A stretch of 59,982 bases of DNA, the filler included. It is 4 parts of 4 records of this genome, joined end to end, with 100 filler letters (N's around TTAATTAATTAA, not from the genome) between each part and the next. Parts side by side here need not be neighbours in the genome. Positions count along the whole stretch, not along the records: positions 18,413 to 33,639 come from SRR31156797_1103; 3 more parts are not named here. The stretch is one strand, 5' to 3'. Positions 1-59,982 of the stretch are shown here, in pieces. The translations under genes were made by a program, and so were the position numbers. Numbering within the stretch: position 1 is the first letter of the stretch; every line of letters begins with the position of its first letter. A model generated the notes under the pieces. It was given only the letters and a program-made list of their open reading frames with translations. It was not told where the DNA came from and ran no database searches.

Positions 1-1
1 T

Positions 2-82
2 TCACTTTTAGAGTATTGTAAACTTGATACTTTGGCTATGGTGAAGATACTTGAGAAGTTATTTAATGTAGTAAAAACATAA
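2..82 (+). CDS. 3' end of a gene running in from the window edge; likely DUF2779-type protein
   Basis: Frame 2 reads SLLEYCKLDTLAMVKILEKLFNVVKT*. LLxYCxxDTLAMV resembles the C-terminus of DUF2779-domain proteins (recalled, not searched). Confidence 0.5.
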   Translation, partial: SLLEYCKLDTLAMVKILEKLFNVVKT

Positions 83-112
83 TTAGTTCATATATCTTAA
101 AAAAGCTGGTCA

Positions 113-1507
113 TCAATAGATAATAACCCTATTCCTCCCCTGAGTTTTAGCCTGATAAAGCGCATCATCAGCTCTTTTTATGGTATGGGATATATTTTCA
201 TATTGGCGGTATATGGTACTTCCTATTGAGCAGGTTCTATTTCCTACTGTTGTAAAGTTATATTCTTCAACCACTTTTCGAATATGTTCTAAAACTTTGA
301 TAAGGTCATTTTCAAATTTAATATTTAAAACTAATATAAACTCCTCTCCTCCCCAACGGATAAAGATATCATCATTTCTTGAATATTTTTGGATAATGGC
401 GACAAACTCTATTAAAAATGTATCTCCCACATCATGTCCATATTGGTCATTGATCTTTTTAAAAAAGTCGATATCAATATAAGATAGTGCTAGATGCATC
501 CCTTTTGTCTCCGCTTTTTTAAGGAGTTTTTGAATGTTTTGTTCAAAATATTCTCTATTGTAGGCATTGGTGAGTTTATCTCTTACTACTTTATTTTCAA
601 GTTCGATATTTCTAAGTACACTATCACTGATATCAAGAAAATTGATAAAATAGGTTTCACTATCAAACTGCTCTATCAAAACATCAAAGGCATGTATTTC
701 ATCATCTTTATCAAACATAGTAACTATTTTACGATGTGATGGTTCTGTTTGAATCGCTTCTATCCAGTGTTCGTTTCTACTCACTTTTCCCATATGAAAA
801 AATCTGTCATTGTGGATAAACTTTTCACATATGCAGTGATACTCTTCTAAAAACTCTTCAAGGGATTCATATCCAAAATAGTCTATAAAAGATTTATTAC
901 AATACTCTATACTTGATCCATTGGAGAGAATGACAATGTTTTTTTGGTGGTCTAAAAGTTTTTGTAGTTTTTTCGCATTTTTTTTATCTTCTGTGATATC
1001 TGTGAACATAAGAAGGTAGTTTTTATTATTATCCTCTAGATCCATATAATCTCCACTAACCATAAAGGTTCTAGTCTCATTATGAATTACTTTCATCTCT
1101 ATAGCTAAAGGATGTTCTAAAAATGTCTCTTTTGAAAGCCATCTAAAGAAGTTTTCATAGGAGCTTGTGTGCAGTGAAGAGAGTAGTGATTGTTTTGGTA
1201 TTCTTGAAGTGGAATAGGCAAAATAGTGGTCTGCCATATGGTTATATTGTTTGATGATATACTCATCATCTATGATAATATATGGGATAGGGGCATTTTG
1301 AAAGAGTACTTTATTGTGTTGGTTTTGGATTTCAAGCTGTTCTACTGATTCACTTAATTGATCATTTTGTGCTAAAAGTTCTGCTTCATATACACTTAAA
1401 AGCTCTATGATCTCAGCAATATTCTTTTGAGAAAGATTGTTTGGCTCAAAAATTTTTTTATCTAAAAGTTTGTTTTGAATTATCTCTTGAAGGTTTTGAT
1501 TTTTCAA
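113..1507 (-). CDS. PAS-PAS-GGDEF diguanylate cyclase with N-terminal coiled-coil module
   Basis: DKLTNAYNR, DIDFFKKINDQYGHDVGD and RWGGEEF motifs; PAS start LFQNAPIPY; N-terminal ELLSVYEAELLAQNDQL. Confidence 0.9.
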   Translation of the reverse strand: MKNQNLQEIIQNKLLDKKIFEPNNLSQKNIAEIIELLSVYEAELLAQNDQLSESVEQLEIQNQHNKVLFQNAPIPYIIIDDEYIIKQYNHMADHYFAYSTSRIPKQSLLSSLHTSSYENFFRWLSKETFLEHPLAIEMKVIHNETRTFMVSGDYMDLEDNNKNYLLMFTDITEDKKNAKKLQKLLDHQKNIVILSNGSSIEYCNKSFIDYFGYESLEEFLEEYHCICEKFIHNDRFFHMGKVSRNEHWIEAIQTEPSHRKIVTMFDKDDEIHAFDVLIEQFDSETYFINFLDISDSVLRNIELENKVVRDKLTNAYNREYFEQNIQKLLKKAETKGMHLALSYIDIDFFKKINDQYGHDVGDTFLIEFVAIIQKYSRNDDIFIRWGGEEFILVLNIKFENDLIKVLEHIRKVVEEYNFTTVGNRTCSIGSTIYRQYENISHTIKRADDALYQAKTQGRNRVIIY

Positions 1508-1635
1508 TGTACATTCCTTTTTTCATACATTATTATACAAACATAATGATTAATTTTATCATTATTTATACTTTAATTGTATATAGGATATACTATTAAC
1601 TATTGATATTAATATTGGATTCAAAAGAGGTAGAG

Positions 1636-4227
1636 ATGGAAAAAGGGAAAAAGAGTGATGAACTTGTAATCGTTGGGATTGGTGCAAGTGCAGGAGGTCT
1701 TGAAGCTTTACAAAGTTTTGTAAAAAATGTTCCAGATAATACCAATATTTGTTATGTTGTCGCTCAACATCTCTCCCCTACATACAAATCTTTGATGGCA
1801 TCTCTTCTTTCTAAAGAAACAGAGCACAAAGTAATAGAAGCTAAAAATGGTTTAGAGCTTCATGCTGATAATATTTATATTTGTCCCCCTAATAAAAATA
1901 TCACTATCCATGATGATACTATTTTATTAAGAGAGCCTATAGTTGGAACTTATGGACCAAAACCTTCTATCGATATACTTTTTGAATCTCTTTCTATCTC
2001 AAAAGCAGATAGAGCTGCTGGAATTATTTTATCTGGAACTGGAAGTGATGGAAGTCGTGGGATTAGAGCGATTAAAGCTGAGGGTGGATATACCATAGCA
2101 CAAGAGCCAGCAAGTGCAAAATATGATGGGATGCCAATAGCTGCAATTAATACAGGAAATATCGATCTTATTATGAAGCCTGAAGAGATAGCGGCTGAAC
2201 TTCCTGATATTTTTAGTGGTGTAAGAGCCGCAACGATAGAGACATCACCAAAGAGTGGTGATGTGATGAAAAATATCCTTGATAAACTACAGACTTTAAA
2301 AAAGATAGACTTTTCACAGTATAAGATCAATACGATCCAAAGAAGAATAGAAAGACGAATGGCAGCTTTAAAAATAAGCTCTATTACGTATTATAATAAT
2401 TATCTTAAAAAGAATCCAGAAGAGATCGAAGCTTTATTTAATGATATTTTGATAGGGGTCACTTCATTTTTTAGAGATGAAGAGTCTTTTAAGTCATTAA
2501 AAGCCCATTTAAAAGAGTATATTGAAAAAAAAGAGGAAAAGAGTTTGCGAATCTGGGCTCCAGGGTGTTCTACTGGGGAAGAGGCGTATTCTATCGCTAT
2601 TATTATATCTGAGATACTAGGTATTGATATTATTCATTATAAGATACAGATCTTTGCTACAGATATAGATGAGACTGCTACTGCTATTGCTAGAAAAGGG
2701 TATTATCCTGAGAGTGCTTTGATCGATCTAGACAAAGAGAGAAGAAATAAATATTTTGTCCCTAGAAAAGATCATTATGAAGTAATTAAATCACTAAGAG
2801 AAATAGTACTATTTTCCAAACATGACATTATCAAAGATCCTCCCTTTTTAAAACTTGATCTAGTGGTGTGTCGAAATCTATTGATCTATTTTAATTCTGA
2901 TCTTCAAAAGAAGATCTTTCCAATGTTTCATTATGCTTTAAATGACTACGGCATGCTCTTTTTAGGAAAGTCTGAGACAGTTGGAGCTTTTCAAACTCAT
3001 TTTCAAATTACTGATAAAAAATGGAAAATATTTAGCTCTATTTATATTGGAAGAAAAGTTCCGCCAATCTCTCAAATGTATTTTGAAAAACGTTCCTTTG
3101 ATGAATCCAGTAAAAATGAAACCAATGCAAGTTCAAAATCACCTTCTATCCCTGATCTTATGCATGAAAAAGTCAATAAACTTATACTTCCAACTTGTAT
3201 CGTAGTGAATGATGGGATGGATATCGTCTTTGTTAAAGGGGAAAATCCTTATATCACATACCCTGAGGGGACAAGGACTGATAATGTTTTTAGAAATATC
3301 AAGACTTCCCTAAGCACGGAGCTTCGTGCGGCACTTCATCTTATAAAAACAGAGCAAAAAGATATCATCAAAACCTCTTTTCAAAAAGTGACTTTGTATG
3401 GAGATATTTTACGATATGTACGGATGATCGTGATGACGCTTGATTCTACAAAAAGTCAAAAGCTCTATATGATCTGTTTTCAAGAGGAAAAAGATGATGA
3501 TCTTAATGCTTATGTAATAAATAAAGATGATACCTTTGGAAATGAGAAGATTGGGAAGTTAGAGCTTGAACTTGCTCGTACAAAAGAGCATCTTCAAACA
3601 GTTATTGAAGAGCTTGAGACCAATAATGAAGAGATGCAAAGTCTCAATGAAGAGCTTCAAAGTTCAAATGAAGAGCTTCAAAGTTCAAACGAAGAGCTTG
3701 AAACAACAAATGAGGAGCTTCAATCTACCAATGAAGAGCTCCAAACTGCCTATACAGAACTCAAAGCTACCTATGATGAAAAAGAGGAGAGAATGAAACA
3801 GTATCTCTCTATCCAAGAGGAGAATGAAAAGATCAGTATGCGAATGAATCTGCTTTTAGATATGAAGCATATTGGATTGTTTGATTATCATATCCCTACA
3901 AAACGAGAAGACTTTTGGAGTGAAAGCTTTAGTATGATCCTTGGATATAAACCTGGTGAGCTTCCTTTGGATAATTCTATGATTGTGGATTGGATAAAAG
4001 AGAAGATCCATCCTGAGGATATAGAACAGTATGCTTTAAAATATGATGATTATATTGAAGGTCATACAAAAAAACTTGAAATTCAATTTAGAATGAGACA
4101 TAAAAGTGGTACATACAAATGGTATGAGTGTATAGGTAAAAGTATCACAAGAGATATGGACAATAATGTTACAAGACTTATAGGAATTATCAGTGATATT
4201 TCAAGTCTCAAAGGGGAGAGTAAATGA
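1636..4227 (+). CDS. CheB methylesterase-CheR methyltransferase fusion with PAS domains and coiled coil (copy 1)
   Basis: CheB motifs GASAGG, QHL, GTGSDG; CheR motifs VTSFFRD, WAPGCSTGEEAYS, ATDID, CRNLLIY; NEELQSSNEEL repeats; C-terminal PAS/PAC. ATG 1636 follows AGAGG and is preferred to the track's 1603. Confidence 0.92.
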   Translation: MEKGKKSDELVIVGIGASAGGLEALQSFVKNVPDNTNICYVVAQHLSPTYKSLMASLLSKETEHKVIEAKNGLELHADNIYICPPNKNITIHDDTILLREPIVGTYGPKPSIDILFESLSISKADRAAGIILSGTGSDGSRGIRAIKAEGGYTIAQEPASAKYDGMPIAAINTGNIDLIMKPEEIAAELPDIFSGVRAATIETSPKSGDVMKNILDKLQTLKKIDFSQYKINTIQRRIERRMAALKISSITYYNNYLKKNPEEIEALFNDILIGVTSFFRDEESFKSLKAHLKEYIEKKEEKSLRIWAPGCSTGEEAYSIAIIISEILGIDIIHYKIQIFATDIDETATAIARKGYYPESALIDLDKERRNKYFVPRKDHYEVIKSLREIVLFSKHDIIKDPPFLKLDLVVCRNLLIYFNSDLQKKIFPMFHYALNDYGMLFLGKSETVGAFQTHFQITDKKWKIFSSIYIGRKVPPISQMYFEKRSFDESSKNETNASSKSPSIPDLMHEKVNKLILPTCIVVNDGMDIVFVKGENPYITYPEGTRTDNVFRNIKTSLSTELRAALHLIKTEQKDIIKTSFQKVTLYGDILRYVRMIVMTLDSTKSQKLYMICFQEEKDDDLNAYVINKDDTFGNEKIGKLELELARTKEHLQTVIEELETNNEEMQSLNEELQSSNEELQSSNEELETTNEELQSTNEELQTAYTELKATYDEKEERMKQYLSIQEENEKISMRMNLLLDMKHIGLFDYHIPTKREDFWSESFSMILGYKPGELPLDNSMIVDWIKEKIHPEDIEQYALKYDDYIEGHTKKLEIQFRMRHKSGTYKWYECIGKSITRDMDNNVTRLIGIISDISSLKGESK

Positions 4228-7200
4228 ATGTAGATAAAGAACTAAAACCTATTTTAGTAGGAATAGGTTCTAGTGCAGGTGGTTTAGAAGCGCTACAGGC
4301 TTTTGTAAAGACTATTCCAAATGTGACTCCATTTAGTTTTATTATTGCTCAGCATCTGTCCCCTACACATATCTCTTTATTAAAAGAGCTTTTAGCACGA
4401 GAAACCAAGCATAATGTGGTTGAGGCAAAAGATGGGCAAAAGCCAGAGTTTGATCATATCTATGTATGTCCACCAAATAATAATATTATTATCAAAGATG
4501 GTTTGATTAAACTTAGTGAACCAGATACAAGGACATATGGAGTAAAACCCTCAGTTGATCTTTTATTTGAATCATTGAGTGAGTCTGAATATGAGAATTG
4601 TGCAGGTATTATCCTCTCTGGTACAGGGAGTGATGGAAGTAGAGGAGTACGATCAATTAAAGCAGCAGGTGGAATAACTGTAGCCCAAGAGACTTCAACT
4701 GCCAAATATGATGGGATGCCACTCTCAGCAATTAATACAGGCAATATAGATATTATTCTCTCTCCTGAGCATATATGTGAAGAGCTTATTGATATTTTTA
4801 AATTAAGAGAAGATGTTCCTGAAATCTTTGAACAAAGAGACTCTGAAGCACTTTTTAAAACGATCATCAATAAACTCTCAAAAGCAAAAAAAGTTGATTT
4901 TAGTAGATATAAACAAAATACTTTAAAAAGAAGAATTTTACGAAGAATTTCAGCTTTGAAAATAGATTCTTTACAAAAATATAGTAATTTTTTAGAAAAA
5001 AATAGTACGGAGATTGATGAGCTTTATAATGATGTGTTGATCAATGTGACAAGTTTTTTTAGAGAACCAGAGAGTTTTGATTCGTTAAAAAAACTTCTTC
5101 AAGAATATCTAGAACAACGAAATATTAGTAATATCCGTATATGGGTTCCAGGATGTTCCACAGGAGAAGAGGCTCTTACTATTGCTATTATATTAAGTGA
5201 AATTATTAGTGATAGAATAGATGATTATAGGGTTCAGATCTTTGCTACAGATATTGATTATAATGCTATAGAGACTGCAAGATTAGCTTTTTATTCAGCC
5301 AGTGCGATCTCTCAGATCCCAATAGCTTTAAGAAGAAAGTATTTTACTCAAACAAGTGATGCTCACTATAAACCAATCAATCTTATAAGAGATATGTGTA
5401 TCTATTCCGTACATGATGTGATCAAAGATCCCCCATTTTTAAGGTTAGATCTAATTTCATGTAGAAATATGCTTATTTATTTTACTTCAGAATTACAAAA
5501 TCAGATCATCAATAATTTTCATTATGGATTGAATAATAAAGGGATCTTATGTCTTGGAAAATCAGAAACTATTTTGAACTCAAATCGTTCGTTTAACACT
5601 TTAGATGCAAAAAATAAGATTTATTCAGTAAGTAGTTTTGATGGGGAGAGAAGAAAATTTGTGAATCTCTCCTCTACTGATTATAGAGATGTAACCCAAA
5701 TAAGCTCTTCAGCCAATAAAGTAAAACATACTATTGAAGATACTATTTTTGAACATGTGAATAAATATATTATTCCTACTTGTGTGGTGATCAATGAGGT
5801 TGAAGATCTTGTATTTGTAAAAGGGGAAAACCCTTATATAGTAGCTCCACAAGGGGAGAGAACAGATAATATTTATAAAAATATCCATAGTGATCTAAAT
5901 ATTGAACTTAGAACGGCTCTACACAATATGAATAAAAACAGAAAGATCATCAAAACTATCCATAAAGAGGTTAAGCTTTATGGTGGAGTTGTAAAGTATG
6001 TTCGTATGATCTTGATTCCTATAGATAGTAGTAAGATACAAAATATGATCTTGATCTGTTTCCAAGAGGAGAATGAAGAGTATTTTAAATCATATATAGA
6101 TTATGATGCATCATCTGAAAAAGAGAATCAACTCAAACTAGAACTTGATCGGACAAAAAGTCATATGCAGACTCTTCTTGAAGAGATGGAGTCTACCAAT
6201 GAAGAGATGCAAAGCCTCAATGAAGAGTTGCAAAGCTCCAATGAGGAACTGCAAAGTTCCAATGAGGAGCTTGAAACTACCAATGAAGAGTTACAATCTA
6301 CCAATGAAGAACTGAATTCTGCGTATAATGAACTTCAATCTGCTTATGATGCAAAAAAAGAAGAGGTGAAGCAACATCTTCATACAAAACAAAAACTTGA
6401 AAGATATACTCAAAGACTTGATCTCTCGCTTCAAGCAAGTAAACTAGGGGTGAGTGACCAGCATGTTCCAATTGTACAAAATGATATTTGGAGTGAACGA
6501 TTTACACAGATCTTAGGATATAGTGTAGATGAGCTTCCTAAAAACCATAAATTGATGAAAGAATGGTTTGAATCAAAACTTCATCCTGATCAAAAAGAGG
6601 ATTTTTTAATCACTTTAGAGAGGTTTTTACGAGGAGATGAGCTTTCAGCAGAGTTTATTTTAAAACTTGAACATAAAAATAAAACATGGATATGGGTCAA
6701 ATATCTGATCAAATCAACTGAGCGTGATGCAGATGGAAGAGTTTTACGATATATTAGTACTTTACAAGATATATCAAAGGATAAAGAACAAGCTGAACAG
6801 ATTGAAAAACTCAATACGAGACTTGAAAAAATGGTTCAAGATCAACATGAAACGATCCTTTCTCAACAATCAAGACTAGCTCAAATAACTCAAGAAACTG
6901 GAGTGGGTATTTGGGAGTATGATCTGAAAAGTTTGGAGATAACTCTATCTCCAAAAATGAAACAGCTTATGCAGGTCAGTAGTTCTGATGAGTTACAGGA
7001 GATAAAAGGTTTTGGAAGCTATTTTGATATTAGTAGCAAAAAAGAGTTAGATAAGAAAATCAAACTGCTTAAAAATAAAAAACTCAAGCAGTCAAAAATC
7101 CATACAAATTTAAAAAAAGATTCCCACAAATGGTTGATGCATAATCTTGTTTTAGAGGAGAGTGCTGGACACAAAAGTATTGTTGGAATATGTGTAGATA

Positions 7201-7616
7201 TCTCAAAAGAGATACGAAGAGAACATATGCTATCACAAATGGTAGATAATCTTCACATAATAGAAGAGTTTAGTGAAATAGGGAGCTTTGATTACCATCC
7301 AAATAAAAACCTCTATTTTAGAAGTGACAATTTTTGTAAGCTTCTTGATCTTGATCCTGTAAATCAAACAGCGATACATCTTGATGCTTTTATCTCTATG
7401 ATCGATAAAGAAAAAGAGTATAAACAGATGATAGAAAAATGTTTAGATACAATAGAGCCTTATAAGATTACATATCAGTTTATAAATGATAAAGGGGTAA
7501 GTTATAATATTATAGAAAAAGGAAAATGTATCGTAGATCAAGATTCAAAAGAGATTTTAATCAAAGGGATAATAAAATTGCAAAAATCAGAAGCTAAAGG
7601 AGTAAATAATGGCTGA
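4224..7616 (+). CDS. CheB-CheR fusion with multiple PAS domains (copy 2)
   Basis: Same CheB (GSSAGG, QHL, GTGSDG) and CheR (WVPGCSTGEE, CRNMLIY) motifs and the same NEELQSSNEEL coil; extra C-terminal PAS-like repeats; ATGA overlap with copy 1. Confidence 0.92.
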   Translation: MNVDKELKPILVGIGSSAGGLEALQAFVKTIPNVTPFSFIIAQHLSPTHISLLKELLARETKHNVVEAKDGQKPEFDHIYVCPPNNNIIIKDGLIKLSEPDTRTYGVKPSVDLLFESLSESEYENCAGIILSGTGSDGSRGVRSIKAAGGITVAQETSTAKYDGMPLSAINTGNIDIILSPEHICEELIDIFKLREDVPEIFEQRDSEALFKTIINKLSKAKKVDFSRYKQNTLKRRILRRISALKIDSLQKYSNFLEKNSTEIDELYNDVLINVTSFFREPESFDSLKKLLQEYLEQRNISNIRIWVPGCSTGEEALTIAIILSEIISDRIDDYRVQIFATDIDYNAIETARLAFYSASAISQIPIALRRKYFTQTSDAHYKPINLIRDMCIYSVHDVIKDPPFLRLDLISCRNMLIYFTSELQNQIINNFHYGLNNKGILCLGKSETILNSNRSFNTLDAKNKIYSVSSFDGERRKFVNLSSTDYRDVTQISSSANKVKHTIEDTIFEHVNKYIIPTCVVINEVEDLVFVKGENPYIVAPQGERTDNIYKNIHSDLNIELRTALHNMNKNRKIIKTIHKEVKLYGGVVKYVRMILIPIDSSKIQNMILICFQEENEEYFKSYIDYDASSEKENQLKLELDRTKSHMQTLLEEMESTNEEMQSLNEELQSSNEELQSSNEELETTNEELQSTNEELNSAYNELQSAYDAKKEEVKQHLHTKQKLERYTQRLDLSLQASKLGVSDQHVPIVQNDIWSERFTQILGYSVDELPKNHKLMKEWFESKLHPDQKEDFLITLERFLRGDELSAEFILKLEHKNKTWIWVKYLIKSTERDADGRVLRYISTLQDISKDKEQAEQIEKLNTRLEKMVQDQHETILSQQSRLAQITQETGVGIWEYDLKSLEITLSPKMKQLMQVSSSDELQEIKGFGSYFDISSKKELDKKIKLLKNKKLKQSKIHTNLKKDSHKWLMHNLVLEESAGHKSIVGICVDISKEIRREHMLSQMVDNLHIIEEFSEIGSFDYHPNKNLYFRSDNFCKLLDLDPVNQTAIHLDAFISMIDKEKEYKQMIEKCLDTIEPYKITYQFINDKGVSYNIIEKGKCIVDQDSKEILIKGIIKLQKSEAKGVNNG

Positions 7617-8046
7617 GAGCAGAATAATAGATATACTTTTAGTAGAAGATAATCCAGGGGATATAAGTCTTTGTGAAGAGGCATTGCTTGAATCTAAAAT
7701 GGCAAATAAACTTCATGTGGTTAGTGATGGGGAAGAAGCTATGGAATATCTTTATCAAGAGGGGAAATATACTGATGCTATTAAACCAGACCTTGTACTT
7801 TTAGATCTCAATTTACCTAAAATGGATGGACGAGAAGTTTTAGCAAAAATAAAAAGTGATTCGAAGCTTAAAGCGATACCAGTAGTTATTCTTTCTTCCT
7901 CTAGTTATGAAGAGGATATAACAAATGCCTATGATTTGAATGCAAACTGTTACGTTGTCAAGCCTTTAGATTTTCAGCAGTTTGTAAATATCGTAAAAAA
8001 TATTCAAGAGTTTTGGTTCCAGATCGTCAAACTTCCAAATAACTAA
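7609..8046 (+). CDS. Single-domain response regulator, Rcp1-like
   Basis: ILLVEDNPGD, LLDLNLPKMDG, YVVKP and the C-terminal FWFQIVKLP typical of Rcp1-type receivers. Confidence 0.9.
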   Translation: MAESRIIDILLVEDNPGDISLCEEALLESKMANKLHVVSDGEEAMEYLYQEGKYTDAIKPDLVLLDLNLPKMDGREVLAKIKSDSKLKAIPVVILSSSSYEEDITNAYDLNANCYVVKPLDFQQFVNIVKNIQEFWFQIVKLPNN

Positions 8047-10211
8047 TGAAACTTCAATATAAAATATTTGGCGCAATTTTATTTAATTTTGCCCTTATAT
8101 TAATCCCCTTATTTTTTATAACAGATTATAAAAATAAACAGACCATACAAGAGAAAACATTTTCTACATATAATGGAATTGTAGATTCTGTAGTGCAGAA
8201 TGTTCAGATAAATATGATAGAAAAAACACAAATTGTAAAAACATTAAGTACCAATGATATGCTTAAAAACTCTGTTATAAAAAGTAATCAAAGCTTTGAG
8301 GAACTAGAACCTAAAGTAAGAGATAGCTTTATTGATACTCAAAATAATAAGTGGAAAAAAGAGCGTGATATTCCAAATAATCAATTTATTAACTCCTATA
8401 CAAACAATCCCTTAGCTCATTATTTAAATACTCAGATCAAAGCTCTTCCTGGAGTTTTTGGAGAGATCTTTATCACAAATAGATATGGTACAGTAGTTGC
8501 ATCAACTTCTATCCTTACTACGTATGCTCATGCTCATAAATATTGGTGGAAAAATGCTTATGACAATGGAAGGGGAAAAATATTTTTTGATGATAGAGGT
8601 TTTGATGAAAGTGTTGAGGGGTATGTTTTAGGTGTTGTGATCCCCTTAAGAGATACAAATAATGAAGTGATTGGTATACTTAAAGCAAATATGAATATTG
8701 ATACTCTTTTAAGTCATTCGATTCGATCCTATTATGCTCATGGAGAGGTGCAGATTGTACGATCAAAAGGCCTTATCATTGCTCAAAAAGGGCTAGAGCC
8801 TCTTTCTTCTTCAATTAATAAAAAACTTATAGAGAAGATCAATAGTGATGAAAAAGGAGTAGAGATCATTGATGATAAAGTGATTGCACATTCAGTGATC
8901 CCCTTGACTTTTCATTCACACCTATATGGGTTTGGAGGAAACTATAAATCTATAGATCATCAAAAAGGGAACCAAGGTGAGGCTTGGCATGTCATTATGT
9001 CTGAAGATACGAAAAAAGCTTTTGATCCAGTAGAGGAAACGATTACATTTATTATTATTGGTGCAGTGCTTATGTTTATTTTAGTATCTTTTTTTTCACT
9101 ATATTTAGGAAGGTGGATAGAAAAGCTTATAGAAGAGATACAATTTACGCAATCTCAGTATCAATATATAGTTGAGACAACAAGTGATTGGATATGGAAG
9201 ATAGATAAAGATGGTTTATACACTTTTTCAAGTCCTCAGGTACAACATCTTTTAGGGTATGAAGTGGAGGATATATTAGGAAAAAGCTATTTAGAGTTGT
9301 TAACAAGGGAAGATCAAAATGAACTAGATACAAACTATCATCAGCTTTTAAAAGAACAAAAACCTTTAAAAAGTGTGATCCATAAAAATGTCAAAAAAGA
9401 TGGATCAAGTATAATTTTAGAAAGTGAAGCAAATCCTATTTTTGATAAAAATGGTAACTTTGAGGGGTATATAGGAACTGATAGAGATGTGACTGCACGG
9501 ATCCAAATCCAGATAAAACTTGAAGAATCAAATAATAATCTTCAGCAATTTGCCTATATCGCTTCCCATGATCTAAAAGAGCCTTTACGTATGATAAGTG
9601 GTCATCTACAACTTATTGAGCGTCAATACAAAGAGAAACTAGATGAAAAAGGGCATAAGTTTTTAAACTTTGCCGTTGATGGAGCCTTAAGATTACAAAA
9701 GCTTATTGATGGTCTTTTAGTATTTTCAAGGGTACAAACCCATGGAAAAGAGTTTGAGTATAGTGATCTTAATAAAATTTTAGATGAGGTGAAAGAGAAT
9801 CTCTTAGAGCAGATTAAAACTTCTCAAGCGATCATAGACGCAGATGAGCTTCCAACACTTTTAGCAGATTCAAGTCAAATATCACAAGTGTTTCAAAATA
9901 TTATTTCTAATAGTATAAAGTTCTGTCCAGATAAAACACCTCATATTATCATCTCCACAAAAGAAACTGCTGATAGTTATGAGATAACTTTTAAAGATAA
10001 TGGAGTGGGATTTAATATGAAATATAAAGATAAAGTATTTGATATTTTTAAAAGACTACACAATCGCTCTGAGTTTGAGGGAGAGGGGATTGGTATGGCT
10101 CTTGTAAAAAGGATCATCACGAGACATAATGGAACTGTTTTTGTACAAAGTGAAGAGGGCAAAGGGACAAGTTTTTGTATCACCTTACCTAAAAAACACT
10201 CCCATGTTTAA
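8046..10211 (+). CDS. Membrane sensor histidine kinase (periplasmic Cache-like + PAS + Cph1-type HisKA/HATPase)
   Basis: Two TM segments; PAS (VETTSDWIW); H-box FAYIASHDLKEPLR; N-box QNIISNSIKF; DNGVG and GEGIGM; TAATG coupling with the upstream gene. Confidence 0.9.
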   Translation: MKLQYKIFGAILFNFALILIPLFFITDYKNKQTIQEKTFSTYNGIVDSVVQNVQINMIEKTQIVKTLSTNDMLKNSVIKSNQSFEELEPKVRDSFIDTQNNKWKKERDIPNNQFINSYTNNPLAHYLNTQIKALPGVFGEIFITNRYGTVVASTSILTTYAHAHKYWWKNAYDNGRGKIFFDDRGFDESVEGYVLGVVIPLRDTNNEVIGILKANMNIDTLLSHSIRSYYAHGEVQIVRSKGLIIAQKGLEPLSSSINKKLIEKINSDEKGVEIIDDKVIAHSVIPLTFHSHLYGFGGNYKSIDHQKGNQGEAWHVIMSEDTKKAFDPVEETITFIIIGAVLMFILVSFFSLYLGRWIEKLIEEIQFTQSQYQYIVETTSDWIWKIDKDGLYTFSSPQVQHLLGYEVEDILGKSYLELLTREDQNELDTNYHQLLKEQKPLKSVIHKNVKKDGSSIILESEANPIFDKNGNFEGYIGTDRDVTARIQIQIKLEESNNNLQQFAYIASHDLKEPLRMISGHLQLIERQYKEKLDEKGHKFLNFAVDGALRLQKLIDGLLVFSRVQTHGKEFEYSDLNKILDEVKENLLEQIKTSQAIIDADELPTLLADSSQISQVFQNIISNSIKFCPDKTPHIIISTKETADSYEITFKDNGVGFNMKYKDKVFDIFKRLHNRSEFEGEGIGMALVKRIITRHNGTVFVQSEEGKGTSFCITLPKKHSHV

Positions 10212-11815
10212 TCAACTTTTTCTAAGATAATAGAAAAAACTGCTCCATAATACTCTGTATTGTTGTGGATAAGTTTTTTATTATGAACTGAGATATTTCC
10301 GTTGTGTCTTTCTCGAATGACTTTATCGCAGATTGTTAAGCCATTTCCAATACCTTTTGATTGGAACTTAGTTGTTATATAAGGCTCAAAAACTCTATCA
10401 ATAATATCTTTATTAATCCCCTCACCAGTATCATGGATAGAGAGTTTTATCTTCGTAGCATCTTTTTGTTTTAAAGTGATAGCTAAGAATCTTTCATTCT
10501 CACTTTTTTTCTCTTTCATATGCTCTATAGAGTTATTGATGATATTTAAAAAAACTTGTGTAAGCTCATTTCTATCCCCTTGAATATATAACTCTGAATC
10601 AAGATCACTTATAACAACTATATGTTCGCTTTCTAATACGGTTTCTAACATTATTAAAGTGTTTGTTATAAGCTCTTTGAGATTAATTCTGAGATGAGAA
10701 GTATCTTCTTCAATAATATTTCTAAAACTATCTATCACTTGTGATAAATATTTTGATTGAGTTGAAACAGTATGAAGAAATTTTTCAATATCTTCTTTTT
10801 GTAAGTCATCTGAGAGAGTCAACAAAGAAAGCCTTGAAGCACTAATAGTCATAATACTTAATGGCTGTCTCCATTGGTGGGCAATGTTGCTAATCATCTC
10901 ACTCATTGAGATAAGTTTTGATTGGACTTCAAGTTGTTTTAAAGAGGTGACATCTTTTGCTACTAAAAGGATTCTTTGCTCATCAGGCATAAGAGATATT
11001 GAAATATTTACAGTAATTTGTTCATTGTTTTTTGTTATATAGTTTTTTTCAATATTTCTTATAAAACCTTGGGTATTAAGAGTTTTTAATATCTCTAAAG
11101 TTTCTGATTTATCTTCTTTTACAGTCATATCAAGACATTTTTTTGAAAGAAGTTCTTGTGAATTATATCCAGTCATTTCAAGATAAGCTTCATTAAAATC
11201 TAGGAAGTTGGTTTCTAGATCTAAAATAGCTATTCCATCTTTACTATAATGAAAAATTGTTTCAAACTCTTTTTTTTGCTCCTCTATCTCTTTTTGATAC
11301 TCTTTTTCTTTTGAAATATCTGTGAACATTAAGAGATAGTACCCGTCTTGATTGATATTATAGTTTGAGCAGTTTATAATAAAACTTTTCACCCCTTCTT
11401 TCGTTTTAGTTTCCACTTCAAGTGAACTTTCTTCATAGGTTTTTTTACTAATCCAATCTATAAAACTTGTAAAATTTCCTTGGCTTAAAAGGGAATAGAA
11501 ACGTTTTTGTAAAAGTGATATTGAGAGATGAAAGTACCTATCTGCTTCTAAATTATATTTGATAATAGTAAACTCTTTGTCTATGACAATATAGGGGATT
11601 GGTGCATTATCAAAAAGGAGTTTATTGTGATTATTTTCAAGTTCAAGTTTTTCCCAAGAGTCTTGTAGTTCTTCATTTTGAGCTAAAAGCTCTGCTTCAT
11701 AGATCTCTAGTTCTTGAATAAGAGATTGGACATCATCCTGCCCTAAATTATTTATATCATAACTTTTTTTATTTTTTAGTTTTTCAAGTACAATTCCTGT
11801 TATACTTTTTTTCAT
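10208..11815 (-). CDS. Cytoplasmic PAS-PAS histidine kinase with N-terminal coiled-coil module
   Basis: H-box EMISNIAHQWRQPL, N-box NIINNS, DTGEG; N-terminal QELEIYEAELLAQNEELQ. Confidence 0.88.
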   Translation of the reverse strand: MKKSITGIVLEKLKNKKSYDINNLGQDDVQSLIQELEIYEAELLAQNEELQDSWEKLELENNHNKLLFDNAPIPYIVIDKEFTIIKYNLEADRYFHLSISLLQKRFYSLLSQGNFTSFIDWISKKTYEESSLEVETKTKEGVKSFIINCSNYNINQDGYYLLMFTDISKEKEYQKEIEEQKKEFETIFHYSKDGIAILDLETNFLDFNEAYLEMTGYNSQELLSKKCLDMTVKEDKSETLEILKTLNTQGFIRNIEKNYITKNNEQITVNISISLMPDEQRILLVAKDVTSLKQLEVQSKLISMSEMISNIAHQWRQPLSIMTISASRLSLLTLSDDLQKEDIEKFLHTVSTQSKYLSQVIDSFRNIIEEDTSHLRINLKELITNTLIMLETVLESEHIVVISDLDSELYIQGDRNELTQVFLNIINNSIEHMKEKKSENERFLAITLKQKDATKIKLSIHDTGEGINKDIIDRVFEPYITTKFQSKGIGNGLTICDKVIRERHNGNISVHNKKLIHNNTEYYGAVFSIILEKVD

Positions 11816-11907
11816 CTATAGATCCAATTTAGTTTTCAATTGGGAGTGATTATACAGAAATAATGGATAAAATTCAAAAAAGTACGAAAACTTGTAAAAA
11901 GTTTATA

Positions 11908-12507
11908 TTAAGACCAGAGTAATTCTTGTAGTGCAATCACCTTTGAGATATTGATATCTCTATAGATTTTAATATCTTTTCTTTTTGTAGCGGGTCTTAA
12001 TGCTTTATTGATATTATCCAAAATTACAGGAGTTGCATGTGGGTTATGGTAGTAATTAAGTACTGCATGAGATATTGTTCTATGTTGAGGATTTGTAATA
12101 AAAGCAAAAGTGATCTTTAGTTTTGAACTATCGATACCAAGAAGTCGTAGAGCAAAGTATTTAGCTATAGCATAATCTTCACAATCTCCTGCACCACTTC
12201 CAATAAATTCAAATGGTGGTGCCCAATAATCTTTCTTTTTCCAATGGATAGAGTCTTCCTTATAAGTAAGGGAGTTAAAATAGTCATTGATCATTTTTAG
12301 CTGAGTTTTGATATTCTTGTTTTTACTTTTTACAAGCATATTATTAAATTGAATGAGTCTTTTTTTCCCAGAAGTTCCATAAACTGATTCAACTTTTTTA
12401 AGTTGTTCCGCTGAGACAAACTCTAGAGCATTTGCGCTTAGTGAAAGTTGAAAAAAAAGAGTTACTACAAACAATAAAATAATATTTTTAAACATAAGAG
12501 ATTCCAT
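11908..12507 (-). CDS. Transglutaminase-like cysteine proteinase (BTLCP/LapG family)
   Basis: Signal peptide; DYWA, GDCEDYAIAKY, HAVL and LDN motifs give the Cys-His-Asp triad. Confidence 0.85.
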   Translation of the reverse strand: MESLMFKNIILLFVVTLFFQLSLSANALEFVSAEQLKKVESVYGTSGKKRLIQFNNMLVKSKNKNIKTQLKMINDYFNSLTYKEDSIHWKKKDYWAPPFEFIGSGAGDCEDYAIAKYFALRLLGIDSSKLKITFAFITNPQHRTISHAVLNYYHNPHATPVILDNINKALRPATKRKDIKIYRDINISKVIALQELLWS

Positions 12508-12663
12508 TAATAATTTTTCTTATTATAGCTAAAAAATGTAAGAAATTAGTTATAAAATGTTAAATTTATGAAAATATTTTATAAAGTAAAAAATAATAAA
12601 ATGAGATATTTGTTAGAATGCTTGTAAAATAGATAAAGGGATGTAAAAGTATACATCACCTTT

Positions 12664-12978
12664 TTATTTAATAATTATATTATAACTTAAAAAGTTGTCC
12701 CTATGCTGTTGTTTTTTATTGATTGCTCTATAGTGTCTTTTATTGGCTTGTTTTAAACTTCGCACTTCAGCTAAGAGCTTTGCGATCTCTCTTTCATTGT
12801 GTTGAATCTGTTTTTGATGGTATCTTACACCTTTATAATAGTGTTTATGGTCATACGCTCGTTCTATTTTGTATTTTTTCATAGCAGCTGGTCGATCTTG
12901 TCTATGAAAACTATCTTTGGCAAATAATGCCCCACTTAGAACTGAAACAGCTAATATAGCTAAAAGTAACCTTTTCAT
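12664..12978 (-). CDS. Small secreted basic hypothetical protein
   Basis: Signal peptide MKRLLLAILAVSVLSGALFA; AGGAGG RBS upstream. Confidence 0.7.
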   Translation of the reverse strand: MKRLLLAILAVSVLSGALFAKDSFHRQDRPAAMKKYKIERAYDHKHYYKGVRYHQKQIQHNEREIAKLLAEVRSLKQANKRHYRAINKKQQHRDNFLSYNIIIK

Positions 12979-13061
12979 TTGATCCTCCTTGTGGTTTCTT
13001 TATGGTGTAACTATAAAGGAAAATCGTGGAGTGATTGTGAAACTAAAAGAGATGAAAGTTA

Positions 13062-13535
13062 TTATAAAAATATCTGATCAAGATACTCTAAAAAGTCATA
13101 GGCATCTTTTTTATTTTTATCACTACTATGGGAGATAAACTCAATAGTTTTTACACTTTGGTTTTTTAAAGTGATATGGATATAAAAACATAATCTTTCA
13201 TAATAAGCTACATTTGCAGGAAAATCTTCAGGGAGTAAATAGTAGCTATCCCCCTCATTACTTGTATCGTATGTTCTATAATCTCCTGTATGTTTTACTG
13301 TATAGTAGTATTGTAATTCTTCTGAAGATATTAATGTATAAAGATCATCATATTGGAGTACAACTTCGTTGTTTGGATCAACGATGATCTTTCCATCTCC
13401 TGGGGGCATAAGTTTGTAGTGAAGTATTCCATCTTTATCTGCTAGGTTATTTTGTTGCATCTCTATACCATATTCGATGATCTCAGATGCTCTTATTCTT
13501 ATATTATCTAATTTAACAAATTTATTTGATTCCAA
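13062..13535 (-). CDS. Hypothetical protein
   Basis: 157-aa ORF in AT-rich DNA with an AAGGA RBS before a TTG start; no recognised motif. Confidence 0.55.
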   Translation of the reverse strand: MESNKFVKLDNIRIRASEIIEYGIEMQQNNLADKDGILHYKLMPPGDGKIIVDPNNEVVLQYDDLYTLISSEELQYYYTVKHTGDYRTYDTSNEGDSYYLLPEDFPANVAYYERLCFYIHITLKNQSVKTIEFISHSSDKNKKDAYDFLEYLDQIFL

Positions 13536-13685
13536 AAAAAATCCTTGAAAATAATTATGTATTGTACAGAGATAACTCTTAATACCTTATGCTTTATCAT
13601 TAAAAATTTATTTTATCAAGAAGATATAATTCTATGGTAAAATAAAAAAAGATACAATTTTTTAAGAGATATTAAGAGGTGTTTT

Positions 13686-13928
13686 ATGAAGAGCTTAAAA
13701 CTAGGATCAAATAAGATCAGTCAGTATTATAGAGTAAGTAGCTATGCTACTTCTTTAGAGAGAGTTGCAAAAGCAAAAGGTGGCTCAATCTATCCTTACC
13801 TTCCAAATGAATTAGTAGTCAATAGAAAAGAGGGACTTAAACTTTGTGAAGTGAAAAGTTCTCAAAGTGTGAGAGTAGACAAAATAGAGCCTATTGATCC
13901 TATTGAAGAGGATGATTGTTACGCATAA
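13686..13928 (+). CDS. Small hypothetical protein
   Basis: 80-aa ORF with AGAGG RBS, co-oriented with the downstream genes. Confidence 0.55.
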   Translation: MKSLKLGSNKISQYYRVSSYATSLERVAKAKGGSIYPYLPNELVVNRKEGLKLCEVKSSQSVRVDKIEPIDPIEEDDCYA

Positions 13929-13987
13929 ATTTAAAAAATTGAGAATATAATGGTATAATCCAGAAAATTTACTATAAAGGGTTTGAT

Positions 13988-14557
13988 ATGACAAAAGGAT
14001 TACTAGGAGTTTTATTTACATGTTTTATATTTATTGGATGTAGCAATGAAACAAAAGAAGAGGTAAAACAAGCAACAAATAACACCATAGATAAAGTTGC
14101 TGAAGTATCAAATGAAGCAAAAAATGAGACATCGAATACTGTAGATAAAATTGTTGAGAAAACAAAAGAAGTAACTGAAGAAGCAACGCAAAAAACAAGT
14201 GAAGTTGTAAATAAAGTTGTAGAAAAAACTAAAGAAGTGGCATCTAATGTACAAACAAAAACTACAGAGATAACAGAAGATGTAAAACAAAAAATCCATG
14301 AAGCAACAGCTTCTACTATAGATGCAAAAGCATTATATGTAAAATGTATCGCATGTCATGGAGCAAATGCTGAGAAAAAAGCTTTAAATGCTTCACAAAT
14401 TATTCAAAATTGGGATGAGAATAAGATCTACGATGCACTTAAAGGATATAAAGATGGAACGTATGGCGGAGCGATGAAAGGTGTTATGCAAGGGCAGGTA
14501 AAAAACTTTTCTATTGAAGAGATGAAAGCTTTATCAAAATACATCACTACATTATAA
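13988..14557 (+). CDS. Lipoprotein cytochrome c553-like protein with 11-residue-repeat linker
   Basis: Lipobox FIFIGC; single CIACH heme motif; distal Met in GAMKGVM; KTKEV/KTSEV/KTTEI repeats. Confidence 0.85.
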   Translation: MTKGLLGVLFTCFIFIGCSNETKEEVKQATNNTIDKVAEVSNEAKNETSNTVDKIVEKTKEVTEEATQKTSEVVNKVVEKTKEVASNVQTKTTEITEDVKQKIHEATASTIDAKALYVKCIACHGANAEKKALNASQIIQNWDENKIYDALKGYKDGTYGGAMKGVMQGQVKNFSIEEMKALSKYITTL

Positions 14558-14560
14558 ATA

Positions 14561-14595
14561 AATTAGCACTTAAATATATTAAGTGCTAATTTTAA
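14561..14595 (+). terminator. Probable rho-independent terminator
   Basis: Perfect 13-bp inverted repeat AATTAGCACTTAA / TTAAGTGCTAATT followed by T residues, just after the cytochrome c stop. Confidence 0.7.
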
Positions 14596-14659
14596 AGTTT
14601 TTATTAATAAAAGTGCTTTACAATACTTCAAAAATAAATAGATTTTATAAAGGATTTTT

Positions 14660-15505
14660 ATGGAACAGATAAAAACAATTTTTCTTTTAACACTACTTTC
14701 AGTTATCTTTGTATCAGTTGGGTTTTATTTTGCAGGAAATGGTGGGGCAATGATCGCTTTACTTATTGTAGGTGGGATGAACTTTTATGCTTATTATTAT
14801 TCAGATAAACAGGTTTTAGCCCACTATGATGCACAAGAGGTATATAGTGGACATTATATCAATGATATTGTTGCAAGGTTAGCTAGACGAGCAAATATCC
14901 CTATGCCAAAAGTATATATCATTCAAGATAATATTCCAAATGCTTTTGCAACAGGAAGAAATCCAGAAAATGCAGCAGTAGCTGTGACAAGTGGCTTACT
15001 AGATATTTTAAATGAAAAAGAGATCGAAGGGGTGATCGCCCATGAGCTTTCCCATGTAAAACATTATGATATTTTAGTAGGAACTATAGCTGCAACAGTA
15101 GCAGGGGCAATTGCATGGATAGCAAATATTATGCAGTTTAGTGCAATGTTTGGAGGAAGTAATAATCGAGGAGTTCATCCAGTTGTGATGATTCTAATTG
15201 CAATTGTTCTTCCAGTTGCGGCGATGATTGTTCAGATGAGTGTAAGTAGAAGTAGAGAGTATCTGGCAGATGAGGGAGCAGGGCGACTCACTGGTGAGCC
15301 ACAATATCTCCAATCTGCTTTATCAAAACTAGAAAACTATGCTAAAAGAGGAACTTTACATAACGCTACTCAAGAGAGTGCTCATATGTTTATCGTCAAT
15401 CCATTTAGTGGGCATAAGATGAATTTTGGAGATCTTTTTCGTACCCATCCTACTACAGAAGATAGAATAGCAAGACTAGAAGAATTAAAGTTTGATCTTA
15501 GATAA
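14660..15505 (+). CDS. htpX: Zinc metalloprotease HtpX (M48)
   Basis: [30 protein letters not shown] motifs. Confidence 0.93.
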
Positions 15506-15565
15506 ATTCCTTTTTATAATTTAACTTTATTTATGTTAAAGTAATAAAAATAAAGAGGAAAGTCA

Positions 15566-16801
15566 TTGAAAAGTAAAATATTAGTTATTGATGATGTTGC
15601 AAAAAACCTCCAGTTAGTTGGAGAAACACTTAATAGTGAAAGAATAGAAGTTATTGCCTCAACAAATGGTGAACATGGATATCTTTTAGCTAAAAAACAT
15701 CGACCAGATCTTATTCTTTTAGATATTATGATGCCTAATATTACGGGGATAGAGGTTTGTAAACAATTAAAAGCTGATAATGATCTTAAAGATATTCCTG
15801 TCATCTTTTTAACTGCAAAAACTGAAACCAATGATATAGTAGAAGGTTTTGATGTAGGGGCGGTTGATTATATTACTAAACCTTTTTTTCAAAAAGAGCT
15901 TATCTCTCGTGTCTCATTACATCTCGAACTCTCTTTAAAAAAAGAAAAACTACAATCGTATATTGGTATCATTGATAAATATGTTCTAACCACAGTAACA
16001 GATAAAGAAGGGATCATCACTTATGCAAGTGATGCATTTTTAAAACGATCAGGTTATAGCAAAGAGGAGCTTTATGGAAAAACACATAGGGTTTTGCGAA
16101 ATGATAAGTTTGATCAAAACATATATGATGAGATAAAAAGCGCATTAGAAGAGAATAACTATTGGCATGGAGAGATTTTAAATCGTAATAAACAAGGAAA
16201 TGATTATTGGATTGAGCTAACTATTGATGCTATTATAACAAAATTAGGGAAAGTCACTGGCTATCAATCTATTATGGTAGATATCACAGATAAAAAGATG
16301 GTAGAGCATCTCTCAATTACTGATAATCTTACAGGGATATATAATAGAAGAAAAATAGAATTTATCCTAAACTATTCCATTAAACAACTAGGTCGTGATT
16401 TTGATAATTTAACTGTTCTTATTATTGATATTGATAATTTTAAATTAGTCAATGATATTTATGGGCATGAGGTTGGTGATGAGGTTCTAGAAAAGTTTGC
16501 AAAAATAATAAAAAATTCTGTGCGTCAAAATGATTCTTTTGGACGTTGGGGTGGTGAAGAGTTTGTTGTAGTATTACCCTCTACGAATAAAGAGGGTGGC
16601 TTTATAGTTGCAGAAAAGATTCGTGTAAACCTAGAACAATATAGCTTTGCTACAGTAGGTATTAAAACATGTAGTATTGGACTTTATGAGGTTGGTCAAA
16701 ATGATGATCTTAAAAGTGCTATCTCTAAAGCTGATAAAGCGATGTATCAAGCAAAACAAACAGGAAAGAATAAAACTGTGATCTATCAAAAAGGGAGTTG
16801 A
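15566..16801 (+). CDS. REC-PAS-GGDEF diguanylate cyclase
   Basis: Receiver (LLDIMMP, ITKP), PAS, DNLTGIYNRR and RWGGEEF. Confidence 0.9.
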   Translation: MKSKILVIDDVAKNLQLVGETLNSERIEVIASTNGEHGYLLAKKHRPDLILLDIMMPNITGIEVCKQLKADNDLKDIPVIFLTAKTETNDIVEGFDVGAVDYITKPFFQKELISRVSLHLELSLKKEKLQSYIGIIDKYVLTTVTDKEGIITYASDAFLKRSGYSKEELYGKTHRVLRNDKFDQNIYDEIKSALEENNYWHGEILNRNKQGNDYWIELTIDAIITKLGKVTGYQSIMVDITDKKMVEHLSITDNLTGIYNRRKIEFILNYSIKQLGRDFDNLTVLIIDIDNFKLVNDIYGHEVGDEVLEKFAKIIKNSVRQNDSFGRWGGEEFVVVLPSTNKEGGFIVAEKIRVNLEQYSFATVGIKTCSIGLYEVGQNDDLKSAISKADKAMYQAKQTGKNKTVIYQKGS

Positions 16802-17652
16802 GAATGAAAAAGTGGGTTTTAATCATAATAAGTATAGTGTGCTTACAAATATCTTTAAGTGCACACCATATCTCTAAAGGGGATATTATTTTAGGATTTA
16901 TGCCCTATATGTCTCCAAGTAAATTAGTGGAAAAATATACCCCTTTAGCAGAGTATCTTTCCAAAAGACTTAATACAAAAGTTTCAATTCAAATTGCAAA
17001 AAACTATATAGAACATTTAGAAAATGTAAAAAATGATAAATATGATATCGCTTTTTTAGGTGGAAGCCCTTATATCTATCTTGCAGATAATTTTAATAAA
17101 AAAAATCTGTTAGTACGATATGAATTTAATGATAAACCAACATTTCGCTCAGTCGTTTTTGTGAATCAAAACTCTTCATTTAAAACAATCAAAGATCTAG
17201 ATGGTAAAAAAATAGCCTTAGGAAATAAAAAATCAACCTTAAGTTCACAAGTACCAATGTATATGATCATGGAAGCAGGTGTGGATATAGATAAAACTCA
17301 ATTTGTTTTTTTAAATAATCATGAGAATGTACTTTTAGGAGTACTATTTGGAGAGTTTGAGGGAGGTGCTATTGCTGAAGAGATATTTTTAGAACACAAA
17401 AAACGTGGACTTAAAGCAATAGGATACTCAGATGATCTTTCAACTCATGTTTTTACTGTAAGTGATTCTATAAATAAACATGATCAACAAACGATAAAAG
17501 ATGTACTTTTAGAGCTTAAAGGCAATACAAATAAGAAAGTATTAAAAAGTATAAGTAAAAATCTTACAGGGTTTGTAGAAGTAAAAGATAGTGATTATAA
17601 CCTTTTAAGAGGTATTTTAGAAAAAGCGATCCCTATACTGGAGAAAAAGTGA
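16798..17652 (+). CDS. PhnD/phosphonate-type periplasmic substrate-binding protein
   Basis: Signal peptide; TPLAEYLSKRL, DLDGKKIALG..STLS, HENV pattern of Phosphonate-bd-like SBPs; no permease or ATPase adjacent. Confidence 0.75.
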   Translation: MRMKKWVLIIISIVCLQISLSAHHISKGDIILGFMPYMSPSKLVEKYTPLAEYLSKRLNTKVSIQIAKNYIEHLENVKNDKYDIAFLGGSPYIYLADNFNKKNLLVRYEFNDKPTFRSVVFVNQNSSFKTIKDLDGKKIALGNKKSTLSSQVPMYMIMEAGVDIDKTQFVFLNNHENVLLGVLFGEFEGGAIAEEIFLEHKKRGLKAIGYSDDLSTHVFTVSDSINKHDQQTIKDVLLELKGNTNKKVLKSISKNLTGFVEVKDSDYNLLRGILEKAIPILEKK

Positions 17653-18312
17653 GTATCTCTTCAAGATATCATAAAACCCAATTAAAACTTTTAGGGTTAG
17701 TATTACTGATCATTAGTATTTTTATGGTTGTTATATTTTATATAACTACACAACAGCAAGAGAAAAACCTTCTCCAAGTAGAAAAAAATAAATTAAGTTT
17801 AGAGATAGATCTTATTGGTGAATTTATCCATGAAACTATGCTGATGCATGATTATTCAGAAGTAAAAAATTTTTTAGAAGAGTGGGGAGAGGAAAGGGAA
17901 AATATTGTTGCTTTAAAAGCAATATTAAAAAATGGATTTTCTTTAGTGGATTATAATAGTTCTACGATAAAAAAAGATCAGACCTTAACGGTTCAAAAGA
18001 ATATTATTTTTGAAAATAATAGTATAACAATACAGATTGTAAAAGATATATCAATGATCAAAGAGCTATTAAGTACTTTACAAAACAATATGCTGCTTAT
18101 AGCAACTTTTATAGTGGTTTCTCTTGGATTATTATTATGGTTTGTTTTAACAAAAGTTGCCATAAAACCTATGAATGATGAGATAGAAGCACAAACCAAT
18201 GAATTAAAAAAACTCAATGTTTCTTTAGAAGTCGCAAAAAACAATGCACAAAGTGCAGCAAAAATAGCTCAAGAGGCAAATAAAGCAAAATCAGAGTTTT
18301 TAGCAAATATGT
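17649..18312 (+). CDS. Sensor (probably hybrid) histidine kinase, N-terminal part truncated by contig end
   Basis: Two TM helices, then ANKAKSEFLANM, the start of a BarA/ArcB-type H-box; runs into the N spacer. Confidence 0.8.
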
Positions 18313-18412
18313 NNNNNNNNNNNNNNNNNNNNNNNNNNNNNNNNNNNNNNNNNNNNTTAATTAATTAANNNNNNNNNNNNNNNNNNNNNNNNNNNNNNNN
18401 NNNNNNNNNNNN
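18313..18412. other. Artificial contig spacer
   Basis: 44 N + TTAATTAATTAA (stops in all six frames) + 44 N; base composition changes abruptly across it. Confidence 0.98.
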
Positions 18413-18471
18413 TGCCCACGCCCCCCTTGCCGCTGAAAAGAATGAGATGGAGCTTTTCGTTCTTCAAAAAA

Positions 18472-19452
18472 TCAGGAATATTTTTTGATGTCGGCTGCAA
18501 CACAGTGCTCTATTTCCTTGTTCAATCTGATTTCCAAAAGATTGTTTCGGATCTGCATTTGACGGTCTTTCGGGCTTATCTCCGTTCCGAGGGGCAGCTC
18601 CATTCGCAGGGAAGCGCCGATTTTGTGGCACCTGACCGTGACCCGGTCCCCGTGAAAATCCAGCTTCAGATCTTCTTCCGTGATGCCTTTGACTTCCATG
18701 ATGACCCGGATTTGTTCCCCCTCGTCAAAAATGTCCACCAATCGTTCCTCATTGGGCAGAAAACGCTCTTTTTTCCCGATCAACCACCAGCTGAAAGTGA
18801 TGACTTCCCCGGTTCCCGGATCGGTTCTTCGTTTTTCAAAGGAGAGGATGGCGCACCCCAGCTCTTTTTCGGCAATGGGGTTGATGGTGTCGCGAATGAC
18901 CACCAGGACATGCATGTGGTTCGGGGCCTGGATCAAATCCGCCAGTCGGTTGATCCTGGCGTGTCCGTTCTCCCAGAGATACCATAGAATATCCCTGCCG
19001 TCCGAGTCCAGTTGCGCAGAAATTCTATGGATGGTCGCAATGTCCACTTTCAGAAAGCAAATCTGATGGATTTTCTTTTTCCACGCATGGGTTTGGTTGG
19101 TGATAAGGAGGACTTTTGCGCTATCTTTCAAGGTATTTGCGCGGTGATAGATGATTCTCAGCGCATCCCTTGTTTTCATGGCGTAGTAGTGACGCTCCAG
19201 GCCCAGTTCTTTGATGTTTTCCACCGGGATTTCCAACCGGATGGATGGCCTCAGATAAAAAATGAGACGCTTGTTGGTCAAAAAGCACTGGATGGGCCGC
19301 CAACCGGTGCGGTGGGCTTCCCGGTATCCGCCCTGCTCCTCAAGGATGATTTCCTCCCCCGGCTCAAATTCCGGCTTTGCATTTTCAGGGGAAGGCATAC
19401 TCCTTTTTGCCTGTCTTAAAAAAATCTTTCCAGAACTTGATAAAAATCCCAT
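18472..19452 (-). CDS. PH/GRAM-like + HTH-like + Hsp20 (GvpH-like) multidomain protein
   Basis: N-terminal WRPIQCFLTNKRLIFY (PH/GRAM-like); central ILWYLWENGHARINRLADLI (wHTH-like); C-terminal VDIFDEGEQIRVIMEVKGI...RNNLLEIRL (alpha-crystallin pattern). Confidence 0.65.
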   Translation of the reverse strand: MGFLSSSGKIFLRQAKRSMPSPENAKPEFEPGEEIILEEQGGYREAHRTGWRPIQCFLTNKRLIFYLRPSIRLEIPVENIKELGLERHYYAMKTRDALRIIYHRANTLKDSAKVLLITNQTHAWKKKIHQICFLKVDIATIHRISAQLDSDGRDILWYLWENGHARINRLADLIQAPNHMHVLVVIRDTINPIAEKELGCAILSFEKRRTDPGTGEVITFSWWLIGKKERFLPNEERLVDIFDEGEQIRVIMEVKGITEEDLKLDFHGDRVTVRCHKIGASLRMELPLGTEISPKDRQMQIRNNLLEIRLNKEIEHCVAADIKKYS

Positions 19453-19486
19453 GAGTTGTCAAAAGCTGTGGCGCGGCGACCGGATG

Positions 19487-21196
19487 TCACGCCTTTTCCA
19501 GCAACCTCCGCAGCTGTAGGGTCATGTCTTTTATGTCGTCGGGATTACCTTCAAACAAGGCTTCTTTCAGATCGAAAACAGCATCTTCAATTTGTTTTTC
19601 ATAAGCCTTTGACAGTTTTTTTTCTTTTTCCGCCATGGCGAATTCCGCCGCACGGATCATGCTGTCGCCCCGAATGTTGATCTCGGTTTCTTCCCGCCTT
19701 TTCATGTCCTCTTCGGCAACGGCTTCCGCTTCCCGAATGGCCCGGGCTGCTTCTTCGTCGGATAGCAGGTGGGATGCGTCGATTTCAATTCCCGTCTCCC
19801 GTTCCGTATGTAGCTCCCTGGCGGATATGTGTACAATGCCGTTCACATCAATTTCAAAGGTTACCTCCACCTTCCCTTTTCCCCTTGAAAGGGGCGGAAG
19901 TCCGGTCAATTTGAAGCGGCCCAGGCTGATGTTGTCTTCAGCCATTTCCCGCTCTCCCTGCAGCACGTGGAAATCCATTTCCATCTGGTTGTCTTCCGCG
20001 TTGGTGAAAATCTGCCCTGCGGAGGTGGGAATGGTACTGTTTCGTTCGATAATCCTGGCAAAAAGACCCCCTTCCGTTTCAATTCCCAGGGAAAGGGGGG
20101 TGACGTCCACCAGGACCACATCGTCAATTTCCCCCGTGAGAACGCCGGCCTGAACCGCGGCGCCGATGCCCACCACCTCATCGGGGTTGACGCGGGTAAA
20201 CGGTTTCCGATGAAAGGTCTCTTCCACCAGACGCCTCACGGCGGGCATTCGGGTGGAACCGCCCACCAGCACGACCCGATCAATCTTTTCAGGCGTCAAC
20301 CCGGCATCTTTCAGTGCTTGCAGGGTGGGGGCCAGGAGACCGTCGCGCAAATCAGCGGTGATGGCTTCAAAGGTATCCTGGTCCACGGAGATTTGTGCCT
20401 CTTCGCCCAGGATATGGTTCATATTCAAAAAATGAAGGGGAATATCGACGTATGGTTCGAGAGAAAGGTCCCTTTTGGCTTTTTCTGCAGTCTCTTTCAA
20501 CCGTTCGAGAGTCATCGGATCCACACGGATGTCCTGTCCGTAGCGGGCGGAAATTTGATCCCACAGATAAGCGATCAGTTTTTCATCCCAATCGTCCCCT
20601 CCAAGCAGGGTGTTCCCGTTGACAGCTTTCACGTGAAAGATGCCATCCCCCAGTTCCAGGATGGACACGTCAAAGGTGCCGCCTCCCAGGTCCCATACCA
20701 GGATTGTCTGAATTTTTTCACGGTTCAGTCCATAGGCCAGGGAAGCGGCCGTGGGTTCATTGATGATGCGCATCACATCAAGACCGGCCAGGATTCCCGC
20801 CTCTTTGGTGGCCTGGCGTTGGGTGTCGGTAAAATAAGCGGGCACGGTAATGACAGCCTTTTTTACCGGTATCCCCAAGTAAGTTTCCGCATCGGTCTTA
20901 ATTTTTCGAAGAATAAGCGCGGAAATTTCCTGGGGAGAATAGGCCTTGCCATTGAGGGAGATTCTGTAATCAAGGCCCATATGCCGCTTGATGGAGCTGG
21001 CGGTGTTCTTTGGATTGGCCGCCGCCTGTCTTTTGGCTACCGAGCCCACCAGACGATGTCCAAGGGTTGTTTCCGCCACAACGGAAGGGGTCAGGTTTTC
21101 TCCTTCAGCATTTGGTATCACCCTGGCGTGCCCGTTTTCTATTACGGCAGCCACCGAAAAGGTGGTGCCCAGGTCTATGCCGATTGCTTTATCCAT
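19487..21196 (-). CDS. dnaK: Hsp70/DnaK chaperone (cluster-associated paralog)
   Basis: GIDLGTT, TVPAYF, INEPTAA, DLGGGTFD, VGGSTRMP, DVTPLSLG. Real start is ATG 21196 (MDKAIGIDLG), overlapping the upstream gene's stop. Confidence 0.93.
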   Translation of the reverse strand: MDKAIGIDLGTTFSVAAVIENGHARVIPNAEGENLTPSVVAETTLGHRLVGSVAKRQAAANPKNTASSIKRHMGLDYRISLNGKAYSPQEISALILRKIKTDAETYLGIPVKKAVITVPAYFTDTQRQATKEAGILAGLDVMRIINEPTAASLAYGLNREKIQTILVWDLGGGTFDVSILELGDGIFHVKAVNGNTLLGGDDWDEKLIAYLWDQISARYGQDIRVDPMTLERLKETAEKAKRDLSLEPYVDIPLHFLNMNHILGEEAQISVDQDTFEAITADLRDGLLAPTLQALKDAGLTPEKIDRVVLVGGSTRMPAVRRLVEETFHRKPFTRVNPDEVVGIGAAVQAGVLTGEIDDVVLVDVTPLSLGIETEGGLFARIIERNSTIPTSAGQIFTNAEDNQMEMDFHVLQGEREMAEDNISLGRFKLTGLPPLSRGKGKVEVTFEIDVNGIVHISARELHTERETGIEIDASHLLSDEEAARAIREAEAVAEEDMKRREETEINIRGDSMIRAAEFAMAEKEKKLSKAYEKQIEDAVFDLKEALFEGNPDDIKDMTLQLRRLLEKA

Positions 21197-21812
21197 GGTT
21201 GTTTTCGTTTTTCTGGAACTGTTTGAGTGTATGTATGATTTTTTCTTCTGTGAACGGTTTGTCGATAAAACTGTGAACCCCTTTTTCCTTTGCATCCACC
21301 ATCCGTTCCTCACTGCCATAGGCACTGATGATCACCACAAAAGTTTCTGAACTTTTTTTCTTTATGATGGGGAAAATATCCATTCCGTCGCCATCGGGCA
21401 GTTTCAGGTCCAGAAAGATGAGGTCGGGTTTTTTTCTCAGCGATTGAATGCCCTCATGAATGCTGTTGGCGGTGCATACGTCATAGCCTTTTTCCCTCAG
21501 GGCGTTTGCCAGAAGCCAGCACAGATCCTCTTCATCGTCGATGATCAAAATGTTTTTGATCTTTTTTTTGGCAAACAGACGAGGTTTTTTTTCGGATTTT
21601 TTTCTTCTCAGGCGTTCATTTTCCCGCTCTTTAAAGTAGGATTTCAGCTCTTTCAGCTCTTCGGGTTTGCGCCATCCTGAAAGACCACTTCTCCATACCA
21701 GGGCTTCATCTTTTTTGATCATCCCCCGCAATATCCAGCTCTTAAGTCTTGAGTGATAGATCAAGCGGTAGGTGTCCGCCCCCCGCCTTACGTCATATTT
21801 AAATTCTCTCAC
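21189..21812 (-). CDS. Response regulator with N-terminal GYF_2 (DUF4339)-like domain
   Basis: LKSWILRGMIKKDEALVWRSGLSGW matches the GYF_2 pattern; intact receiver IIDDE / FLDLKLPD / ISAYG / DKPF. Confidence 0.8.
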   Translation of the reverse strand: MREFKYDVRRGADTYRLIYHSRLKSWILRGMIKKDEALVWRSGLSGWRKPEELKELKSYFKERENERLRRKKSEKKPRLFAKKKIKNILIIDDEEDLCWLLANALREKGYDVCTANSIHEGIQSLRKKPDLIFLDLKLPDGDGMDIFPIIKKKSSETFVVIISAYGSEERMVDAKEKGVHSFIDKPFTEEKIIHTLKQFQKNENNHG

Positions 21813-21830
21813 AGGCGTTCTCCCGGTTCA

Positions 21831-22559
21831 TTATACTGGCAAAGAGATGGTAAACACCGAACCCTTTTTCCAATGGTTGGTATTGCTTTCGACGCCGATG
21901 GTTCCGCCGTGACTCACGACGATGCCGTAGGTCATGGAGAGTCCCAGCCCGACTCCCGATGTTTTGGTGCTGAAAAAAGGATCGAATATCCTGATAATGT
22001 CTTCCTCCGGGATGCCGGCGCCGGTATCCTGGATTTTAACTATGAAAAAATCCCTCTCAATCCCGGTGACGACGGTCATGACGCCGCCATCAGGCATGGC
22101 GTCCAGGGCGTTAATCATGACGTTTGAAAAGACCCGGGTGATCTGTTCCCTGTCCACGCTGATGACCGGGAAGCCCGGGCAATAGGTTTTTGTTATTTCG
22201 ATCTGTTGGGAGGTAATCTTGGCCTTGATGGAATCCAGCGTGCTTTCCAGTATCCCGTTGATGTCGTGGGGTTGAATGTTGAGTTTGGGCGGTCTCGCGC
22301 AGTTTAGAAGTTCGGTGATCAAAAAATTAATCCGTTCCGTATTTCGAATGATGATCTCGATATGTCTTGCCCAGGGGCTATCCCGGGAAAAAGCCTCCTT
22401 CAGTTGCTTCACCGACATGGATACATTGGTCAGGGGGTTTCGGATTTCATGGGCGATGCTGGCTGCGATGCGGCCTGTAAAAGCCAGCCTCTCGGAGAAA
22501 CCGGACTCTTCCTTTCCGGTTTTTCGTTCGTTGGGTTTTGATTCTGTTCGTGAATCCAT
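21831..22559 (-). CDS. Histidine kinase lacking a sensor domain (HisKA + HATPase)
   Basis: IAHEIRNPL, NVMINALDAM, DTGAGI, FDPFFSTK, GVGLGL; only about 25 aa precede the H-box helix. Confidence 0.9.
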   Translation of the reverse strand: MDSRTESKPNERKTGKEESGFSERLAFTGRIAASIAHEIRNPLTNVSMSVKQLKEAFSRDSPWARHIEIIIRNTERINFLITELLNCARPPKLNIQPHDINGILESTLDSIKAKITSQQIEITKTYCPGFPVISVDREQITRVFSNVMINALDAMPDGGVMTVVTGIERDFFIVKIQDTGAGIPEEDIIRIFDPFFSTKTSGVGLGLSMTYGIVVSHGGTIGVESNTNHWKKGSVFTISLPV

Positions 22560-22605
22560 CGCTTTTTTATCCTCTCATGGGTGAAGACCCGTTATTGCCG
22601 AGACC

Positions 22606-23328
22606 CTAAGCCAAAGCCTGAAGTCTTTGAATCCGTTTTATCGCGACGGGGCTGGTCCAGCCACATTTAGTACAGCCGTTTTCCAGCAGTGTTTGAACAA
22701 AATCGAGCCTGCCGCACCGGGGACAAGTATCCGTTTCTTTTTCCGAAAGGTCCTGAACGTCGTATCCTGCATCTAAAATGGCGGTTTCCAGGGCGGTTCT
22801 TAATCGCTGAACATTCAGCGCGTTAACTCGGTGCCACCGGTTTCCTGCCAGCAGGAGATGCAGCTCCTGCCTTGCCCTTTTTTCAGGAGAAGCGTTCTTT
22901 TTTTTGGTGGCCAGTCCCTTGATGTTATCAAGAGGCGTTTCAAACAGGATTTTGTCGAAATCTTCATGATAGAGGAGCAAACGACGGGTCGTCAGGTAAA
23001 GGCGGCCATATTGCCAGGTTTTGTATAACCCTTCACTTGAATGGCATGCCCCCGGCATTTTGAGGAGCATTTTTTCCCCGGCGATCAAATTATCATGCTT
23101 TTTCTTCCTGCTTTCCCGTTCCCACGCCCTGCTTTTTTCGTCCCACGCCTGCATGACCCCGTATTTCAACATGGTTTCCATGCCCGCCAATGCCGCCCGG
23201 AGGTTGACCCCGATCAATGGAATGCCCGCAACGGATACAATGAGGTCCGCCTGGATGACAAGGCCCTTGTCCAGGACACGATCCAGCAGGTCTACCAGGG
23301 TTGCGTGGGGCTCTCGTTTGGGGGTCAT
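22606..23328 (-). CDS. Gas vesicle GvpA/J/S-family protein fused to PH/GRAM-like domain and Zn ribbon
   Basis: LVDLLDRVLDKGLVIQADLIVSVAGIPLIGVNLRA (GvpA family); GRLYLTTRRLLLY; CPRC...GCTKCGWTS. Confidence 0.85.
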   Translation of the reverse strand: MTPKREPHATLVDLLDRVLDKGLVIQADLIVSVAGIPLIGVNLRAALAGMETMLKYGVMQAWDEKSRAWERESRKKKHDNLIAGEKMLLKMPGACHSSEGLYKTWQYGRLYLTTRRLLLYHEDFDKILFETPLDNIKGLATKKKNASPEKRARQELHLLLAGNRWHRVNALNVQRLRTALETAILDAGYDVQDLSEKETDTCPRCGRLDFVQTLLENGCTKCGWTSPVAIKRIQRLQALA

Positions 23329-23337
23329 GAGTCTTTT

Positions 23338-24369
23338 TCAAACAAAGGAATAGGGCGGCCACGGGCCGGTGTAGCGGACGGAAAACCCCTCACGATTGTC
23401 AATTCCCTCAAGGGCTTCTCCCAGCTTTCCGCTTTGATCCTTCGGGAGCAGGCAGGACAGATTCAGGAGCATCTGCCGGCCTTCATCCTCGGCTCTTTTT
23501 GTCTTTTCCACACGGAGGTCGTCGGCATAGGCCTTGATCTTTTCATAAAATTCCTGAAAACACCGATCCGCCATGCGGGCCATCTCATTCTTTAACAGTT
23601 CCGTCAGCTTCTGGCGATACATATAGGCGATTCCCTTGGGTTTTGTCTGAATCTCTTTCTGCAATGCCTTAATTTCAGAGCTTTTTTCGCTGACATTGTG
23701 GGCCATGATACCGGTTTTCCAGAAAATTTGTACACCATATTCGGCCCTGTTCCTGATTTTGGCCATTTTTGATGTCAGATTGTCGTAATCGGTTTCAATC
23801 CATTTTTCCATGTTTTCTTTGGGGTTGGCATCCCCTTTGCTGCAGATGATGGTGTCAAAACCCATGGGGATGATTGTCCCGAATTTTTCCGCGGCCCCAT
23901 CCAGCACCTTTTGGTGGGTCAGAACCCACTGCTTGACTTTTTCCGGGTCGTCCGACCGATACGGTTCGGCAGTACAGTTATGAACCACCGCGGAAAGGTC
24001 ACGGAAGGGAAGGGTGTAGACCTCATTTCCTTCTATTCCGATGCTTCCGAAGTTGACGGATTCGCTTTCATCGGCAATGCAGTAAAGATACAAACCGATT
24101 TCCGATTCCGGATTCCGGATTGCGGAATTATCGGGGGCAGGGGAGGGGATGGGTTCAGTATGGGGATTTTCCCGGGTCGGCGCCGGTTCTTTCGGCGTTT
24201 CAGGATTCCGTTCCAGGCATTCACCCAGGATATGGGTGATTTCCTCTCGAATGGCGGTTCTGAGTTGGGGCATAAGGGATGCCGTCACAATCCCTTTGAT
24301 ATCCTCCCGACTTTCCGCCAGCATCTCCCGGATTTCCCGGTGTACCATTTTCTTGATGATATCTTCCAA
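23338..24369 (-). CDS. GvpL/GvpF-family gas vesicle protein with N-terminal extension
   Basis: GLYLYCI, HQKVL, IPMGFDT, TGPWPPYSFV. The start is probably TTG 24369 or ATG 24348; the track's 24465 overlaps gvpK. Confidence 0.85.
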   Translation of the reverse strand: MEDIIKKMVHREIREMLAESREDIKGIVTASLMPQLRTAIREEITHILGECLERNPETPKEPAPTRENPHTEPIPSPAPDNSAIRNPESEIGLYLYCIADESESVNFGSIGIEGNEVYTLPFRDLSAVVHNCTAEPYRSDDPEKVKQWVLTHQKVLDGAAEKFGTIIPMGFDTIICSKGDANPKENMEKWIETDYDNLTSKMAKIRNRAEYGVQIFWKTGIMAHNVSEKSSEIKALQKEIQTKPKGIAYMYRQKLTELLKNEMARMADRCFQEFYEKIKAYADDLRVEKTKRAEDEGRQMLLNLSCLLPKDQSGKLGEALEGIDNREGFSVRYTGPWPPYSFV

Positions 24370-24388
24370 TTGCCCGTTTCTTGTCCTT

Positions 24389-24700
24389 TTAATACTCGGC
24401 TTCTTCCCCTCTTTCCGGGTTGATGATCTTATCCAGCAGATCGTCCACAATGCCGTCCAGCCCATCCCGAACCGATTTAACCGATTCGGTGATGCCCTGC
24501 TCCATCTTCATTTCTTCAATGGCCGTGTCCAGATCCATGAGGGCTTCACCCAGTCGATTGGTCTCTTCTTCCGTCAGGGTGCCCCCTTCCATGCGTTTCA
24601 GGGCCTGGAGCCTGAGTGCATCTTTGATGATTTCCACCAGGGCCACCACCAGGCCCAGAACGCCGTGCTTGAGGTTTTTTTCGTCGATATGGATGGACAT
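24389..24700 (-). CDS. gvpK: Gas vesicle protein GvpK
   Basis: GVLGLVVALVEII..ALRLQALKRMEGGTLTEEETNRLGEALMDL matches the GvpK pattern. Confidence 0.85.
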   Translation of the reverse strand: MSIHIDEKNLKHGVLGLVVALVEIIKDALRLQALKRMEGGTLTEEETNRLGEALMDLDTAIEEMKMEQGITESVKSVRDGLDGIVDDLLDKIINPERGEEAEY

Positions 24701-24755
24701 GGCTCAGTTGTCAGGGGGCAGTTGCCAGGGGGCAGCTTACAAAAAGCTATGCCCC

Positions 24756-25109
24756 CTAACCGCTGATCACTTCTTTCGCTTTGGCGCTGATCCAACCGCA
24801 CCAGGGACATCCCGTGGTCATGAGGTCTTCCATGACGACGCGTTTCTCACACTGGGGGCAGTACTCTTTGGTGACGACCGCTTCTTCCCAGGCGGGGGTT
24901 TTAAGCGTTGTCCCCGATGGGAATTCCAGGCCGTATTTGGCGGCGGTTTCAAAAGATGCCAGTGCGGCCCTGATCTTGATGCCCAGCAGTTCCACGCCCA
25001 CCACCGATACGGCGATGTCCGCGTTGATGACAAGGCCCTTATCCAGGATCCTGTCGATCACGTCCGCCAGTCCGCCGTCCTTTTCATCCCTCCTAGGTTC
25101 CATGACCAT
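24756..25109 (-). CDS. gvpJ: GvpJ-like (GvpA family) protein with C-terminal Zn ribbon
   Basis: LADVIDRILDKGLVINADIAVSVVGVELLGIKIRAALASFETAAKYGL; CPQC...GCPWCGWIS. Confidence 0.85.
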   Translation of the reverse strand: MVMEPRRDEKDGGLADVIDRILDKGLVINADIAVSVVGVELLGIKIRAALASFETAAKYGLEFPSGTTLKTPAWEEAVVTKEYCPQCEKRVVMEDLMTTGCPWCGWISAKAKEVISG

Positions 25110-25112
25110 GGC

Positions 25113-25898
25113 TTAGTTCACTCCCCTATTCCAGCTGTTATGCCGCTCTGGGGCCGATTCCCTTACATGAACGACGCCCTTGCCACTGCATTTGAGGCAG
25201 GTCAAAGCGGTTCCCTGTTCCGCTCCCGATCCTCGGCACTGGCTGCAGACACCGATGGGAGGATGAACCGACACCACCCCTTTGCCGCGGCAGACCGGGC
25301 AAAGCCGTCCCGTCCGCCGTTCCATTCCCCTGCCCTTGCAGTAGGCGCATGACACCGCCGGCGGCGCCATGGCGACCCGGCCGGTCCCCCGGCAGACGGG
25401 GCATTGGGCCCCTTTTGCTTTTTTCCCGGTCCCCCGGCAAAAGCCGCAGGTTAAGGTTTTTTCGTTGAGCAGGGATGTTTGGGCTCTACCGTTGAATCCG
25501 CCGGTCCGTCCCCTGTTTCCATAATTAATGGTACTCCAGGTCACATCCTCCTGGCCGGGTTTTAAGAAGCCGCTTTCCGTATGGTTGGGGTTTGTTCGGA
25601 CCGATTTGAAAGAGCGCCACTGGAATTCTTCCCTATGGATTTTCCCGTGGGGAATTGTCCTTCCGGTTTCAATGGCCGTATCCCCATGGGGCCACCCCAG
25701 GGCTTTTTTCCCTTTTGGCGTAATCCTAAAGCGACCACGGGTTTTCCGGGCGAGATGTTCGCTTTTGATGAGGTTCGCGCACAGAACCGTGGCATAAGAA
25801 GGGTCAATCCCCAGTTGTCGGCTCACCAGACGGGTGGTGGTTTCACCATTTTCCTTTTCCACGGTTTTCAGCGCCTTCATTTCGCTTCCTGAAACCAT
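25113..25898 (-). CDS. Winged-helix-like + DnaJ-type zinc-finger repeat protein
   Basis: N-terminal TTRLVSRQLGIDPSYA...RITPKG (wHTH-like); six CxxCxGxG repeats. Confidence 0.75.
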   Translation of the reverse strand: MVSGSEMKALKTVEKENGETTTRLVSRQLGIDPSYATVLCANLIKSEHLARKTRGRFRITPKGKKALGWPHGDTAIETGRTIPHGKIHREEFQWRSFKSVRTNPNHTESGFLKPGQEDVTWSTINYGNRGRTGGFNGRAQTSLLNEKTLTCGFCRGTGKKAKGAQCPVCRGTGRVAMAPPAVSCAYCKGRGMERRTGRLCPVCRGKGVVSVHPPIGVCSQCRGSGAEQGTALTCLKCSGKGVVHVRESAPERHNSWNRGVN

Positions 25899-25909
25899 TT
25901 ATTTTTCTC

Positions 25910-26176
25910 CTATTCAGACGTCCAATCGGTATCGATCCGTCTTCTCATGCCGTTGCGTCGAAATTCCAGCATGCCGCCTTCCCCGTCCAGCCGGGTTTCG
26001 TAGGAAGCCAGGATATCCATACCTTCCGGGATGGAGTGTTTTTCCACCACCTCAAGGACGACCCGCCATTCATCATCTTCCTTTACCACTTCGATGGTGG
26101 ATGAAATCTCAAGTCCGGTCAGGGCATTCAACTCGGACCGTGCATTATCAACGATTTTCGCCATGCTTGCAGCCAT
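25910..26176 (-). CDS. gvpO: Gas vesicle protein GvpO (GvpR)
   Basis: LTGL...WRVVLEVVEKHSIPEGMDILASYETRLD..G...RR pattern. Confidence 0.85.
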   Translation of the reverse strand: MAASMAKIVDNARSELNALTGLEISSTIEVVKEDDEWRVVLEVVEKHSIPEGMDILASYETRLDGEGGMLEFRRNGMRRRIDTDWTSE

Positions 26177-26239
26177 TTTTTCTCTCCTTTAACGCTAAGA
26201 TTCCATAACAAAATGGAAATTTACATAAACCCGTACCCC

Positions 26240-26479
26240 TCACCCCTCTTCCTTCATCTTTCGTATCATTTGGAGCTGTTCCATGAGGCCTGCTTCCCGT
26301 TTCTCATATTCTTCCTCACTGATTTCTTCCATTTCAAACTGCATCTGGAGATGGAGCAGCCCTTCGTGAATCTTTGATTCATCGGTCATTTCGTTATAGG
26401 CGGCGTCCCGCAGTTTTTCACCCAGCCAGATGGTGAGCTTCAGGGGCGAAAACAGGATATCGTCTAGAATGAACGCCAC
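26240..26479 (-). CDS. gvpG: Gas vesicle protein GvpG
   Basis: LDDILFSPL..IWLGEKL..AA..E...L..LQMQFEMEEISEEEYEKREAGLMEQL; GTG start after GGAG. Confidence 0.88.
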   Translation of the reverse strand: MAFILDDILFSPLKLTIWLGEKLRDAAYNEMTDESKIHEGLLHLQMQFEMEEISEEEYEKREAGLMEQLQMIRKMKEEG

Positions 26480-26489
26480 AAGAGTTCTC

Positions 26490-27242
26490 CTACCATCTTA
26501 CTACGATTTCAACGAAATTGCAGGGGGGGATGGGGCCCACATACTTCAGGGTCATTTTCTCCGCATACTGCTCTGCGATTTTTTCCACGGCGAGATCGAA
26601 CGCTTTTTCCTTTTCTTTTTCCACCAGAAAAGCGGCGTTTGTAATCATTTGGTCTCCGAAGTGGTTGTTCAACTTTCTTTCCACCCAGAGTTTTTCAAGG
26701 GGGGCCAGGACGGATTGTTCTTTCCGTTCCTTCCAGGCCTCAAAGGCATTTTTCACCATTTCTCCCAGGCGGACCTGATCCCGCTGAACCCCGCCCCGCC
26801 GTTTGAGCAGTCGGTCGCGCAGTCGACTGATGTCCGTGTTTTGAGTTGCAATTTCATGGAAAACCGGCTTGATATCCTTCCAGATGGCTTTGATTCCCAA
26901 TTCAACCTTTCCCTGCATGTAGGCTAAAGTCTCGGTTAGTTCGCTCTCCCGCTCTTTCAGGAGCTTTTCCCGGATCGGGTCCAACCCTTCACTGACCGTT
27001 CCGAATTGCACGGGAAGCATGGGGTATTGTTCCATGACCGTTTCCATGACCTTCTGGTGGGCCATGGTATTGGCCCGGGTCACCGGGTACTGTGTGACCG
27101 GTGAATCGCTGATGACCGCGCCCAGTCCGTCATGAACTACGGTATGGACTTCGCTCTTTTCTTTGCCGATGCCCATTGGACCGAAGTTCGCTTCCCGGTC
27201 CGTTTCAATGATGGCGTATATGTATTGGCCTTCCCGGGTCAT
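26490..27242 (-). CDS. gvpF: Gas vesicle protein GvpF (GvpL/F family)
   Basis: GQYIYAII, AHQKVME, LPVQFGT, GKVELGIK, NAAFLV, GPIPPCNFV; immediately upstream of gvpG. Confidence 0.88.
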   Translation of the reverse strand: MTREGQYIYAIIETDREANFGPMGIGKEKSEVHTVVHDGLGAVISDSPVTQYPVTRANTMAHQKVMETVMEQYPMLPVQFGTVSEGLDPIREKLLKERESELTETLAYMQGKVELGIKAIWKDIKPVFHEIATQNTDISRLRDRLLKRRGGVQRDQVRLGEMVKNAFEAWKERKEQSVLAPLEKLWVERKLNNHFGDQMITNAAFLVEKEKEKAFDLAVEKIAEQYAEKMTLKYVGPIPPCNFVEIVVRW

Positions 27243-27256
27243 GAAAATGGTTCCTC

Positions 27257-28276
27257 CTAATTAGCGACCGCCCTTATGTCTACCCAGGCTTTTATATCCT
27301 TTTCCCGGAAGGAACATGACGGGTCCCGGCAGTAGTCCGTCACAAGCTTATAGGCATGGTTAATTTTTTCGTAATGCTTTTGAACATCCCGGTCTCCCGG
27401 AAATTTGTCCGGATGGAATTCCTTGGTCAGTTGCCAGTAATGATTCCGGATTTCCTGCCGGGTGGTTTCTTCTTCCAGTTGAAGCAGTTTTTGTGCATTG
27501 CGCAATTGTTCACAGTCGACGGTTTTGACCTCAAAGGTTCGAAAACTGTAGGGCGGAAGTGGACCGATAATGCGAAAATTGATCCGGTCTTCAAAGTGAC
27601 GGTCCAGCCCGGCGACAATGCCTTCCATCCGGGCCGCATCTTTTCTCTTAATGAGAAAAGCCGCGTTAATGATCATGCCGTCATCCATGAGGGTGTGAAC
27701 AGCGTGGTTTTCCGCCAGGTTCAGCAAAGGGGGCATGATGACCGACTGAAGGGATTCCCGTTTCTGGTCCAGAAGGGTCTTTATCTGTTTTCCGGCGTTG
27801 ATGCGCATTTCCAGAAGGTCATTGTCCGATTGCTCCGCCGCATTTTCCTTAATCGCCTTGATTTCGTCGGTTTGTCCGATTTCCGTGATGATGGCGTTCA
27901 ATTCGGGCCAGAAAGCCACCACATCCAGCTCGATTTTGTTTTTCATTTCTTTCAGACTTTGATCAATCCGTTCTTTTCCACATTGCAGAACCCTGACAAC
28001 CGCGGCATCCCCATCCAGCAGTGTCCCGAATTTAACGGGGATTATGGGACGATCCGTCATCACCTTTTCGATGACCGACTGGTAAACCGTCAGATTGCGC
28101 AGGAGGGTTTCTTTGGGTAGATTGTCAAAGCCTTTGTGCGGCAGGTTGCTCACAAGGGCGGAAATTCCCTCAAACGACAGGGCGTACAGTTCCCCGCCGG
28201 CAATTCCCGTTCGGCCGAACCGGCCTTGTTCCTCTCCTTGAATGAAGCCGTAAATGGTTTTTCCGTCATCTCTCAT
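27257..28276 (-). CDS. GvpL/F-family protein with C-terminal J-domain
   Basis: GvpL/F core ends at GPLPPYSF; followed by AQKLLQL...IRNHYWQLTKEFHPDK...YEKINHAYKLV with an intact HPD motif. Confidence 0.88.
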   Translation of the reverse strand: MRDDGKTIYGFIQGEEQGRFGRTGIAGGELYALSFEGISALVSNLPHKGFDNLPKETLLRNLTVYQSVIEKVMTDRPIIPVKFGTLLDGDAAVVRVLQCGKERIDQSLKEMKNKIELDVVAFWPELNAIITEIGQTDEIKAIKENAAEQSDNDLLEMRINAGKQIKTLLDQKRESLQSVIMPPLLNLAENHAVHTLMDDGMIINAAFLIKRKDAARMEGIVAGLDRHFEDRINFRIIGPLPPYSFRTFEVKTVDCEQLRNAQKLLQLEEETTRQEIRNHYWQLTKEFHPDKFPGDRDVQKHYEKINHAYKLVTDYCRDPSCSFREKDIKAWVDIRAVAN

Positions 28277-28297
28277 TTTATGTTTCTCCGGAGCCTT

Positions 28298-30427
28298 TCA
28301 GGATTTGTTCATCTCCCTTAAGGCCTGTTGAAAATGATCGGCTTCGATGGTAAAGCGGGAATGGTCGTCCTCGCCGCTTTCGATGAATTTTCGGATGGCA
28401 TTCATGGCGGCCTTTTCGCAGATGGCCTCCAGATCGGCCCCCACCATGCTCCGGGAGGCTTTGGCCAAAGCGGCAAGGTCCACGTCTTTGCTCAAAGGTT
28501 TTCCCCGTGAGTGAACTTTCAGGATTTCAAGTCTTGCCGCTTCCTTTGGAACGGGGATTTTAAAAAGAAAATCAAACCTGCCCGCTCTGAGCAGGGCCTC
28601 GTCAATAATATCGAGGCGGTTGGTGGCGGCCAGGACCATGATCCCTTTCAGTTCCTCGATGCCGTCCAGTTCGGTCAGAAACTGGCTGATGACCCGGTCC
28701 GCCACATGGGATGAACTGTCCATGCCCCGTTTGGGAACCACGCTGTCGATTTCGTCGAAAAAAATGATGCAGGGAGAGGCTTGCCGGGCCTTCTTGAAGA
28801 TTTCCCGGACCCCTTTTTCACTCTCCCCCACCCATTTGCTCATGAGTTCGGGCCCTTTTACCGAGATGAAATTGACTTCCGATTCCGATGCCACCGCCTT
28901 GGCCAGCAGGGTCTTGCCGGTGCCGGGAGGACCATGGAGCAGGATCCCTTTGGACGGGGTGGCGCCGGCGTGTTTGAACAGGTCGTTGTATTTCAGGGGC
29001 CATTCAATGGTTTCCTTGAGCACCCGCTTGATGTTTTCCAACCCCCCCACGTCCGCCCATTTAACATCCGGTACTTCGGTGAAGACTTCTCGAATGGCGG
29101 AGGGTTCAACGGACTTGAAACCCTCCATGAAGTCGTCCATGGAAACCTGGAGCTCCATCAGGGTTTCATAGGGGATTTCCTCCAGTTCAAAATCGATTCG
29201 GGGAAAGATCTTCCTGAGGGTGGCCATGGCCGCTTCCCTGGAGAGGGCCTCCAGGTCGGCCCCCACGAATCCGTGGGTGATTTCGGCCAGACGCTTCACA
29301 TCCACGTCCTCCGAAAGGGGCATGCCGCGGGTATGCACATCCAGTATGGCCAGCCGCCCGTTCATGTCCGGAATGCCGATTTCAATCTCCCGGTCGAAAC
29401 GGCCCGGTCTCCTGAGTGCCGGGTCCAGGACGTTGGGAATGTTGGTGGCGCCGATGACAATAACCTGCCCCCGTGAGGAGAGTCCGTCCAGCAGGGCGAG
29501 CAGTTGGGCCACCACCCGTTTTTCCACCTGTTTTTCGCCCCCCATTTCCTCCCTTTTGGGTGCAATGGCGTCGATTTCATCCAGGAAAATGATGCTGGGG
29601 GCATGGGATGTGGCTTCGTCAAATATTTTTCGAAGATTGGCCTCGCTCTGGCCGTAAAATTTGTGCATGATCTCAGGACCGCTGATGGTCCTGAAATAAG
29701 CGTCGGTCTCGTTGGCCACGGCCCGGGCGATGAGGGTCTTGCCGCACCCGGGAGGCCCGTGAAGGAGCACCCCCTTGGGGGGGTCGATGCCCAGCCGTTC
29801 AAAGACCTGGGGGTATTTCAGGGGGAGTTCGATCATCTCCCGGATTTTCCTTATTTCCCTGCCCAACCCGCCGATATCTTCATAGGAGATGCGGGTTTTG
29901 CCCTCGCCCGTATCCTTTTTCTGCTGGATTTCCATTCCCGTCTGGGGATGGATCATGACCACTCCCGATGGACGTGTGGAAACCACCTTGAAATCCTGGG
30001 TTCGTGAGCCGATCAACCGTGCCCGCACCAGGTCCCCTTCCACCAGGGGGAGCCCTTCCAGCAGGCTTCCGATATACCGGGCGTCGTATGACCGCATGGC
30101 GGTGAGGGGGGCCACTACGATTTTCCGGGCCGGCTGAAAGTCGCAGACGGCTATTTTTACTTTTTCGTCGATTCCCACCCGGGCGTTTTCCCGGGTGATG
30201 CCGTCCAGCCGGATCAACCCTTTTCCCCTGTCGTCCATATACGCCGGGAGCACCTTGGCGACGGTTTGCCGTTTCCCTTCCACCGTGACCACATCACCCA
30301 CTTGAACGGCCAGTTTTTCAAAATCCCCCGGGTCAAACCGGACAATGCCGCGGCCCACGTCCTTGGCGGTCGCTTCCACAACTTTCAGGATCAGGGGTTT
30401 TGTTGTTGCTTTCTTTTCAGAAGTCAT
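28298..30427 (-). CDS. CDC48/VAT-family double AAA+ ATPase
   Basis: N-domain DVGRGIVR; D1 GPPGCGKT / FLDEID / [11 protein letters not shown]2 GPPGTGKT / FFDEID / LLRAGRFD. Confidence 0.93.
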
Positions 30428-30454
30428 GGAAAATCCTTGTTGGTCATTGGAGGG

Positions 30455-31207
30455 TTACAGCTTTATCTCAATGCTGATGAAATTGAAGGGTGGTGCCGGT
30501 CCCACAAGCTTGAAATCCGCTTCCTTTTCATATGCATCCGCCAGGTCTTCCACCAGAAAATCGAACTGCTTTTCCCTTGTCCTGTCGATGAGGAATACGG
30601 CGTTTAAAAACATATCGTCCCCCACCGTGTCGTTCGGGCGTGAATCAAGTGCCAGCCGTTTGCATTGCCGGAGAATTTTTTCAGTGATGCGCTCTTTTTT
30701 TTCATCCAGGGCCGCTTTTACGGCTTTGCCAAGCGCAATCTTTTCATCGCTGTCCGCTTTTCCACCCTGTTTTGAAATCCTGTTTTTGATTTCTTTTACG
30801 CCGGGGTCGGTTCGGCCGATGTCCTCAAAAATTTGACCCATGTGGGTCCAGCGCCCCTTGAGCCCCATCTCCACCTTGTTGTCCAGATCCCGAAGCAACC
30901 CTTTAAATTCCCCGTATTGCCTTCTGAGGAAGGTGCGAACTTCCTCGGCGCTGTTGGCGATGGTGCAGAACCGCACCGGCAACACCGTGTAGTCTTTCAT
31001 TACCTGTTCAATAACTTTTTCGTGAGCCATGAGATTTTCGGGATCAATGACGTATTGGGTGACCGGTGAGCTGCTGATGACCGCGCTGATGTCTTTAAAT
31101 CCTATGGTGGATACGAAATCGCCCCGTTTCCCGATGCCGATGGGGCCGAAATTCCTGCCTTCATTGGCGTTTATGATGCAGTAGACGTATTTCCCTTCTT
31201 TGACCAT
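30455..31207 (-). CDS. GvpL/GvpF-family gas vesicle protein
   Basis: GKYVYCII, AHEKVIE, VLPVRFCT, NKVEMGLK, NAVFLI, GPAPPFNF. Confidence 0.88.
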   Translation of the reverse strand: MVKEGKYVYCIINANEGRNFGPIGIGKRGDFVSTIGFKDISAVISSSPVTQYVIDPENLMAHEKVIEQVMKDYTVLPVRFCTIANSAEEVRTFLRRQYGEFKGLLRDLDNKVEMGLKGRWTHMGQIFEDIGRTDPGVKEIKNRISKQGGKADSDEKIALGKAVKAALDEKKERITEKILRQCKRLALDSRPNDTVGDDMFLNAVFLIDRTREKQFDFLVEDLADAYEKEADFKLVGPAPPFNFISIEIKL

Positions 31208-31239
31208 GATTTTCCGGGTCCTCCTCGGAATTCAAACCC

Positions 31240-31554
31240 CTAGTATTCGACTTTCATTACCCTGAGCCCCCCCTTGGGTGAGGTTTTCAGGTCCTGAGAA
31301 CCGATCGGGGGCGTTCTTCTTCTGATCCCTAATCCTGCCTCCAGTTCTTCTATTCTCAACCTGATGTCTCTGATTCGCCCTTCCACCACCGCCTTCCTTT
31401 TGTCTACACTGGTGAGTTCTCTCCGGGACAGGGCCAGGTTGTTTTTCAAAAGGTAAAGTTCCCCGTCAACGGACCTCTCCGCTTTGGGCATGGAGCGGTG
31501 TTTCATCCCCATGAGCGTTTTTATGGAAGCAAGTGATCTAATTTCATTTGCCAT
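31240..31554 (-). CDS. Small coiled-coil protein after gvpN, GvpV-like
   Basis: ATG 31554 follows AGGAGG; IRSLASIKTL...LYLL...coiled coil. The position directly after gvpN matches GvpV in other clusters (inference). Confidence 0.55.
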   Translation of the reverse strand: MANEIRSLASIKTLMGMKHRSMPKAERSVDGELYLLKNNLALSRRELTSVDKRKAVVEGRIRDIRLRIEELEAGLGIRRRTPPIGSQDLKTSPKGGLRVMKVEY

Positions 31555-31622
31555 ATGGTCCCTCCTTTGTACGGCCCGCAGCACCGGTCATGGCAGTGTC
31601 AAAAGGACGTTAATTATTCACC

Positions 31623-32540
31623 CTAACAGATATCATTGATCAGTTCTGAAATGACCTGTTTCACTCTTTTCTGGCTTCCCACCGTTCCGATCCGACTGGT
31701 TTCCGATGCCAGGATATCCATGCAGATCTGGCGGAAAACCGGATCATCCTTATTTACTTCGGCCTGCCTGACGGCAAGGGTTTTTGCAATCATGATGCAG
31801 CCCCGGATGGTTGGGGCGAATTCACAGGTGTCCGAGTCCCTCAATCCCCTGACGATCTTAACAATTTTTCCAGCGTCTCCGTTGTCGAGGCCGGACTTGA
31901 ACTGGGTGATGCGCATTTCAGTTTCTTCATCGAAATAATCGACATCCAGGGTCACCATCCTGTCGCGCAGGGCATCCTGACTTCTGTGGACACCGGCGTA
32001 TTCCTCCGGGTTACTGGTGAAGATGGCTGTGAAGTCCGTATGGACCTTCAGATAGTTCCCATCTCCCTGGCGGGGGGTGGGCAGGTCGAGCATCCTTTCC
32101 TGTAGAACCGAGAGAAGCACGTTGTTGGTTTCGGGCCTCGATCGCGTGAATTCATCGTAAATCAGTGTAAATCCGTTTTTACAGGCAACCGTCAGGCGGT
32201 TGTCCGACCAACTCTTCTGCATGTCCTCTTCGGTTTTGAGGACGGTATGAACGTAATTGTCCACCACCTTGCGACTGCGAAAGCCGGTCTCTGCCCCCAC
32301 AAGGTCCGATGTGGAAAATTCCTCATCCCCGTGAATCATGACCACCGGTCTCCCGATCATGGCCGCCACATGCATGGCCAGGGTGGTTTTACCGGTTCCC
32401 GAGATGCCCCGAAAATGGATGGGAAACCCTGCGGCGATAAAGGCCATGGCCCTTTCCGAAACATCTTTTACATAACTTGTTTCCACGAAGTTCGGCAGAG
32501 AGCGAGGCTCCAGAACCGTTGTATTTCCCTGAAAAGACAT
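31623..32540 (-). CDS. gvpN: Gas vesicle AAA ATPase GvpN
   Basis: GISGTGKT, DNYVHTVLK, DNRLTVAC, YDEFTRSRPETNNVLL, TSNPEEYAGVH.QDAL.DR. Confidence 0.95.
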   Translation of the reverse strand: MSFQGNTTVLEPRSLPNFVETSYVKDVSERAMAFIAAGFPIHFRGISGTGKTTLAMHVAAMIGRPVVMIHGDEEFSTSDLVGAETGFRSRKVVDNYVHTVLKTEEDMQKSWSDNRLTVACKNGFTLIYDEFTRSRPETNNVLLSVLQERMLDLPTPRQGDGNYLKVHTDFTAIFTSNPEEYAGVHRSQDALRDRMVTLDVDYFDEETEMRITQFKSGLDNGDAGKIVKIVRGLRDSDTCEFAPTIRGCIMIAKTLAVRQAEVNKDDPVFRQICMDILASETSRIGTVGSQKRVKQVISELINDIC

Positions 32541-32622
32541 AAAATCCTCCTTTTTTTGGAAGGCAGCAAGCAGGATACGGAATGCGGTAACGACTCACTG
32601 CCTACCGCCTAACATCAACCGC

Positions 32623-32964
32623 CTACCCCTTAATAACCACTCCCATGCCGCCGCAAACCAGGCAGGGGAGATATTGGCCAGACATCCATCCCCTTCCCTT
32701 GCAGTCTGGGCAAGATTCAATCGGTTCCTTGATGTTGACCATCCCTCTGCCTTGACAAACAGTGCAAACCATTCGCCGGTGAAGATGGACCCCGGTGCCG
32801 CTGCAATATGCACATTCTCTGGCGGGCTCCCGAATCCTCACCTTTCCCTTGCCTCCGCAGACCTGGCAGCGAGACTCCACGGAAAGGAGTTCAAACGGGT
32901 CCTTCCCGGTTCCCCGGCAAAAAGCGCAATTAAGAGTGATGACCCCTTCGGCTGTCATGTTCAT
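32623..32964 (-). CDS. Stand-alone DnaJ-type zinc-finger repeat protein
   Basis: Six CxxCxGxG repeats in 113 aa, no J-domain; GGAG RBS. Confidence 0.8.
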   Translation of the reverse strand: MNMTAEGVITLNCAFCRGTGKDPFELLSVESRCQVCGGKGKVRIREPARECAYCSGTGVHLHRRMVCTVCQGRGMVNIKEPIESCPDCKGRGWMSGQYLPCLVCGGMGVVIKG

Positions 32965-33080
32965 TCTCCTACAGCGCGGTTCTGGTGAATGGGTTACGGC
33001 AAGCGGTATGTAAGAGTTCAGCGCCCATGTGGTACGTTCCGACCTCCGCCAACCGCATGCCGTTTGCTGCGTACCGTCAA

Positions 33081-33638
33081 CTAAAAAATGTAATAAATGG
33101 AGTTTTCCTTTCTCACTTCATCTTCATCCAGGAGTTCTCTCATGACGGGGATCAGGGAACGCCAGTTTTCAACTCCCACGGCTTCGGCAATCTCCACCAT
33201 CCTTAATCCGTCCGGGGTATCTTCAAGAAGGCTCAGAATTTCTCCGTTCAGATCTTCCCTGCCAGGCAATTCCTCTTCTTCCACTCCAAGATCCTGTTCC
33301 TCTTCTTCAGTTTCCGGTTCTTCCGCCACTTTTTCATCTTCTACGGCTTCTTCAGCCCAGGTTTCTTCCTCTTCCTGCTCTTCTTCCACAACCTCTGAAA
33401 CAGTCCCTGTTTCAACCTTTGTTTCCACTTCCACGGGGCTCGTAATCGTCATGGCTCCGCCGGCAGTTCGCATGGCCGAGAGGATTTGGTTCCAAGCCTT
33501 GACTGCTTCATTTCGGTCTCTTTGGAGTTCACCCATAATGCCCGCTACGCTGGCCGACATGTCCGTTTTGAAGGTTGCGAGGTTTTCTCTCAACCGATCG
33601 GACATATCTTTGAGTTCGGCCTGAGTGGAAGTTTTTCT
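33081..33638 (-). CDS. C-terminal part of a GvpC-like protein with acidic linker and terminal wHTH-like domain (5' truncated)
   Basis: Frame stays open to the contig edge (RKTSTQAELKDMSDRLRENLATFK...); helical N-part, Glu-rich linker, ILSLLEDTPDGLRMVEIAEAVG...; upstream of gvpN, where gvpC usually sits. Confidence 0.5.
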   Translation of the reverse strand, partial: RKTSTQAELKDMSDRLRENLATFKTDMSASVAGIMGELQRDRNEAVKAWNQILSAMRTAGGAMTITSPVEVETKVETGTVSEVVEEEQEEEETWAEEAVEDEKVAEEPETEEEEQDLGVEEEELPGREDLNGEILSLLEDTPDGLRMVEIAEAVGVENWRSLIPVMRELLDEDEVRKENSIYYIF

Positions 33639-33639
33639 G

Positions 33640-33739
33640 NNNNNNNNNNNNNNNNNNNNNNNNNNNNNNNNNNNNNNNNNNNNTTAATTAATTAANNNNN
33701 NNNNNNNNNNNNNNNNNNNNNNNNNNNNNNNNNNNNNNN
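33640..33739. other. Artificial contig spacer
   Basis: 44 N + TTAATTAATTAA + 44 N. Confidence 0.98.
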
Positions 33740-33740
33740 A

Positions 33741-34331
33741 GCGGCAACTGCTGGAGAAGCAGGGAAAGGGTTTGCTGTTGTTGCACAAGAGGTAAGAAAC
33801 TTAGCAAGTAGATCAGCTGAAGCTGCAAATGAGATCAAAGCATTAGTAGAAAAAGCTACTGGAAAAGCAAATAGTGGAAAATCTATCGCTGATGATATGA
33901 TCCATGGCTATGAGGGACTCAATAAATCGATTTCTCAAACCATAGAGTTGATCAATGAAGTGGAAACTGCATCAAAAGAGCAACAAGCTGGTATTATTCA
34001 AATCAATGATACGATAAACTCTTTAGATAAACAAACCCAAGAAAATGCAAATATTGCAAGTGAGACATATGAGATAGCAGTTGAGACTGATAGGATAGCA
34101 AAGCTTGTATTATCTGATGCTGAGTCAAAAGAGTTTAATGGGAAAAGCTCTGTACAGCCTAAAAGATTAAGTACAGAAAAGAAAAAAGCTATAGTGAGTA
34201 AACAAAACTCTTCACATAACACAGTAAAAAAAGAGAGTCTTAAAAAACCTATAAGCGACACACTATCTACATCTAAATTACAACCAATCATTTCAAAACA
34301 AAAAGAGGATGATGAGTGGGCAAGTTTTTAA
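33741..34331 (+). CDS. Methyl-accepting chemotaxis protein, C-terminal part (5' truncated)
   Basis: Frame from 33741 reads AATAGEAGKGFAVVAQEVRNLASRSAEAANEIK; ends in DDEWASF, an NWETF-like tether pentapeptide. Confidence 0.92.
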   Translation, partial: AATAGEAGKGFAVVAQEVRNLASRSAEAANEIKALVEKATGKANSGKSIADDMIHGYEGLNKSISQTIELINEVETASKEQQAGIIQINDTINSLDKQTQENANIASETYEIAVETDRIAKLVLSDAESKEFNGKSSVQPKRLSTEKKKAIVSKQNSSHNTVKKESLKKPISDTLSTSKLQPIISKQKEDDEWASF

Positions 34332-34404
34332 ACTTGCCTTTTCTTTGATCTCTTACTCTTCTTAAAATTATTCCATTTATACTTAGGATATGTTATAATT
34401 TTTT

Positions 34405-34992
34405 ATGAACATATTATTATTAGATGAAGATCTTGAAACTATTAACTTTTTAAATATTATTCAATCTCTTAGAGGATATCAAGTGTTTTTTAATGATTTC
34501 TCTTTAGATACTTTTCAAAATAATGATATTGATATAGTGATTGTTGATATTGCAATCCCTAAAAACAATGATACTTTAAATGAGATATTAAAGCTTGATC
34601 CAAAGCAAAAGGTTATTATTTTTAGCCAGACACTTGATTGTAAAAATGAGTCAAGTTGTGAGCATTGTCTAGAGTTTTATAATAAAAAAAGACTTTTAAA
34701 ACCATTGAGATTGCCGAGCTTTTTAAGTTTAATTGATAGTTTTGATGCAGAGTCTTGTAAATACTCAAAGCTTAATTGTTTTGAAAATATTCTTCCTATT
34801 TTAGAAAAAGTGATGGATAGATTTCCATATTATCACTATAATAAAGAGGAAAAGCTTATCTATACAAAGCAAAAAGATACGCCTTTTTTAGTCCAGCAGT
34901 TTTTAGAAGTGATTCGATTACTTGATGAACATAATATAATATATGAGATACAAGAGGAGAGGGCTTTAAAGATTTTAACGATAGAATCTTAG
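34405..34992 (+). CDS. Atypical receiver-domain protein with Cys-rich insert
   Basis: MNILLLDED, DIVIVDI and LLKP receiver hallmarks, plus CKNESSCEHC. Confidence 0.6.
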   Translation: MNILLLDEDLETINFLNIIQSLRGYQVFFNDFSLDTFQNNDIDIVIVDIAIPKNNDTLNEILKLDPKQKVIIFSQTLDCKNESSCEHCLEFYNKKRLLKPLRLPSFLSLIDSFDAESCKYSKLNCFENILPILEKVMDRFPYYHYNKEEKLIYTKQKDTPFLVQQFLEVIRLLDEHNIIYEIQEERALKILTIES

Positions 34993-34994
34993 TT

Positions 34995-35026
34995 TGACAC
35001 TTTTAAACACTTTATAGTTCTATATT
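34995..35026 (+). promoter_or_regulatory. Direct-repeat regulator box + -10 element (site 1)
   Basis: TGACACT-N3-AAACACT, 9 nt, then TATATT; same architecture at 37940-37971 (-) and 38741-38772. Confidence 0.6.
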
Positions 35027-35056
35027 TAAATACTTGAATATATTTGGAGAGTATAA

Positions 35057-36781
35057 ATGGATAAAAATATATTAGATATCACCCACACTCAAACTGTTTT
35101 GTATGTAGAAGATGACGAGAGTTTACGGCAAAACACTTCACAACTCTTACAAGAACTTTTTAAACATGTAGATACTGCAAAAGATGGGGAAGAGGGATTA
35201 TCAATGTATAATCAATTGTATGAGAGATCAAATAAGTATTATGATCTTATAATCACTGATATTCAAATGCCAAATCTTAATGGTGTCCAGATGACAGAGC
35301 AGATATATGATATAAATCCTGAGCAAAGCATTGTGGTATTATCTGCATATAATGATTCGGAGTACCTTGAAAAGTTTATTGATCTTGGAGTGGATGGGTT
35401 TATTAAAAAACCTTTGAAGTTCAATGAGTTTTTAAAAAAGATCGTAAAAGTTTCCCTTTCAATTGATGCCCAAAAACAAAAAGAACTCTATCTTACAAAA
35501 ATGGATCAATTGAATCAAGAACTTGAAGAGAAAGTGGCTTTGAGAACCAAAGAGCTAGAAACTTTAGTCTATACTGATTCTTTAACAGGATATGGAAATA
35601 GATATAAGCTCAATAAAAAGATTCAAATGAGTTTAGATCCCGCACTCGCTATTATAAATATTGATAATTTTTCCCAGATAAATGATTTTTATGGACATGA
35701 AAAAGGTGATAAGGTGATTAAAAAGATAGGGCATGCAATTTGGGATATCTTAGTCACAAATAAAAAGCTTGAATTGTATCATCTCCAAGGGGGTGAGTTT
35801 GTTGTCTTTTCTGGAGATATTTTACAAGAGGAGTTTCTTAATATGATACGAAATGTTCTTCTTGCTATGAATCACACAACAATAAAGATCAATGATGAAG
35901 AGCTGTATATTCAATTCTCAACGGCTATCTCTTTCGAAAGAAAAGAAAAACTATTAAGCTCTGCAAATATGGCAAAAAAAGTTTTAAAAAGGGAAAATCT
36001 TAGTTATATTATTTATGATAATGAGGTCTGTTTAGAAAAAGAGTATGAAAATAATCTTAAATGGGTGAAAAAGATTAAAAAAGGATTAGGAGAAGATAGC
36101 TTTGTCCCAGCTTTTCAAGCTATTGTAAATAACCATACAAATAGTTTTGAAAAGTATGAATGTTTAGTGCGGTTACAAGATCATGATATGCTTTTCCCAC
36201 CTTCATATTTTTTAAATATTTCAAAACAAACTAAACAATACCTAGAGATTACAAAAGTGATGTTAAAAAAATCATTTGAAGCATTTAAAGATAATACTCT
36301 AGAGTTCTCACTCAATCTTACTATTGAGGATATTTTAAATTTAGAGATCACTAATTTTATTATTGAGTTACTTGAAACTTATAAGATTGGTTCTAGGGTT
36401 GTATTTGAGATCGTAGAATCTGAATCTATAGAAAACTTTGAAAGGGTAGCTTCATTTATTGAAGATATTAAATCTTTTGGGTGTAAAGTGGCCATTGATG
36501 ATTTTGGTACAGGGTATAGTAATTTTGAATACCTTATTAAGCTCAAAGCTGATTATATAAAAATAGATGGTTCTTTAATTAAAGATATAGATACCAATAA
36601 AGATATGGAACAGATCATTGTCACAATAGTAGAATTTGCAAAAAAGATGGGAATGAAAACAATAGCAGAGTTTGTAGAGAATGAAGCTATTTTTCAAAAA
36701 GTAAAAGAGCTAGGGATAGATTATTCACAAGGGTATCATTTAGGAAAACCTGATATCTTAAAGCAGAGTATTATCTCATAA
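35057..36781 (+). CDS. REC-GGDEF(degenerate)-EAL phosphodiesterase
   Basis: Receiver; GGDEF motif degenerate (QGGEF); EAL as YECLVRL with DDFGTGYS, KIDGS, AEFVE, QGY. Confidence 0.88.
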   Translation: MDKNILDITHTQTVLYVEDDESLRQNTSQLLQELFKHVDTAKDGEEGLSMYNQLYERSNKYYDLIITDIQMPNLNGVQMTEQIYDINPEQSIVVLSAYNDSEYLEKFIDLGVDGFIKKPLKFNEFLKKIVKVSLSIDAQKQKELYLTKMDQLNQELEEKVALRTKELETLVYTDSLTGYGNRYKLNKKIQMSLDPALAIINIDNFSQINDFYGHEKGDKVIKKIGHAIWDILVTNKKLELYHLQGGEFVVFSGDILQEEFLNMIRNVLLAMNHTTIKINDEELYIQFSTAISFERKEKLLSSANMAKKVLKRENLSYIIYDNEVCLEKEYENNLKWVKKIKKGLGEDSFVPAFQAIVNNHTNSFEKYECLVRLQDHDMLFPPSYFLNISKQTKQYLEITKVMLKKSFEAFKDNTLEFSLNLTIEDILNLEITNFIIELLETYKIGSRVVFEIVESESIENFERVASFIEDIKSFGCKVAIDDFGTGYSNFEYLIKLKADYIKIDGSLIKDIDTNKDMEQIIVTIVEFAKKMGMKTIAEFVENEAIFQKVKELGIDYSQGYHLGKPDILKQSIIS

Positions 36782-36807
36782 AAAAGAGATAAAAAAAATC
36801 TCTTCTT

Positions 36808-37350
36808 TTAGTCTAAATTGATCTCCTCTTCAGGTAATAATATCTCTGTGAGTATTTTATTGAGTTTTTTATCGGAGCTTTTTTCTTTTGCTTTAACATA
36901 CTCTTTATATTCACTTTGTAAAGCATGCTCTTTTTTTCTATTGATTATTTCCATGCATGCTTTTGTGAGTTTTTCTTTAAAGTCATTGAGTTGGAGTGGT
37001 TTTTGAGTGAAATGGGTGATTCCATTTTCCATAAGATCCATTAAATATTCAGAATCATTATATGCAGAAAACACAAGAATAGTTTGATCTTTATTTAGTT
37101 CTTTGATATGTTGGCTCATTGTAATACCATTCATATTAGGCATATTAATATCACTAATAATAAGATCATAAGGGCTATCATCTAATCGTGCTTTATACAT
37201 CTCTAAACCAATAGCTCCATCACTTGCTTCTTCCACATCAAAAAAAAGCTCTTTAAATAAAATAGTGTTTTTTTGACGAAGCATCTCATCATCTTCTACA
37301 TAAAGTACTGTAATATCTTTTGTTAAAGTTAATAAATTAAACTCTTGCAT
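36808..37350 (-). CDS. Response regulator (receiver with short helical tail)
   Basis: VLYVEDD, ISDINMP, FSAYND, QKP. Confidence 0.85.
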   Translation of the reverse strand: MQEFNLLTLTKDITVLYVEDDEMLRQKNTILFKELFFDVEEASDGAIGLEMYKARLDDSPYDLIISDINMPNMNGITMSQHIKELNKDQTILVFSAYNDSEYLMDLMENGITHFTQKPLQLNDFKEKLTKACMEIINRKKEHALQSEYKEYVKAKEKSSDKKLNKILTEILLPEEEINLD

Positions 37351-37362
37351 TGTTTTCTCCTT

Positions 37363-37921
37363 TTAGTCCGTTATAACTCTATTTCTTCCCGTTTGTTTTG
37401 CTTGGTATAAAAGCTTATCGGTATCTGTATATAGCTGTTCACAACTTGTGATTTGATTTGCTTTGATACATTTTAAACCCATAGAAACAGTAACAAACTT
37501 ACTAATCTCATTTTTTTGATGCTCTATTTGTAACTCTTCGATCCTTTGTCTTAAAGTATTTGCAAATAGCGTTGCATTCTCTTTTGAGGAACTATCAAAT
37601 AAGATACCAAACTCTTCACCACCTAAGCGAAAACAATAATCATTTGCTCTATGTAAAGATGTTTGTAATGAGCTAGCTACTTTTTGTAAAGCTTTATCTC
37701 CAAGGAGGTGGCCATAAAAATCATTATATTGTTTAAAGTAATCAATGTCTAACATGATAAAATAGATCATCCCATCTTTTCTTTTTTCTTGATTGACCAT
37801 TTTGTGCCACATCAATACTATAAAATATCTCATGAAACATTTTAAGAAGATGATTCATCACCTCTTGATCATCCTCTACATATAAGATTTTATATTTATT
37901 TATAAGGTTTTTTATACTCAT
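37363..37921 (-). pseudogene. Internally deleted REC...GGDEF diguanylate cyclase
   Basis: ATG 37921 (GGAG RBS) encodes a receiver start (KILYVEDDQEV...DVAQNGQ) that stops at 37742. A GGDEF domain lacking its first helix (RLGGEEF) continues in another frame to 37363. Confidence 0.75.
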
Positions 37922-37939
37922 AAGAACTCCTTTTTTGAA

Positions 37940-37971
37940 ATTTTATAAAGAAAAAGTGCCAATTAGTGTCA
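37940..37971 (-). promoter_or_regulatory. Direct-repeat regulator box + -10 element (site 2)
   Basis: Minus strand TGACACT-N3-TGGCACT, 9 nt, TAAAAT, upstream of ATG 37921. Confidence 0.62.
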
Positions 37972-38012
37972 AATTTATATATTCTAAAAAGTAATAAAAG
38001 TATAATAATAAG

Positions 38013-38732
38013 ATGAATAAAGATAATTTACAAAAACTCTACCAATTGTCAAGCTCTTTGGATGTACTTTATGTGGAAGATGATAAAGTATTACAAGAAA
38101 AAATACAGATGATCTTAAAAGATCTTTTTCATAGTGTAGACTGCTGTGATAATGGGGCATTAGGATTAGATCAGTATAAAGAGTATCATTATGAAAATGA
38201 TAAATATTATGATCTTGTGATCACTGATATTTTGATGCCAAAAATGAATGGAATTGATTTTGCTACAAAAGTTCGTGCCATTAATAAAAAGCAAGATATT
38301 GTGGTGATATCCGCATATGATGATTCAGAATACCTAATACAGTTTATTGATATTGGGATAGAAAAATTTATCAAAAAACCATTTGAATCAAAGAATTTGA
38401 TCGATTCTCTTTTATTTGTATTAGAATCTAAAAAAACAACGAAGGTCCCTTTATCTGAAGATATCATTTGGGATAGTGGTTGTTCAAAACTCTATAAAAA
38501 TGATGAAGAGGTCTCTTTAGCAAACAGTGAGATACAACTTTTAAAACTCTTTACTAATAATCCAAACCAAGTATTTTCTAAATATGATATTTTTAATGTC
38601 TTGGATGCTGAGAATTGTGAGGCTGTTATTTCTGATGATTCTGTTAAATCTATCATTAAAAGATTACGAAAAAAACTCCCAGAGGATACTATCAAAAATA
38701 TCTATGGGCGTGGATATATTTGGAACCTATAA
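38013..38732 (+). CDS. OmpR/PhoB-family response regulator
   Basis: Receiver plus C-terminal winged helix (SVKSIIKRLRKKL...IKNIYGRGY). Confidence 0.9.
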   Translation: MNKDNLQKLYQLSSSLDVLYVEDDKVLQEKIQMILKDLFHSVDCCDNGALGLDQYKEYHYENDKYYDLVITDILMPKMNGIDFATKVRAINKKQDIVVISAYDDSEYLIQFIDIGIEKFIKKPFESKNLIDSLLFVLESKKTTKVPLSEDIIWDSGCSKLYKNDEEVSLANSEIQLLKLFTNNPNQVFSKYDIFNVLDAENCEAVISDDSVKSIIKRLRKKLPEDTIKNIYGRGYIWNL

Positions 38733-38740
38733 TTTTTACC

Positions 38741-38772
38741 TGACACTATTTGTCACTTTTTATCTCTATAGT
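38741..38772 (+). promoter_or_regulatory. Direct-repeat regulator box + -10 element (site 3)
   Basis: TGACACT-N3-TGTCACT, 9 nt, TATAGT, upstream of ATG 38802. Confidence 0.62.
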
Positions 38773-38801
38773 TTCATAATAAATTGATAAAGAGGTGTAC
38801 A

Positions 38802-41576
38802 ATGGATTCAAAAAATCTTCAATCTATTACTAATCAATACACTGTTTTATATGCAGAAGATTCCCAAGAGGTTTTAACTTGCGTAAGCAAACTCTTTGAG
38901 GAGCTTTTTTTCAAAGTAGATACTGCAACAGATGGACAAGAGGCACTAGAGCTTTACCAAAATTACTATCAAACACATAATAAATACTATGATATCGTAA
39001 TCAGTGATGTTAAGATGCCAAATATGGATGGTGCAGAGCTATCAAAAAAGATTAAAGAGCTTAATGATACACAAAATATTATTATTATCTCTGCACATAA
39101 TGAATCTGAAATCTTACAAAACCTTATCAATATAGGGATCAATCATTTTATCCATAAACCGATCAAATCTGATGAATTGATCAAGGTTGTATCACAAGTA
39201 AGTGAAGAGCTACAAAAAGAGATGAGATCAAAAAAGCATCTTGATGAAGTGATAAGACTTAATGAGGAGTTTGAAGCCTTATTTAGTGGATATGATAATT
39301 TAATCATTGCTTCACGGACTGATCTTGATGGAAAAATCACCTATGTAAGTAAAGGGTTTGAAGCGATTAGCGGATATAGTGAAGAGGAGCTTATAGGAAG
39401 TTCCCACTCTATTATCAGACATCCTGATATGCCAGAAAAGATGTTTCAAAATATGTGGGATACGATCAAAGAGGGGCGTATTTGGAAAGGAAGACTTAAA
39501 AATAAAAAGAAAAATGGTGATTACTATTGGGCAAAAACTTCTGTAGCTCCTTATTATGATAAAGAGGGAAATGTGTTAGGGTATAACTCTATAAGAGAAG
39601 ATATCACAAATCAAGTAAAACTAAGCGAGCTTCATAAAAAAATGAATATTTTATTAAGTCACGCTAATGATGGATATATGCTAATTGATGATACCTTACG
39701 TGTTCAAGAGGGATATTCAAAAGTATGCTTGGATATTTTTGCAAAAGAGTCTATAGAGAATATGGAGATCTGTTCGTTATTATTTGATAATGATACAAAG
39801 AAAAAAGAGCTTTTACAAAAAGGGTTAGAGAAAATATTTCACTCAGATGATCCTATGAAAAATGAACTGTATCTTTCACTTTTACCTGTGCAAAATAGGA
39901 TCAATGATAAGTTTATTCAGATCAATTATAAGATCATTGATACAAATGTGATGATCATAGTTCATGATATCACTGAAAAAGTGATTTTAGAATCTGAACT
40001 TGAACAAAAACAAAAACATCAAAAAATGGTGATTCAAGTGATCACCAATATGGATGATTTTGTAGAACTTAAAAAAGATTTTGAGAAATTTTATACACAG
40101 TTTTGTGATAATGATGTTTGTCAAGTTTTACAGTTTAAAAAAGATGAACATACCCAAGAGGTATTACGTGCTTTACACACTTTTAAAGGTCTATTTCATC
40201 AGTTACAATTAGTACATACAACAGATACTATTCATAATCTAGAGGGGTATATAACAAAACTGATCAATCATGACTCAATACATAAACTTTGTGCAGATGA
40301 TACTGATCTCAAAGTGAGTTTTCAAAAAGATTTAAAGATCATCGAAGAGACTTTAGGAAAAGAGTATATTGCAGAGTATCAAAAATCACAAGAGAATAAA
40401 AAAGTGATTAAAAAGATCAAATATCAACTGCGAAGTCTTATCAGTGATCCTGTGAATATTAATTTTAGGATACAAAATATTATCTCTAATATTGATCTAT
40501 TATCTTATATAGATGTGGAAGATGTATTTAGTAAACATATAAGTTTAGTAAAACACCTCTCTGATACTTTAGAAAAACCTATGTATCCACTAGTGATTCA
40601 AAAAGAAAAAGGGTTAAAAGTACCACCAAATTATAAAAACTTTTTTAGAAATCTTGTGCATATCTATAAAAACTCTGTGGATCATGGGATAGAAGATGTG
40701 GATACAAGGATGCTATCAGGAAAAGATGAAAAAGGGAAAATACTCTGCAAGTATTATTACCTTAATAAGTTTTTTCATCTTATTATAAAAGATGATGGAG
40801 CAGGGGTAGATATCGATAAACTTTTATTTAAAGCATTAAAAAAAGGGTTGATTGTAGAAGAGGAGAGTAAAGAGATGAGTGAGAATGAGAAGTTACAACT
40901 CATCTTTAAAGATTATCTCTCCACAAAAGATACAGCTAATCAGATCTCTGGACGTGGTGTAGGGATGAGTGCTTTAAAACAGTCTTGTGAAGAGCTAGGT
41001 GGATCTATAGAGTTACAAAATAGTCCTTCCCATGGGCTACAGTATCACTTTAAAATTCCCCTTGTTAAACTTCTTGATGGATATGATTCTACAAAGTTTT
41101 TAGATGAGCTTATTGCACTTTTAGAAGCGGTATCAAATAAAATGAAACTGTTTTTTAAAAATGAATTAGGGATCGAAGTGATTGATGCAAGATTTGTTGA
41201 TGGTGGAGATTATTCTAATAAAATCCATACAACAATCAATATTCGTACTGGAAAAGAGACTATTAAGTTTGTCTTTAGTTATACTTCAAATATAGTGAAA
41301 AAGTTTGGGGAAGTCTATTTTGGAAATGTTTTTGATATAGAGGATTTTAAAAACAATATTGATGATTATTCAAATGAGATGATCAATACTTTAGTAGGAT
41401 TAGCAATCCAAGATTTTCCACCTAAATATATCGATGGGATGTTAGGAACGCCTCAGAATATTAAAAATGAGGAGTTGGAAAACTTAATTGAGGAGAATGA
41501 AAATAGTAAAATATTGACACTTCTTATTCAAACCAATTATGGAAATATGATCTGCAAATTGATGCATGATAAATAA
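38802..41576 (+). CDS. Hybrid CheA-like kinase: REC-PAS-PAS-HPt-HATPase with C-terminal CheX/CheC-like domain
   Basis: Receiver; PAS (HSIIRHPDMP); HPt LRALHTFKG; CheA-type HIYKNSVDHGIE, DDGAG, SGRGVGM; C-terminal NEMINTLVG (ExxN). ATG 38802 follows AGAGG. Confidence 0.8.
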   Translation: MDSKNLQSITNQYTVLYAEDSQEVLTCVSKLFEELFFKVDTATDGQEALELYQNYYQTHNKYYDIVISDVKMPNMDGAELSKKIKELNDTQNIIIISAHNESEILQNLINIGINHFIHKPIKSDELIKVVSQVSEELQKEMRSKKHLDEVIRLNEEFEALFSGYDNLIIASRTDLDGKITYVSKGFEAISGYSEEELIGSSHSIIRHPDMPEKMFQNMWDTIKEGRIWKGRLKNKKKNGDYYWAKTSVAPYYDKEGNVLGYNSIREDITNQVKLSELHKKMNILLSHANDGYMLIDDTLRVQEGYSKVCLDIFAKESIENMEICSLLFDNDTKKKELLQKGLEKIFHSDDPMKNELYLSLLPVQNRINDKFIQINYKIIDTNVMIIVHDITEKVILESELEQKQKHQKMVIQVITNMDDFVELKKDFEKFYTQFCDNDVCQVLQFKKDEHTQEVLRALHTFKGLFHQLQLVHTTDTIHNLEGYITKLINHDSIHKLCADDTDLKVSFQKDLKIIEETLGKEYIAEYQKSQENKKVIKKIKYQLRSLISDPVNINFRIQNIISNIDLLSYIDVEDVFSKHISLVKHLSDTLEKPMYPLVIQKEKGLKVPPNYKNFFRNLVHIYKNSVDHGIEDVDTRMLSGKDEKGKILCKYYYLNKFFHLIIKDDGAGVDIDKLLFKALKKGLIVEEESKEMSENEKLQLIFKDYLSTKDTANQISGRGVGMSALKQSCEELGGSIELQNSPSHGLQYHFKIPLVKLLDGYDSTKFLDELIALLEAVSNKMKLFFKNELGIEVIDARFVDGGDYSNKIHTTINIRTGKETIKFVFSYTSNIVKKFGEVYFGNVFDIEDFKNNIDDYSNEMINTLVGLAIQDFPPKYIDGMLGTPQNIKNEELENLIEENENSKILTLLIQTNYGNMICKLMHDK

Positions 41577-41583
41577 GGGGATA

Positions 41584-41961
41584 ATGATGGCAAATTTTTT
41601 AATAGTAGATGACTCAGCAGTGGTTCGAAAAACGATCAAAAAACAACTGGTTGAACTTGGTCAAAATGTTCTTTTTGAAGCAGGAGATGGTCAAGAGACT
41701 TTAGATATTTATAAACAAAATATGAGTCATATTGATGTGATCACCTTAGATATCTCTATGCCTATTATTAATGGTCTTGATACTTTAAAACAGATCATTG
41801 AGTTAAATAAAGATGCAGTAGTATATATGATCACTTCCCATGGGGAAGAGTCTATGGTAATGGATGCAATTGAGTTAGGGGCATCTGGATATATTTTAAA
41901 GCCTCTTACTATAGAGAAACTGCAACAAATAGTTGTAAAGGAGAACGAAGATGAGTTTTAA
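41584..41961 (+). CDS. CheY-like single-domain response regulator
   Basis: LIVDDS, TLDISMP, ITSHG, ILKP. Confidence 0.88.
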   Translation: MMANFLIVDDSAVVRKTIKKQLVELGQNVLFEAGDGQETLDIYKQNMSHIDVITLDISMPIINGLDTLKQIIELNKDAVVYMITSHGEESMVMDAIELGASGYILKPLTIEKLQQIVVKENEDEF

Positions 41962-43468
41962 AGATCATGATTTAGAACACAATCCAACAGATTTATTAGA
42001 AGATACATATAGATATACAATAATGATTGTAGATGATTCGTCTATGGCTAGAAAGTTGATAAAAAACCATGCCAAAGAGATCAATGCCAATATTGTTTGT
42101 GAGGCTTCAAATGCTGATGAGGCATATGAAAAATATATAGAGTTTGAACCTGATGTGGTCACTATGGATGTTTCAATGCCAGGAAAAAGTGGCTTAGATG
42201 CTGTAAAAAAGATCATCCATTTTGATCCAAATGCAAAAATACTCATGATCACTTCCCATGGAGAAGAGGCAACTGTGATTGATGCTTTAGAATCAGGAGC
42301 AAGAGGATTTATTTTAAAACCAGTAACAAAAGAGAAGCTTGAAGAGCAGTTTCATAAAGTAAAACATGATAAATATAAGATGTTTAGCTCAGTTCATTAT
42401 TTTAAAGATTTAAGTGAGAAAAGTTTAAAAACGCTTAAAAAATTTACGGTAAGAAGTGATTATCTTGTATTTTTAGCTGAAAAATCACAAGGCTTTTTTC
42501 ATATCTTAAGAGACCTTGCCTTTGATAGTGTGGGAGGAGTTTTCCCTGAGCTTATTTATAATGGTGAAGTATATAGTGAGGGGATGCTTATTTTTGAGCT
42601 TAGCCGTGAAGCTAATTATAAATTTGTGCAGCATATGAAAGACCCTCTTGATGAGTCTATGAAAGAGATATTACAGGATAAAAAAACAATAGTGAGTATC
42701 GCTGATGGTTTGAGTCCTCATGTGGAAGAGTTTTTACAAAAGCTTTCATCTGTTATGAATAGTGATACAACTGTTATAGGGTGTGGAGCTGGAGTAAAAG
42801 GTCTTAAACAAAGAGCATCTATTTTTACCCCTAAAGGGATATATCCAGATGCTGCACTTATTATCTATTCCCATGAGCCTATGAAGCTTGGAGATTCCCA
42901 TAGTTTTGAGGTTTTATCCAATGGATATGAGATCAAAAAAGCCTATGGATCTACATTGGTTGAGGTGGGAGAGAATAAACAGGCATTTAACCTTTATAAA
43001 GATGTTTTATCTTCTAAAAAATCTTTAACTTTGAAAGATAATACCTTTTTTGATCTTATCAAACAGTTTCCAATAGGTGTTAAACTAGGTGATAAAATTA
43101 TGATCAAAGATATTCTTAGAAGAAATACCAATGGATTATGCACCATGAGTAACTTTCACATAGGGGATACTATGTATTTTATGCAATGGGATGAGATAAA
43201 AAGTCAAAATAGTGCCAAAGAAGCTGCCTTAGAAGCAGCACAAGATATTGAAACTTCAAAAAGAAGATTTGCCTTTGTTTTTGAAGGAGTTGAGCGAAGA
43301 GAGTATTATGATAATGATGATCTTATTAAACATGATCTTTTAGCTATTCAAGAGGAGTTTCAAAAAATCCCTCAATGTGGTGCAGTGAGTTTGATGGAGT
43401 TTTCTAATAAAGATTCAGAACATATAGAGATCCTTAATAATAGTGTACTTATTGGTCTTGTATATTAA
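41951..43468 (+). CDS. Receiver + FIST (NosP-like) domain protein
   Basis: CheY-like N-terminus, then VGGVFPELIY, ADGL, IGCGAG, FPIG and GAVSLMEF...N.S, in the order of FIST N/C domains. Confidence 0.7.
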   Translation: MSFKDHDLEHNPTDLLEDTYRYTIMIVDDSSMARKLIKNHAKEINANIVCEASNADEAYEKYIEFEPDVVTMDVSMPGKSGLDAVKKIIHFDPNAKILMITSHGEEATVIDALESGARGFILKPVTKEKLEEQFHKVKHDKYKMFSSVHYFKDLSEKSLKTLKKFTVRSDYLVFLAEKSQGFFHILRDLAFDSVGGVFPELIYNGEVYSEGMLIFELSREANYKFVQHMKDPLDESMKEILQDKKTIVSIADGLSPHVEEFLQKLSSVMNSDTTVIGCGAGVKGLKQRASIFTPKGIYPDAALIIYSHEPMKLGDSHSFEVLSNGYEIKKAYGSTLVEVGENKQAFNLYKDVLSSKKSLTLKDNTFFDLIKQFPIGVKLGDKIMIKDILRRNTNGLCTMSNFHIGDTMYFMQWDEIKSQNSAKEAALEAAQDIETSKRRFAFVFEGVERREYYDNDDLIKHDLLAIQEEFQKIPQCGAVSLMEFSNKDSEHIEILNNSVLIGLVY

Positions 43469-43489
43469 GAGATTATAAAAGGAATAAAG

Positions 43490-45679
43490 ATGTATTTTAA
43501 ACACAAAGAAAATCTGAGTAAAATATTAAATAAGAGTTTTTTTAAAATAACCCTTATCCCATTGATTGTGATAGAGATAACCCTTTTGATCCTTTATTTT
43601 GGGATCAGTGAGTTTATGGTTGATAAAGGGAAAGAGTCTTTGCAAAAAGAGATTCAAACAAACCTTGATGCGATCCTTTCAAAAGAGGTACAAAATATAG
43701 GCTTTCAATTACAAGAGATATCATCATTAGCCCATATTTTACAAAATGATCAACAAAAAAAATTTCAAAAAAAAGAAAAAATTTTACGAGTTTTTGAAGC
43801 AGAGAAGTTTCAGTTTGCTGAAAATGGAGTCTATTATAAAACAAATAATGATGGAGGATCAAGTGTTTTTTATGGGATAAATCATCCCATAAAAAAAGAG
43901 CAAAAAGAAAAAGCTGTTTTTCCAAAATCTTTTGATAACCTTTTAAAATATACAGTAGACTCAAATGAGCTTATCGTAGCAAGTTATTTTAATAGTTATG
44001 ATGATATGAATAGGCTCTATCCTTTCATTCCCGAGGTGTATTCCCAATTTGATCCAAAGATGAATATGGAGGATTATAATTTTTATTATGATGCTGATTT
44101 AAAACATAATCCTGAAAAAAAAGCAGTCTGGACAGACGCATATTTAGACCCAGCAGGGCAGGGGTGGATGATCAGTTGTGTGGTGCCTATTTATAATAGG
44201 GATTTTTTAGAAGGGGTTACAGGGCTTGATGTGACGATCGATAATTTTGTCAATAATACTTTAAATCTCAAACTTCCTTGGAAAGGGTATGGTCTTTTAG
44301 TATCACGTGATGGAACAATCTTAGCTATGCCAAAAGGGGTAGAGAAGCTATTAGGATTAAAAGAGCTGAAATCTCATGCCTATACAGATACCATTAAAGA
44401 GACAAACTTTAAACCAGAAGATTTTAATATTATAAAAAATGAAAAGTTATATCCTTATTTTGAAGAGCTTTTACAAAAAGAGAGTTTTATGATCAATAAA
44501 TCGATACAAGATCAGGACTATATAATAGCTCAAAAAAATATAGAACAAACAGGCTGGAAATTTTTAGTTATTGTGGATAAACAAAGTGTGTATGAGCCTA
44601 TAAATACTATGGAGAGTTTAGCAAAAACAATTGGTATTATTGCGATCATTGGGATGATCCTTTTTTATACAGTATTTTTTCTTCTCTTAGCGAAAAAAGT
44701 ACAACAGATTGCATTTAATATTGCAGACCCTATCTCAAAACTTGCAAATGTGACAAAAACACTTTCACAAAAAAGAAATTACTCTTTAATTGAACATAAT
44801 AATATTAAAGAGATTGATATATTATTACGTAACTTTCAAGTGATGACTGATGATCTTTTTGCAAAAAGACAAGAGCTTGAAGAGCTGAATTCTAATCTTG
44901 AACAATTAGTTGTTGAAGAGATCAGAAAAAATAGTGAAAAAGAGAATGCACTTTTACATCAAAGTAGATTAGCGCAACTTGGAGAGATGATCTCTATGAT
45001 CGCTCATCAATGGAGACAACCTCTTGCTTCGATCTCTTCTATTGCTGTAAGGATCAAATTAAAACTAGGCTTACAAAATTATGATTTAGAGACAGAAAAA
45101 GGGAAAGAGGAGTTTGTAAACTATCTTGATACAGAGTTAGATGATGTAGAGATGCTGATACAAAGTCTTACCACAACGATTGATGATTTTAGAGATTTCT
45201 ATAAACCAAATAAAGAAGCAGTGGTGGAGAGTGTCATCTATCCAATTGAAAAGTCTCTTTCAATTATAAATCCACATTTAGTACAAAATGGTGTAAAGGT
45301 GATAAAAGAGTATGATGAGAATATTTATAAACAAAAACTATTTGTAAATGAACTTATTCAAGTGTTTTTAAATATTATTCAAAACTCAATAGATGCAATA
45401 TCTGAGCATAAGATAGAATCTCCTGAGATAGTGATATTAGTAAAAAATGTTGAAGATAAAGAGAAACATAGTGTCCAAATAGAGATAACAGATAATTGTG
45501 GAGGAATAGATGAAGAAACTATGGAGAACCTATTTGTTCCATATTATTCTACAAAAGAGAAAAAGAATGGTACAGGGCTAGGACTCTATATGTCAAAAAC
45601 AATTATAGAAAAACACCACTTAGGAAAAATGAGCGCTTCTAGTGAAAATGCTTATACTACATTTACTATAATTATTTAA
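43490..45679 (+). CDS. Cache-domain membrane sensor histidine kinase
   Basis: Two TMs; WTDAYLDPAGQGWMIS (dCache); HAMP-like linker; MIAHQWRQPL; GTGLGLY. Confidence 0.9.
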   Translation: MYFKHKENLSKILNKSFFKITLIPLIVIEITLLILYFGISEFMVDKGKESLQKEIQTNLDAILSKEVQNIGFQLQEISSLAHILQNDQQKKFQKKEKILRVFEAEKFQFAENGVYYKTNNDGGSSVFYGINHPIKKEQKEKAVFPKSFDNLLKYTVDSNELIVASYFNSYDDMNRLYPFIPEVYSQFDPKMNMEDYNFYYDADLKHNPEKKAVWTDAYLDPAGQGWMISCVVPIYNRDFLEGVTGLDVTIDNFVNNTLNLKLPWKGYGLLVSRDGTILAMPKGVEKLLGLKELKSHAYTDTIKETNFKPEDFNIIKNEKLYPYFEELLQKESFMINKSIQDQDYIIAQKNIEQTGWKFLVIVDKQSVYEPINTMESLAKTIGIIAIIGMILFYTVFFLLLAKKVQQIAFNIADPISKLANVTKTLSQKRNYSLIEHNNIKEIDILLRNFQVMTDDLFAKRQELEELNSNLEQLVVEEIRKNSEKENALLHQSRLAQLGEMISMIAHQWRQPLASISSIAVRIKLKLGLQNYDLETEKGKEEFVNYLDTELDDVEMLIQSLTTTIDDFRDFYKPNKEAVVESVIYPIEKSLSIINPHLVQNGVKVIKEYDENIYKQKLFVNELIQVFLNIIQNSIDAISEHKIESPEIVILVKNVEDKEKHSVQIEITDNCGGIDEETMENLFVPYYSTKEKKNGTGLGLYMSKTIIEKHHLGKMSASSENAYTTFTIII

Positions 45680-45810
45680 GGATAGTAAATATTGTATATT
45701 GTTATGTAGGATAACTTTGAAAGTGCTTTTTAATACTTTTATACAATATACATTAAAGTGATTGTAGAATATGGTAAATATATAATATATAAATTTATTT
45801 AAGGGATAAA

Positions 45811-48780
45811 ATGAAACTATTTTCAAAATACTGCTTAATAGTTTTATTATTAAGCACTCAAATACTTTTTGCTGGAAATATTGAGAATAAAACAAAAAAA
45901 GTACTTGTGTTACTTTCATATAATATTACTATTCCTTGGGAAAGGGACTTTATTTCAGGGCTTGAAGAGAGTATTAAGCATAATAGCTTAGATTTTGAAT
46001 TGTATTTTGAATTGATTGATACGCAACGTTTAGGCCAACAATACAAAGATGAGTTTTTATCAAAACATTTAAAAGAAAAATATGCAGGTCTTGGTTTTGA
46101 TGCAATCATCGCTGAATCTGATAAAGCATCTTTATTTTTAGATCAATATCAAAATATTTTTTCTTCAAAGCTTCCAAAGGTTTATTATCTCTCTAAACAC
46201 AATGATATTCAAGCAAAAGAGAATATATTTATATTGAGTGATAATAAAGAAAAAATTGTACTCAATACAGCTCAAATGGCTTTAAAATACAATAGAGATC
46301 TAGAAAATGTTTATGTGGTAAATGGTGGTGATTTTGAAAGTGAGTTTTTAACTAAAAGTTTCTATGAGTTTTTTCAGAAATATCCAAAAATAAATTTTCA
46401 TAAAATTGAAAATTTTACAAAAGAAGAGCTTTTAGAAGCAATACAAAAGATTGATTCTAAAAGTGCTCTTTTTTATACTCTTGTCTTTAAAGATAAAACA
46501 GGAGAAGAATATATCCCTAAAAATATTTTACAAGAGATCTGTGAGCTTTCAAAATCTCCTGTTTATTCCATGTATACACCATTATTAGATTCAGGGACTA
46601 TTGGTGGTCATATGATGGATTCAAAACAAATAGCTGTTAGTATAATAGAAATATTGCACTATTATTTTATTCATGGAGAATTTGACAAAACTACGAAATA
46701 TCCTTTTTCTAATAGTTATGTAGATTATGAAGTATTTGAAAAATATAATTTGTCAAAATCAAGCATTGATGAGACTACTATTGTATGGAACCAAAAGCCA
46801 TCATTTCTAGTCCAATATAAAGATGAAATCATTCTTCTAATAATCTCTTTTTTACTTATTCTTATACTTTTTATCTATATTCTCAATAGAAAAAATAAAC
46901 AAAAATATATTAATGAAACTATCACAAGCCAGCTTCTATTAGAGCAACAAAAAGAGATAGAAACAGTAAAAAATAGATTTCAAAATATGTTTTTAAATCA
47001 TGATGCTATTATGCTTTTAGTAGATCCTAAGACAGGAGATATCCTCAATGTAAATAAAAGTGCAGTTCGTTTTTATGGTTTTAATAGAGAAGAGTTTTTA
47101 AAGATGAATATTTCACAGCTTAATGCATTAATAAGTACAGAAGAGATCAAAAAAAAGATGCAAGAAGCAAAAGAGTTAAAACTAAATTATTTTGAGTTTC
47201 CTCATAGATTACGTTCAGGTGAGATAAAAATAGTAGAAGTTCACTCTTCACCTATTGAATCAGATGGAGGAGTGATTCTTTTTTCTATTATTAAAGATAT
47301 TACAAAACTAAAAGATCTTACTGAAGAACTTAAAAATGAAAAGTTTAAATATCAAAAGTTGATGGAAAACTCTTCAGATGCTATCTTTATAGTAGACCTT
47401 TTAGGGGACTTAATAGAATATAGTCATGTGGCAAGAGAGTCTTTAGGATATAGTGATGAAGAGATGAAAAAGCTTTGTGTTTTTGATTGGGATAAACAGA
47501 TCAGTAAAGAGGAATATATAAAGTTGATCGAGACCATTAGTCCTTTTGAACCTATAACCTTAGAAAGAGTTCATACAAGAAAAGATGGATCAATCTATAG
47601 TGCTTCAATTACTGCAATTAAAGTTGAACTTGATGCAAAACAATACATCTACGCATCAGTAAGAGATATCTCACCGTATAAAGAACTTACAAAAGAGTTA
47701 GAGGATCAAAAACAAGAGTTTGAGACGATCTTTAACTATGCAGAAGATGGGATCACTGTACTTGACCTTGATGGAAACTTTGTAAAATTTAATAATGCAT
47801 TTTTAAAACTCACTGGCTATACACAAGAGGAGCTTTTAGGAAAAAATTGTAGTGAACTCACTGCTCCTGAAGATAGAGAGAAAAATAGAGTTGCTATGGA
47901 AACATCAATAAAAACAGGACATGTAGAGAACTTTGAAAAAACATGTATCGTTTATAATAATCAAAGGATTACAGTGCATGTAAGTATCTCCTTACTTCCA
48001 GATAAAAAATCTCTTCTTATGATAGTAAAAGATACATCAGCATTAAAGCTTTTAGAAGAGCAAGCAAAACTTGCTTCTATGGGAGAGATGATAGGTAATA
48101 TAGCTCATCAATGGAGACAACCACTTAGCATTATCAGTTCAGGTGCAAGTGGTTTAAAAGTACAAGTAAAATATGCAGGAAGTGTGAGCAATGATGATAT
48201 TGAAGAGGTTTCGGATCTTATAGTACAACAAGCTCAATATCTCTCTAATACGATTGATAATTTTAGAGACTTTTTAAAAGGGGAGAAAAACTATCAAAAT
48301 ATCAAGCTTGATCAAGTAGTAGAATATACACTAAGTCTAGTAGATGCAAGTATCAAAAACAATAATATAACTTTGATTAAAAATGTAGATAAAAGAGTAA
48401 TGATAAGAGGAAGTATCAATGAACTCTCAGAAGCCTTTATCAATATCATCAATAATTCTAAAGATGTTTTAAAAGAAAACATAAAAAAAGAAGAGGATCG
48501 ATTGATCTTTATTGATATCTATTCACTCCATGATTCCCAAGTGGAGATAGTTCTTAGAGATAGTGGAGGGGGAATCTCTACAGATATTATAGATCGTATC
48601 TTTGAGCCATATTTTACCTCAAAACACCAATCAATTGGGACTGGTCTTGGATTATCAATGGCAGAAAAGATCATCCGTGAACGTCATAAAGGAAGTATTC
48701 ATGCTTATAATGAAGAGTATGAATATAATAGCAAAAAATTTAAAGGGGCGTGTTTTAAGGTTGTTTTACCCACAGTCTAA
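45811..48780 (+). CDS. Periplasmic-sensor, three-PAS histidine kinase
   Basis: Signal peptide, periplasmic binding-like domain, TM, three PAS, NIAHQWRQPL, GTGLGL. Confidence 0.9.
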   Translation: MKLFSKYCLIVLLLSTQILFAGNIENKTKKVLVLLSYNITIPWERDFISGLEESIKHNSLDFELYFELIDTQRLGQQYKDEFLSKHLKEKYAGLGFDAIIAESDKASLFLDQYQNIFSSKLPKVYYLSKHNDIQAKENIFILSDNKEKIVLNTAQMALKYNRDLENVYVVNGGDFESEFLTKSFYEFFQKYPKINFHKIENFTKEELLEAIQKIDSKSALFYTLVFKDKTGEEYIPKNILQEICELSKSPVYSMYTPLLDSGTIGGHMMDSKQIAVSIIEILHYYFIHGEFDKTTKYPFSNSYVDYEVFEKYNLSKSSIDETTIVWNQKPSFLVQYKDEIILLIISFLLILILFIYILNRKNKQKYINETITSQLLLEQQKEIETVKNRFQNMFLNHDAIMLLVDPKTGDILNVNKSAVRFYGFNREEFLKMNISQLNALISTEEIKKKMQEAKELKLNYFEFPHRLRSGEIKIVEVHSSPIESDGGVILFSIIKDITKLKDLTEELKNEKFKYQKLMENSSDAIFIVDLLGDLIEYSHVARESLGYSDEEMKKLCVFDWDKQISKEEYIKLIETISPFEPITLERVHTRKDGSIYSASITAIKVELDAKQYIYASVRDISPYKELTKELEDQKQEFETIFNYAEDGITVLDLDGNFVKFNNAFLKLTGYTQEELLGKNCSELTAPEDREKNRVAMETSIKTGHVENFEKTCIVYNNQRITVHVSISLLPDKKSLLMIVKDTSALKLLEEQAKLASMGEMIGNIAHQWRQPLSIISSGASGLKVQVKYAGSVSNDDIEEVSDLIVQQAQYLSNTIDNFRDFLKGEKNYQNIKLDQVVEYTLSLVDASIKNNNITLIKNVDKRVMIRGSINELSEAFINIINNSKDVLKENIKKEEDRLIFIDIYSLHDSQVEIVLRDSGGGISTDIIDRIFEPYFTSKHQSIGTGLGLSMAEKIIRERHKGSIHAYNEEYEYNSKKFKGACFKVVLPTV

Positions 48781-51761
48781 TAGTTATAAGAGACTTTGTT
48801 TCTACCTGTCTCTTTTGATTTATAAAGGAGTTTATCTGCTTCTTTATAGATCTCATCTATATCTTGTATCTCTTGGGAGTGTTTGATAACTAATCCCATT
48901 GAAATAGTCACGTAATTACTAACACTATTATTCTTATGTTCAATTTTCAAGGCTTCAATATTTTCTTTTAAAGTATTTGAAAATAGTTTTCCATTTTCAA
49001 TACTCTTCGTTTTAAAAAGAAGTCCAAACTCTTCACCTCCTAATCGAAAGCAGTAATCATCTACTCTATTAAGAGACTCTTTTAAAACTTCAGCAATTTT
49101 AATAAGAACTTGATCTCCCATTTGGTGACCATAGGTGTCATTGTATTGTTTAAAATGATCCACATCCATAATTAAAAAGCAGACGATATCATTATCTCTT
49201 TTTGCACCACTTATAAATTTTGGAAAAATATTATTAAAATGCCTTCTATTATATATATTTGTAAGCCCATCAGTAATCGAAATCTTTTCAATAATTTTTT
49301 TATCTGTTATATCTTGTCTTACTGAGGTATAGCCTATTTTTGTACCACTTTCATTATAAATAGGATTAATAGTTGAATTCACCCAATATACTTCACCATT
49401 TTTCTTTTTATTTTGAATCTCACCTTTCCAGATTTTATCATTTAAAATAGTGTCCCAAATATCTTGGAATAAACTTTTAGGAGTATCTGGATGTCTTATG
49501 ATACTATGGTTTTGTCCAAGAAGCTCCTTTTTAGAATAGCCACTTATAGCACAAAATGCATCAGATGCATAAGTAATAGTTCCATGTAAATCAGTTGAAG
49601 AAGCGATAATGTTTTCATCTATGAGTTGAAGATAACTTTTAATCTCTTCTTCTTTTCTTTTTATCTCCGTAATATCTTTTGCAGATGCATATAAATAGAG
49701 CTCATCATGGATCATAATCCCTTTTGCACTAATTTGTACATCAATGATAGAACCATCTTTGCGTTTATGTTTTGTTTCAAAAACTTTAGATGTATTCAGT
49801 AACTCAGCGATATTACTTTCTATTTGATCGTCAGCTAAAACTGCATCCCAATCTTTGAGATTTAAGTGTTTCATTTCATCATACTCATAGAGTAACATCT
49901 CTGGAAAAGAGTGGCTATATTCTAAGATATTTCCTTTTTTATCTAAAATATGAACACCATCATATGCAAGATTTAAAATTGACTCATATTTTTGTTTTTC
50001 AATTTTAATAATTTTTTTATTTCTTTTGAGTAATTTTTGTCTGTAATACATCAATCCTATAATTATAAAGACAACGATTAATATCCAAACAATATATGTA
50101 TAATCAATAGTTTTAATCTGTCTTGTATAGATCCAATGATTGATTATTTGCTGTTTTTTACTATTCTCAATGGAGTCAATTAAGGTATTAAAAATAGGTA
50201 CTAAGGTTTCATTTTGTTTATTGAGCATAAATCTTACATCAAAATTAAATTTGCTTGTTCCTGATATCTTTAAATCACTAAAGCTGTATTTATTCATATT
50301 ATAGTTTAAAACAGGAAGGATATCAGCTGCCGCAAAAACTTTGTTATTTGCTAAGAGATCAAGGGCTTCTTTTGTATTGTGTACTAAAACAAAATTAATA
50401 TCAGGATAGTATTTTTTTAAAAGAGTGTGTGCTGTATAGTTTTTCCCAACGGCAACAGTTTTCCCATTTAACTCTTTAAGGTCAATAATAAAGTTTTTAT
50501 CAACCTTTGTAGCTATTGAGATAGGGAAAGATACATAAGAGTTTGTAAAGCTTCCATATTTTTCTTTCTCTTTTGTTAAAGATGTGGCGAGGATGATACC
50601 ATTTTTGTCTTTTTTTATCTTTTTTAGAGACTCTACAAAATTTTTACTATAGATATAGTTAAATTTTATATTTGCTTTTGAAGTTATATCTTCCCATATA
50701 TCTATAGATAACCCTTCAACTGAATTTAAATTATTAATAGAGAATGGTTCCCAATTGGTAATATAAACATTAAAAGTTTTATCTTTTATTTTTTCATTTT
50801 CTAAATAGCTAAGAACCTCTCTATTATCTACAAACTCTTTAAACACAAAATTTGTAATATTTGTGTCATTATCAATTAATCCATACTCTTTATAAAGATC
50901 AAGAATATATTGTAATCTCCCCTCATCAGTTGTCCCAATAGGAACAAGGTCTTTAGAGATAAGTTTGTCTATTACATTGGCTTCATATCTTAAGTGTTCT
51001 AAAGATTTTTCTTTAGCATATTTTTGATGGATAAGTTGTATTATCTCTTCTTTATTATCTAAAGCATATTCCCACCCTTTAAGGACTGCTTCTTTAAACC
51101 GTTGTACCCGTTTAGGATGGTTTGTACTTTCCTTTTCATTGGTAAAAAGGATATCTCCATAAAAATCAAACCCATAATTAGCAGGATTGATGATATTGAT
51201 ATCAATATTTTTTTGTTTGAAATAAAAAGGCTCACTACTAAGATACGCAGGTATTGCATCTACTTCTTTATTACTCAGTTTTATATAATCGTTCTTTTCT
51301 CTTTTTCGAAGTAAGTTAGCATTAATATTAAGCTTTGTAAACATAGATAAAATAGCAAAGCCATCAGTATCATTTGGGTAAAAAAGAACGTTTTTATGGG
51401 AAAGTTTATAAGGGGAGTTAAGATTGTTTTCTTTTAGTGTTAGTAACACCCCTGCTGAATGCTGAAAGATAGGTGATACAATCACTACAGGCTGTTTTTT
51501 TGCCTTATAAAGCATAAGAATAGAATCAGCCACTCCATACTCTGCCTCATCATTGATTACTTGTTCTATATTATTGTATCGAAGGTCTCTTTGTTTGATC
51601 TCCACATCAAGACCAACTTCATTAAAGAATCCTTTCTCTTTTGCGGCATAATATCCTGCAAACTGAAATTGGTGAAACCATTTAAGTTGTAAAGTTACTT
51701 TCTCATTTGCATAGAGGAAAAGATTGAAAAATATTAGTAAAAGTATGCATATCTTTTTCAT
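48777..51761 (-). CDS. Diguanylate cyclase with NMT1-like and PBP sensor domains and two PAS domains
   Basis: LQLKWFHQFQFAGYYAAKEKG (NMT1/THI5-like), second SBP domain, TM, 2 PAS, DGLTNIYNRR, RLGGEEF. Confidence 0.9.
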   Translation of the reverse strand: MKKICILLLIFFNLFLYANEKVTLQLKWFHQFQFAGYYAAKEKGFFNEVGLDVEIKQRDLRYNNIEQVINDEAEYGVADSILMLYKAKKQPVVIVSPIFQHSAGVLLTLKENNLNSPYKLSHKNVLFYPNDTDGFAILSMFTKLNINANLLRKREKNDYIKLSNKEVDAIPAYLSSEPFYFKQKNIDINIINPANYGFDFYGDILFTNEKESTNHPKRVQRFKEAVLKGWEYALDNKEEIIQLIHQKYAKEKSLEHLRYEANVIDKLISKDLVPIGTTDEGRLQYILDLYKEYGLIDNDTNITNFVFKEFVDNREVLSYLENEKIKDKTFNVYITNWEPFSINNLNSVEGLSIDIWEDITSKANIKFNYIYSKNFVESLKKIKKDKNGIILATSLTKEKEKYGSFTNSYVSFPISIATKVDKNFIIDLKELNGKTVAVGKNYTAHTLLKKYYPDINFVLVHNTKEALDLLANNKVFAAADILPVLNYNMNKYSFSDLKISGTSKFNFDVRFMLNKQNETLVPIFNTLIDSIENSKKQQIINHWIYTRQIKTIDYTYIVWILIVVFIIIGLMYYRQKLLKRNKKIIKIEKQKYESILNLAYDGVHILDKKGNILEYSHSFPEMLLYEYDEMKHLNLKDWDAVLADDQIESNIAELLNTSKVFETKHKRKDGSIIDVQISAKGIMIHDELYLYASAKDITEIKRKEEEIKSYLQLIDENIIASSTDLHGTITYASDAFCAISGYSKKELLGQNHSIIRHPDTPKSLFQDIWDTILNDKIWKGEIQNKKKNGEVYWVNSTINPIYNESGTKIGYTSVRQDITDKKIIEKISITDGLTNIYNRRHFNNIFPKFISGAKRDNDIVCFLIMDVDHFKQYNDTYGHQMGDQVLIKIAEVLKESLNRVDDYCFRLGGEEFGLLFKTKSIENGKLFSNTLKENIEALKIEHKNNSVSNYVTISMGLVIKHSQEIQDIDEIYKEADKLLYKSKETGRNKVSYNY

Positions 51762-51830
51762 AGATTCATTATATAAGAATTTACATAAGATTTATATTTT
51801 GATGCAGTTTATAATAGGAGAATTTGATTA

Positions 51831-51850
51831 AAAAAGTGGCTCCGGCACCT
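51831..51850. repeat. att-like direct repeat (displaced copy of tRNA 3' end)
   Basis: AAAAAGTGGCTCCGGCACCT is identical to 52911-52930; similarity extends 8 more nt with 2 mismatches. Confidence 0.85.
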
Positions 51851-51965
51851 AGGAACGATTGAAAAAATTTCGATATAGCCTTAATTACCGTAAATAAAGG
51901 CTTTTCAATTTTTTATACTTGTGTAATATGTAGTATTATTTGGTAGTCAAAACTCTATAAAACCA

Positions 51966-52565
51966 TTATGGGAAATCTACTTTATCTCTTGGTAGAAATA
52001 TACCTTTTATACAGTTTGGATTTATGATTGCTAATTGTATATGGTTTTGAATTTTAAAACCTGCATTTTCATAAATCTCTTCGCCTTCAATAAAAGCAGC
52101 TCTAACAGAATCAAAATATACACCTTGTTCTTCTGCTAATTTATGTGCATATCTTATAACCGCATAATCAAGTTCTCTTTTTTTAAAATCAAAGTCATTT
52201 TTACCAAATGAACTATTTTCAGGTAAAGGAAGTCCTTGTGATTCTAAATTTTCTTTTAATTCATCATAGGCAACTTTTAAAAGGTCTAGATTTTTTTGAT
52301 CTAATAAATCTAAACAATTTCCTAAATCAAGAATCGATCCTAAAACAAAAGGTTCTTTTATTTTTGTCTTTGGTCTTTTCATATCTTCTTTGGCATATTG
52401 TATAGCTCTTTCATAGTTGTTTTCCCAAAAATAGACACCATCTCCTAACCAGTCATGGTCATTATTGCTAAGTTTAAATTCTTTTTTTTGATTAAGTATT
52501 TCGTATGCTATTTCTTTATCAAGTCCATGAAAACCAAATACATATGATGGCTTAGTTGAATACAT
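51966..52565 (-). CDS. Putative ADP-ribosyltransferase-fold protein (toxin-like)
   Basis: GFHG, WLGDGVYFWEN and late HIQ motifs are arranged like the H-Y-[E/Q] ART triad; fold is inferred by eye. Confidence 0.55.
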   Translation of the reverse strand: MYSTKPSYVFGFHGLDKEIAYEILNQKKEFKLSNNDHDWLGDGVYFWENNYERAIQYAKEDMKRPKTKIKEPFVLGSILDLGNCLDLLDQKNLDLLKVAYDELKENLESQGLPLPENSSFGKNDFDFKKRELDYAVIRYAHKLAEEQGVYFDSVRAAFIEGEEIYENAGFKIQNHIQLAIINPNCIKGIFLPRDKVDFP

Positions 52566-52748
52566 TTAGGCGTTTATGCTTGCTATTATTCTTTTTGAAG
52601 TTTGTACAGTTTTTGCACTAAAATATTTAGGATCATATTCACCATTATCTTTTATAATATGTGCTTTAACTAATCTTGTCTTTTTTTCATCTTTTGACAT
52701 AGTTTCAGAAGTTCTTTTAATTTTACTTATCAAATCTGCTGTTGACAT
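52566..52748 (-). CDS. Small protein coupled to the ART-like gene (antitoxin-like)
   Basis: 60 aa; AAGGA RBS; its stop directly abuts the next start (TAAATG). Confidence 0.6.
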   Translation of the reverse strand: MSTADLISKIKRTSETMSKDEKKTRLVKAHIIKDNGEYDPKYFSAKTVQTSKRIIASINA

Positions 52749-52769
52749 AATTTTCCTTTTTTGATTAAC

Positions 52770-52795
52770 TTTAGTTTATCTAAAAATAAACTAAA
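52770..52795. promoter_or_regulatory. Palindromic operator candidate upstream of the islet operon
   Basis: Perfect 10-bp inverted repeat TTTAGTTTAT-N6-ATAAACTAAA about 20 nt upstream of ATG 52748. Confidence 0.45.
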
Positions 52796-52916
52796 AACAT
52801 ATTAATATATTTTAAAAATACTTGTTATGATTCAATTGTCAGTTTTTGGCAATTAAATTGGCAGTCAAAATGAAAAAATGAATGAAATCCCTTTATGTAA
52901 AGGGTGAAGTAAAAAG

Positions 52917-52946
52917 TGGCTCCGGCACCTGGGATCGAACCAGGGA
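52917..52946 (-). tRNA. tRNA 3' half (T-arm, acceptor stem, CCA), probably tRNA-Asn; truncated by contig end
   Basis: Minus strand TCCCTGGTTCGATCCCAGGTGCCGGAGCCA: GGTTCGA T-loop and a ...GGAGCCA end typical of tRNA-Asn; anticodon not visible. Confidence 0.8.
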
Positions 52947-53046
52947 NNNNNNNNNNNNNNNNNNNNNNNNNNNNNNNNNNNNNNNNNNNNTTAATTAATT
53001 AANNNNNNNNNNNNNNNNNNNNNNNNNNNNNNNNNNNNNNNNNNNN
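52947..53046. other. Artificial contig spacer
   Basis: 44 N + TTAATTAATTAA + 44 N. Confidence 0.98.
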
Positions 53047-53121
53047 TTTTTTCGCAGAATGGCAAGATACAAAATACAGCATTGGTTGTCAAGTGAATAA
53101 CAAGTGAAAAAAAATCAAAAT

Positions 53122-53153
53122 AAAAAAGGAGCGATATATTCTATCACTCCTTT
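53122..53153 (-). terminator. Probable terminator downstream of nifA
   Basis: AAAGGAGCGATA / TATCACTCCTTT stem with a T run on the minus strand. Confidence 0.6.
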
Positions 53154-53181
53154 CTATTTGTATACTTATACAGTTATAGTA

Positions 53182-54741
53182 TTATACTTTATAACGCCAG
53201 GCATCAATTCTATACTTTTTAATCCTGGTACCTAACATACGTTCCGTAATCTTAAGCAACTCTGCCGCCTTTGTAATATTTCCTTTGGTCGTAGTAAGCC
53301 CTTCTATGATCAATTGCTTTTCTAAACGCTCCAACACTCCAGTCATTCCTTCATGCATTCCTGTCGCAGTTGAATCTGCAGTTTGTAATGTTGGCGGAAG
53401 GTTATAACTATGTATCACATTATCTCTTGCCAAAATACAGGCACGTTCAATTACATTTTCCAATTCCCTTACGTTACCTGGCCAAGAATACACCATCAAC
53501 ATATCTATAGCTGAAGTGGTAATTCTTTTTATGGATGCCCTATTCTTTTTATTAAACTTATTTATAAAATGATCTACTAAAATTGGAATATCATTTCTGC
53601 GCTCACGCAAAGATGGAACAAATATTGGAAACACATTAATTCTATAAAATAAGTCTTCCCTAAACGAACCATCTTCTATCTGTTGTTCTAAATTACAATT
53701 GGTAGCACATACAATTCGAACATCTATCTTTATAGTTTCAGTACCACCTAGTCGCTCAAACTCTCTTTCCTGAATTACACGCAGCAACTTAACCTGAGTA
53801 GAAAGCGGTAAATCACCAATCTCATCTAAAAATATAGTTCCTCCATCAGCCATTTCGAAACGACCTTTCCTTTGCTGATCAGCACCGGTAAACGCTCCTT
53901 TTTCGTGACCAAACAATTCACTTTCAATCAAAGAATCTGGTAAAGCCGAACAGTTTACCTTCACTAAACTCTTATTCTTTCTGGCACTTTCAGTATGAAT
54001 AGCATCTGCCACCAACTCTTTACCAATACCACTTTCTCCTCTTATCAGAACAGTACTATTTGTTCGGGCAACCATTTCTATCAAAGAGAACACATCTCTC
54101 ATTTTACTACTATTACCAATAATATTCGTAGCAAAATTATTTCCTTTTACTTCCGACTCAAGTTCTTGATTCTTTTGCTTTAAGGCTTCCACCTCTTCCG
54201 CTTTTTCCTGTCGTGCCTTAACGGTTTTAGCAATTAAAGAACCTACAATTGACAATAAGTGAATATCTTCTTCGTAGGTAATATGCGGGTTAAACGGTCG
54301 TACCACACTTAAGGCGCCTGTGGTTTTATTTTCTGCAACAATAGGAATACATATAAATGTGAGCTCGACCCCTTCTTTACTAACTTCAGAACGAGTTTTA
54401 TTTAAAAACAAATTCGATTTAGAAATCTCCTGAATAACAATAGGCTGACCTAACTCAACTACTTTCCCAATAACACCTTCTCCTAATCGATACTTTCCCA
54501 GAGATTGTTGTTTTTGACTCATCCCATAAGCCGCCTCAATATAAATATTGGAATTATTACGATTAAATATAGTTAAGAAACTTCTTTCGGCATCCAGATA
54601 TTCAACCAACATTTTTAATATCGGTGACAAATCATTTTTTAATTCCTTACTTGAAATTAATCGCTGACTAATTTCAAATAACAATGTCATTTCTTTAAGC
54701 CCGTAACAATCCTCCCCACCTTTTTTACAATTTTTATGCAT
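53182..54741 (-). CDS. nifA: NifA-type sigma54 enhancer-binding protein (GAF-AAA-HTH)
   Basis: GAF (GEGVIGKV), GESGIGKE, ESELFGHEKGAFTGA, WPGNVRELEN, Fis-type HTH; nifH on the same contig. Confidence 0.8.
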   Translation of the reverse strand: MHKNCKKGGEDCYGLKEMTLLFEISQRLISSKELKNDLSPILKMLVEYLDAERSFLTIFNRNNSNIYIEAAYGMSQKQQSLGKYRLGEGVIGKVVELGQPIVIQEISKSNLFLNKTRSEVSKEGVELTFICIPIVAENKTTGALSVVRPFNPHITYEEDIHLLSIVGSLIAKTVKARQEKAEEVEALKQKNQELESEVKGNNFATNIIGNSSKMRDVFSLIEMVARTNSTVLIRGESGIGKELVADAIHTESARKNKSLVKVNCSALPDSLIESELFGHEKGAFTGADQQRKGRFEMADGGTIFLDEIGDLPLSTQVKLLRVIQEREFERLGGTETIKIDVRIVCATNCNLEQQIEDGSFREDLFYRINVFPIFVPSLRERRNDIPILVDHFINKFNKKNRASIKRITTSAIDMLMVYSWPGNVRELENVIERACILARDNVIHSYNLPPTLQTADSTATGMHEGMTGVLERLEKQLIIEGLTTTKGNITKAAELLKITERMLGTRIKKYRIDAWRYKV

Positions 54742-54780
54742 ATTACCTTACCCCAATTAAAATTATAGCAAAATCCTCCT

Positions 54781-54788
54781 CAAATATA
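54781..54788 (-). promoter_or_regulatory. Bacteroidota -7 promoter element for nifA
   Basis: Minus strand TATATTTG matches TAnnTTTG, 40 nt upstream of the ATG. Confidence 0.5.
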
Positions 54789-55084
54789 ACAATTCATAAA
54801 TCCAACCCCTAAATTTTGAACAAACCACGTTCTTATTTATAATGTTTCCATCTTAAACCCCTACATTATTCAATTATCCCAACATTTTTTTAAGAATTTT
54901 CACATTAAAATTCGATTCTCTAAAACAATCAAACATTAAAACATAAATGCATAAGTATTCAAATTTTAGTATTAAAAACCATTTTTGAACTGTAAGTGTA
55001 TTTATTTTTTGAAAAAATATCAATATCTTAACATTAAGATTATCTACAGTTAATAAATGTTGCACCTTTTAAAATTTTAGCTCT

Positions 55085-55393
55085 ATGAATAACTACATTG
55101 ACATTGAGATAAATAAAGTACAACTCAATGCCTTATTAAATCATCATGAAAAAAAAGGCTTAAAGTATTTATTAGAAAACAGTGTTTTTTGCAATACTTG
55201 TAATGACGTATGCCAATATGGTGTATCTAATTACCTTATATACCTGGATCGGTTTAATGATATTAAAGTAGAAGGGGAATGTACCCAATGCGGTAGTGAA
55301 GTAACCCGAATCATAGAGTTTGGAGAGAATGAATCATTTTTTAGAAAGGCAGTTCAGTTTAGAAATACATTGAATGAGGCATTAGTAAGCTAA
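55085..55393 (+). CDS. Small zinc-ribbon hypothetical protein
   Basis: FCNTC...GECTQCG two-knuckle pattern; followed by a terminator. Confidence 0.65.
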   Translation: MNNYIDIEINKVQLNALLNHHEKKGLKYLLENSVFCNTCNDVCQYGVSNYLIYLDRFNDIKVEGECTQCGSEVTRIIEFGENESFFRKAVQFRNTLNEALVS

Positions 55394-55412
55394 ACAAATT
55401 ATAATAAATTAT

Positions 55413-55445
55413 AAAGCTGGAATTTTCATTTCCAGCTTTTCTTTT
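55413..55445. terminator. Bidirectional terminator
   Basis: AAAGCTGGAA / TTCCAGCTTT stem between convergent genes. Confidence 0.7.
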
Positions 55446-55486
55446 ATCTGTAGATTATCTTAACAAATCCATAAAGATCTTGAATA

Positions 55487-56371
55487 CTAATCCCGATATC
55501 GCTTTATGATATCCTGATAAGCATCTATTCTTCGGTCTCTAAAAAATGGCCATATCCTTCTGACTTCTTCTGTTCTATCTTTATCCAATTCAACTACCTG
55601 ACTCAATTCTTCATCCTGATTTGCTTCCCATATAATTTCGCCTTGTGGTCCGGCCACAAAACTACTTCCCCAAAACTTAATTCCATTGGTAACACCTGTC
55701 CAATCCGGTTCTTCACCTACTCTATTCACAGCGACTACCGGCAATCCATTTGCCACTGCATGTGCTCTCTGTGAAATCATCCATGCGTTTCGCTGACGAG
55801 CTTTTTCCTCTTCATCATCTGTACTTTCATAACCAATAGCTGTTGGATAAATAAGAATCTCAGCCCCAGCTAAGGCCATCAAGCGCGCTGCTTCAGGATA
55901 CCATTGATCCCAACACACTAATACTCCAAGTTTTCCAACTGAAGTTTGAATTGGATTAAAGCCCAAATCTCCCGGTGTAAAATAAAATTTTTCATAATAA
56001 GCCGGATCATCCGGAATATGCATTTTACGATACATCCCAGCTTCTGAACCATCTTTTTCAAAAACAACAGCTGTATTATGATATAATCCCGGAGCTCTTT
56101 TTTCAAATAAAGATGTCACCAAAACTATTTCTAACTCCTTAGCAATAGCTGCAAATTGATGATATGAAGGTCCTGGAATCGGCTCTGCCCACTCAAACAT
56201 TTCTACTTCCTCGGCCTGACAAAAATAGATTCCACAGTGTAACTCCTGCAGCACCACCAGCTCGGCTCCCTGAGCAGCACAAGTTCTAATACCTTCAATG
56301 CTTTTATTTATATTAGCCTGTTTATCGTTACCACATGCCTGCTGAACAATTCCGACTTTTAACTTATTCAT
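55487..56371 (-). CDS. aguB: N-carbamoylputrescine amidase (carbon-nitrogen hydrolase)
   Basis: LQELH, YRKMHIPDDPAYYEKFYF, VCWDQWYPE; adjacent to agmatine deiminase. Confidence 0.88.
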   Translation of the reverse strand: MNKLKVGIVQQACGNDKQANINKSIEGIRTCAAQGAELVVLQELHCGIYFCQAEEVEMFEWAEPIPGPSYHQFAAIAKELEIVLVTSLFEKRAPGLYHNTAVVFEKDGSEAGMYRKMHIPDDPAYYEKFYFTPGDLGFNPIQTSVGKLGVLVCWDQWYPEAARLMALAGAEILIYPTAIGYESTDDEEEKARQRNAWMISQRAHAVANGLPVVAVNRVGEEPDWTGVTNGIKFWGSSFVAGPQGEIIWEANQDEELSQVVELDKDRTEEVRRIWPFFRDRRIDAYQDIIKRYRD

Positions 56372-56404
56372 CCTTTTATTTTACTTATTAAGCCTTAACT
56401 ACCT

Positions 56405-57427
56405 TTACATATTTATATTAATTCCTTTGGGATATTGCATACTAATACAATGCAAAGATCCATGCTGATCAATCAAAGGTCGACAATTTATTCCAAGCAC
56501 TTTTCTATCTGGAAAAATATTTTGAATAGTTCGTAATGCTTCCTCATCTTGAGGCACGCCATAAACCGGCACTAATACACCATTATTTAAAATAAGAAAA
56601 TTAGCGTATGTAGCCGGCAACCTTTCTCCTTCCTTATCAAAACATGCATCGGGCCATGGAAGTGCCACCAAATTATAAGCCTTACCTTGAGCATTGGTAA
56701 ATGTACCAAGCTGCTCTTCCATCTTTCGCAAATCTTCAAAATGCTCATCTTCATGATTATCACATTTTACGTAAGCAATTGTATCTGAAGAACAAATTCG
56801 AGCCAATGTATCAATATGAGAATCAGTATCATCTCCAACTAAAAATCCATGATCTAACCAAAGCACTTTTTTTAACCCAAATACCTCTTTTAAGAAATCT
56901 GCTATCTCATTTCTATTTAAATGAGGATTTCTGAACTCTGACAATAAACATTCTGATGTTGTTAAAAGCGTTCCTTCACCGTCAGATTCAATTGCTCCTC
57001 CTTCTAAAACAAAATCATATACCATCAATGGCGTTTCCGACAAACACTTTTTATGCAGAATAGATGTTATTGTATTATCTAATCCGGCTTCAAATTTTTT
57101 ACCCCAACCATTAAAAACAAAATCGAGCAATACCGGCTTTCCATCTTTAATAACAGAAATAGCTCCATGATCTCTCGCCCAGGTATCATTTGACGCTGCC
57201 TCTATATAATATATTATATAAGGAGTAGGATTTTTAAAGTAAGACGAAACTTGTTCTTCCGAATCACAAACAAGTAAAACAGGCTCAAAGGATGCTGCAG
57301 CTTCAATTATCTGCACAAAACAGTCCACAACCTCATCATACATATATACCCAGTCACTATTTTTATGTGGAAATGTAAACTGAACAAAACTTTGCGGCTC
57401 CCATTCTGCGGGCAATCTTACACTCAT
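56405..57427 (-). CDS. aguA: Agmatine deiminase (PAD family)
   Basis: PAEWEP, NDTWARDHG, FNGWG, LEGG, DDTDSHID, ATYANF, GSLHC. Confidence 0.88.
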   Translation of the reverse strand: MSVRLPAEWEPQSFVQFTFPHKNSDWVYMYDEVVDCFVQIIEAAASFEPVLLVCDSEEQVSSYFKNPTPYIIYYIEAASNDTWARDHGAISVIKDGKPVLLDFVFNGWGKKFEAGLDNTITSILHKKCLSETPLMVYDFVLEGGAIESDGEGTLLTTSECLLSEFRNPHLNRNEIADFLKEVFGLKKVLWLDHGFLVGDDTDSHIDTLARICSSDTIAYVKCDNHEDEHFEDLRKMEEQLGTFTNAQGKAYNLVALPWPDACFDKEGERLPATYANFLILNNGVLVPVYGVPQDEEALRTIQNIFPDRKVLGINCRPLIDQHGSLHCISMQYPKGININM

Positions 57428-57449
57428 TTTCTTACAATTATCTTATTTG

Positions 57450-57508
57450 CAAATATAAAATTATAGCGCTTACAAATATGATCCTCCATAAAAAAGAGGT
57501 TACCTTTG
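57450..57508. promoter_or_regulatory. Divergent Bacteroidota-type promoters (aguA and AKR)
   Basis: TATATTTG on the minus strand (57450-57457) and TACCTTTG on the plus strand (57501-57508); both match TAnnTTTG. Confidence 0.5.
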
Positions 57509-57622
57509 TCGCGTTTTATTTATGCTCATCTAAAAATAAATTTGAACATATATATTAATTATACCTTGCTATATCAATTGGCAAAATAATTTTAGAATCA
57601 TCATCAGGGTATATAATAAGCT

Positions 57623-58798
57623 ATGGAATATAGAAGATTTGGTAAAACTGAGAAAAAATTAAGCGTAATAACCCTTGGCGGGATGCGTTTTAAACACGGA
57701 TGGGATAACCCCAGACACGAAATCCCTGCAGAGACACAAGATAACTGCAACCAAATTGTTGACCTGGCCATAAAAAACGGGATTAATCATTTTGAAACAG
57801 CTCATGGCTACATGAAAAGTGAAACTGTTTTTGGCAAGACGCTCAATGACGAATTAAAAATAGACCGGTCTTCTTATTATTTGATGACCAAAGGAAATCC
57901 TTCAACTGCTGATGAAACCAGAAAATTAATAGATGAGCAATTAAATACGCTAAAAACAGATTATCTTGATTTTTATGGCTGGCACGGTATTAACACTCCA
58001 GAACTAATGCAAACAGCCTGCAAAACAGGTGGGCCAGTTGAAGAACTACTAAGATTAAAAGAAGAAGGTATTATAAAACACGTAGGATTTAGCACACACG
58101 GTTCCTTAAAAACCATAACGGACAGTATTAATACAGACCTATTTGAATTTGTAAATCTGCATTATTACTATTTCTACCAGCGCAACCTTGCCGCAATTCA
58201 ATTAGCCGAGCAAAAAGATATGGGGGTATTTATCATATCGCCCAACGACAAAGGAGGACAATTATACAAAGCTCCTGAAAAAGTAAAGAAAGCTATACCT
58301 CATTGCACTCCAATTCAGTGGAATGGGCGTTTTTGCCTGAACACACCTAATGTACATACCTTATCTTTTGGCATAAACGACGCAAGTCACTTTAATGAAA
58401 TGAAGGGGATTTTTAATTATAATGCAACAACCAAACAACAAGATGAACAAAGCAAGCAACTACTCGACAATATGGCAACAGAAGATCCATATACCTGGTA
58501 TGACGCCTACAATACCAATGAAGACAGCCCTGGAATAAATTTACCCCTCTTATTATTATGGCGTAAACTCTGGAAGTGTTACGACATGCTTGACTTTGCC
58601 AAATATCGATATAAGGAACTAAAAACACCCAACCATTGGGTTCCTGGTGTATATGCCACTCCCGAAAATATTGCAAAACTTGATATCTCTTTGATTCCGG
58701 ACTCTATACCTATAGAAAAAATGCTTACTGAATTGCATAATGCACTAAACCCGGAACCTTCTATAAATCCCAAAAACCTGAGCTTACTAAAAAAATAA
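57623..58798 (+). CDS. Aldo/keto reductase family oxidoreductase
   Basis: MEYRRFGKT, GINHFETAHGY, TK, HVGFSTHG motifs. Confidence 0.85.
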   Translation: MEYRRFGKTEKKLSVITLGGMRFKHGWDNPRHEIPAETQDNCNQIVDLAIKNGINHFETAHGYMKSETVFGKTLNDELKIDRSSYYLMTKGNPSTADETRKLIDEQLNTLKTDYLDFYGWHGINTPELMQTACKTGGPVEELLRLKEEGIIKHVGFSTHGSLKTITDSINTDLFEFVNLHYYYFYQRNLAAIQLAEQKDMGVFIISPNDKGGQLYKAPEKVKKAIPHCTPIQWNGRFCLNTPNVHTLSFGINDASHFNEMKGIFNYNATTKQQDEQSKQLLDNMATEDPYTWYDAYNTNEDSPGINLPLLLLWRKLWKCYDMLDFAKYRYKELKTPNHWVPGVYATPENIAKLDISLIPDSIPIEKMLTELHNALNPEPSINPKNLSLLKK

Positions 58799-59495
58799 GC
58801 TCTATATAATTATGTATCTATAACTACATGAAAGTAAAAGCTTCCAATTCCATGCAATAATATTATGTTCCCCAGTGTCGTTGGGGCGATAGGGAGATGG
58901 ACATTGGGACGGTAGAGAGATGGACACTGGGTGATTGATAGATTTGATTTGAGAAAACTAAAAGTAGCTATCCAATAGCTAAATCAGTATAGTGATATAA
59001 ACATCAGTTAATGGTTATTTATATATTAAACTATTTACTCTCCTCTTAAAAAACTTTTAAGAAGCTGCATATAATAATATATAGAGACCCAAGAACAAAC
59101 TACAATACAATTATATTTATATACCACATTAGAATAATGAGTGTTTTCTATATAATATATAGACATAAAACACTAAATCCTGGATAAACTTTATCCTTTC
59201 TTTAAAAACAATTAGGAATTTCCTCTATTTTCCTGAATATACATACTCTTCAAAAAAGTACCTTTTCCTACCCTTTTGTAATTAAGTAAATCCCAACCTA
59301 ATTATATATACCTAAATATCTGCACATTACACAAAATGTAACTTAAAAAGTAAGATTCCGCCTTTTTCCTACATTAATGTAGAAGTATTTAAGCGTGCCA
59401 AAACTTAAAATCAAAAATAAATTATTTTTTAACCCCTCTATACCTGATAGTTACAAGCTTTTTTACGTCTCAAAAATCAGTACTAAATCATTTTT

Positions 59496-59510
59496 TGGCA
59501 CATTCTATGG
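59496..59510 (+). promoter_or_regulatory. Sigma54-type promoter of nifH (variant -12)
   Basis: TGGCAC -24 element; the -12 position reads ATGG instead of TTGC; 55 nt upstream of the ATG. Confidence 0.6.
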
Positions 59511-59517
59511 CATATAA

Positions 59518-59982
<465 letters not shown>

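Follow-up and report, generated by a model that had tools for sequence, protein, structure and literature searches.

Why should a gene cluster for gas vesicles, which are protein-walled flotation organelles, carry an Hsp70, a J-domain protein and a Cdc48-type ATPase? The question is posed by a locus within a 59,982-nucleotide stretch of DNA (the window), in which the first-pass annotation described one tightly packed minus-strand run of gvp genes interleaved with chaperone genes. The description holds: all 19 open reading frames between 18472 and 33639 lie on the minus strand, and the largest intergenic gap, taken from the coordinates, is 116 bp (Table 1). Annotation drew on Pfam (E ≤ 0.01), NCBIfam, AF2 models, PDB matches, fold comparison and atlas clusters. 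The contig comprises most of one operon-like gvp cluster from an uncultured Desulfobacteraceae-like bacterium. It is the spacing that suggests co-transcription of its genes; a promoter and terminator scan of the cluster gave results at chance level.

Table 1. Coordinates of the gvp contig, its flanking spacers and its open reading frames, by position in the window.
Feature	Position	Strand	Evidence or remark
Artificial contig spacer N44-TTAATTAATTAA-N44	18313..18412	.	Flanks contig on one side
Whole contig	18413..33639	.	15,227 bp, GC 0.523; contig breaks at both ends
PH/GRAM-like domain + helical domain + alpha-crystallin (Hsp20) domain, 326 aa	18472..19452	-	NCBIfam Hsp20 7.1e-12, residues 229-314
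Cluster-specific DnaK paralogue, 568 aa from ATG at 21193	19487..21193	-	Pfam HSP70 2.7e-195
Response regulator	21189..21812	-	Pfam Response_reg 2.2e-25, residues 88-196
Short soluble histidine kinase, 242 aa	21831..22559	-	Pfam HisKA residues 30-89 and HATPase_c residues 136-241 only
GvpM-like shell-family domain + PH-fold domain + zinc ribbon, 240 aa	22606..23328	-	NCBIfam GvpM 3.3e-28, residues 1-67
GvpL-type protein	23338..24465	-	NCBIfam GvpL 4.1e-56; Pfam GvpL_GvpF over residues 124-375
GvpK	24389..24700	-	Pfam GvpK 1e-17
GvpJ-type shell-family protein, 117 aa, C-terminal two-CxxC zinc ribbon	24756..25109	-	Pfam Gas_vesicle 6.7e-16
261-aa protein, six CxxCxGxG motifs (DnaJ cysteine-rich type) in C-terminal half	25113..25898	-	Pfam DnaJ_CXXCXGXG 1.9e-11
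GvpO	25910..26176	-	Pfam GvpO 7.6e-19
GvpG	26240..26479	-	Pfam GvpG 7.8e-19
GvpF/L paralogue, 250 aa	26490..27242	-	Pfam GvpL_GvpF 3.3e-60
GvpF-type domain + C-terminal J-domain, 339 aa	27257..28276	-	Pfam GvpL_GvpF 1.2e-48 + DnaJ 7.4e-11; HPD at 288-290
Cdc48/VAT-type double-ring AAA+ ATPase, 709 aa	28298..30427	-	TIGR01243 945.9 bits vs 802.65; CDC48_N, CDC48_2, two AAA domains
GvpF/L paralogue, 250 aa	30455..31207	-	Pfam GvpL_GvpF 1.8e-61
Conserved 114-aa protein	31240..31584	-	No Pfam/NCBIfam family; atlas: unnamed ~105-aa clusters only
GvpN (AAA+ ATPase)	31623..32540	-	NCBIfam TIGR02640, 346.9 bits vs cut-off 266.8
Free-standing DnaJ-type cysteine-rich zinc-finger protein, 113 aa	32623..32964	-	Pfam DnaJ_CXXCXGXG 7.1e-11; directly upstream of gvpN
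3' fragment of helical-repeat protein, gvpC position	33081..33639	-	Last repeat + acidic linker + conserved C-terminal domain left; N-terminus lost at contig end
Artificial contig spacer N44-TTAATTAATTAA-N44	33640..33739	.	Flanks contig on other side

The window is a pseudomolecule of contigs joined by artificial spacers. GC content is 0.523 in the gvp contig vs 0.30-0.35 in the other three, and its tetranucleotide profile correlates with theirs at 0.17-0.19, against 0.91-0.99 among themselves; the flanking contigs are therefore not the genomic context of the cluster. Its assignment to its genome bin is doubtful and mis-binning is likely, which leaves the finding unaffected. A chimeric or mis-assembled contig, or a cluster foreign to the genome it is filed with, would fit a composition unlike that of its neighbors and a junction made only via spacers. 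However, other genomes show the same set of genes in the same order, on long contigs that include L002 (an 8.16-Mb chromosome) and L018 (a 1.27-Mb contig), so the arrangement is real whatever the binning, and we give artefact almost no credence. Internal chimerism of the contig was rejected by its synteny with other genomes.

The gvp genes comprise N, G, O, J, K, a gvpM-like gene and four F/L genes. Pfam finds four GvpL_GvpF proteins, one of them with a C-terminal DnaJ J-domain, and two Gas_vesicle-domain proteins, and its families match the first-pass calls for these four L/F proteins, G, O, K, DnaK, the J-domain and two DnaJ-type zinc-finger proteins; NCBIfam scores bear out GvpN (347 bits vs 267) and Cdc48 (946 vs 803). 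The 117-aa GvpJ-type protein has GvpJ as its best NCBIfam match (1.4e-29) and CxxC pairs at 84 and 101. The gene first read as an A/J fusion does encode a shell-family domain, but its best match is GvpM (3.3e-28) and it also carries a PH-fold domain and a zinc ribbon of two CxxC pairs (202 and 219). In its AF2 model, confident over residues 81-231, residues 75-190 adopt a PH fold (Z 13.0 to 4TYZ and 12.8 to 1EAZ). The first ATG of the gvpL-type gene overlaps gvpK, leaving its true start uncertain. There is no plain gvpA within 18413-33639, as the contig breaks off before it; in syntenic loci, two 67-aa gvpA copies sit upstream.

Two first-pass names fared less well. The "C-like" gene does occupy the gvpC position, but it is a fragment whose frame stays open up to the contig end, and its product has no GvpC family match in Pfam or NCBIfam. 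It is 43% identical (2e-40) to residues 333-514 of a 516-aa repeat protein of L002, which has a 105-residue repeat period and apolipoprotein-like Pfam matches, all sub-threshold. The "V-like" name of the 114-aa gene finds no family support in Pfam, NCBIfam or the atlas; homologs of this protein (29-79% identical, tblastn) were seen in chaperone-type clusters only.

One of the four F/L genes encodes a vesicle assembly domain joined to an Hsp70-recruiting domain. In the 339-aa fusion, the J-domain scores 42.4 bits vs a Pfam cut-off of 27.8, and residues 264-316 match the DnaJ J-domains 1BQZ and 5NRO_B (about 2-5e-5). The other domain matches the GvpF crystal structures 6L5D (3e-12) and 4QSG (1e-8) and is nearer GvpF (4.9e-18) than GvpL (3.8e-13) in NCBIfam. 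Database searches returned 494 relatives at E ≤ 1e-3, and both PF06386 and PF00226 are present in 119 of the best 120. His288, Pro289 and Asp290 are invariant in alignment A1 (27 sequences); in A4 (25 sequences), Asp290 is invariant, and His288 and Pro289 are at least 90% conserved. Of the 44 loci in which the match extends into the J-domain, 42 have the HPD motif. The GvpF domain would bind freshly synthesized GvpA-type protein, a role of GvpF in Halobacterium and in the B. megaterium system, and the J-domain would trigger ATP hydrolysis by Hsp70, so that the client is clamped by the cluster DnaK or, where no private copy exists, by the housekeeping DnaK. The Hsp70/J-fusion pair may thereby keep the shell protein soluble and pass it to the growing vesicle.

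The DnaK is an extra paralog outside the housekeeping clade. It scores above the cut-off of NF001413 (723.9 bits vs 648), falls below that of TIGR02350 (709 vs 822.55) and lacks the C-terminal tail of housekeeping DnaK; in all five genomes examined, a second full-length Hsp70 of about 50% identity coexists with it. A quick maximum-likelihood tree places all 20 gvp-linked copies outside a clade (SH-aLRT 100) made up of the eight non-gvp rows: a 922-aa Hsp70 and, from three phyla, seven full-length DnaKs of housekeeping type. A single origin of the gvp-linked DnaKs is allowed by this tree, in which four of their rows are unresolved. No GrpE-type exchange factor was recognized in the cluster by Pfam or NCBIfam.

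The first-pass annotation had missed two genes next to dnaK: one for a histidine kinase (21831-22559), the other for a response regulator (21189-21812). Pfam shows no sensor domain in the kinase and no output domain, including DNA-binding, in the regulator (a weak GYF_2 match, 0.002, is below cut-off). The regulator stop codon overlaps the dnaK start codon, and the order kinase-regulator-DnaK is kept in L001-L005, L018 and others. These features would suit a switch in which the kinase, the output-less regulator and a translationally coupled DnaK gate vesicle formation post-translationally through chaperone availability, making the chaperones regulators and not assembly factors. However, many clusters that retain DnaK (L014, L022, L031, L032, L034, L037 and L042) have no kinase/regulator pair between gvpM and dnaK, which marks the pair as a lineage-specific insertion. 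Such a switch would also leave the GvpF-J fusion and Cdc48 unexplained, and we regard it as highly improbable.

The best PDB match of the Cdc48 is VAT (5G4F, 6.6e-226). Walker A motifs are at 224 and 499 and Walker B motifs at 279 and 554, and the pore loops (KFYGQSE and KWVGESE) retain aromatic residues in both rings, as in VAT. It is the sole Cdc48 above the family cut-off in five of five genomes, and only 4 of 14 control genomes contain any Cdc48. An Hsp20 domain in the 326-aa protein, also claimed at first pass, withstood examination: the NCBIfam match (7.1e-12) is below the equivalog cut-off and Pfam gave none at E ≤ 0.01, while atlas HSP20 clusters reach 0.97 and residues 235-313 of the AF2 model superimpose on the alpha-crystallin domain of Sulfolobus Hsp20.1 (4RZK; Z 11.8, rmsd 2.0 Å, 79 residues aligned, 29% identity). 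Residues 25-134 form a PH fold (Z 12.2 to 1LW3). The 113-aa zinc-finger protein contains six CxxCxGxG motifs and matches the E. coli DnaJ cysteine-rich domain (1EXK, 1.3e-4); its homologs, matched over 86-99% of length, adjoin gvpN in many clusters of both types.

A small heat shock protein, an Hsp70/J-protein pair and an AAA+ motor make up a disaggregase, and this composition, together with the unfoldase and segregase activity of Cdc48/VAT-type motors and the intact pore loops, raises the possibility of a recycling machine. Its targets would be collapsed or unwanted vesicles, which are large GvpA sheets rich in beta-structure, and it would pull out and unfold their subunits for re-use or degradation; the organelle would then be reversible in slow-growing anaerobes unable to dilute debris by growth. 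Among DnaK, the J-fusion and Cdc48, the last is also the commonest (found in 17 of 24 Chloroflexota genomes, below). Against recycling, no protease partner is found in the cluster, and the Cdc48 ends in NKS, without the penultimate tyrosine of the proteasome-docking HbYX motif. A preprint (10.64898/2026.05.31.729101) reports that vesicle collapse in a native producer induced clpB, dnaK, a J-protein and htpG, but that no specific binders of collapsed vesicles were found. The J-domain, moreover, is joined to a GvpF-type protein, and GvpF has been seen in experiments to bind monomeric GvpA early. Finally, chaperone and biogenesis genes are intermingled along one strand, no more than 116 bp apart, so the kit would be made during vesicle building. 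We therefore consider recycling unlikely, though worth serious attention; at the sequence level, roles in assembly and disassembly would look alike.

Conservation beyond this contig was examined from two anchors, and chaperone genes are kept beside gvp genes in several phyla. The first-pass annotation had named a lack of such conservation as grounds for rejecting its idea, and the outcome does not refute it. Of the 45 loci anchored on the fusion gene (45 species genomes), 33 contain Cdc48, 22 contain DnaK and 17 contain both; where the flanks reach 2.5 kb or more upstream and 8.5 kb or more downstream of the fusion gene (21 loci), the numbers are 18, 17 and 16, with neither in 2. Where a locus holds both Cdc48 and the fusion gene, Cdc48 is the gene immediately upstream in 38 of 43 cases (37 of 42 distinct loci, L007 and L065 being the same contig). 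The block gvpK-gvpL-gvpM-dnaK is kept in MAGs labeled Thermodesulfobacteriota, Chloroflexota, Aerophobota and Bacillota. The gvpN-anchored search, proposed at first pass, covered 401 genomes from each of the phyla of G001 (Thermodesulfobacteriota) and G003 (Chloroflexota). GvpN occurs in 29 of the former: 7 have Cdc48 next to it, 7 the J-fusion and 5 DnaK, and 9 carry at least one of these genes there; in the latter, GvpN occurs in 24, with corresponding numbers of 17, 9, 1 and 19, and Cdc48 is thus the most widespread add-on.

In 15 of the 29 Thermodesulfobacteriota genomes the gvp cluster is compact and has no DnaK, J-fusion or Cdc48 (full 20 kb examined in 7). As kit-free clusters are a majority there, the kit is an accessory and no general requirement for gas vesicles. 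Its modules are separable: Cdc48 occurs without fusion or DnaK in L086 and many Chloroflexota loci, and the fusion without Cdc48 in L112 and L116. A fixed three-part machine is therefore not supported.

That modules come and go among clusters would also suit ordinary stress proteins linked to gvp genes because abundant GvpA production is proteotoxic; these would shield the cell as a whole, with no specific contact to vesicle proteins. Two papers interpret Hsp20 genes next to gvp genes in this way (PMC7325909; PMC2963123), and gas vesicle expression is proteotoxic in E. coli (PMC12848028). Such a generic buffer does not account for a J-domain covalently fused to a GvpF domain across a large conserved family, a DnaK lineage separate from the housekeeping copies, a Cdc48 that is the only one in each of five genomes tested, a gene order kept across phyla, or PH-fold modules in both a shell-family protein and the Hsp20-domain protein. 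We judge it very unlikely.

We favor, as somewhat the better bet, a client-dedicated Hsp70/J-protein module and a small heat shock protein/Cdc48 module that serve GvpA-family proteins in biogenesis, through delivery and quality control. A dedicated system for GvpA-type proteins, as the first-pass annotation had conjectured, is suggested by the conservation, the GvpF-J fusion, the extra DnaK paralog and the sole Cdc48; action during biogenesis is favored because the chaperone genes sit amid assembly genes, all on the same strand and closely spaced. The clients would be the shell proteins of the GvpA/J/M family, which are hydrophobic and aggregation-prone. Published work reports that GvpF is the only GvpA partner in Halobacterium (PMC7688916), proposes GvpF as a GvpA2 chaperone (PMC11445434), describes inclusion bodies of A/J/M-family proteins without chaperones (PMC9501494) and attributes proteotoxic stress in E. 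coli to GvpA-like proteins (PMC12848028). Cdc48 and the alpha-crystallin protein together might hold, unfold or extract misassembled shell protein.

This dedicated kit mirrors the bacterial IbpAB / DnaK-DnaJ-GrpE / ClpB disaggregation set in combining a small heat shock protein, an Hsp70/J-protein pair and an AAA+ threading motor, but Cdc48 replaces ClpB and a client-specific J-protein replaces DnaJ. The Cdc48 lacks a ClpB-type M-domain, so Hsp70-Cdc48 cooperation is only an analogy. Our literature search found no description of such a gvp chaperone system, in agreement with the first-pass impression that none had been characterized; a cluster lineage carrying its own proteostasis kit is apparently widespread and undescribed. 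Its recurrence in many uncultured bacteria suggests a dedicated machine for a very sticky vesicle shell protein.

PH-fold domains are common to the Hsp20-domain protein and the GvpM-like protein, and zinc ribbons are present on both GvpJ and the GvpM-like protein. The PH folds, the zinc ribbons and the kinase/regulator pair, whose translation is coupled to that of dnaK, may serve in docking or control.

The gas vesicle cluster comprises 19 open reading frames (ORFs) at 18472-33638, every one on the minus strand, with intergenic gaps of at most 116 bp and two start/stop overlaps (response regulator/dnaK and gvpK/gvpL). Gene identities were assigned with Pfam and NCBIfam, and are numbered in transcription order in the table. 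GvpN, GvpF/L, GvpG, GvpK and GvpO each scored above curated Pfam or NCBIfam cut-offs, and the gene list of the first-pass annotation, a set of gvp genes interleaved with chaperone genes, proved essentially right.

Gene products of the gas vesicle cluster, in transcription order
No.	Product	Position	Strand
1	Helical-repeat protein fragment		minus
2	113-aa DnaJ-type zinc-finger protein	32623-32964	minus
3	GvpN	31623-32540	minus
4	114-aa protein without family		minus
5	GvpF/L		minus
6	Cdc48-family double AAA+ ATPase		minus
7	GvpF/L protein with C-terminal J-domain		minus
8	GvpF/L		minus
9	GvpG		minus
10	GvpO		minus
11	261-aa protein with DnaJ-type zinc fingers		minus
12	GvpJ-type protein		minus
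13	GvpK		minus
14	GvpL-type protein		minus
15	GvpM-like 240-aa protein		minus
16	Short histidine kinase		minus
17	Response regulator, output domain undetected		minus
18	DnaK		minus
19	326-aa protein, C-terminus an Hsp20 (alpha-crystallin) domain		minus

Some labels of that list were revised. The gene called C-like is reminiscent of gvpC in its position and helical repeats, but it is a fragment cut by the contig end, and matches no GvpC model in Pfam or NCBIfam. Its frame is open to the last base of the contig, and its product corresponds to residues 333-514 in a 516-aa protein (43% identity, 2e-40) from L002, a related gvp locus on an 8.16-Mb chromosome; the 516-aa protein has a repeat period of 105 residues and only sub-threshold, apolipoprotein-like Pfam matches. 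GvpC is an outer-surface protein built of tandem amphipathic helical repeats, 33 residues long in cyanobacteria. The name GvpV-like, given to the 114-aa protein, gained no support: neither Pfam nor NCBIfam gave a match, and an atlas search returned only unnamed clusters of ~105-aa proteins, commonest in Cyanobacteriota (score 0.93). The 240-aa protein described as an A/J fusion carries a shell-family domain, but its best NCBIfam match is GvpM (3.3e-28).

The shell family is represented in the contig by two proteins with the Gas_vesicle domain (PF00741), one GvpJ-type and one GvpM-type, and a plain 67-aa gvpA was not found there. In the syntenic loci L002, L018, L003 and L004, the stretch just upstream contains a coiled-coil gene and two 67-aa gvpA genes, the two being identical in any one locus, so gvpA was probably lost here at the contig break. 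Directly upstream of the two gvpA genes of L002, an ORF at 83-1882 (+) of that locus, truncated where the locus begins, encodes no fewer than 599 aa with the PF12531 domain "DNA-K related protein" (3.9e-89); the corresponding place in L003 and L004 is taken by a kinase/regulator pair. Across loci L002-L093, the N-terminus of GvpA reads MA(M/V)EK...MAS..SL in most chaperone-type clusters and (V)QKS(T/M)DSSSL in clusters of the compact layout described below, as well as in a few chaperone-bearing loci (L086, L091); beyond it, GvpA is nearly identical between the two.

A kinase/regulator pair missing from the first-pass annotation is also present in the cluster. By Pfam, the regulator has a receiver domain, a weak GYF_2-like N-terminus and no DNA-binding domain, and the kinase has no sensor domain. 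The regulator stop codon overlaps the start of dnaK (21189-21193), an overlap repeated in L002. That the chaperone genes form part of a regulatory circuit is among the less likely explanations of the cluster.

Three spacers of the form N44-TTAATTAATTAA-N44 (18313-18412, 33640-33739 and 52947-53046) divide the window into four contigs, and the gvp cluster fills exactly one of these (18413-33639). Because artificial spacers stand at both contig ends, the genes on either side in the window are not the genomic context of the cluster. The GC content of the gvp contig is 0.523, vs. 0.31, 0.30 and 0.35 for the other three, and its tetranucleotide correlation with them is 0.17-0.19, vs. 0.91-0.99 among those three. 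The gvp contig probably comes from a different organism than the rest of the bin and was mis-binned. Its nearest relative is contig L001, from a MAG labelled uncultured Desulfobacteraceae, with orthologous proteins 67-93% identical. The idea that an AT-rich genome had recently acquired a GC-rich island by horizontal transfer was rejected, as the contig is joined to its neighbours by spacers only and has no physical junction with them. Chimeric assembly within the gvp contig was rejected as well, given the identical gene order in the 8.16-Mb chromosome and in a 1.27-Mb contig (L018); an artefact is another of the less likely explanations of the gene association.

Scans of the gvp contig gave 10 promoter-like sites (9.6 expected) and 30 terminator-like sites (24.2 expected); both counts are at chance level and so carry no information on operon structure. 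An Rfam scan gave nothing at gathering scores. The source organism is uncultured; the sequencing runs listed as containing the stretch included no RNA run and a single DNA run, which is probably where the sequence came from. Five of the six plus-strand ORFs across the cluster have no Pfam family. A 419-aa ORF at 19967-21226 (+), antisense to dnaK, matches PF10712 "NAD-GH" at 2.5e-65, a family based on the long open frame opposite hsp70 genes; it was accordingly treated as a shadow ORF and not as a gene. The final ORF of the preceding AT-rich contig, at 17649-18368 (+), enters the spacer and is truncated by the contig end.

The GvpF-J fusion has 339 residues. Its J-domain scores 42.4 bits with Pfam DnaJ (cut-off 27.8), aligns with the J-domain of E. 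coli DnaJ (1BQZ/5NRO_B) and has, at 288-290, the HPD motif that in J-domains separates helices II and III and that is conserved across the family. The fusion is nearer GvpF than GvpL by NCBIfam, and GvpF crystal structures were matched. Homologs of the fusion number 494 in the database at E<=1e-3, and 119 of the best 120 contain both PF06386 and PF00226. The fusion is not a class A (type I) DnaJ, in which a single polypeptide unites a J-domain, a G/F region, a zinc finger and C-terminal substrate-binding domains; here, the J-domain comes after a GvpF domain, zinc-finger repeats are found on two separate proteins, and the fusion scores far under the cut-offs of the NCBIfam DnaJ equivalog models. 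A homolog 51% identical to the fusion (P0044) carries the source label Methanosarcinaceae archaeon MAG, which may reflect cross-domain occurrence or mis-binning; the 45 J-fusion loci collected from genomes (see below) include no archaeal locus.

The two DnaJ-type zinc-finger proteins have six CxxCxGxG motifs each, and DnaJ itself has four. The 113-aa protein aligns with the cysteine-rich domain of E. coli DnaJ (1EXK), and anti-TRAP matches occur in Pfam/NCBIfam. Genes matching the 113-aa protein over 86-99% of its length adjoin gvpN in many clusters (related loci L062-L116), both in chaperone-rich clusters and in most of the compact ones, where Cdc48, DnaK and the J-fusion are absent. This arrangement suggests that the DnaJ-type zinc-finger protein is functionally paired with GvpN. 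Free-standing DnaJ-type zinc-finger proteins include plant BSD2, which acts in Rubisco assembly, and anti-TRAP, and some of them are assembly chaperones; the 113-aa protein resembles these in its small size and in consisting of CxxCxGxG zinc fingers alone, with no J-domain, and any such role for it is putative.

The cluster DnaK has the full Hsp70 architecture of nucleotide-binding and substrate-binding domains: PF00012 is matched over 591 of its 599 positions, corresponding to residues 47-610 in the long ORF. The protein exceeds the cut-off of NF001413 (723.9 vs. 648) and falls below that of TIGR02350 (709 vs. 822.55). The long, GTG-started ORF overlaps the regulator gene, and the ATG at 21193 gives the N-terminus common to its homologs. 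Five of five genomes with such loci encode, besides the cluster DnaK, at least one other full-length Hsp70 with ~50% identity. A quick maximum-likelihood tree of 30 rows included 20 gvp-linked DnaKs and 8 non-gvp rows, the latter being one 922-aa Hsp70 and seven full-length housekeeping-type DnaKs from Desulfatiglandales, an unclassified delta-proteobacterial MAG, Dehalococcoidales and Eubacteriales genomes. The eight non-gvp rows formed one clade (SH-aLRT 100) that excluded all gvp-linked rows; 16 of the 20 gvp-linked rows fell in one clade (support 93), and the other four had no resolved placement. A single origin of the gvp-linked DnaKs is allowed by this quick tree. The gvp-linked DnaKs also lack the C-terminal tail of 45-65 residues found on housekeeping copies. 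From these sequence comparisons, the cluster DnaK is not orthologous with the housekeeping DnaK of the same genomes. A generic stress buffer, with the chaperones serving the cell at large, is a further explanation that we regard as less likely. No GrpE was found in the cluster.

The 709-aa Cdc48 exceeds TIGR01243 (945.9 vs. 802.65) and contains CDC48_N, CDC48_2 and two AAA domains, the double-psi-barrel N-domain and two-ring architecture of the Cdc48/VAT/p97 family. It is most like archaeal VAT (PDB 5G4F; 6.6e-226 over residues 11-682), and shares with the Thermoplasma acidophilum enzyme an N-domain, two rings (D1 and D2) and, in the pore loop of each ring, an aromatic residue. Each ring also retains its Walker A and B motifs; the pore loops are KFYGQSE (KYYGQSE in VAT) and KWVGESE, the latter common to both enzymes. 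Unlike VAT, the cluster Cdc48 is bacterial and is encoded in a gvp operon. In each of the five genomes, the Cdc48 model was exceeded exactly once, every time by the gvp-linked gene, and four of 14 control genomes had any protein above this model. The C-terminus (...REMNKS) lacks the penultimate tyrosine of the proteasome-docking HbYX motif, and the cluster contains no 20S proteasome gene. In three genomes (G002, G004 and G005), the stretch matched by Cdc48 contains one or two in-frame TGA codons, which may lie inside the gene or in the extended frame.

AlphaFold models of the 326-aa and GvpM-like proteins, built from nine-sequence alignments (A2, A3), were moderately confident, with mean pLDDT of 69 and 63, respectively. 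The PH superfold is a seven-stranded beta-sandwich with a C-terminal helix cap. In the 326-aa protein, residues 22-136 are predicted to form a PH/GRAM-like domain (Z 12.2 to MTMR2, 1LW3; Z 11.8 to the Vps36 GLUE domain, 2CAY), followed by a predicted helical middle part and, at residues 235-313, a modeled alpha-crystallin domain (Z 11.8, rmsd 2.0 A and 29% identity to Sulfolobus Hsp20.1, 4RZK). NCBIfam Hsp20 matched residues 229-314 at 7.1e-12, under the equivalog cut-off, and Pfam HSP20 gave no match at E<=0.01. Judged from the NCBIfam match and the model, the 326-aa protein is a small heat-shock member at the domain level, with an atypical architecture. In the GvpM-like protein, residues 75-190 are modeled as a PH fold (Z 13.0 to 4TYZ), and all 50 rows listed by the fold search are PH, PTB, GLUE or GRAM-type domains. 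A zinc ribbon with two CxxC motifs follows the PH fold, and the GvpA-like N-terminus has no confident model; the C-terminal end of GvpJ is also a two-CxxC ribbon. BLASTP between the 326-aa and GvpM-like proteins found no significant similarity (best relevant segment E = 12), so a common origin of the two PH-like parts is not supported, and their likeness is at the structure level only.

Conservation of the chaperone kit (DnaK, GvpF-J fusion, Cdc48 and 326-aa protein) was examined first through the J-fusion, for which a scan of one genome per species gave 45 loci, with neighbors identified by tblastn using the window proteins. Cdc48 is present in 33 of the 45 and DnaK in 22, with both in 17. 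The first-pass proposal implied that the chaperone genes would be kept beside gvp genes elsewhere, and this is the case: among the 21 fusion loci whose upstream flank measures at least 2.5 kb and downstream flank at least 8.5 kb, 18 have Cdc48, 17 have DnaK, 16 have both and two (L036 and L045) have neither. In L002 and L018, both labelled Desulfatiglandales, all 19 window proteins are matched in the same order. MAGs labelled Dehalococcoidia, other Chloroflexota, Eubacteriales, Geobacter and Candidatus Aerophobus also retain the gvpK-gvpL-gvpM-dnaK block. Of 43 loci with both Cdc48 and the fusion, 38 have Cdc48 immediately upstream of the fusion gene; counting L007 and L065, which are one contig, a single time gives 37 of 42. 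Locus L036 (identical to L112), on a 27,382-bp contig of a MAG labelled Dehalococcoides mccartyi, has the J-fusion, two zinc-finger genes and two gvpN genes, one of them split; neither Cdc48 nor DnaK lies within 20 kb in its gvp cluster.

A second survey was anchored on GvpN (TIGR02640), independently of the chaperones, and the neighborhood of every match was examined. Among 401 sampled genomes of Thermodesulfobacteriota, the phylum of the L002 genome, 29 have GvpN (26 of them above the cut-off). Beside gvpN, seven of these have Cdc48, seven the J-fusion with HPD and five DnaK; four have all three and nine at least one. Fifteen have none of the three (seven of these examined over the full 20 kb), and five neighborhoods were too truncated to call. 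The compact layout consists of kinase, regulator, gvpA copies, gvpN, F, G, K and J, with a zinc-finger gene adjoining gvpN in most. GvpN is 60-88% identical to that of the window in seven of the nine chaperone-bearing genomes (lower in G268 and G275), and 48-55% identical in the compact type. In Chloroflexota, the phylum of the L034 genome, GvpN occurs in 24 of 401 sampled genomes, of which 17 have Cdc48 beside gvpN (one partial, at a contig edge), nine the J-fusion with HPD, one DnaK and 19 at least one of the three. Five have none, three of which are on contigs of 3.4-7.3 kb. From these counts, gvp clusters come in two main architectures, of which the chaperone type is in the minority in Thermodesulfobacteriota and in the majority in the Chloroflexota sample. 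The kit also comes apart into two modules: one of Cdc48, often near a small gene for an alpha-crystallin domain alone, and one of the J-fusion, which may or may not include a private DnaK.

With the canonical gvp clusters (Halobacterium gvpACNO/DEFGHIJKLM, Anabaena/Dolichospermum, Bacillus megaterium and Serratia 39006), the cluster has in common GvpN, F/L paralogs, G, J, K, an M-like protein and O, as well as, in the syntenic loci, 67-aa gvpA genes in tandem, with a helical-repeat protein after them where gvpC would be expected. Beyond these, it has a private DnaK, the GvpF-J fusion, a VAT-like Cdc48, two DnaJ-type zinc-finger proteins, the PH plus alpha-crystallin protein, zinc ribbons on GvpJ and GvpM, a PH domain on GvpM and the kinase/regulator pair, and these additions are absent from the accessible text of gas vesicle reports (PMC7688916, PMC11445434, PMC9501494, PMC10344784). 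A small heat-shock gene and an extra ATPase within gvp clusters were described by Castillo and Saier in 2010 (PMC2963123) and in a Hakuba actinobacterium (PMC7325909), and the accessible portions of both papers presume a chaperone or energizing role for these Hsp20/ArsA-type accessories. Those portions list only Hsp20 and ArsA, with zero mentions of DnaK, Hsp70 or CDC48. Unlike in the Hsp20/ArsA-type clusters, the Hsp20 domain is here fused behind PH-like and helical domains, and Pfam detected no ArsA homolog in the gvp contig.

Two chaperone systems offer functional analogies. In HscB-HscA-IscU, a client-dedicated J-protein and a dedicated Hsp70 paralog are encoded with their client; by this analogy, the cluster would likewise provide a J-protein for one client family and an Hsp70 paralog, with genes beside the client pathway. 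The likeness is not one of homology (the cluster DnaK scores 723.9 bits for DnaK vs. 563 for HscA models), and, unlike in HscB, the presumed client-binding part is a GvpF domain instead of the HscB C-domain, with Cdc48 and a small heat-shock domain added. The bacterial disaggregation set consists of IbpA/B, DnaK/DnaJ/GrpE and ClpB. The kit may be likened to it in its small heat-shock domain, its Hsp70 and J-protein and its hexameric AAA+ threading motor, but differs in the Cdc48/VAT-type motor, the lack of GrpE, the client-specific J-protein and the separation of modules in many clusters. Since the motor is of Cdc48/VAT type and not ClpB, it has no M-domain, the element by which ClpB is coupled to DnaK, and the kit is an analog of the ClpB-DnaK bi-chaperone disaggregase in logic only. 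According to a preprint, the disaggregation set is induced on vesicle collapse (10.64898/2026.05.31.729101). That the kit recycles collapsed vesicles is a serious rival to a role in their assembly, though a doubtful one.

The domain architectures, the conserved HPD motif, the paralogy of DnaK and the synteny are observed, and the proposed mechanism builds on them. The first-pass annotation had proposed a dedicated folding, delivery or disassembly system for GvpA-type shell proteins. In our model, the fusion would be a client-specific J-protein that loads GvpA-family proteins onto Hsp70, and the task of Cdc48 and the protein with the alpha-crystallin domain would be to hold and unfold shell protein that has gone off-pathway or collapsed. 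On balance, we lean towards the kit acting during gas vesicle biogenesis, a reading favored by the operon position of its genes. Counted against biogenesis are the frequency of compact clusters without the kit, the separate occurrence of the modules, the lack of a private DnaK in most Chloroflexota clusters, the lack of GrpE and the absence of a ClpB-like docking domain from Cdc48. A more speculative and, in our estimate, unlikely extension treats the gas vesicle as a reversible organelle, in which a self-contained small heat-shock/Hsp70-J/Cdc48 machine, encoded within the gvp operon, would pull GvpA out of amyloid-like shells that have collapsed or misassembled and return it to new vesicles, aimed by the GvpF-J fusion and by the PH/zinc-ribbon tags on shell-family proteins. 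If true, a bacterial Cdc48 would for the first time have a defined client, and this would be a natural case of Cdc48 replacing ClpB as the Hsp70 partner.

Gas vesicle biology has yet to explain how the extremely hydrophobic shell protein GvpA stays soluble on its way from the ribosome to the growing vesicle, and what becomes of collapsed shells. GvpF is proposed as a transient chaperone of GvpA2 in the B. megaterium system (PMC11445434), GvpA/J/M proteins without chaperones form inclusion bodies (PMC9501494), and the chaperone role of GvpF in current models comes from interaction data alone (PMC11445434, PMC9501494). No description of Hsp70, a J-domain fusion or Cdc48 in gvp clusters was found in full-text searches of openly available articles, and the sole full-text match joining gas vesicle and J-domain concerns maize heat-shock proteins. 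Hsp20 and ArsA-type ATPases in gvp clusters are thus already in print, and Hsp70, the J-fusion and Cdc48 are apparently undescribed there. Heterologous vesicle expression for ultrasound reporters is limited by proteotoxicity; most clusters fail in E. coli, and clusters rich in non-gvp genes were intentionally left out of the expression screen (PMC10344784, PMC12848028), so the natural chaperone kit is a still untried route to improved expression. The conserved GvpF-type/J-domain fusion, with its adjoining private Hsp70 and Cdc48, provides independent genomic support for GvpF chaperoning, and the kit supplies defined proteins for testing this idea. It also provides a bacterial Cdc48 for which a client is probable, and adds a new case to the client-dedicated Hsp70 systems.
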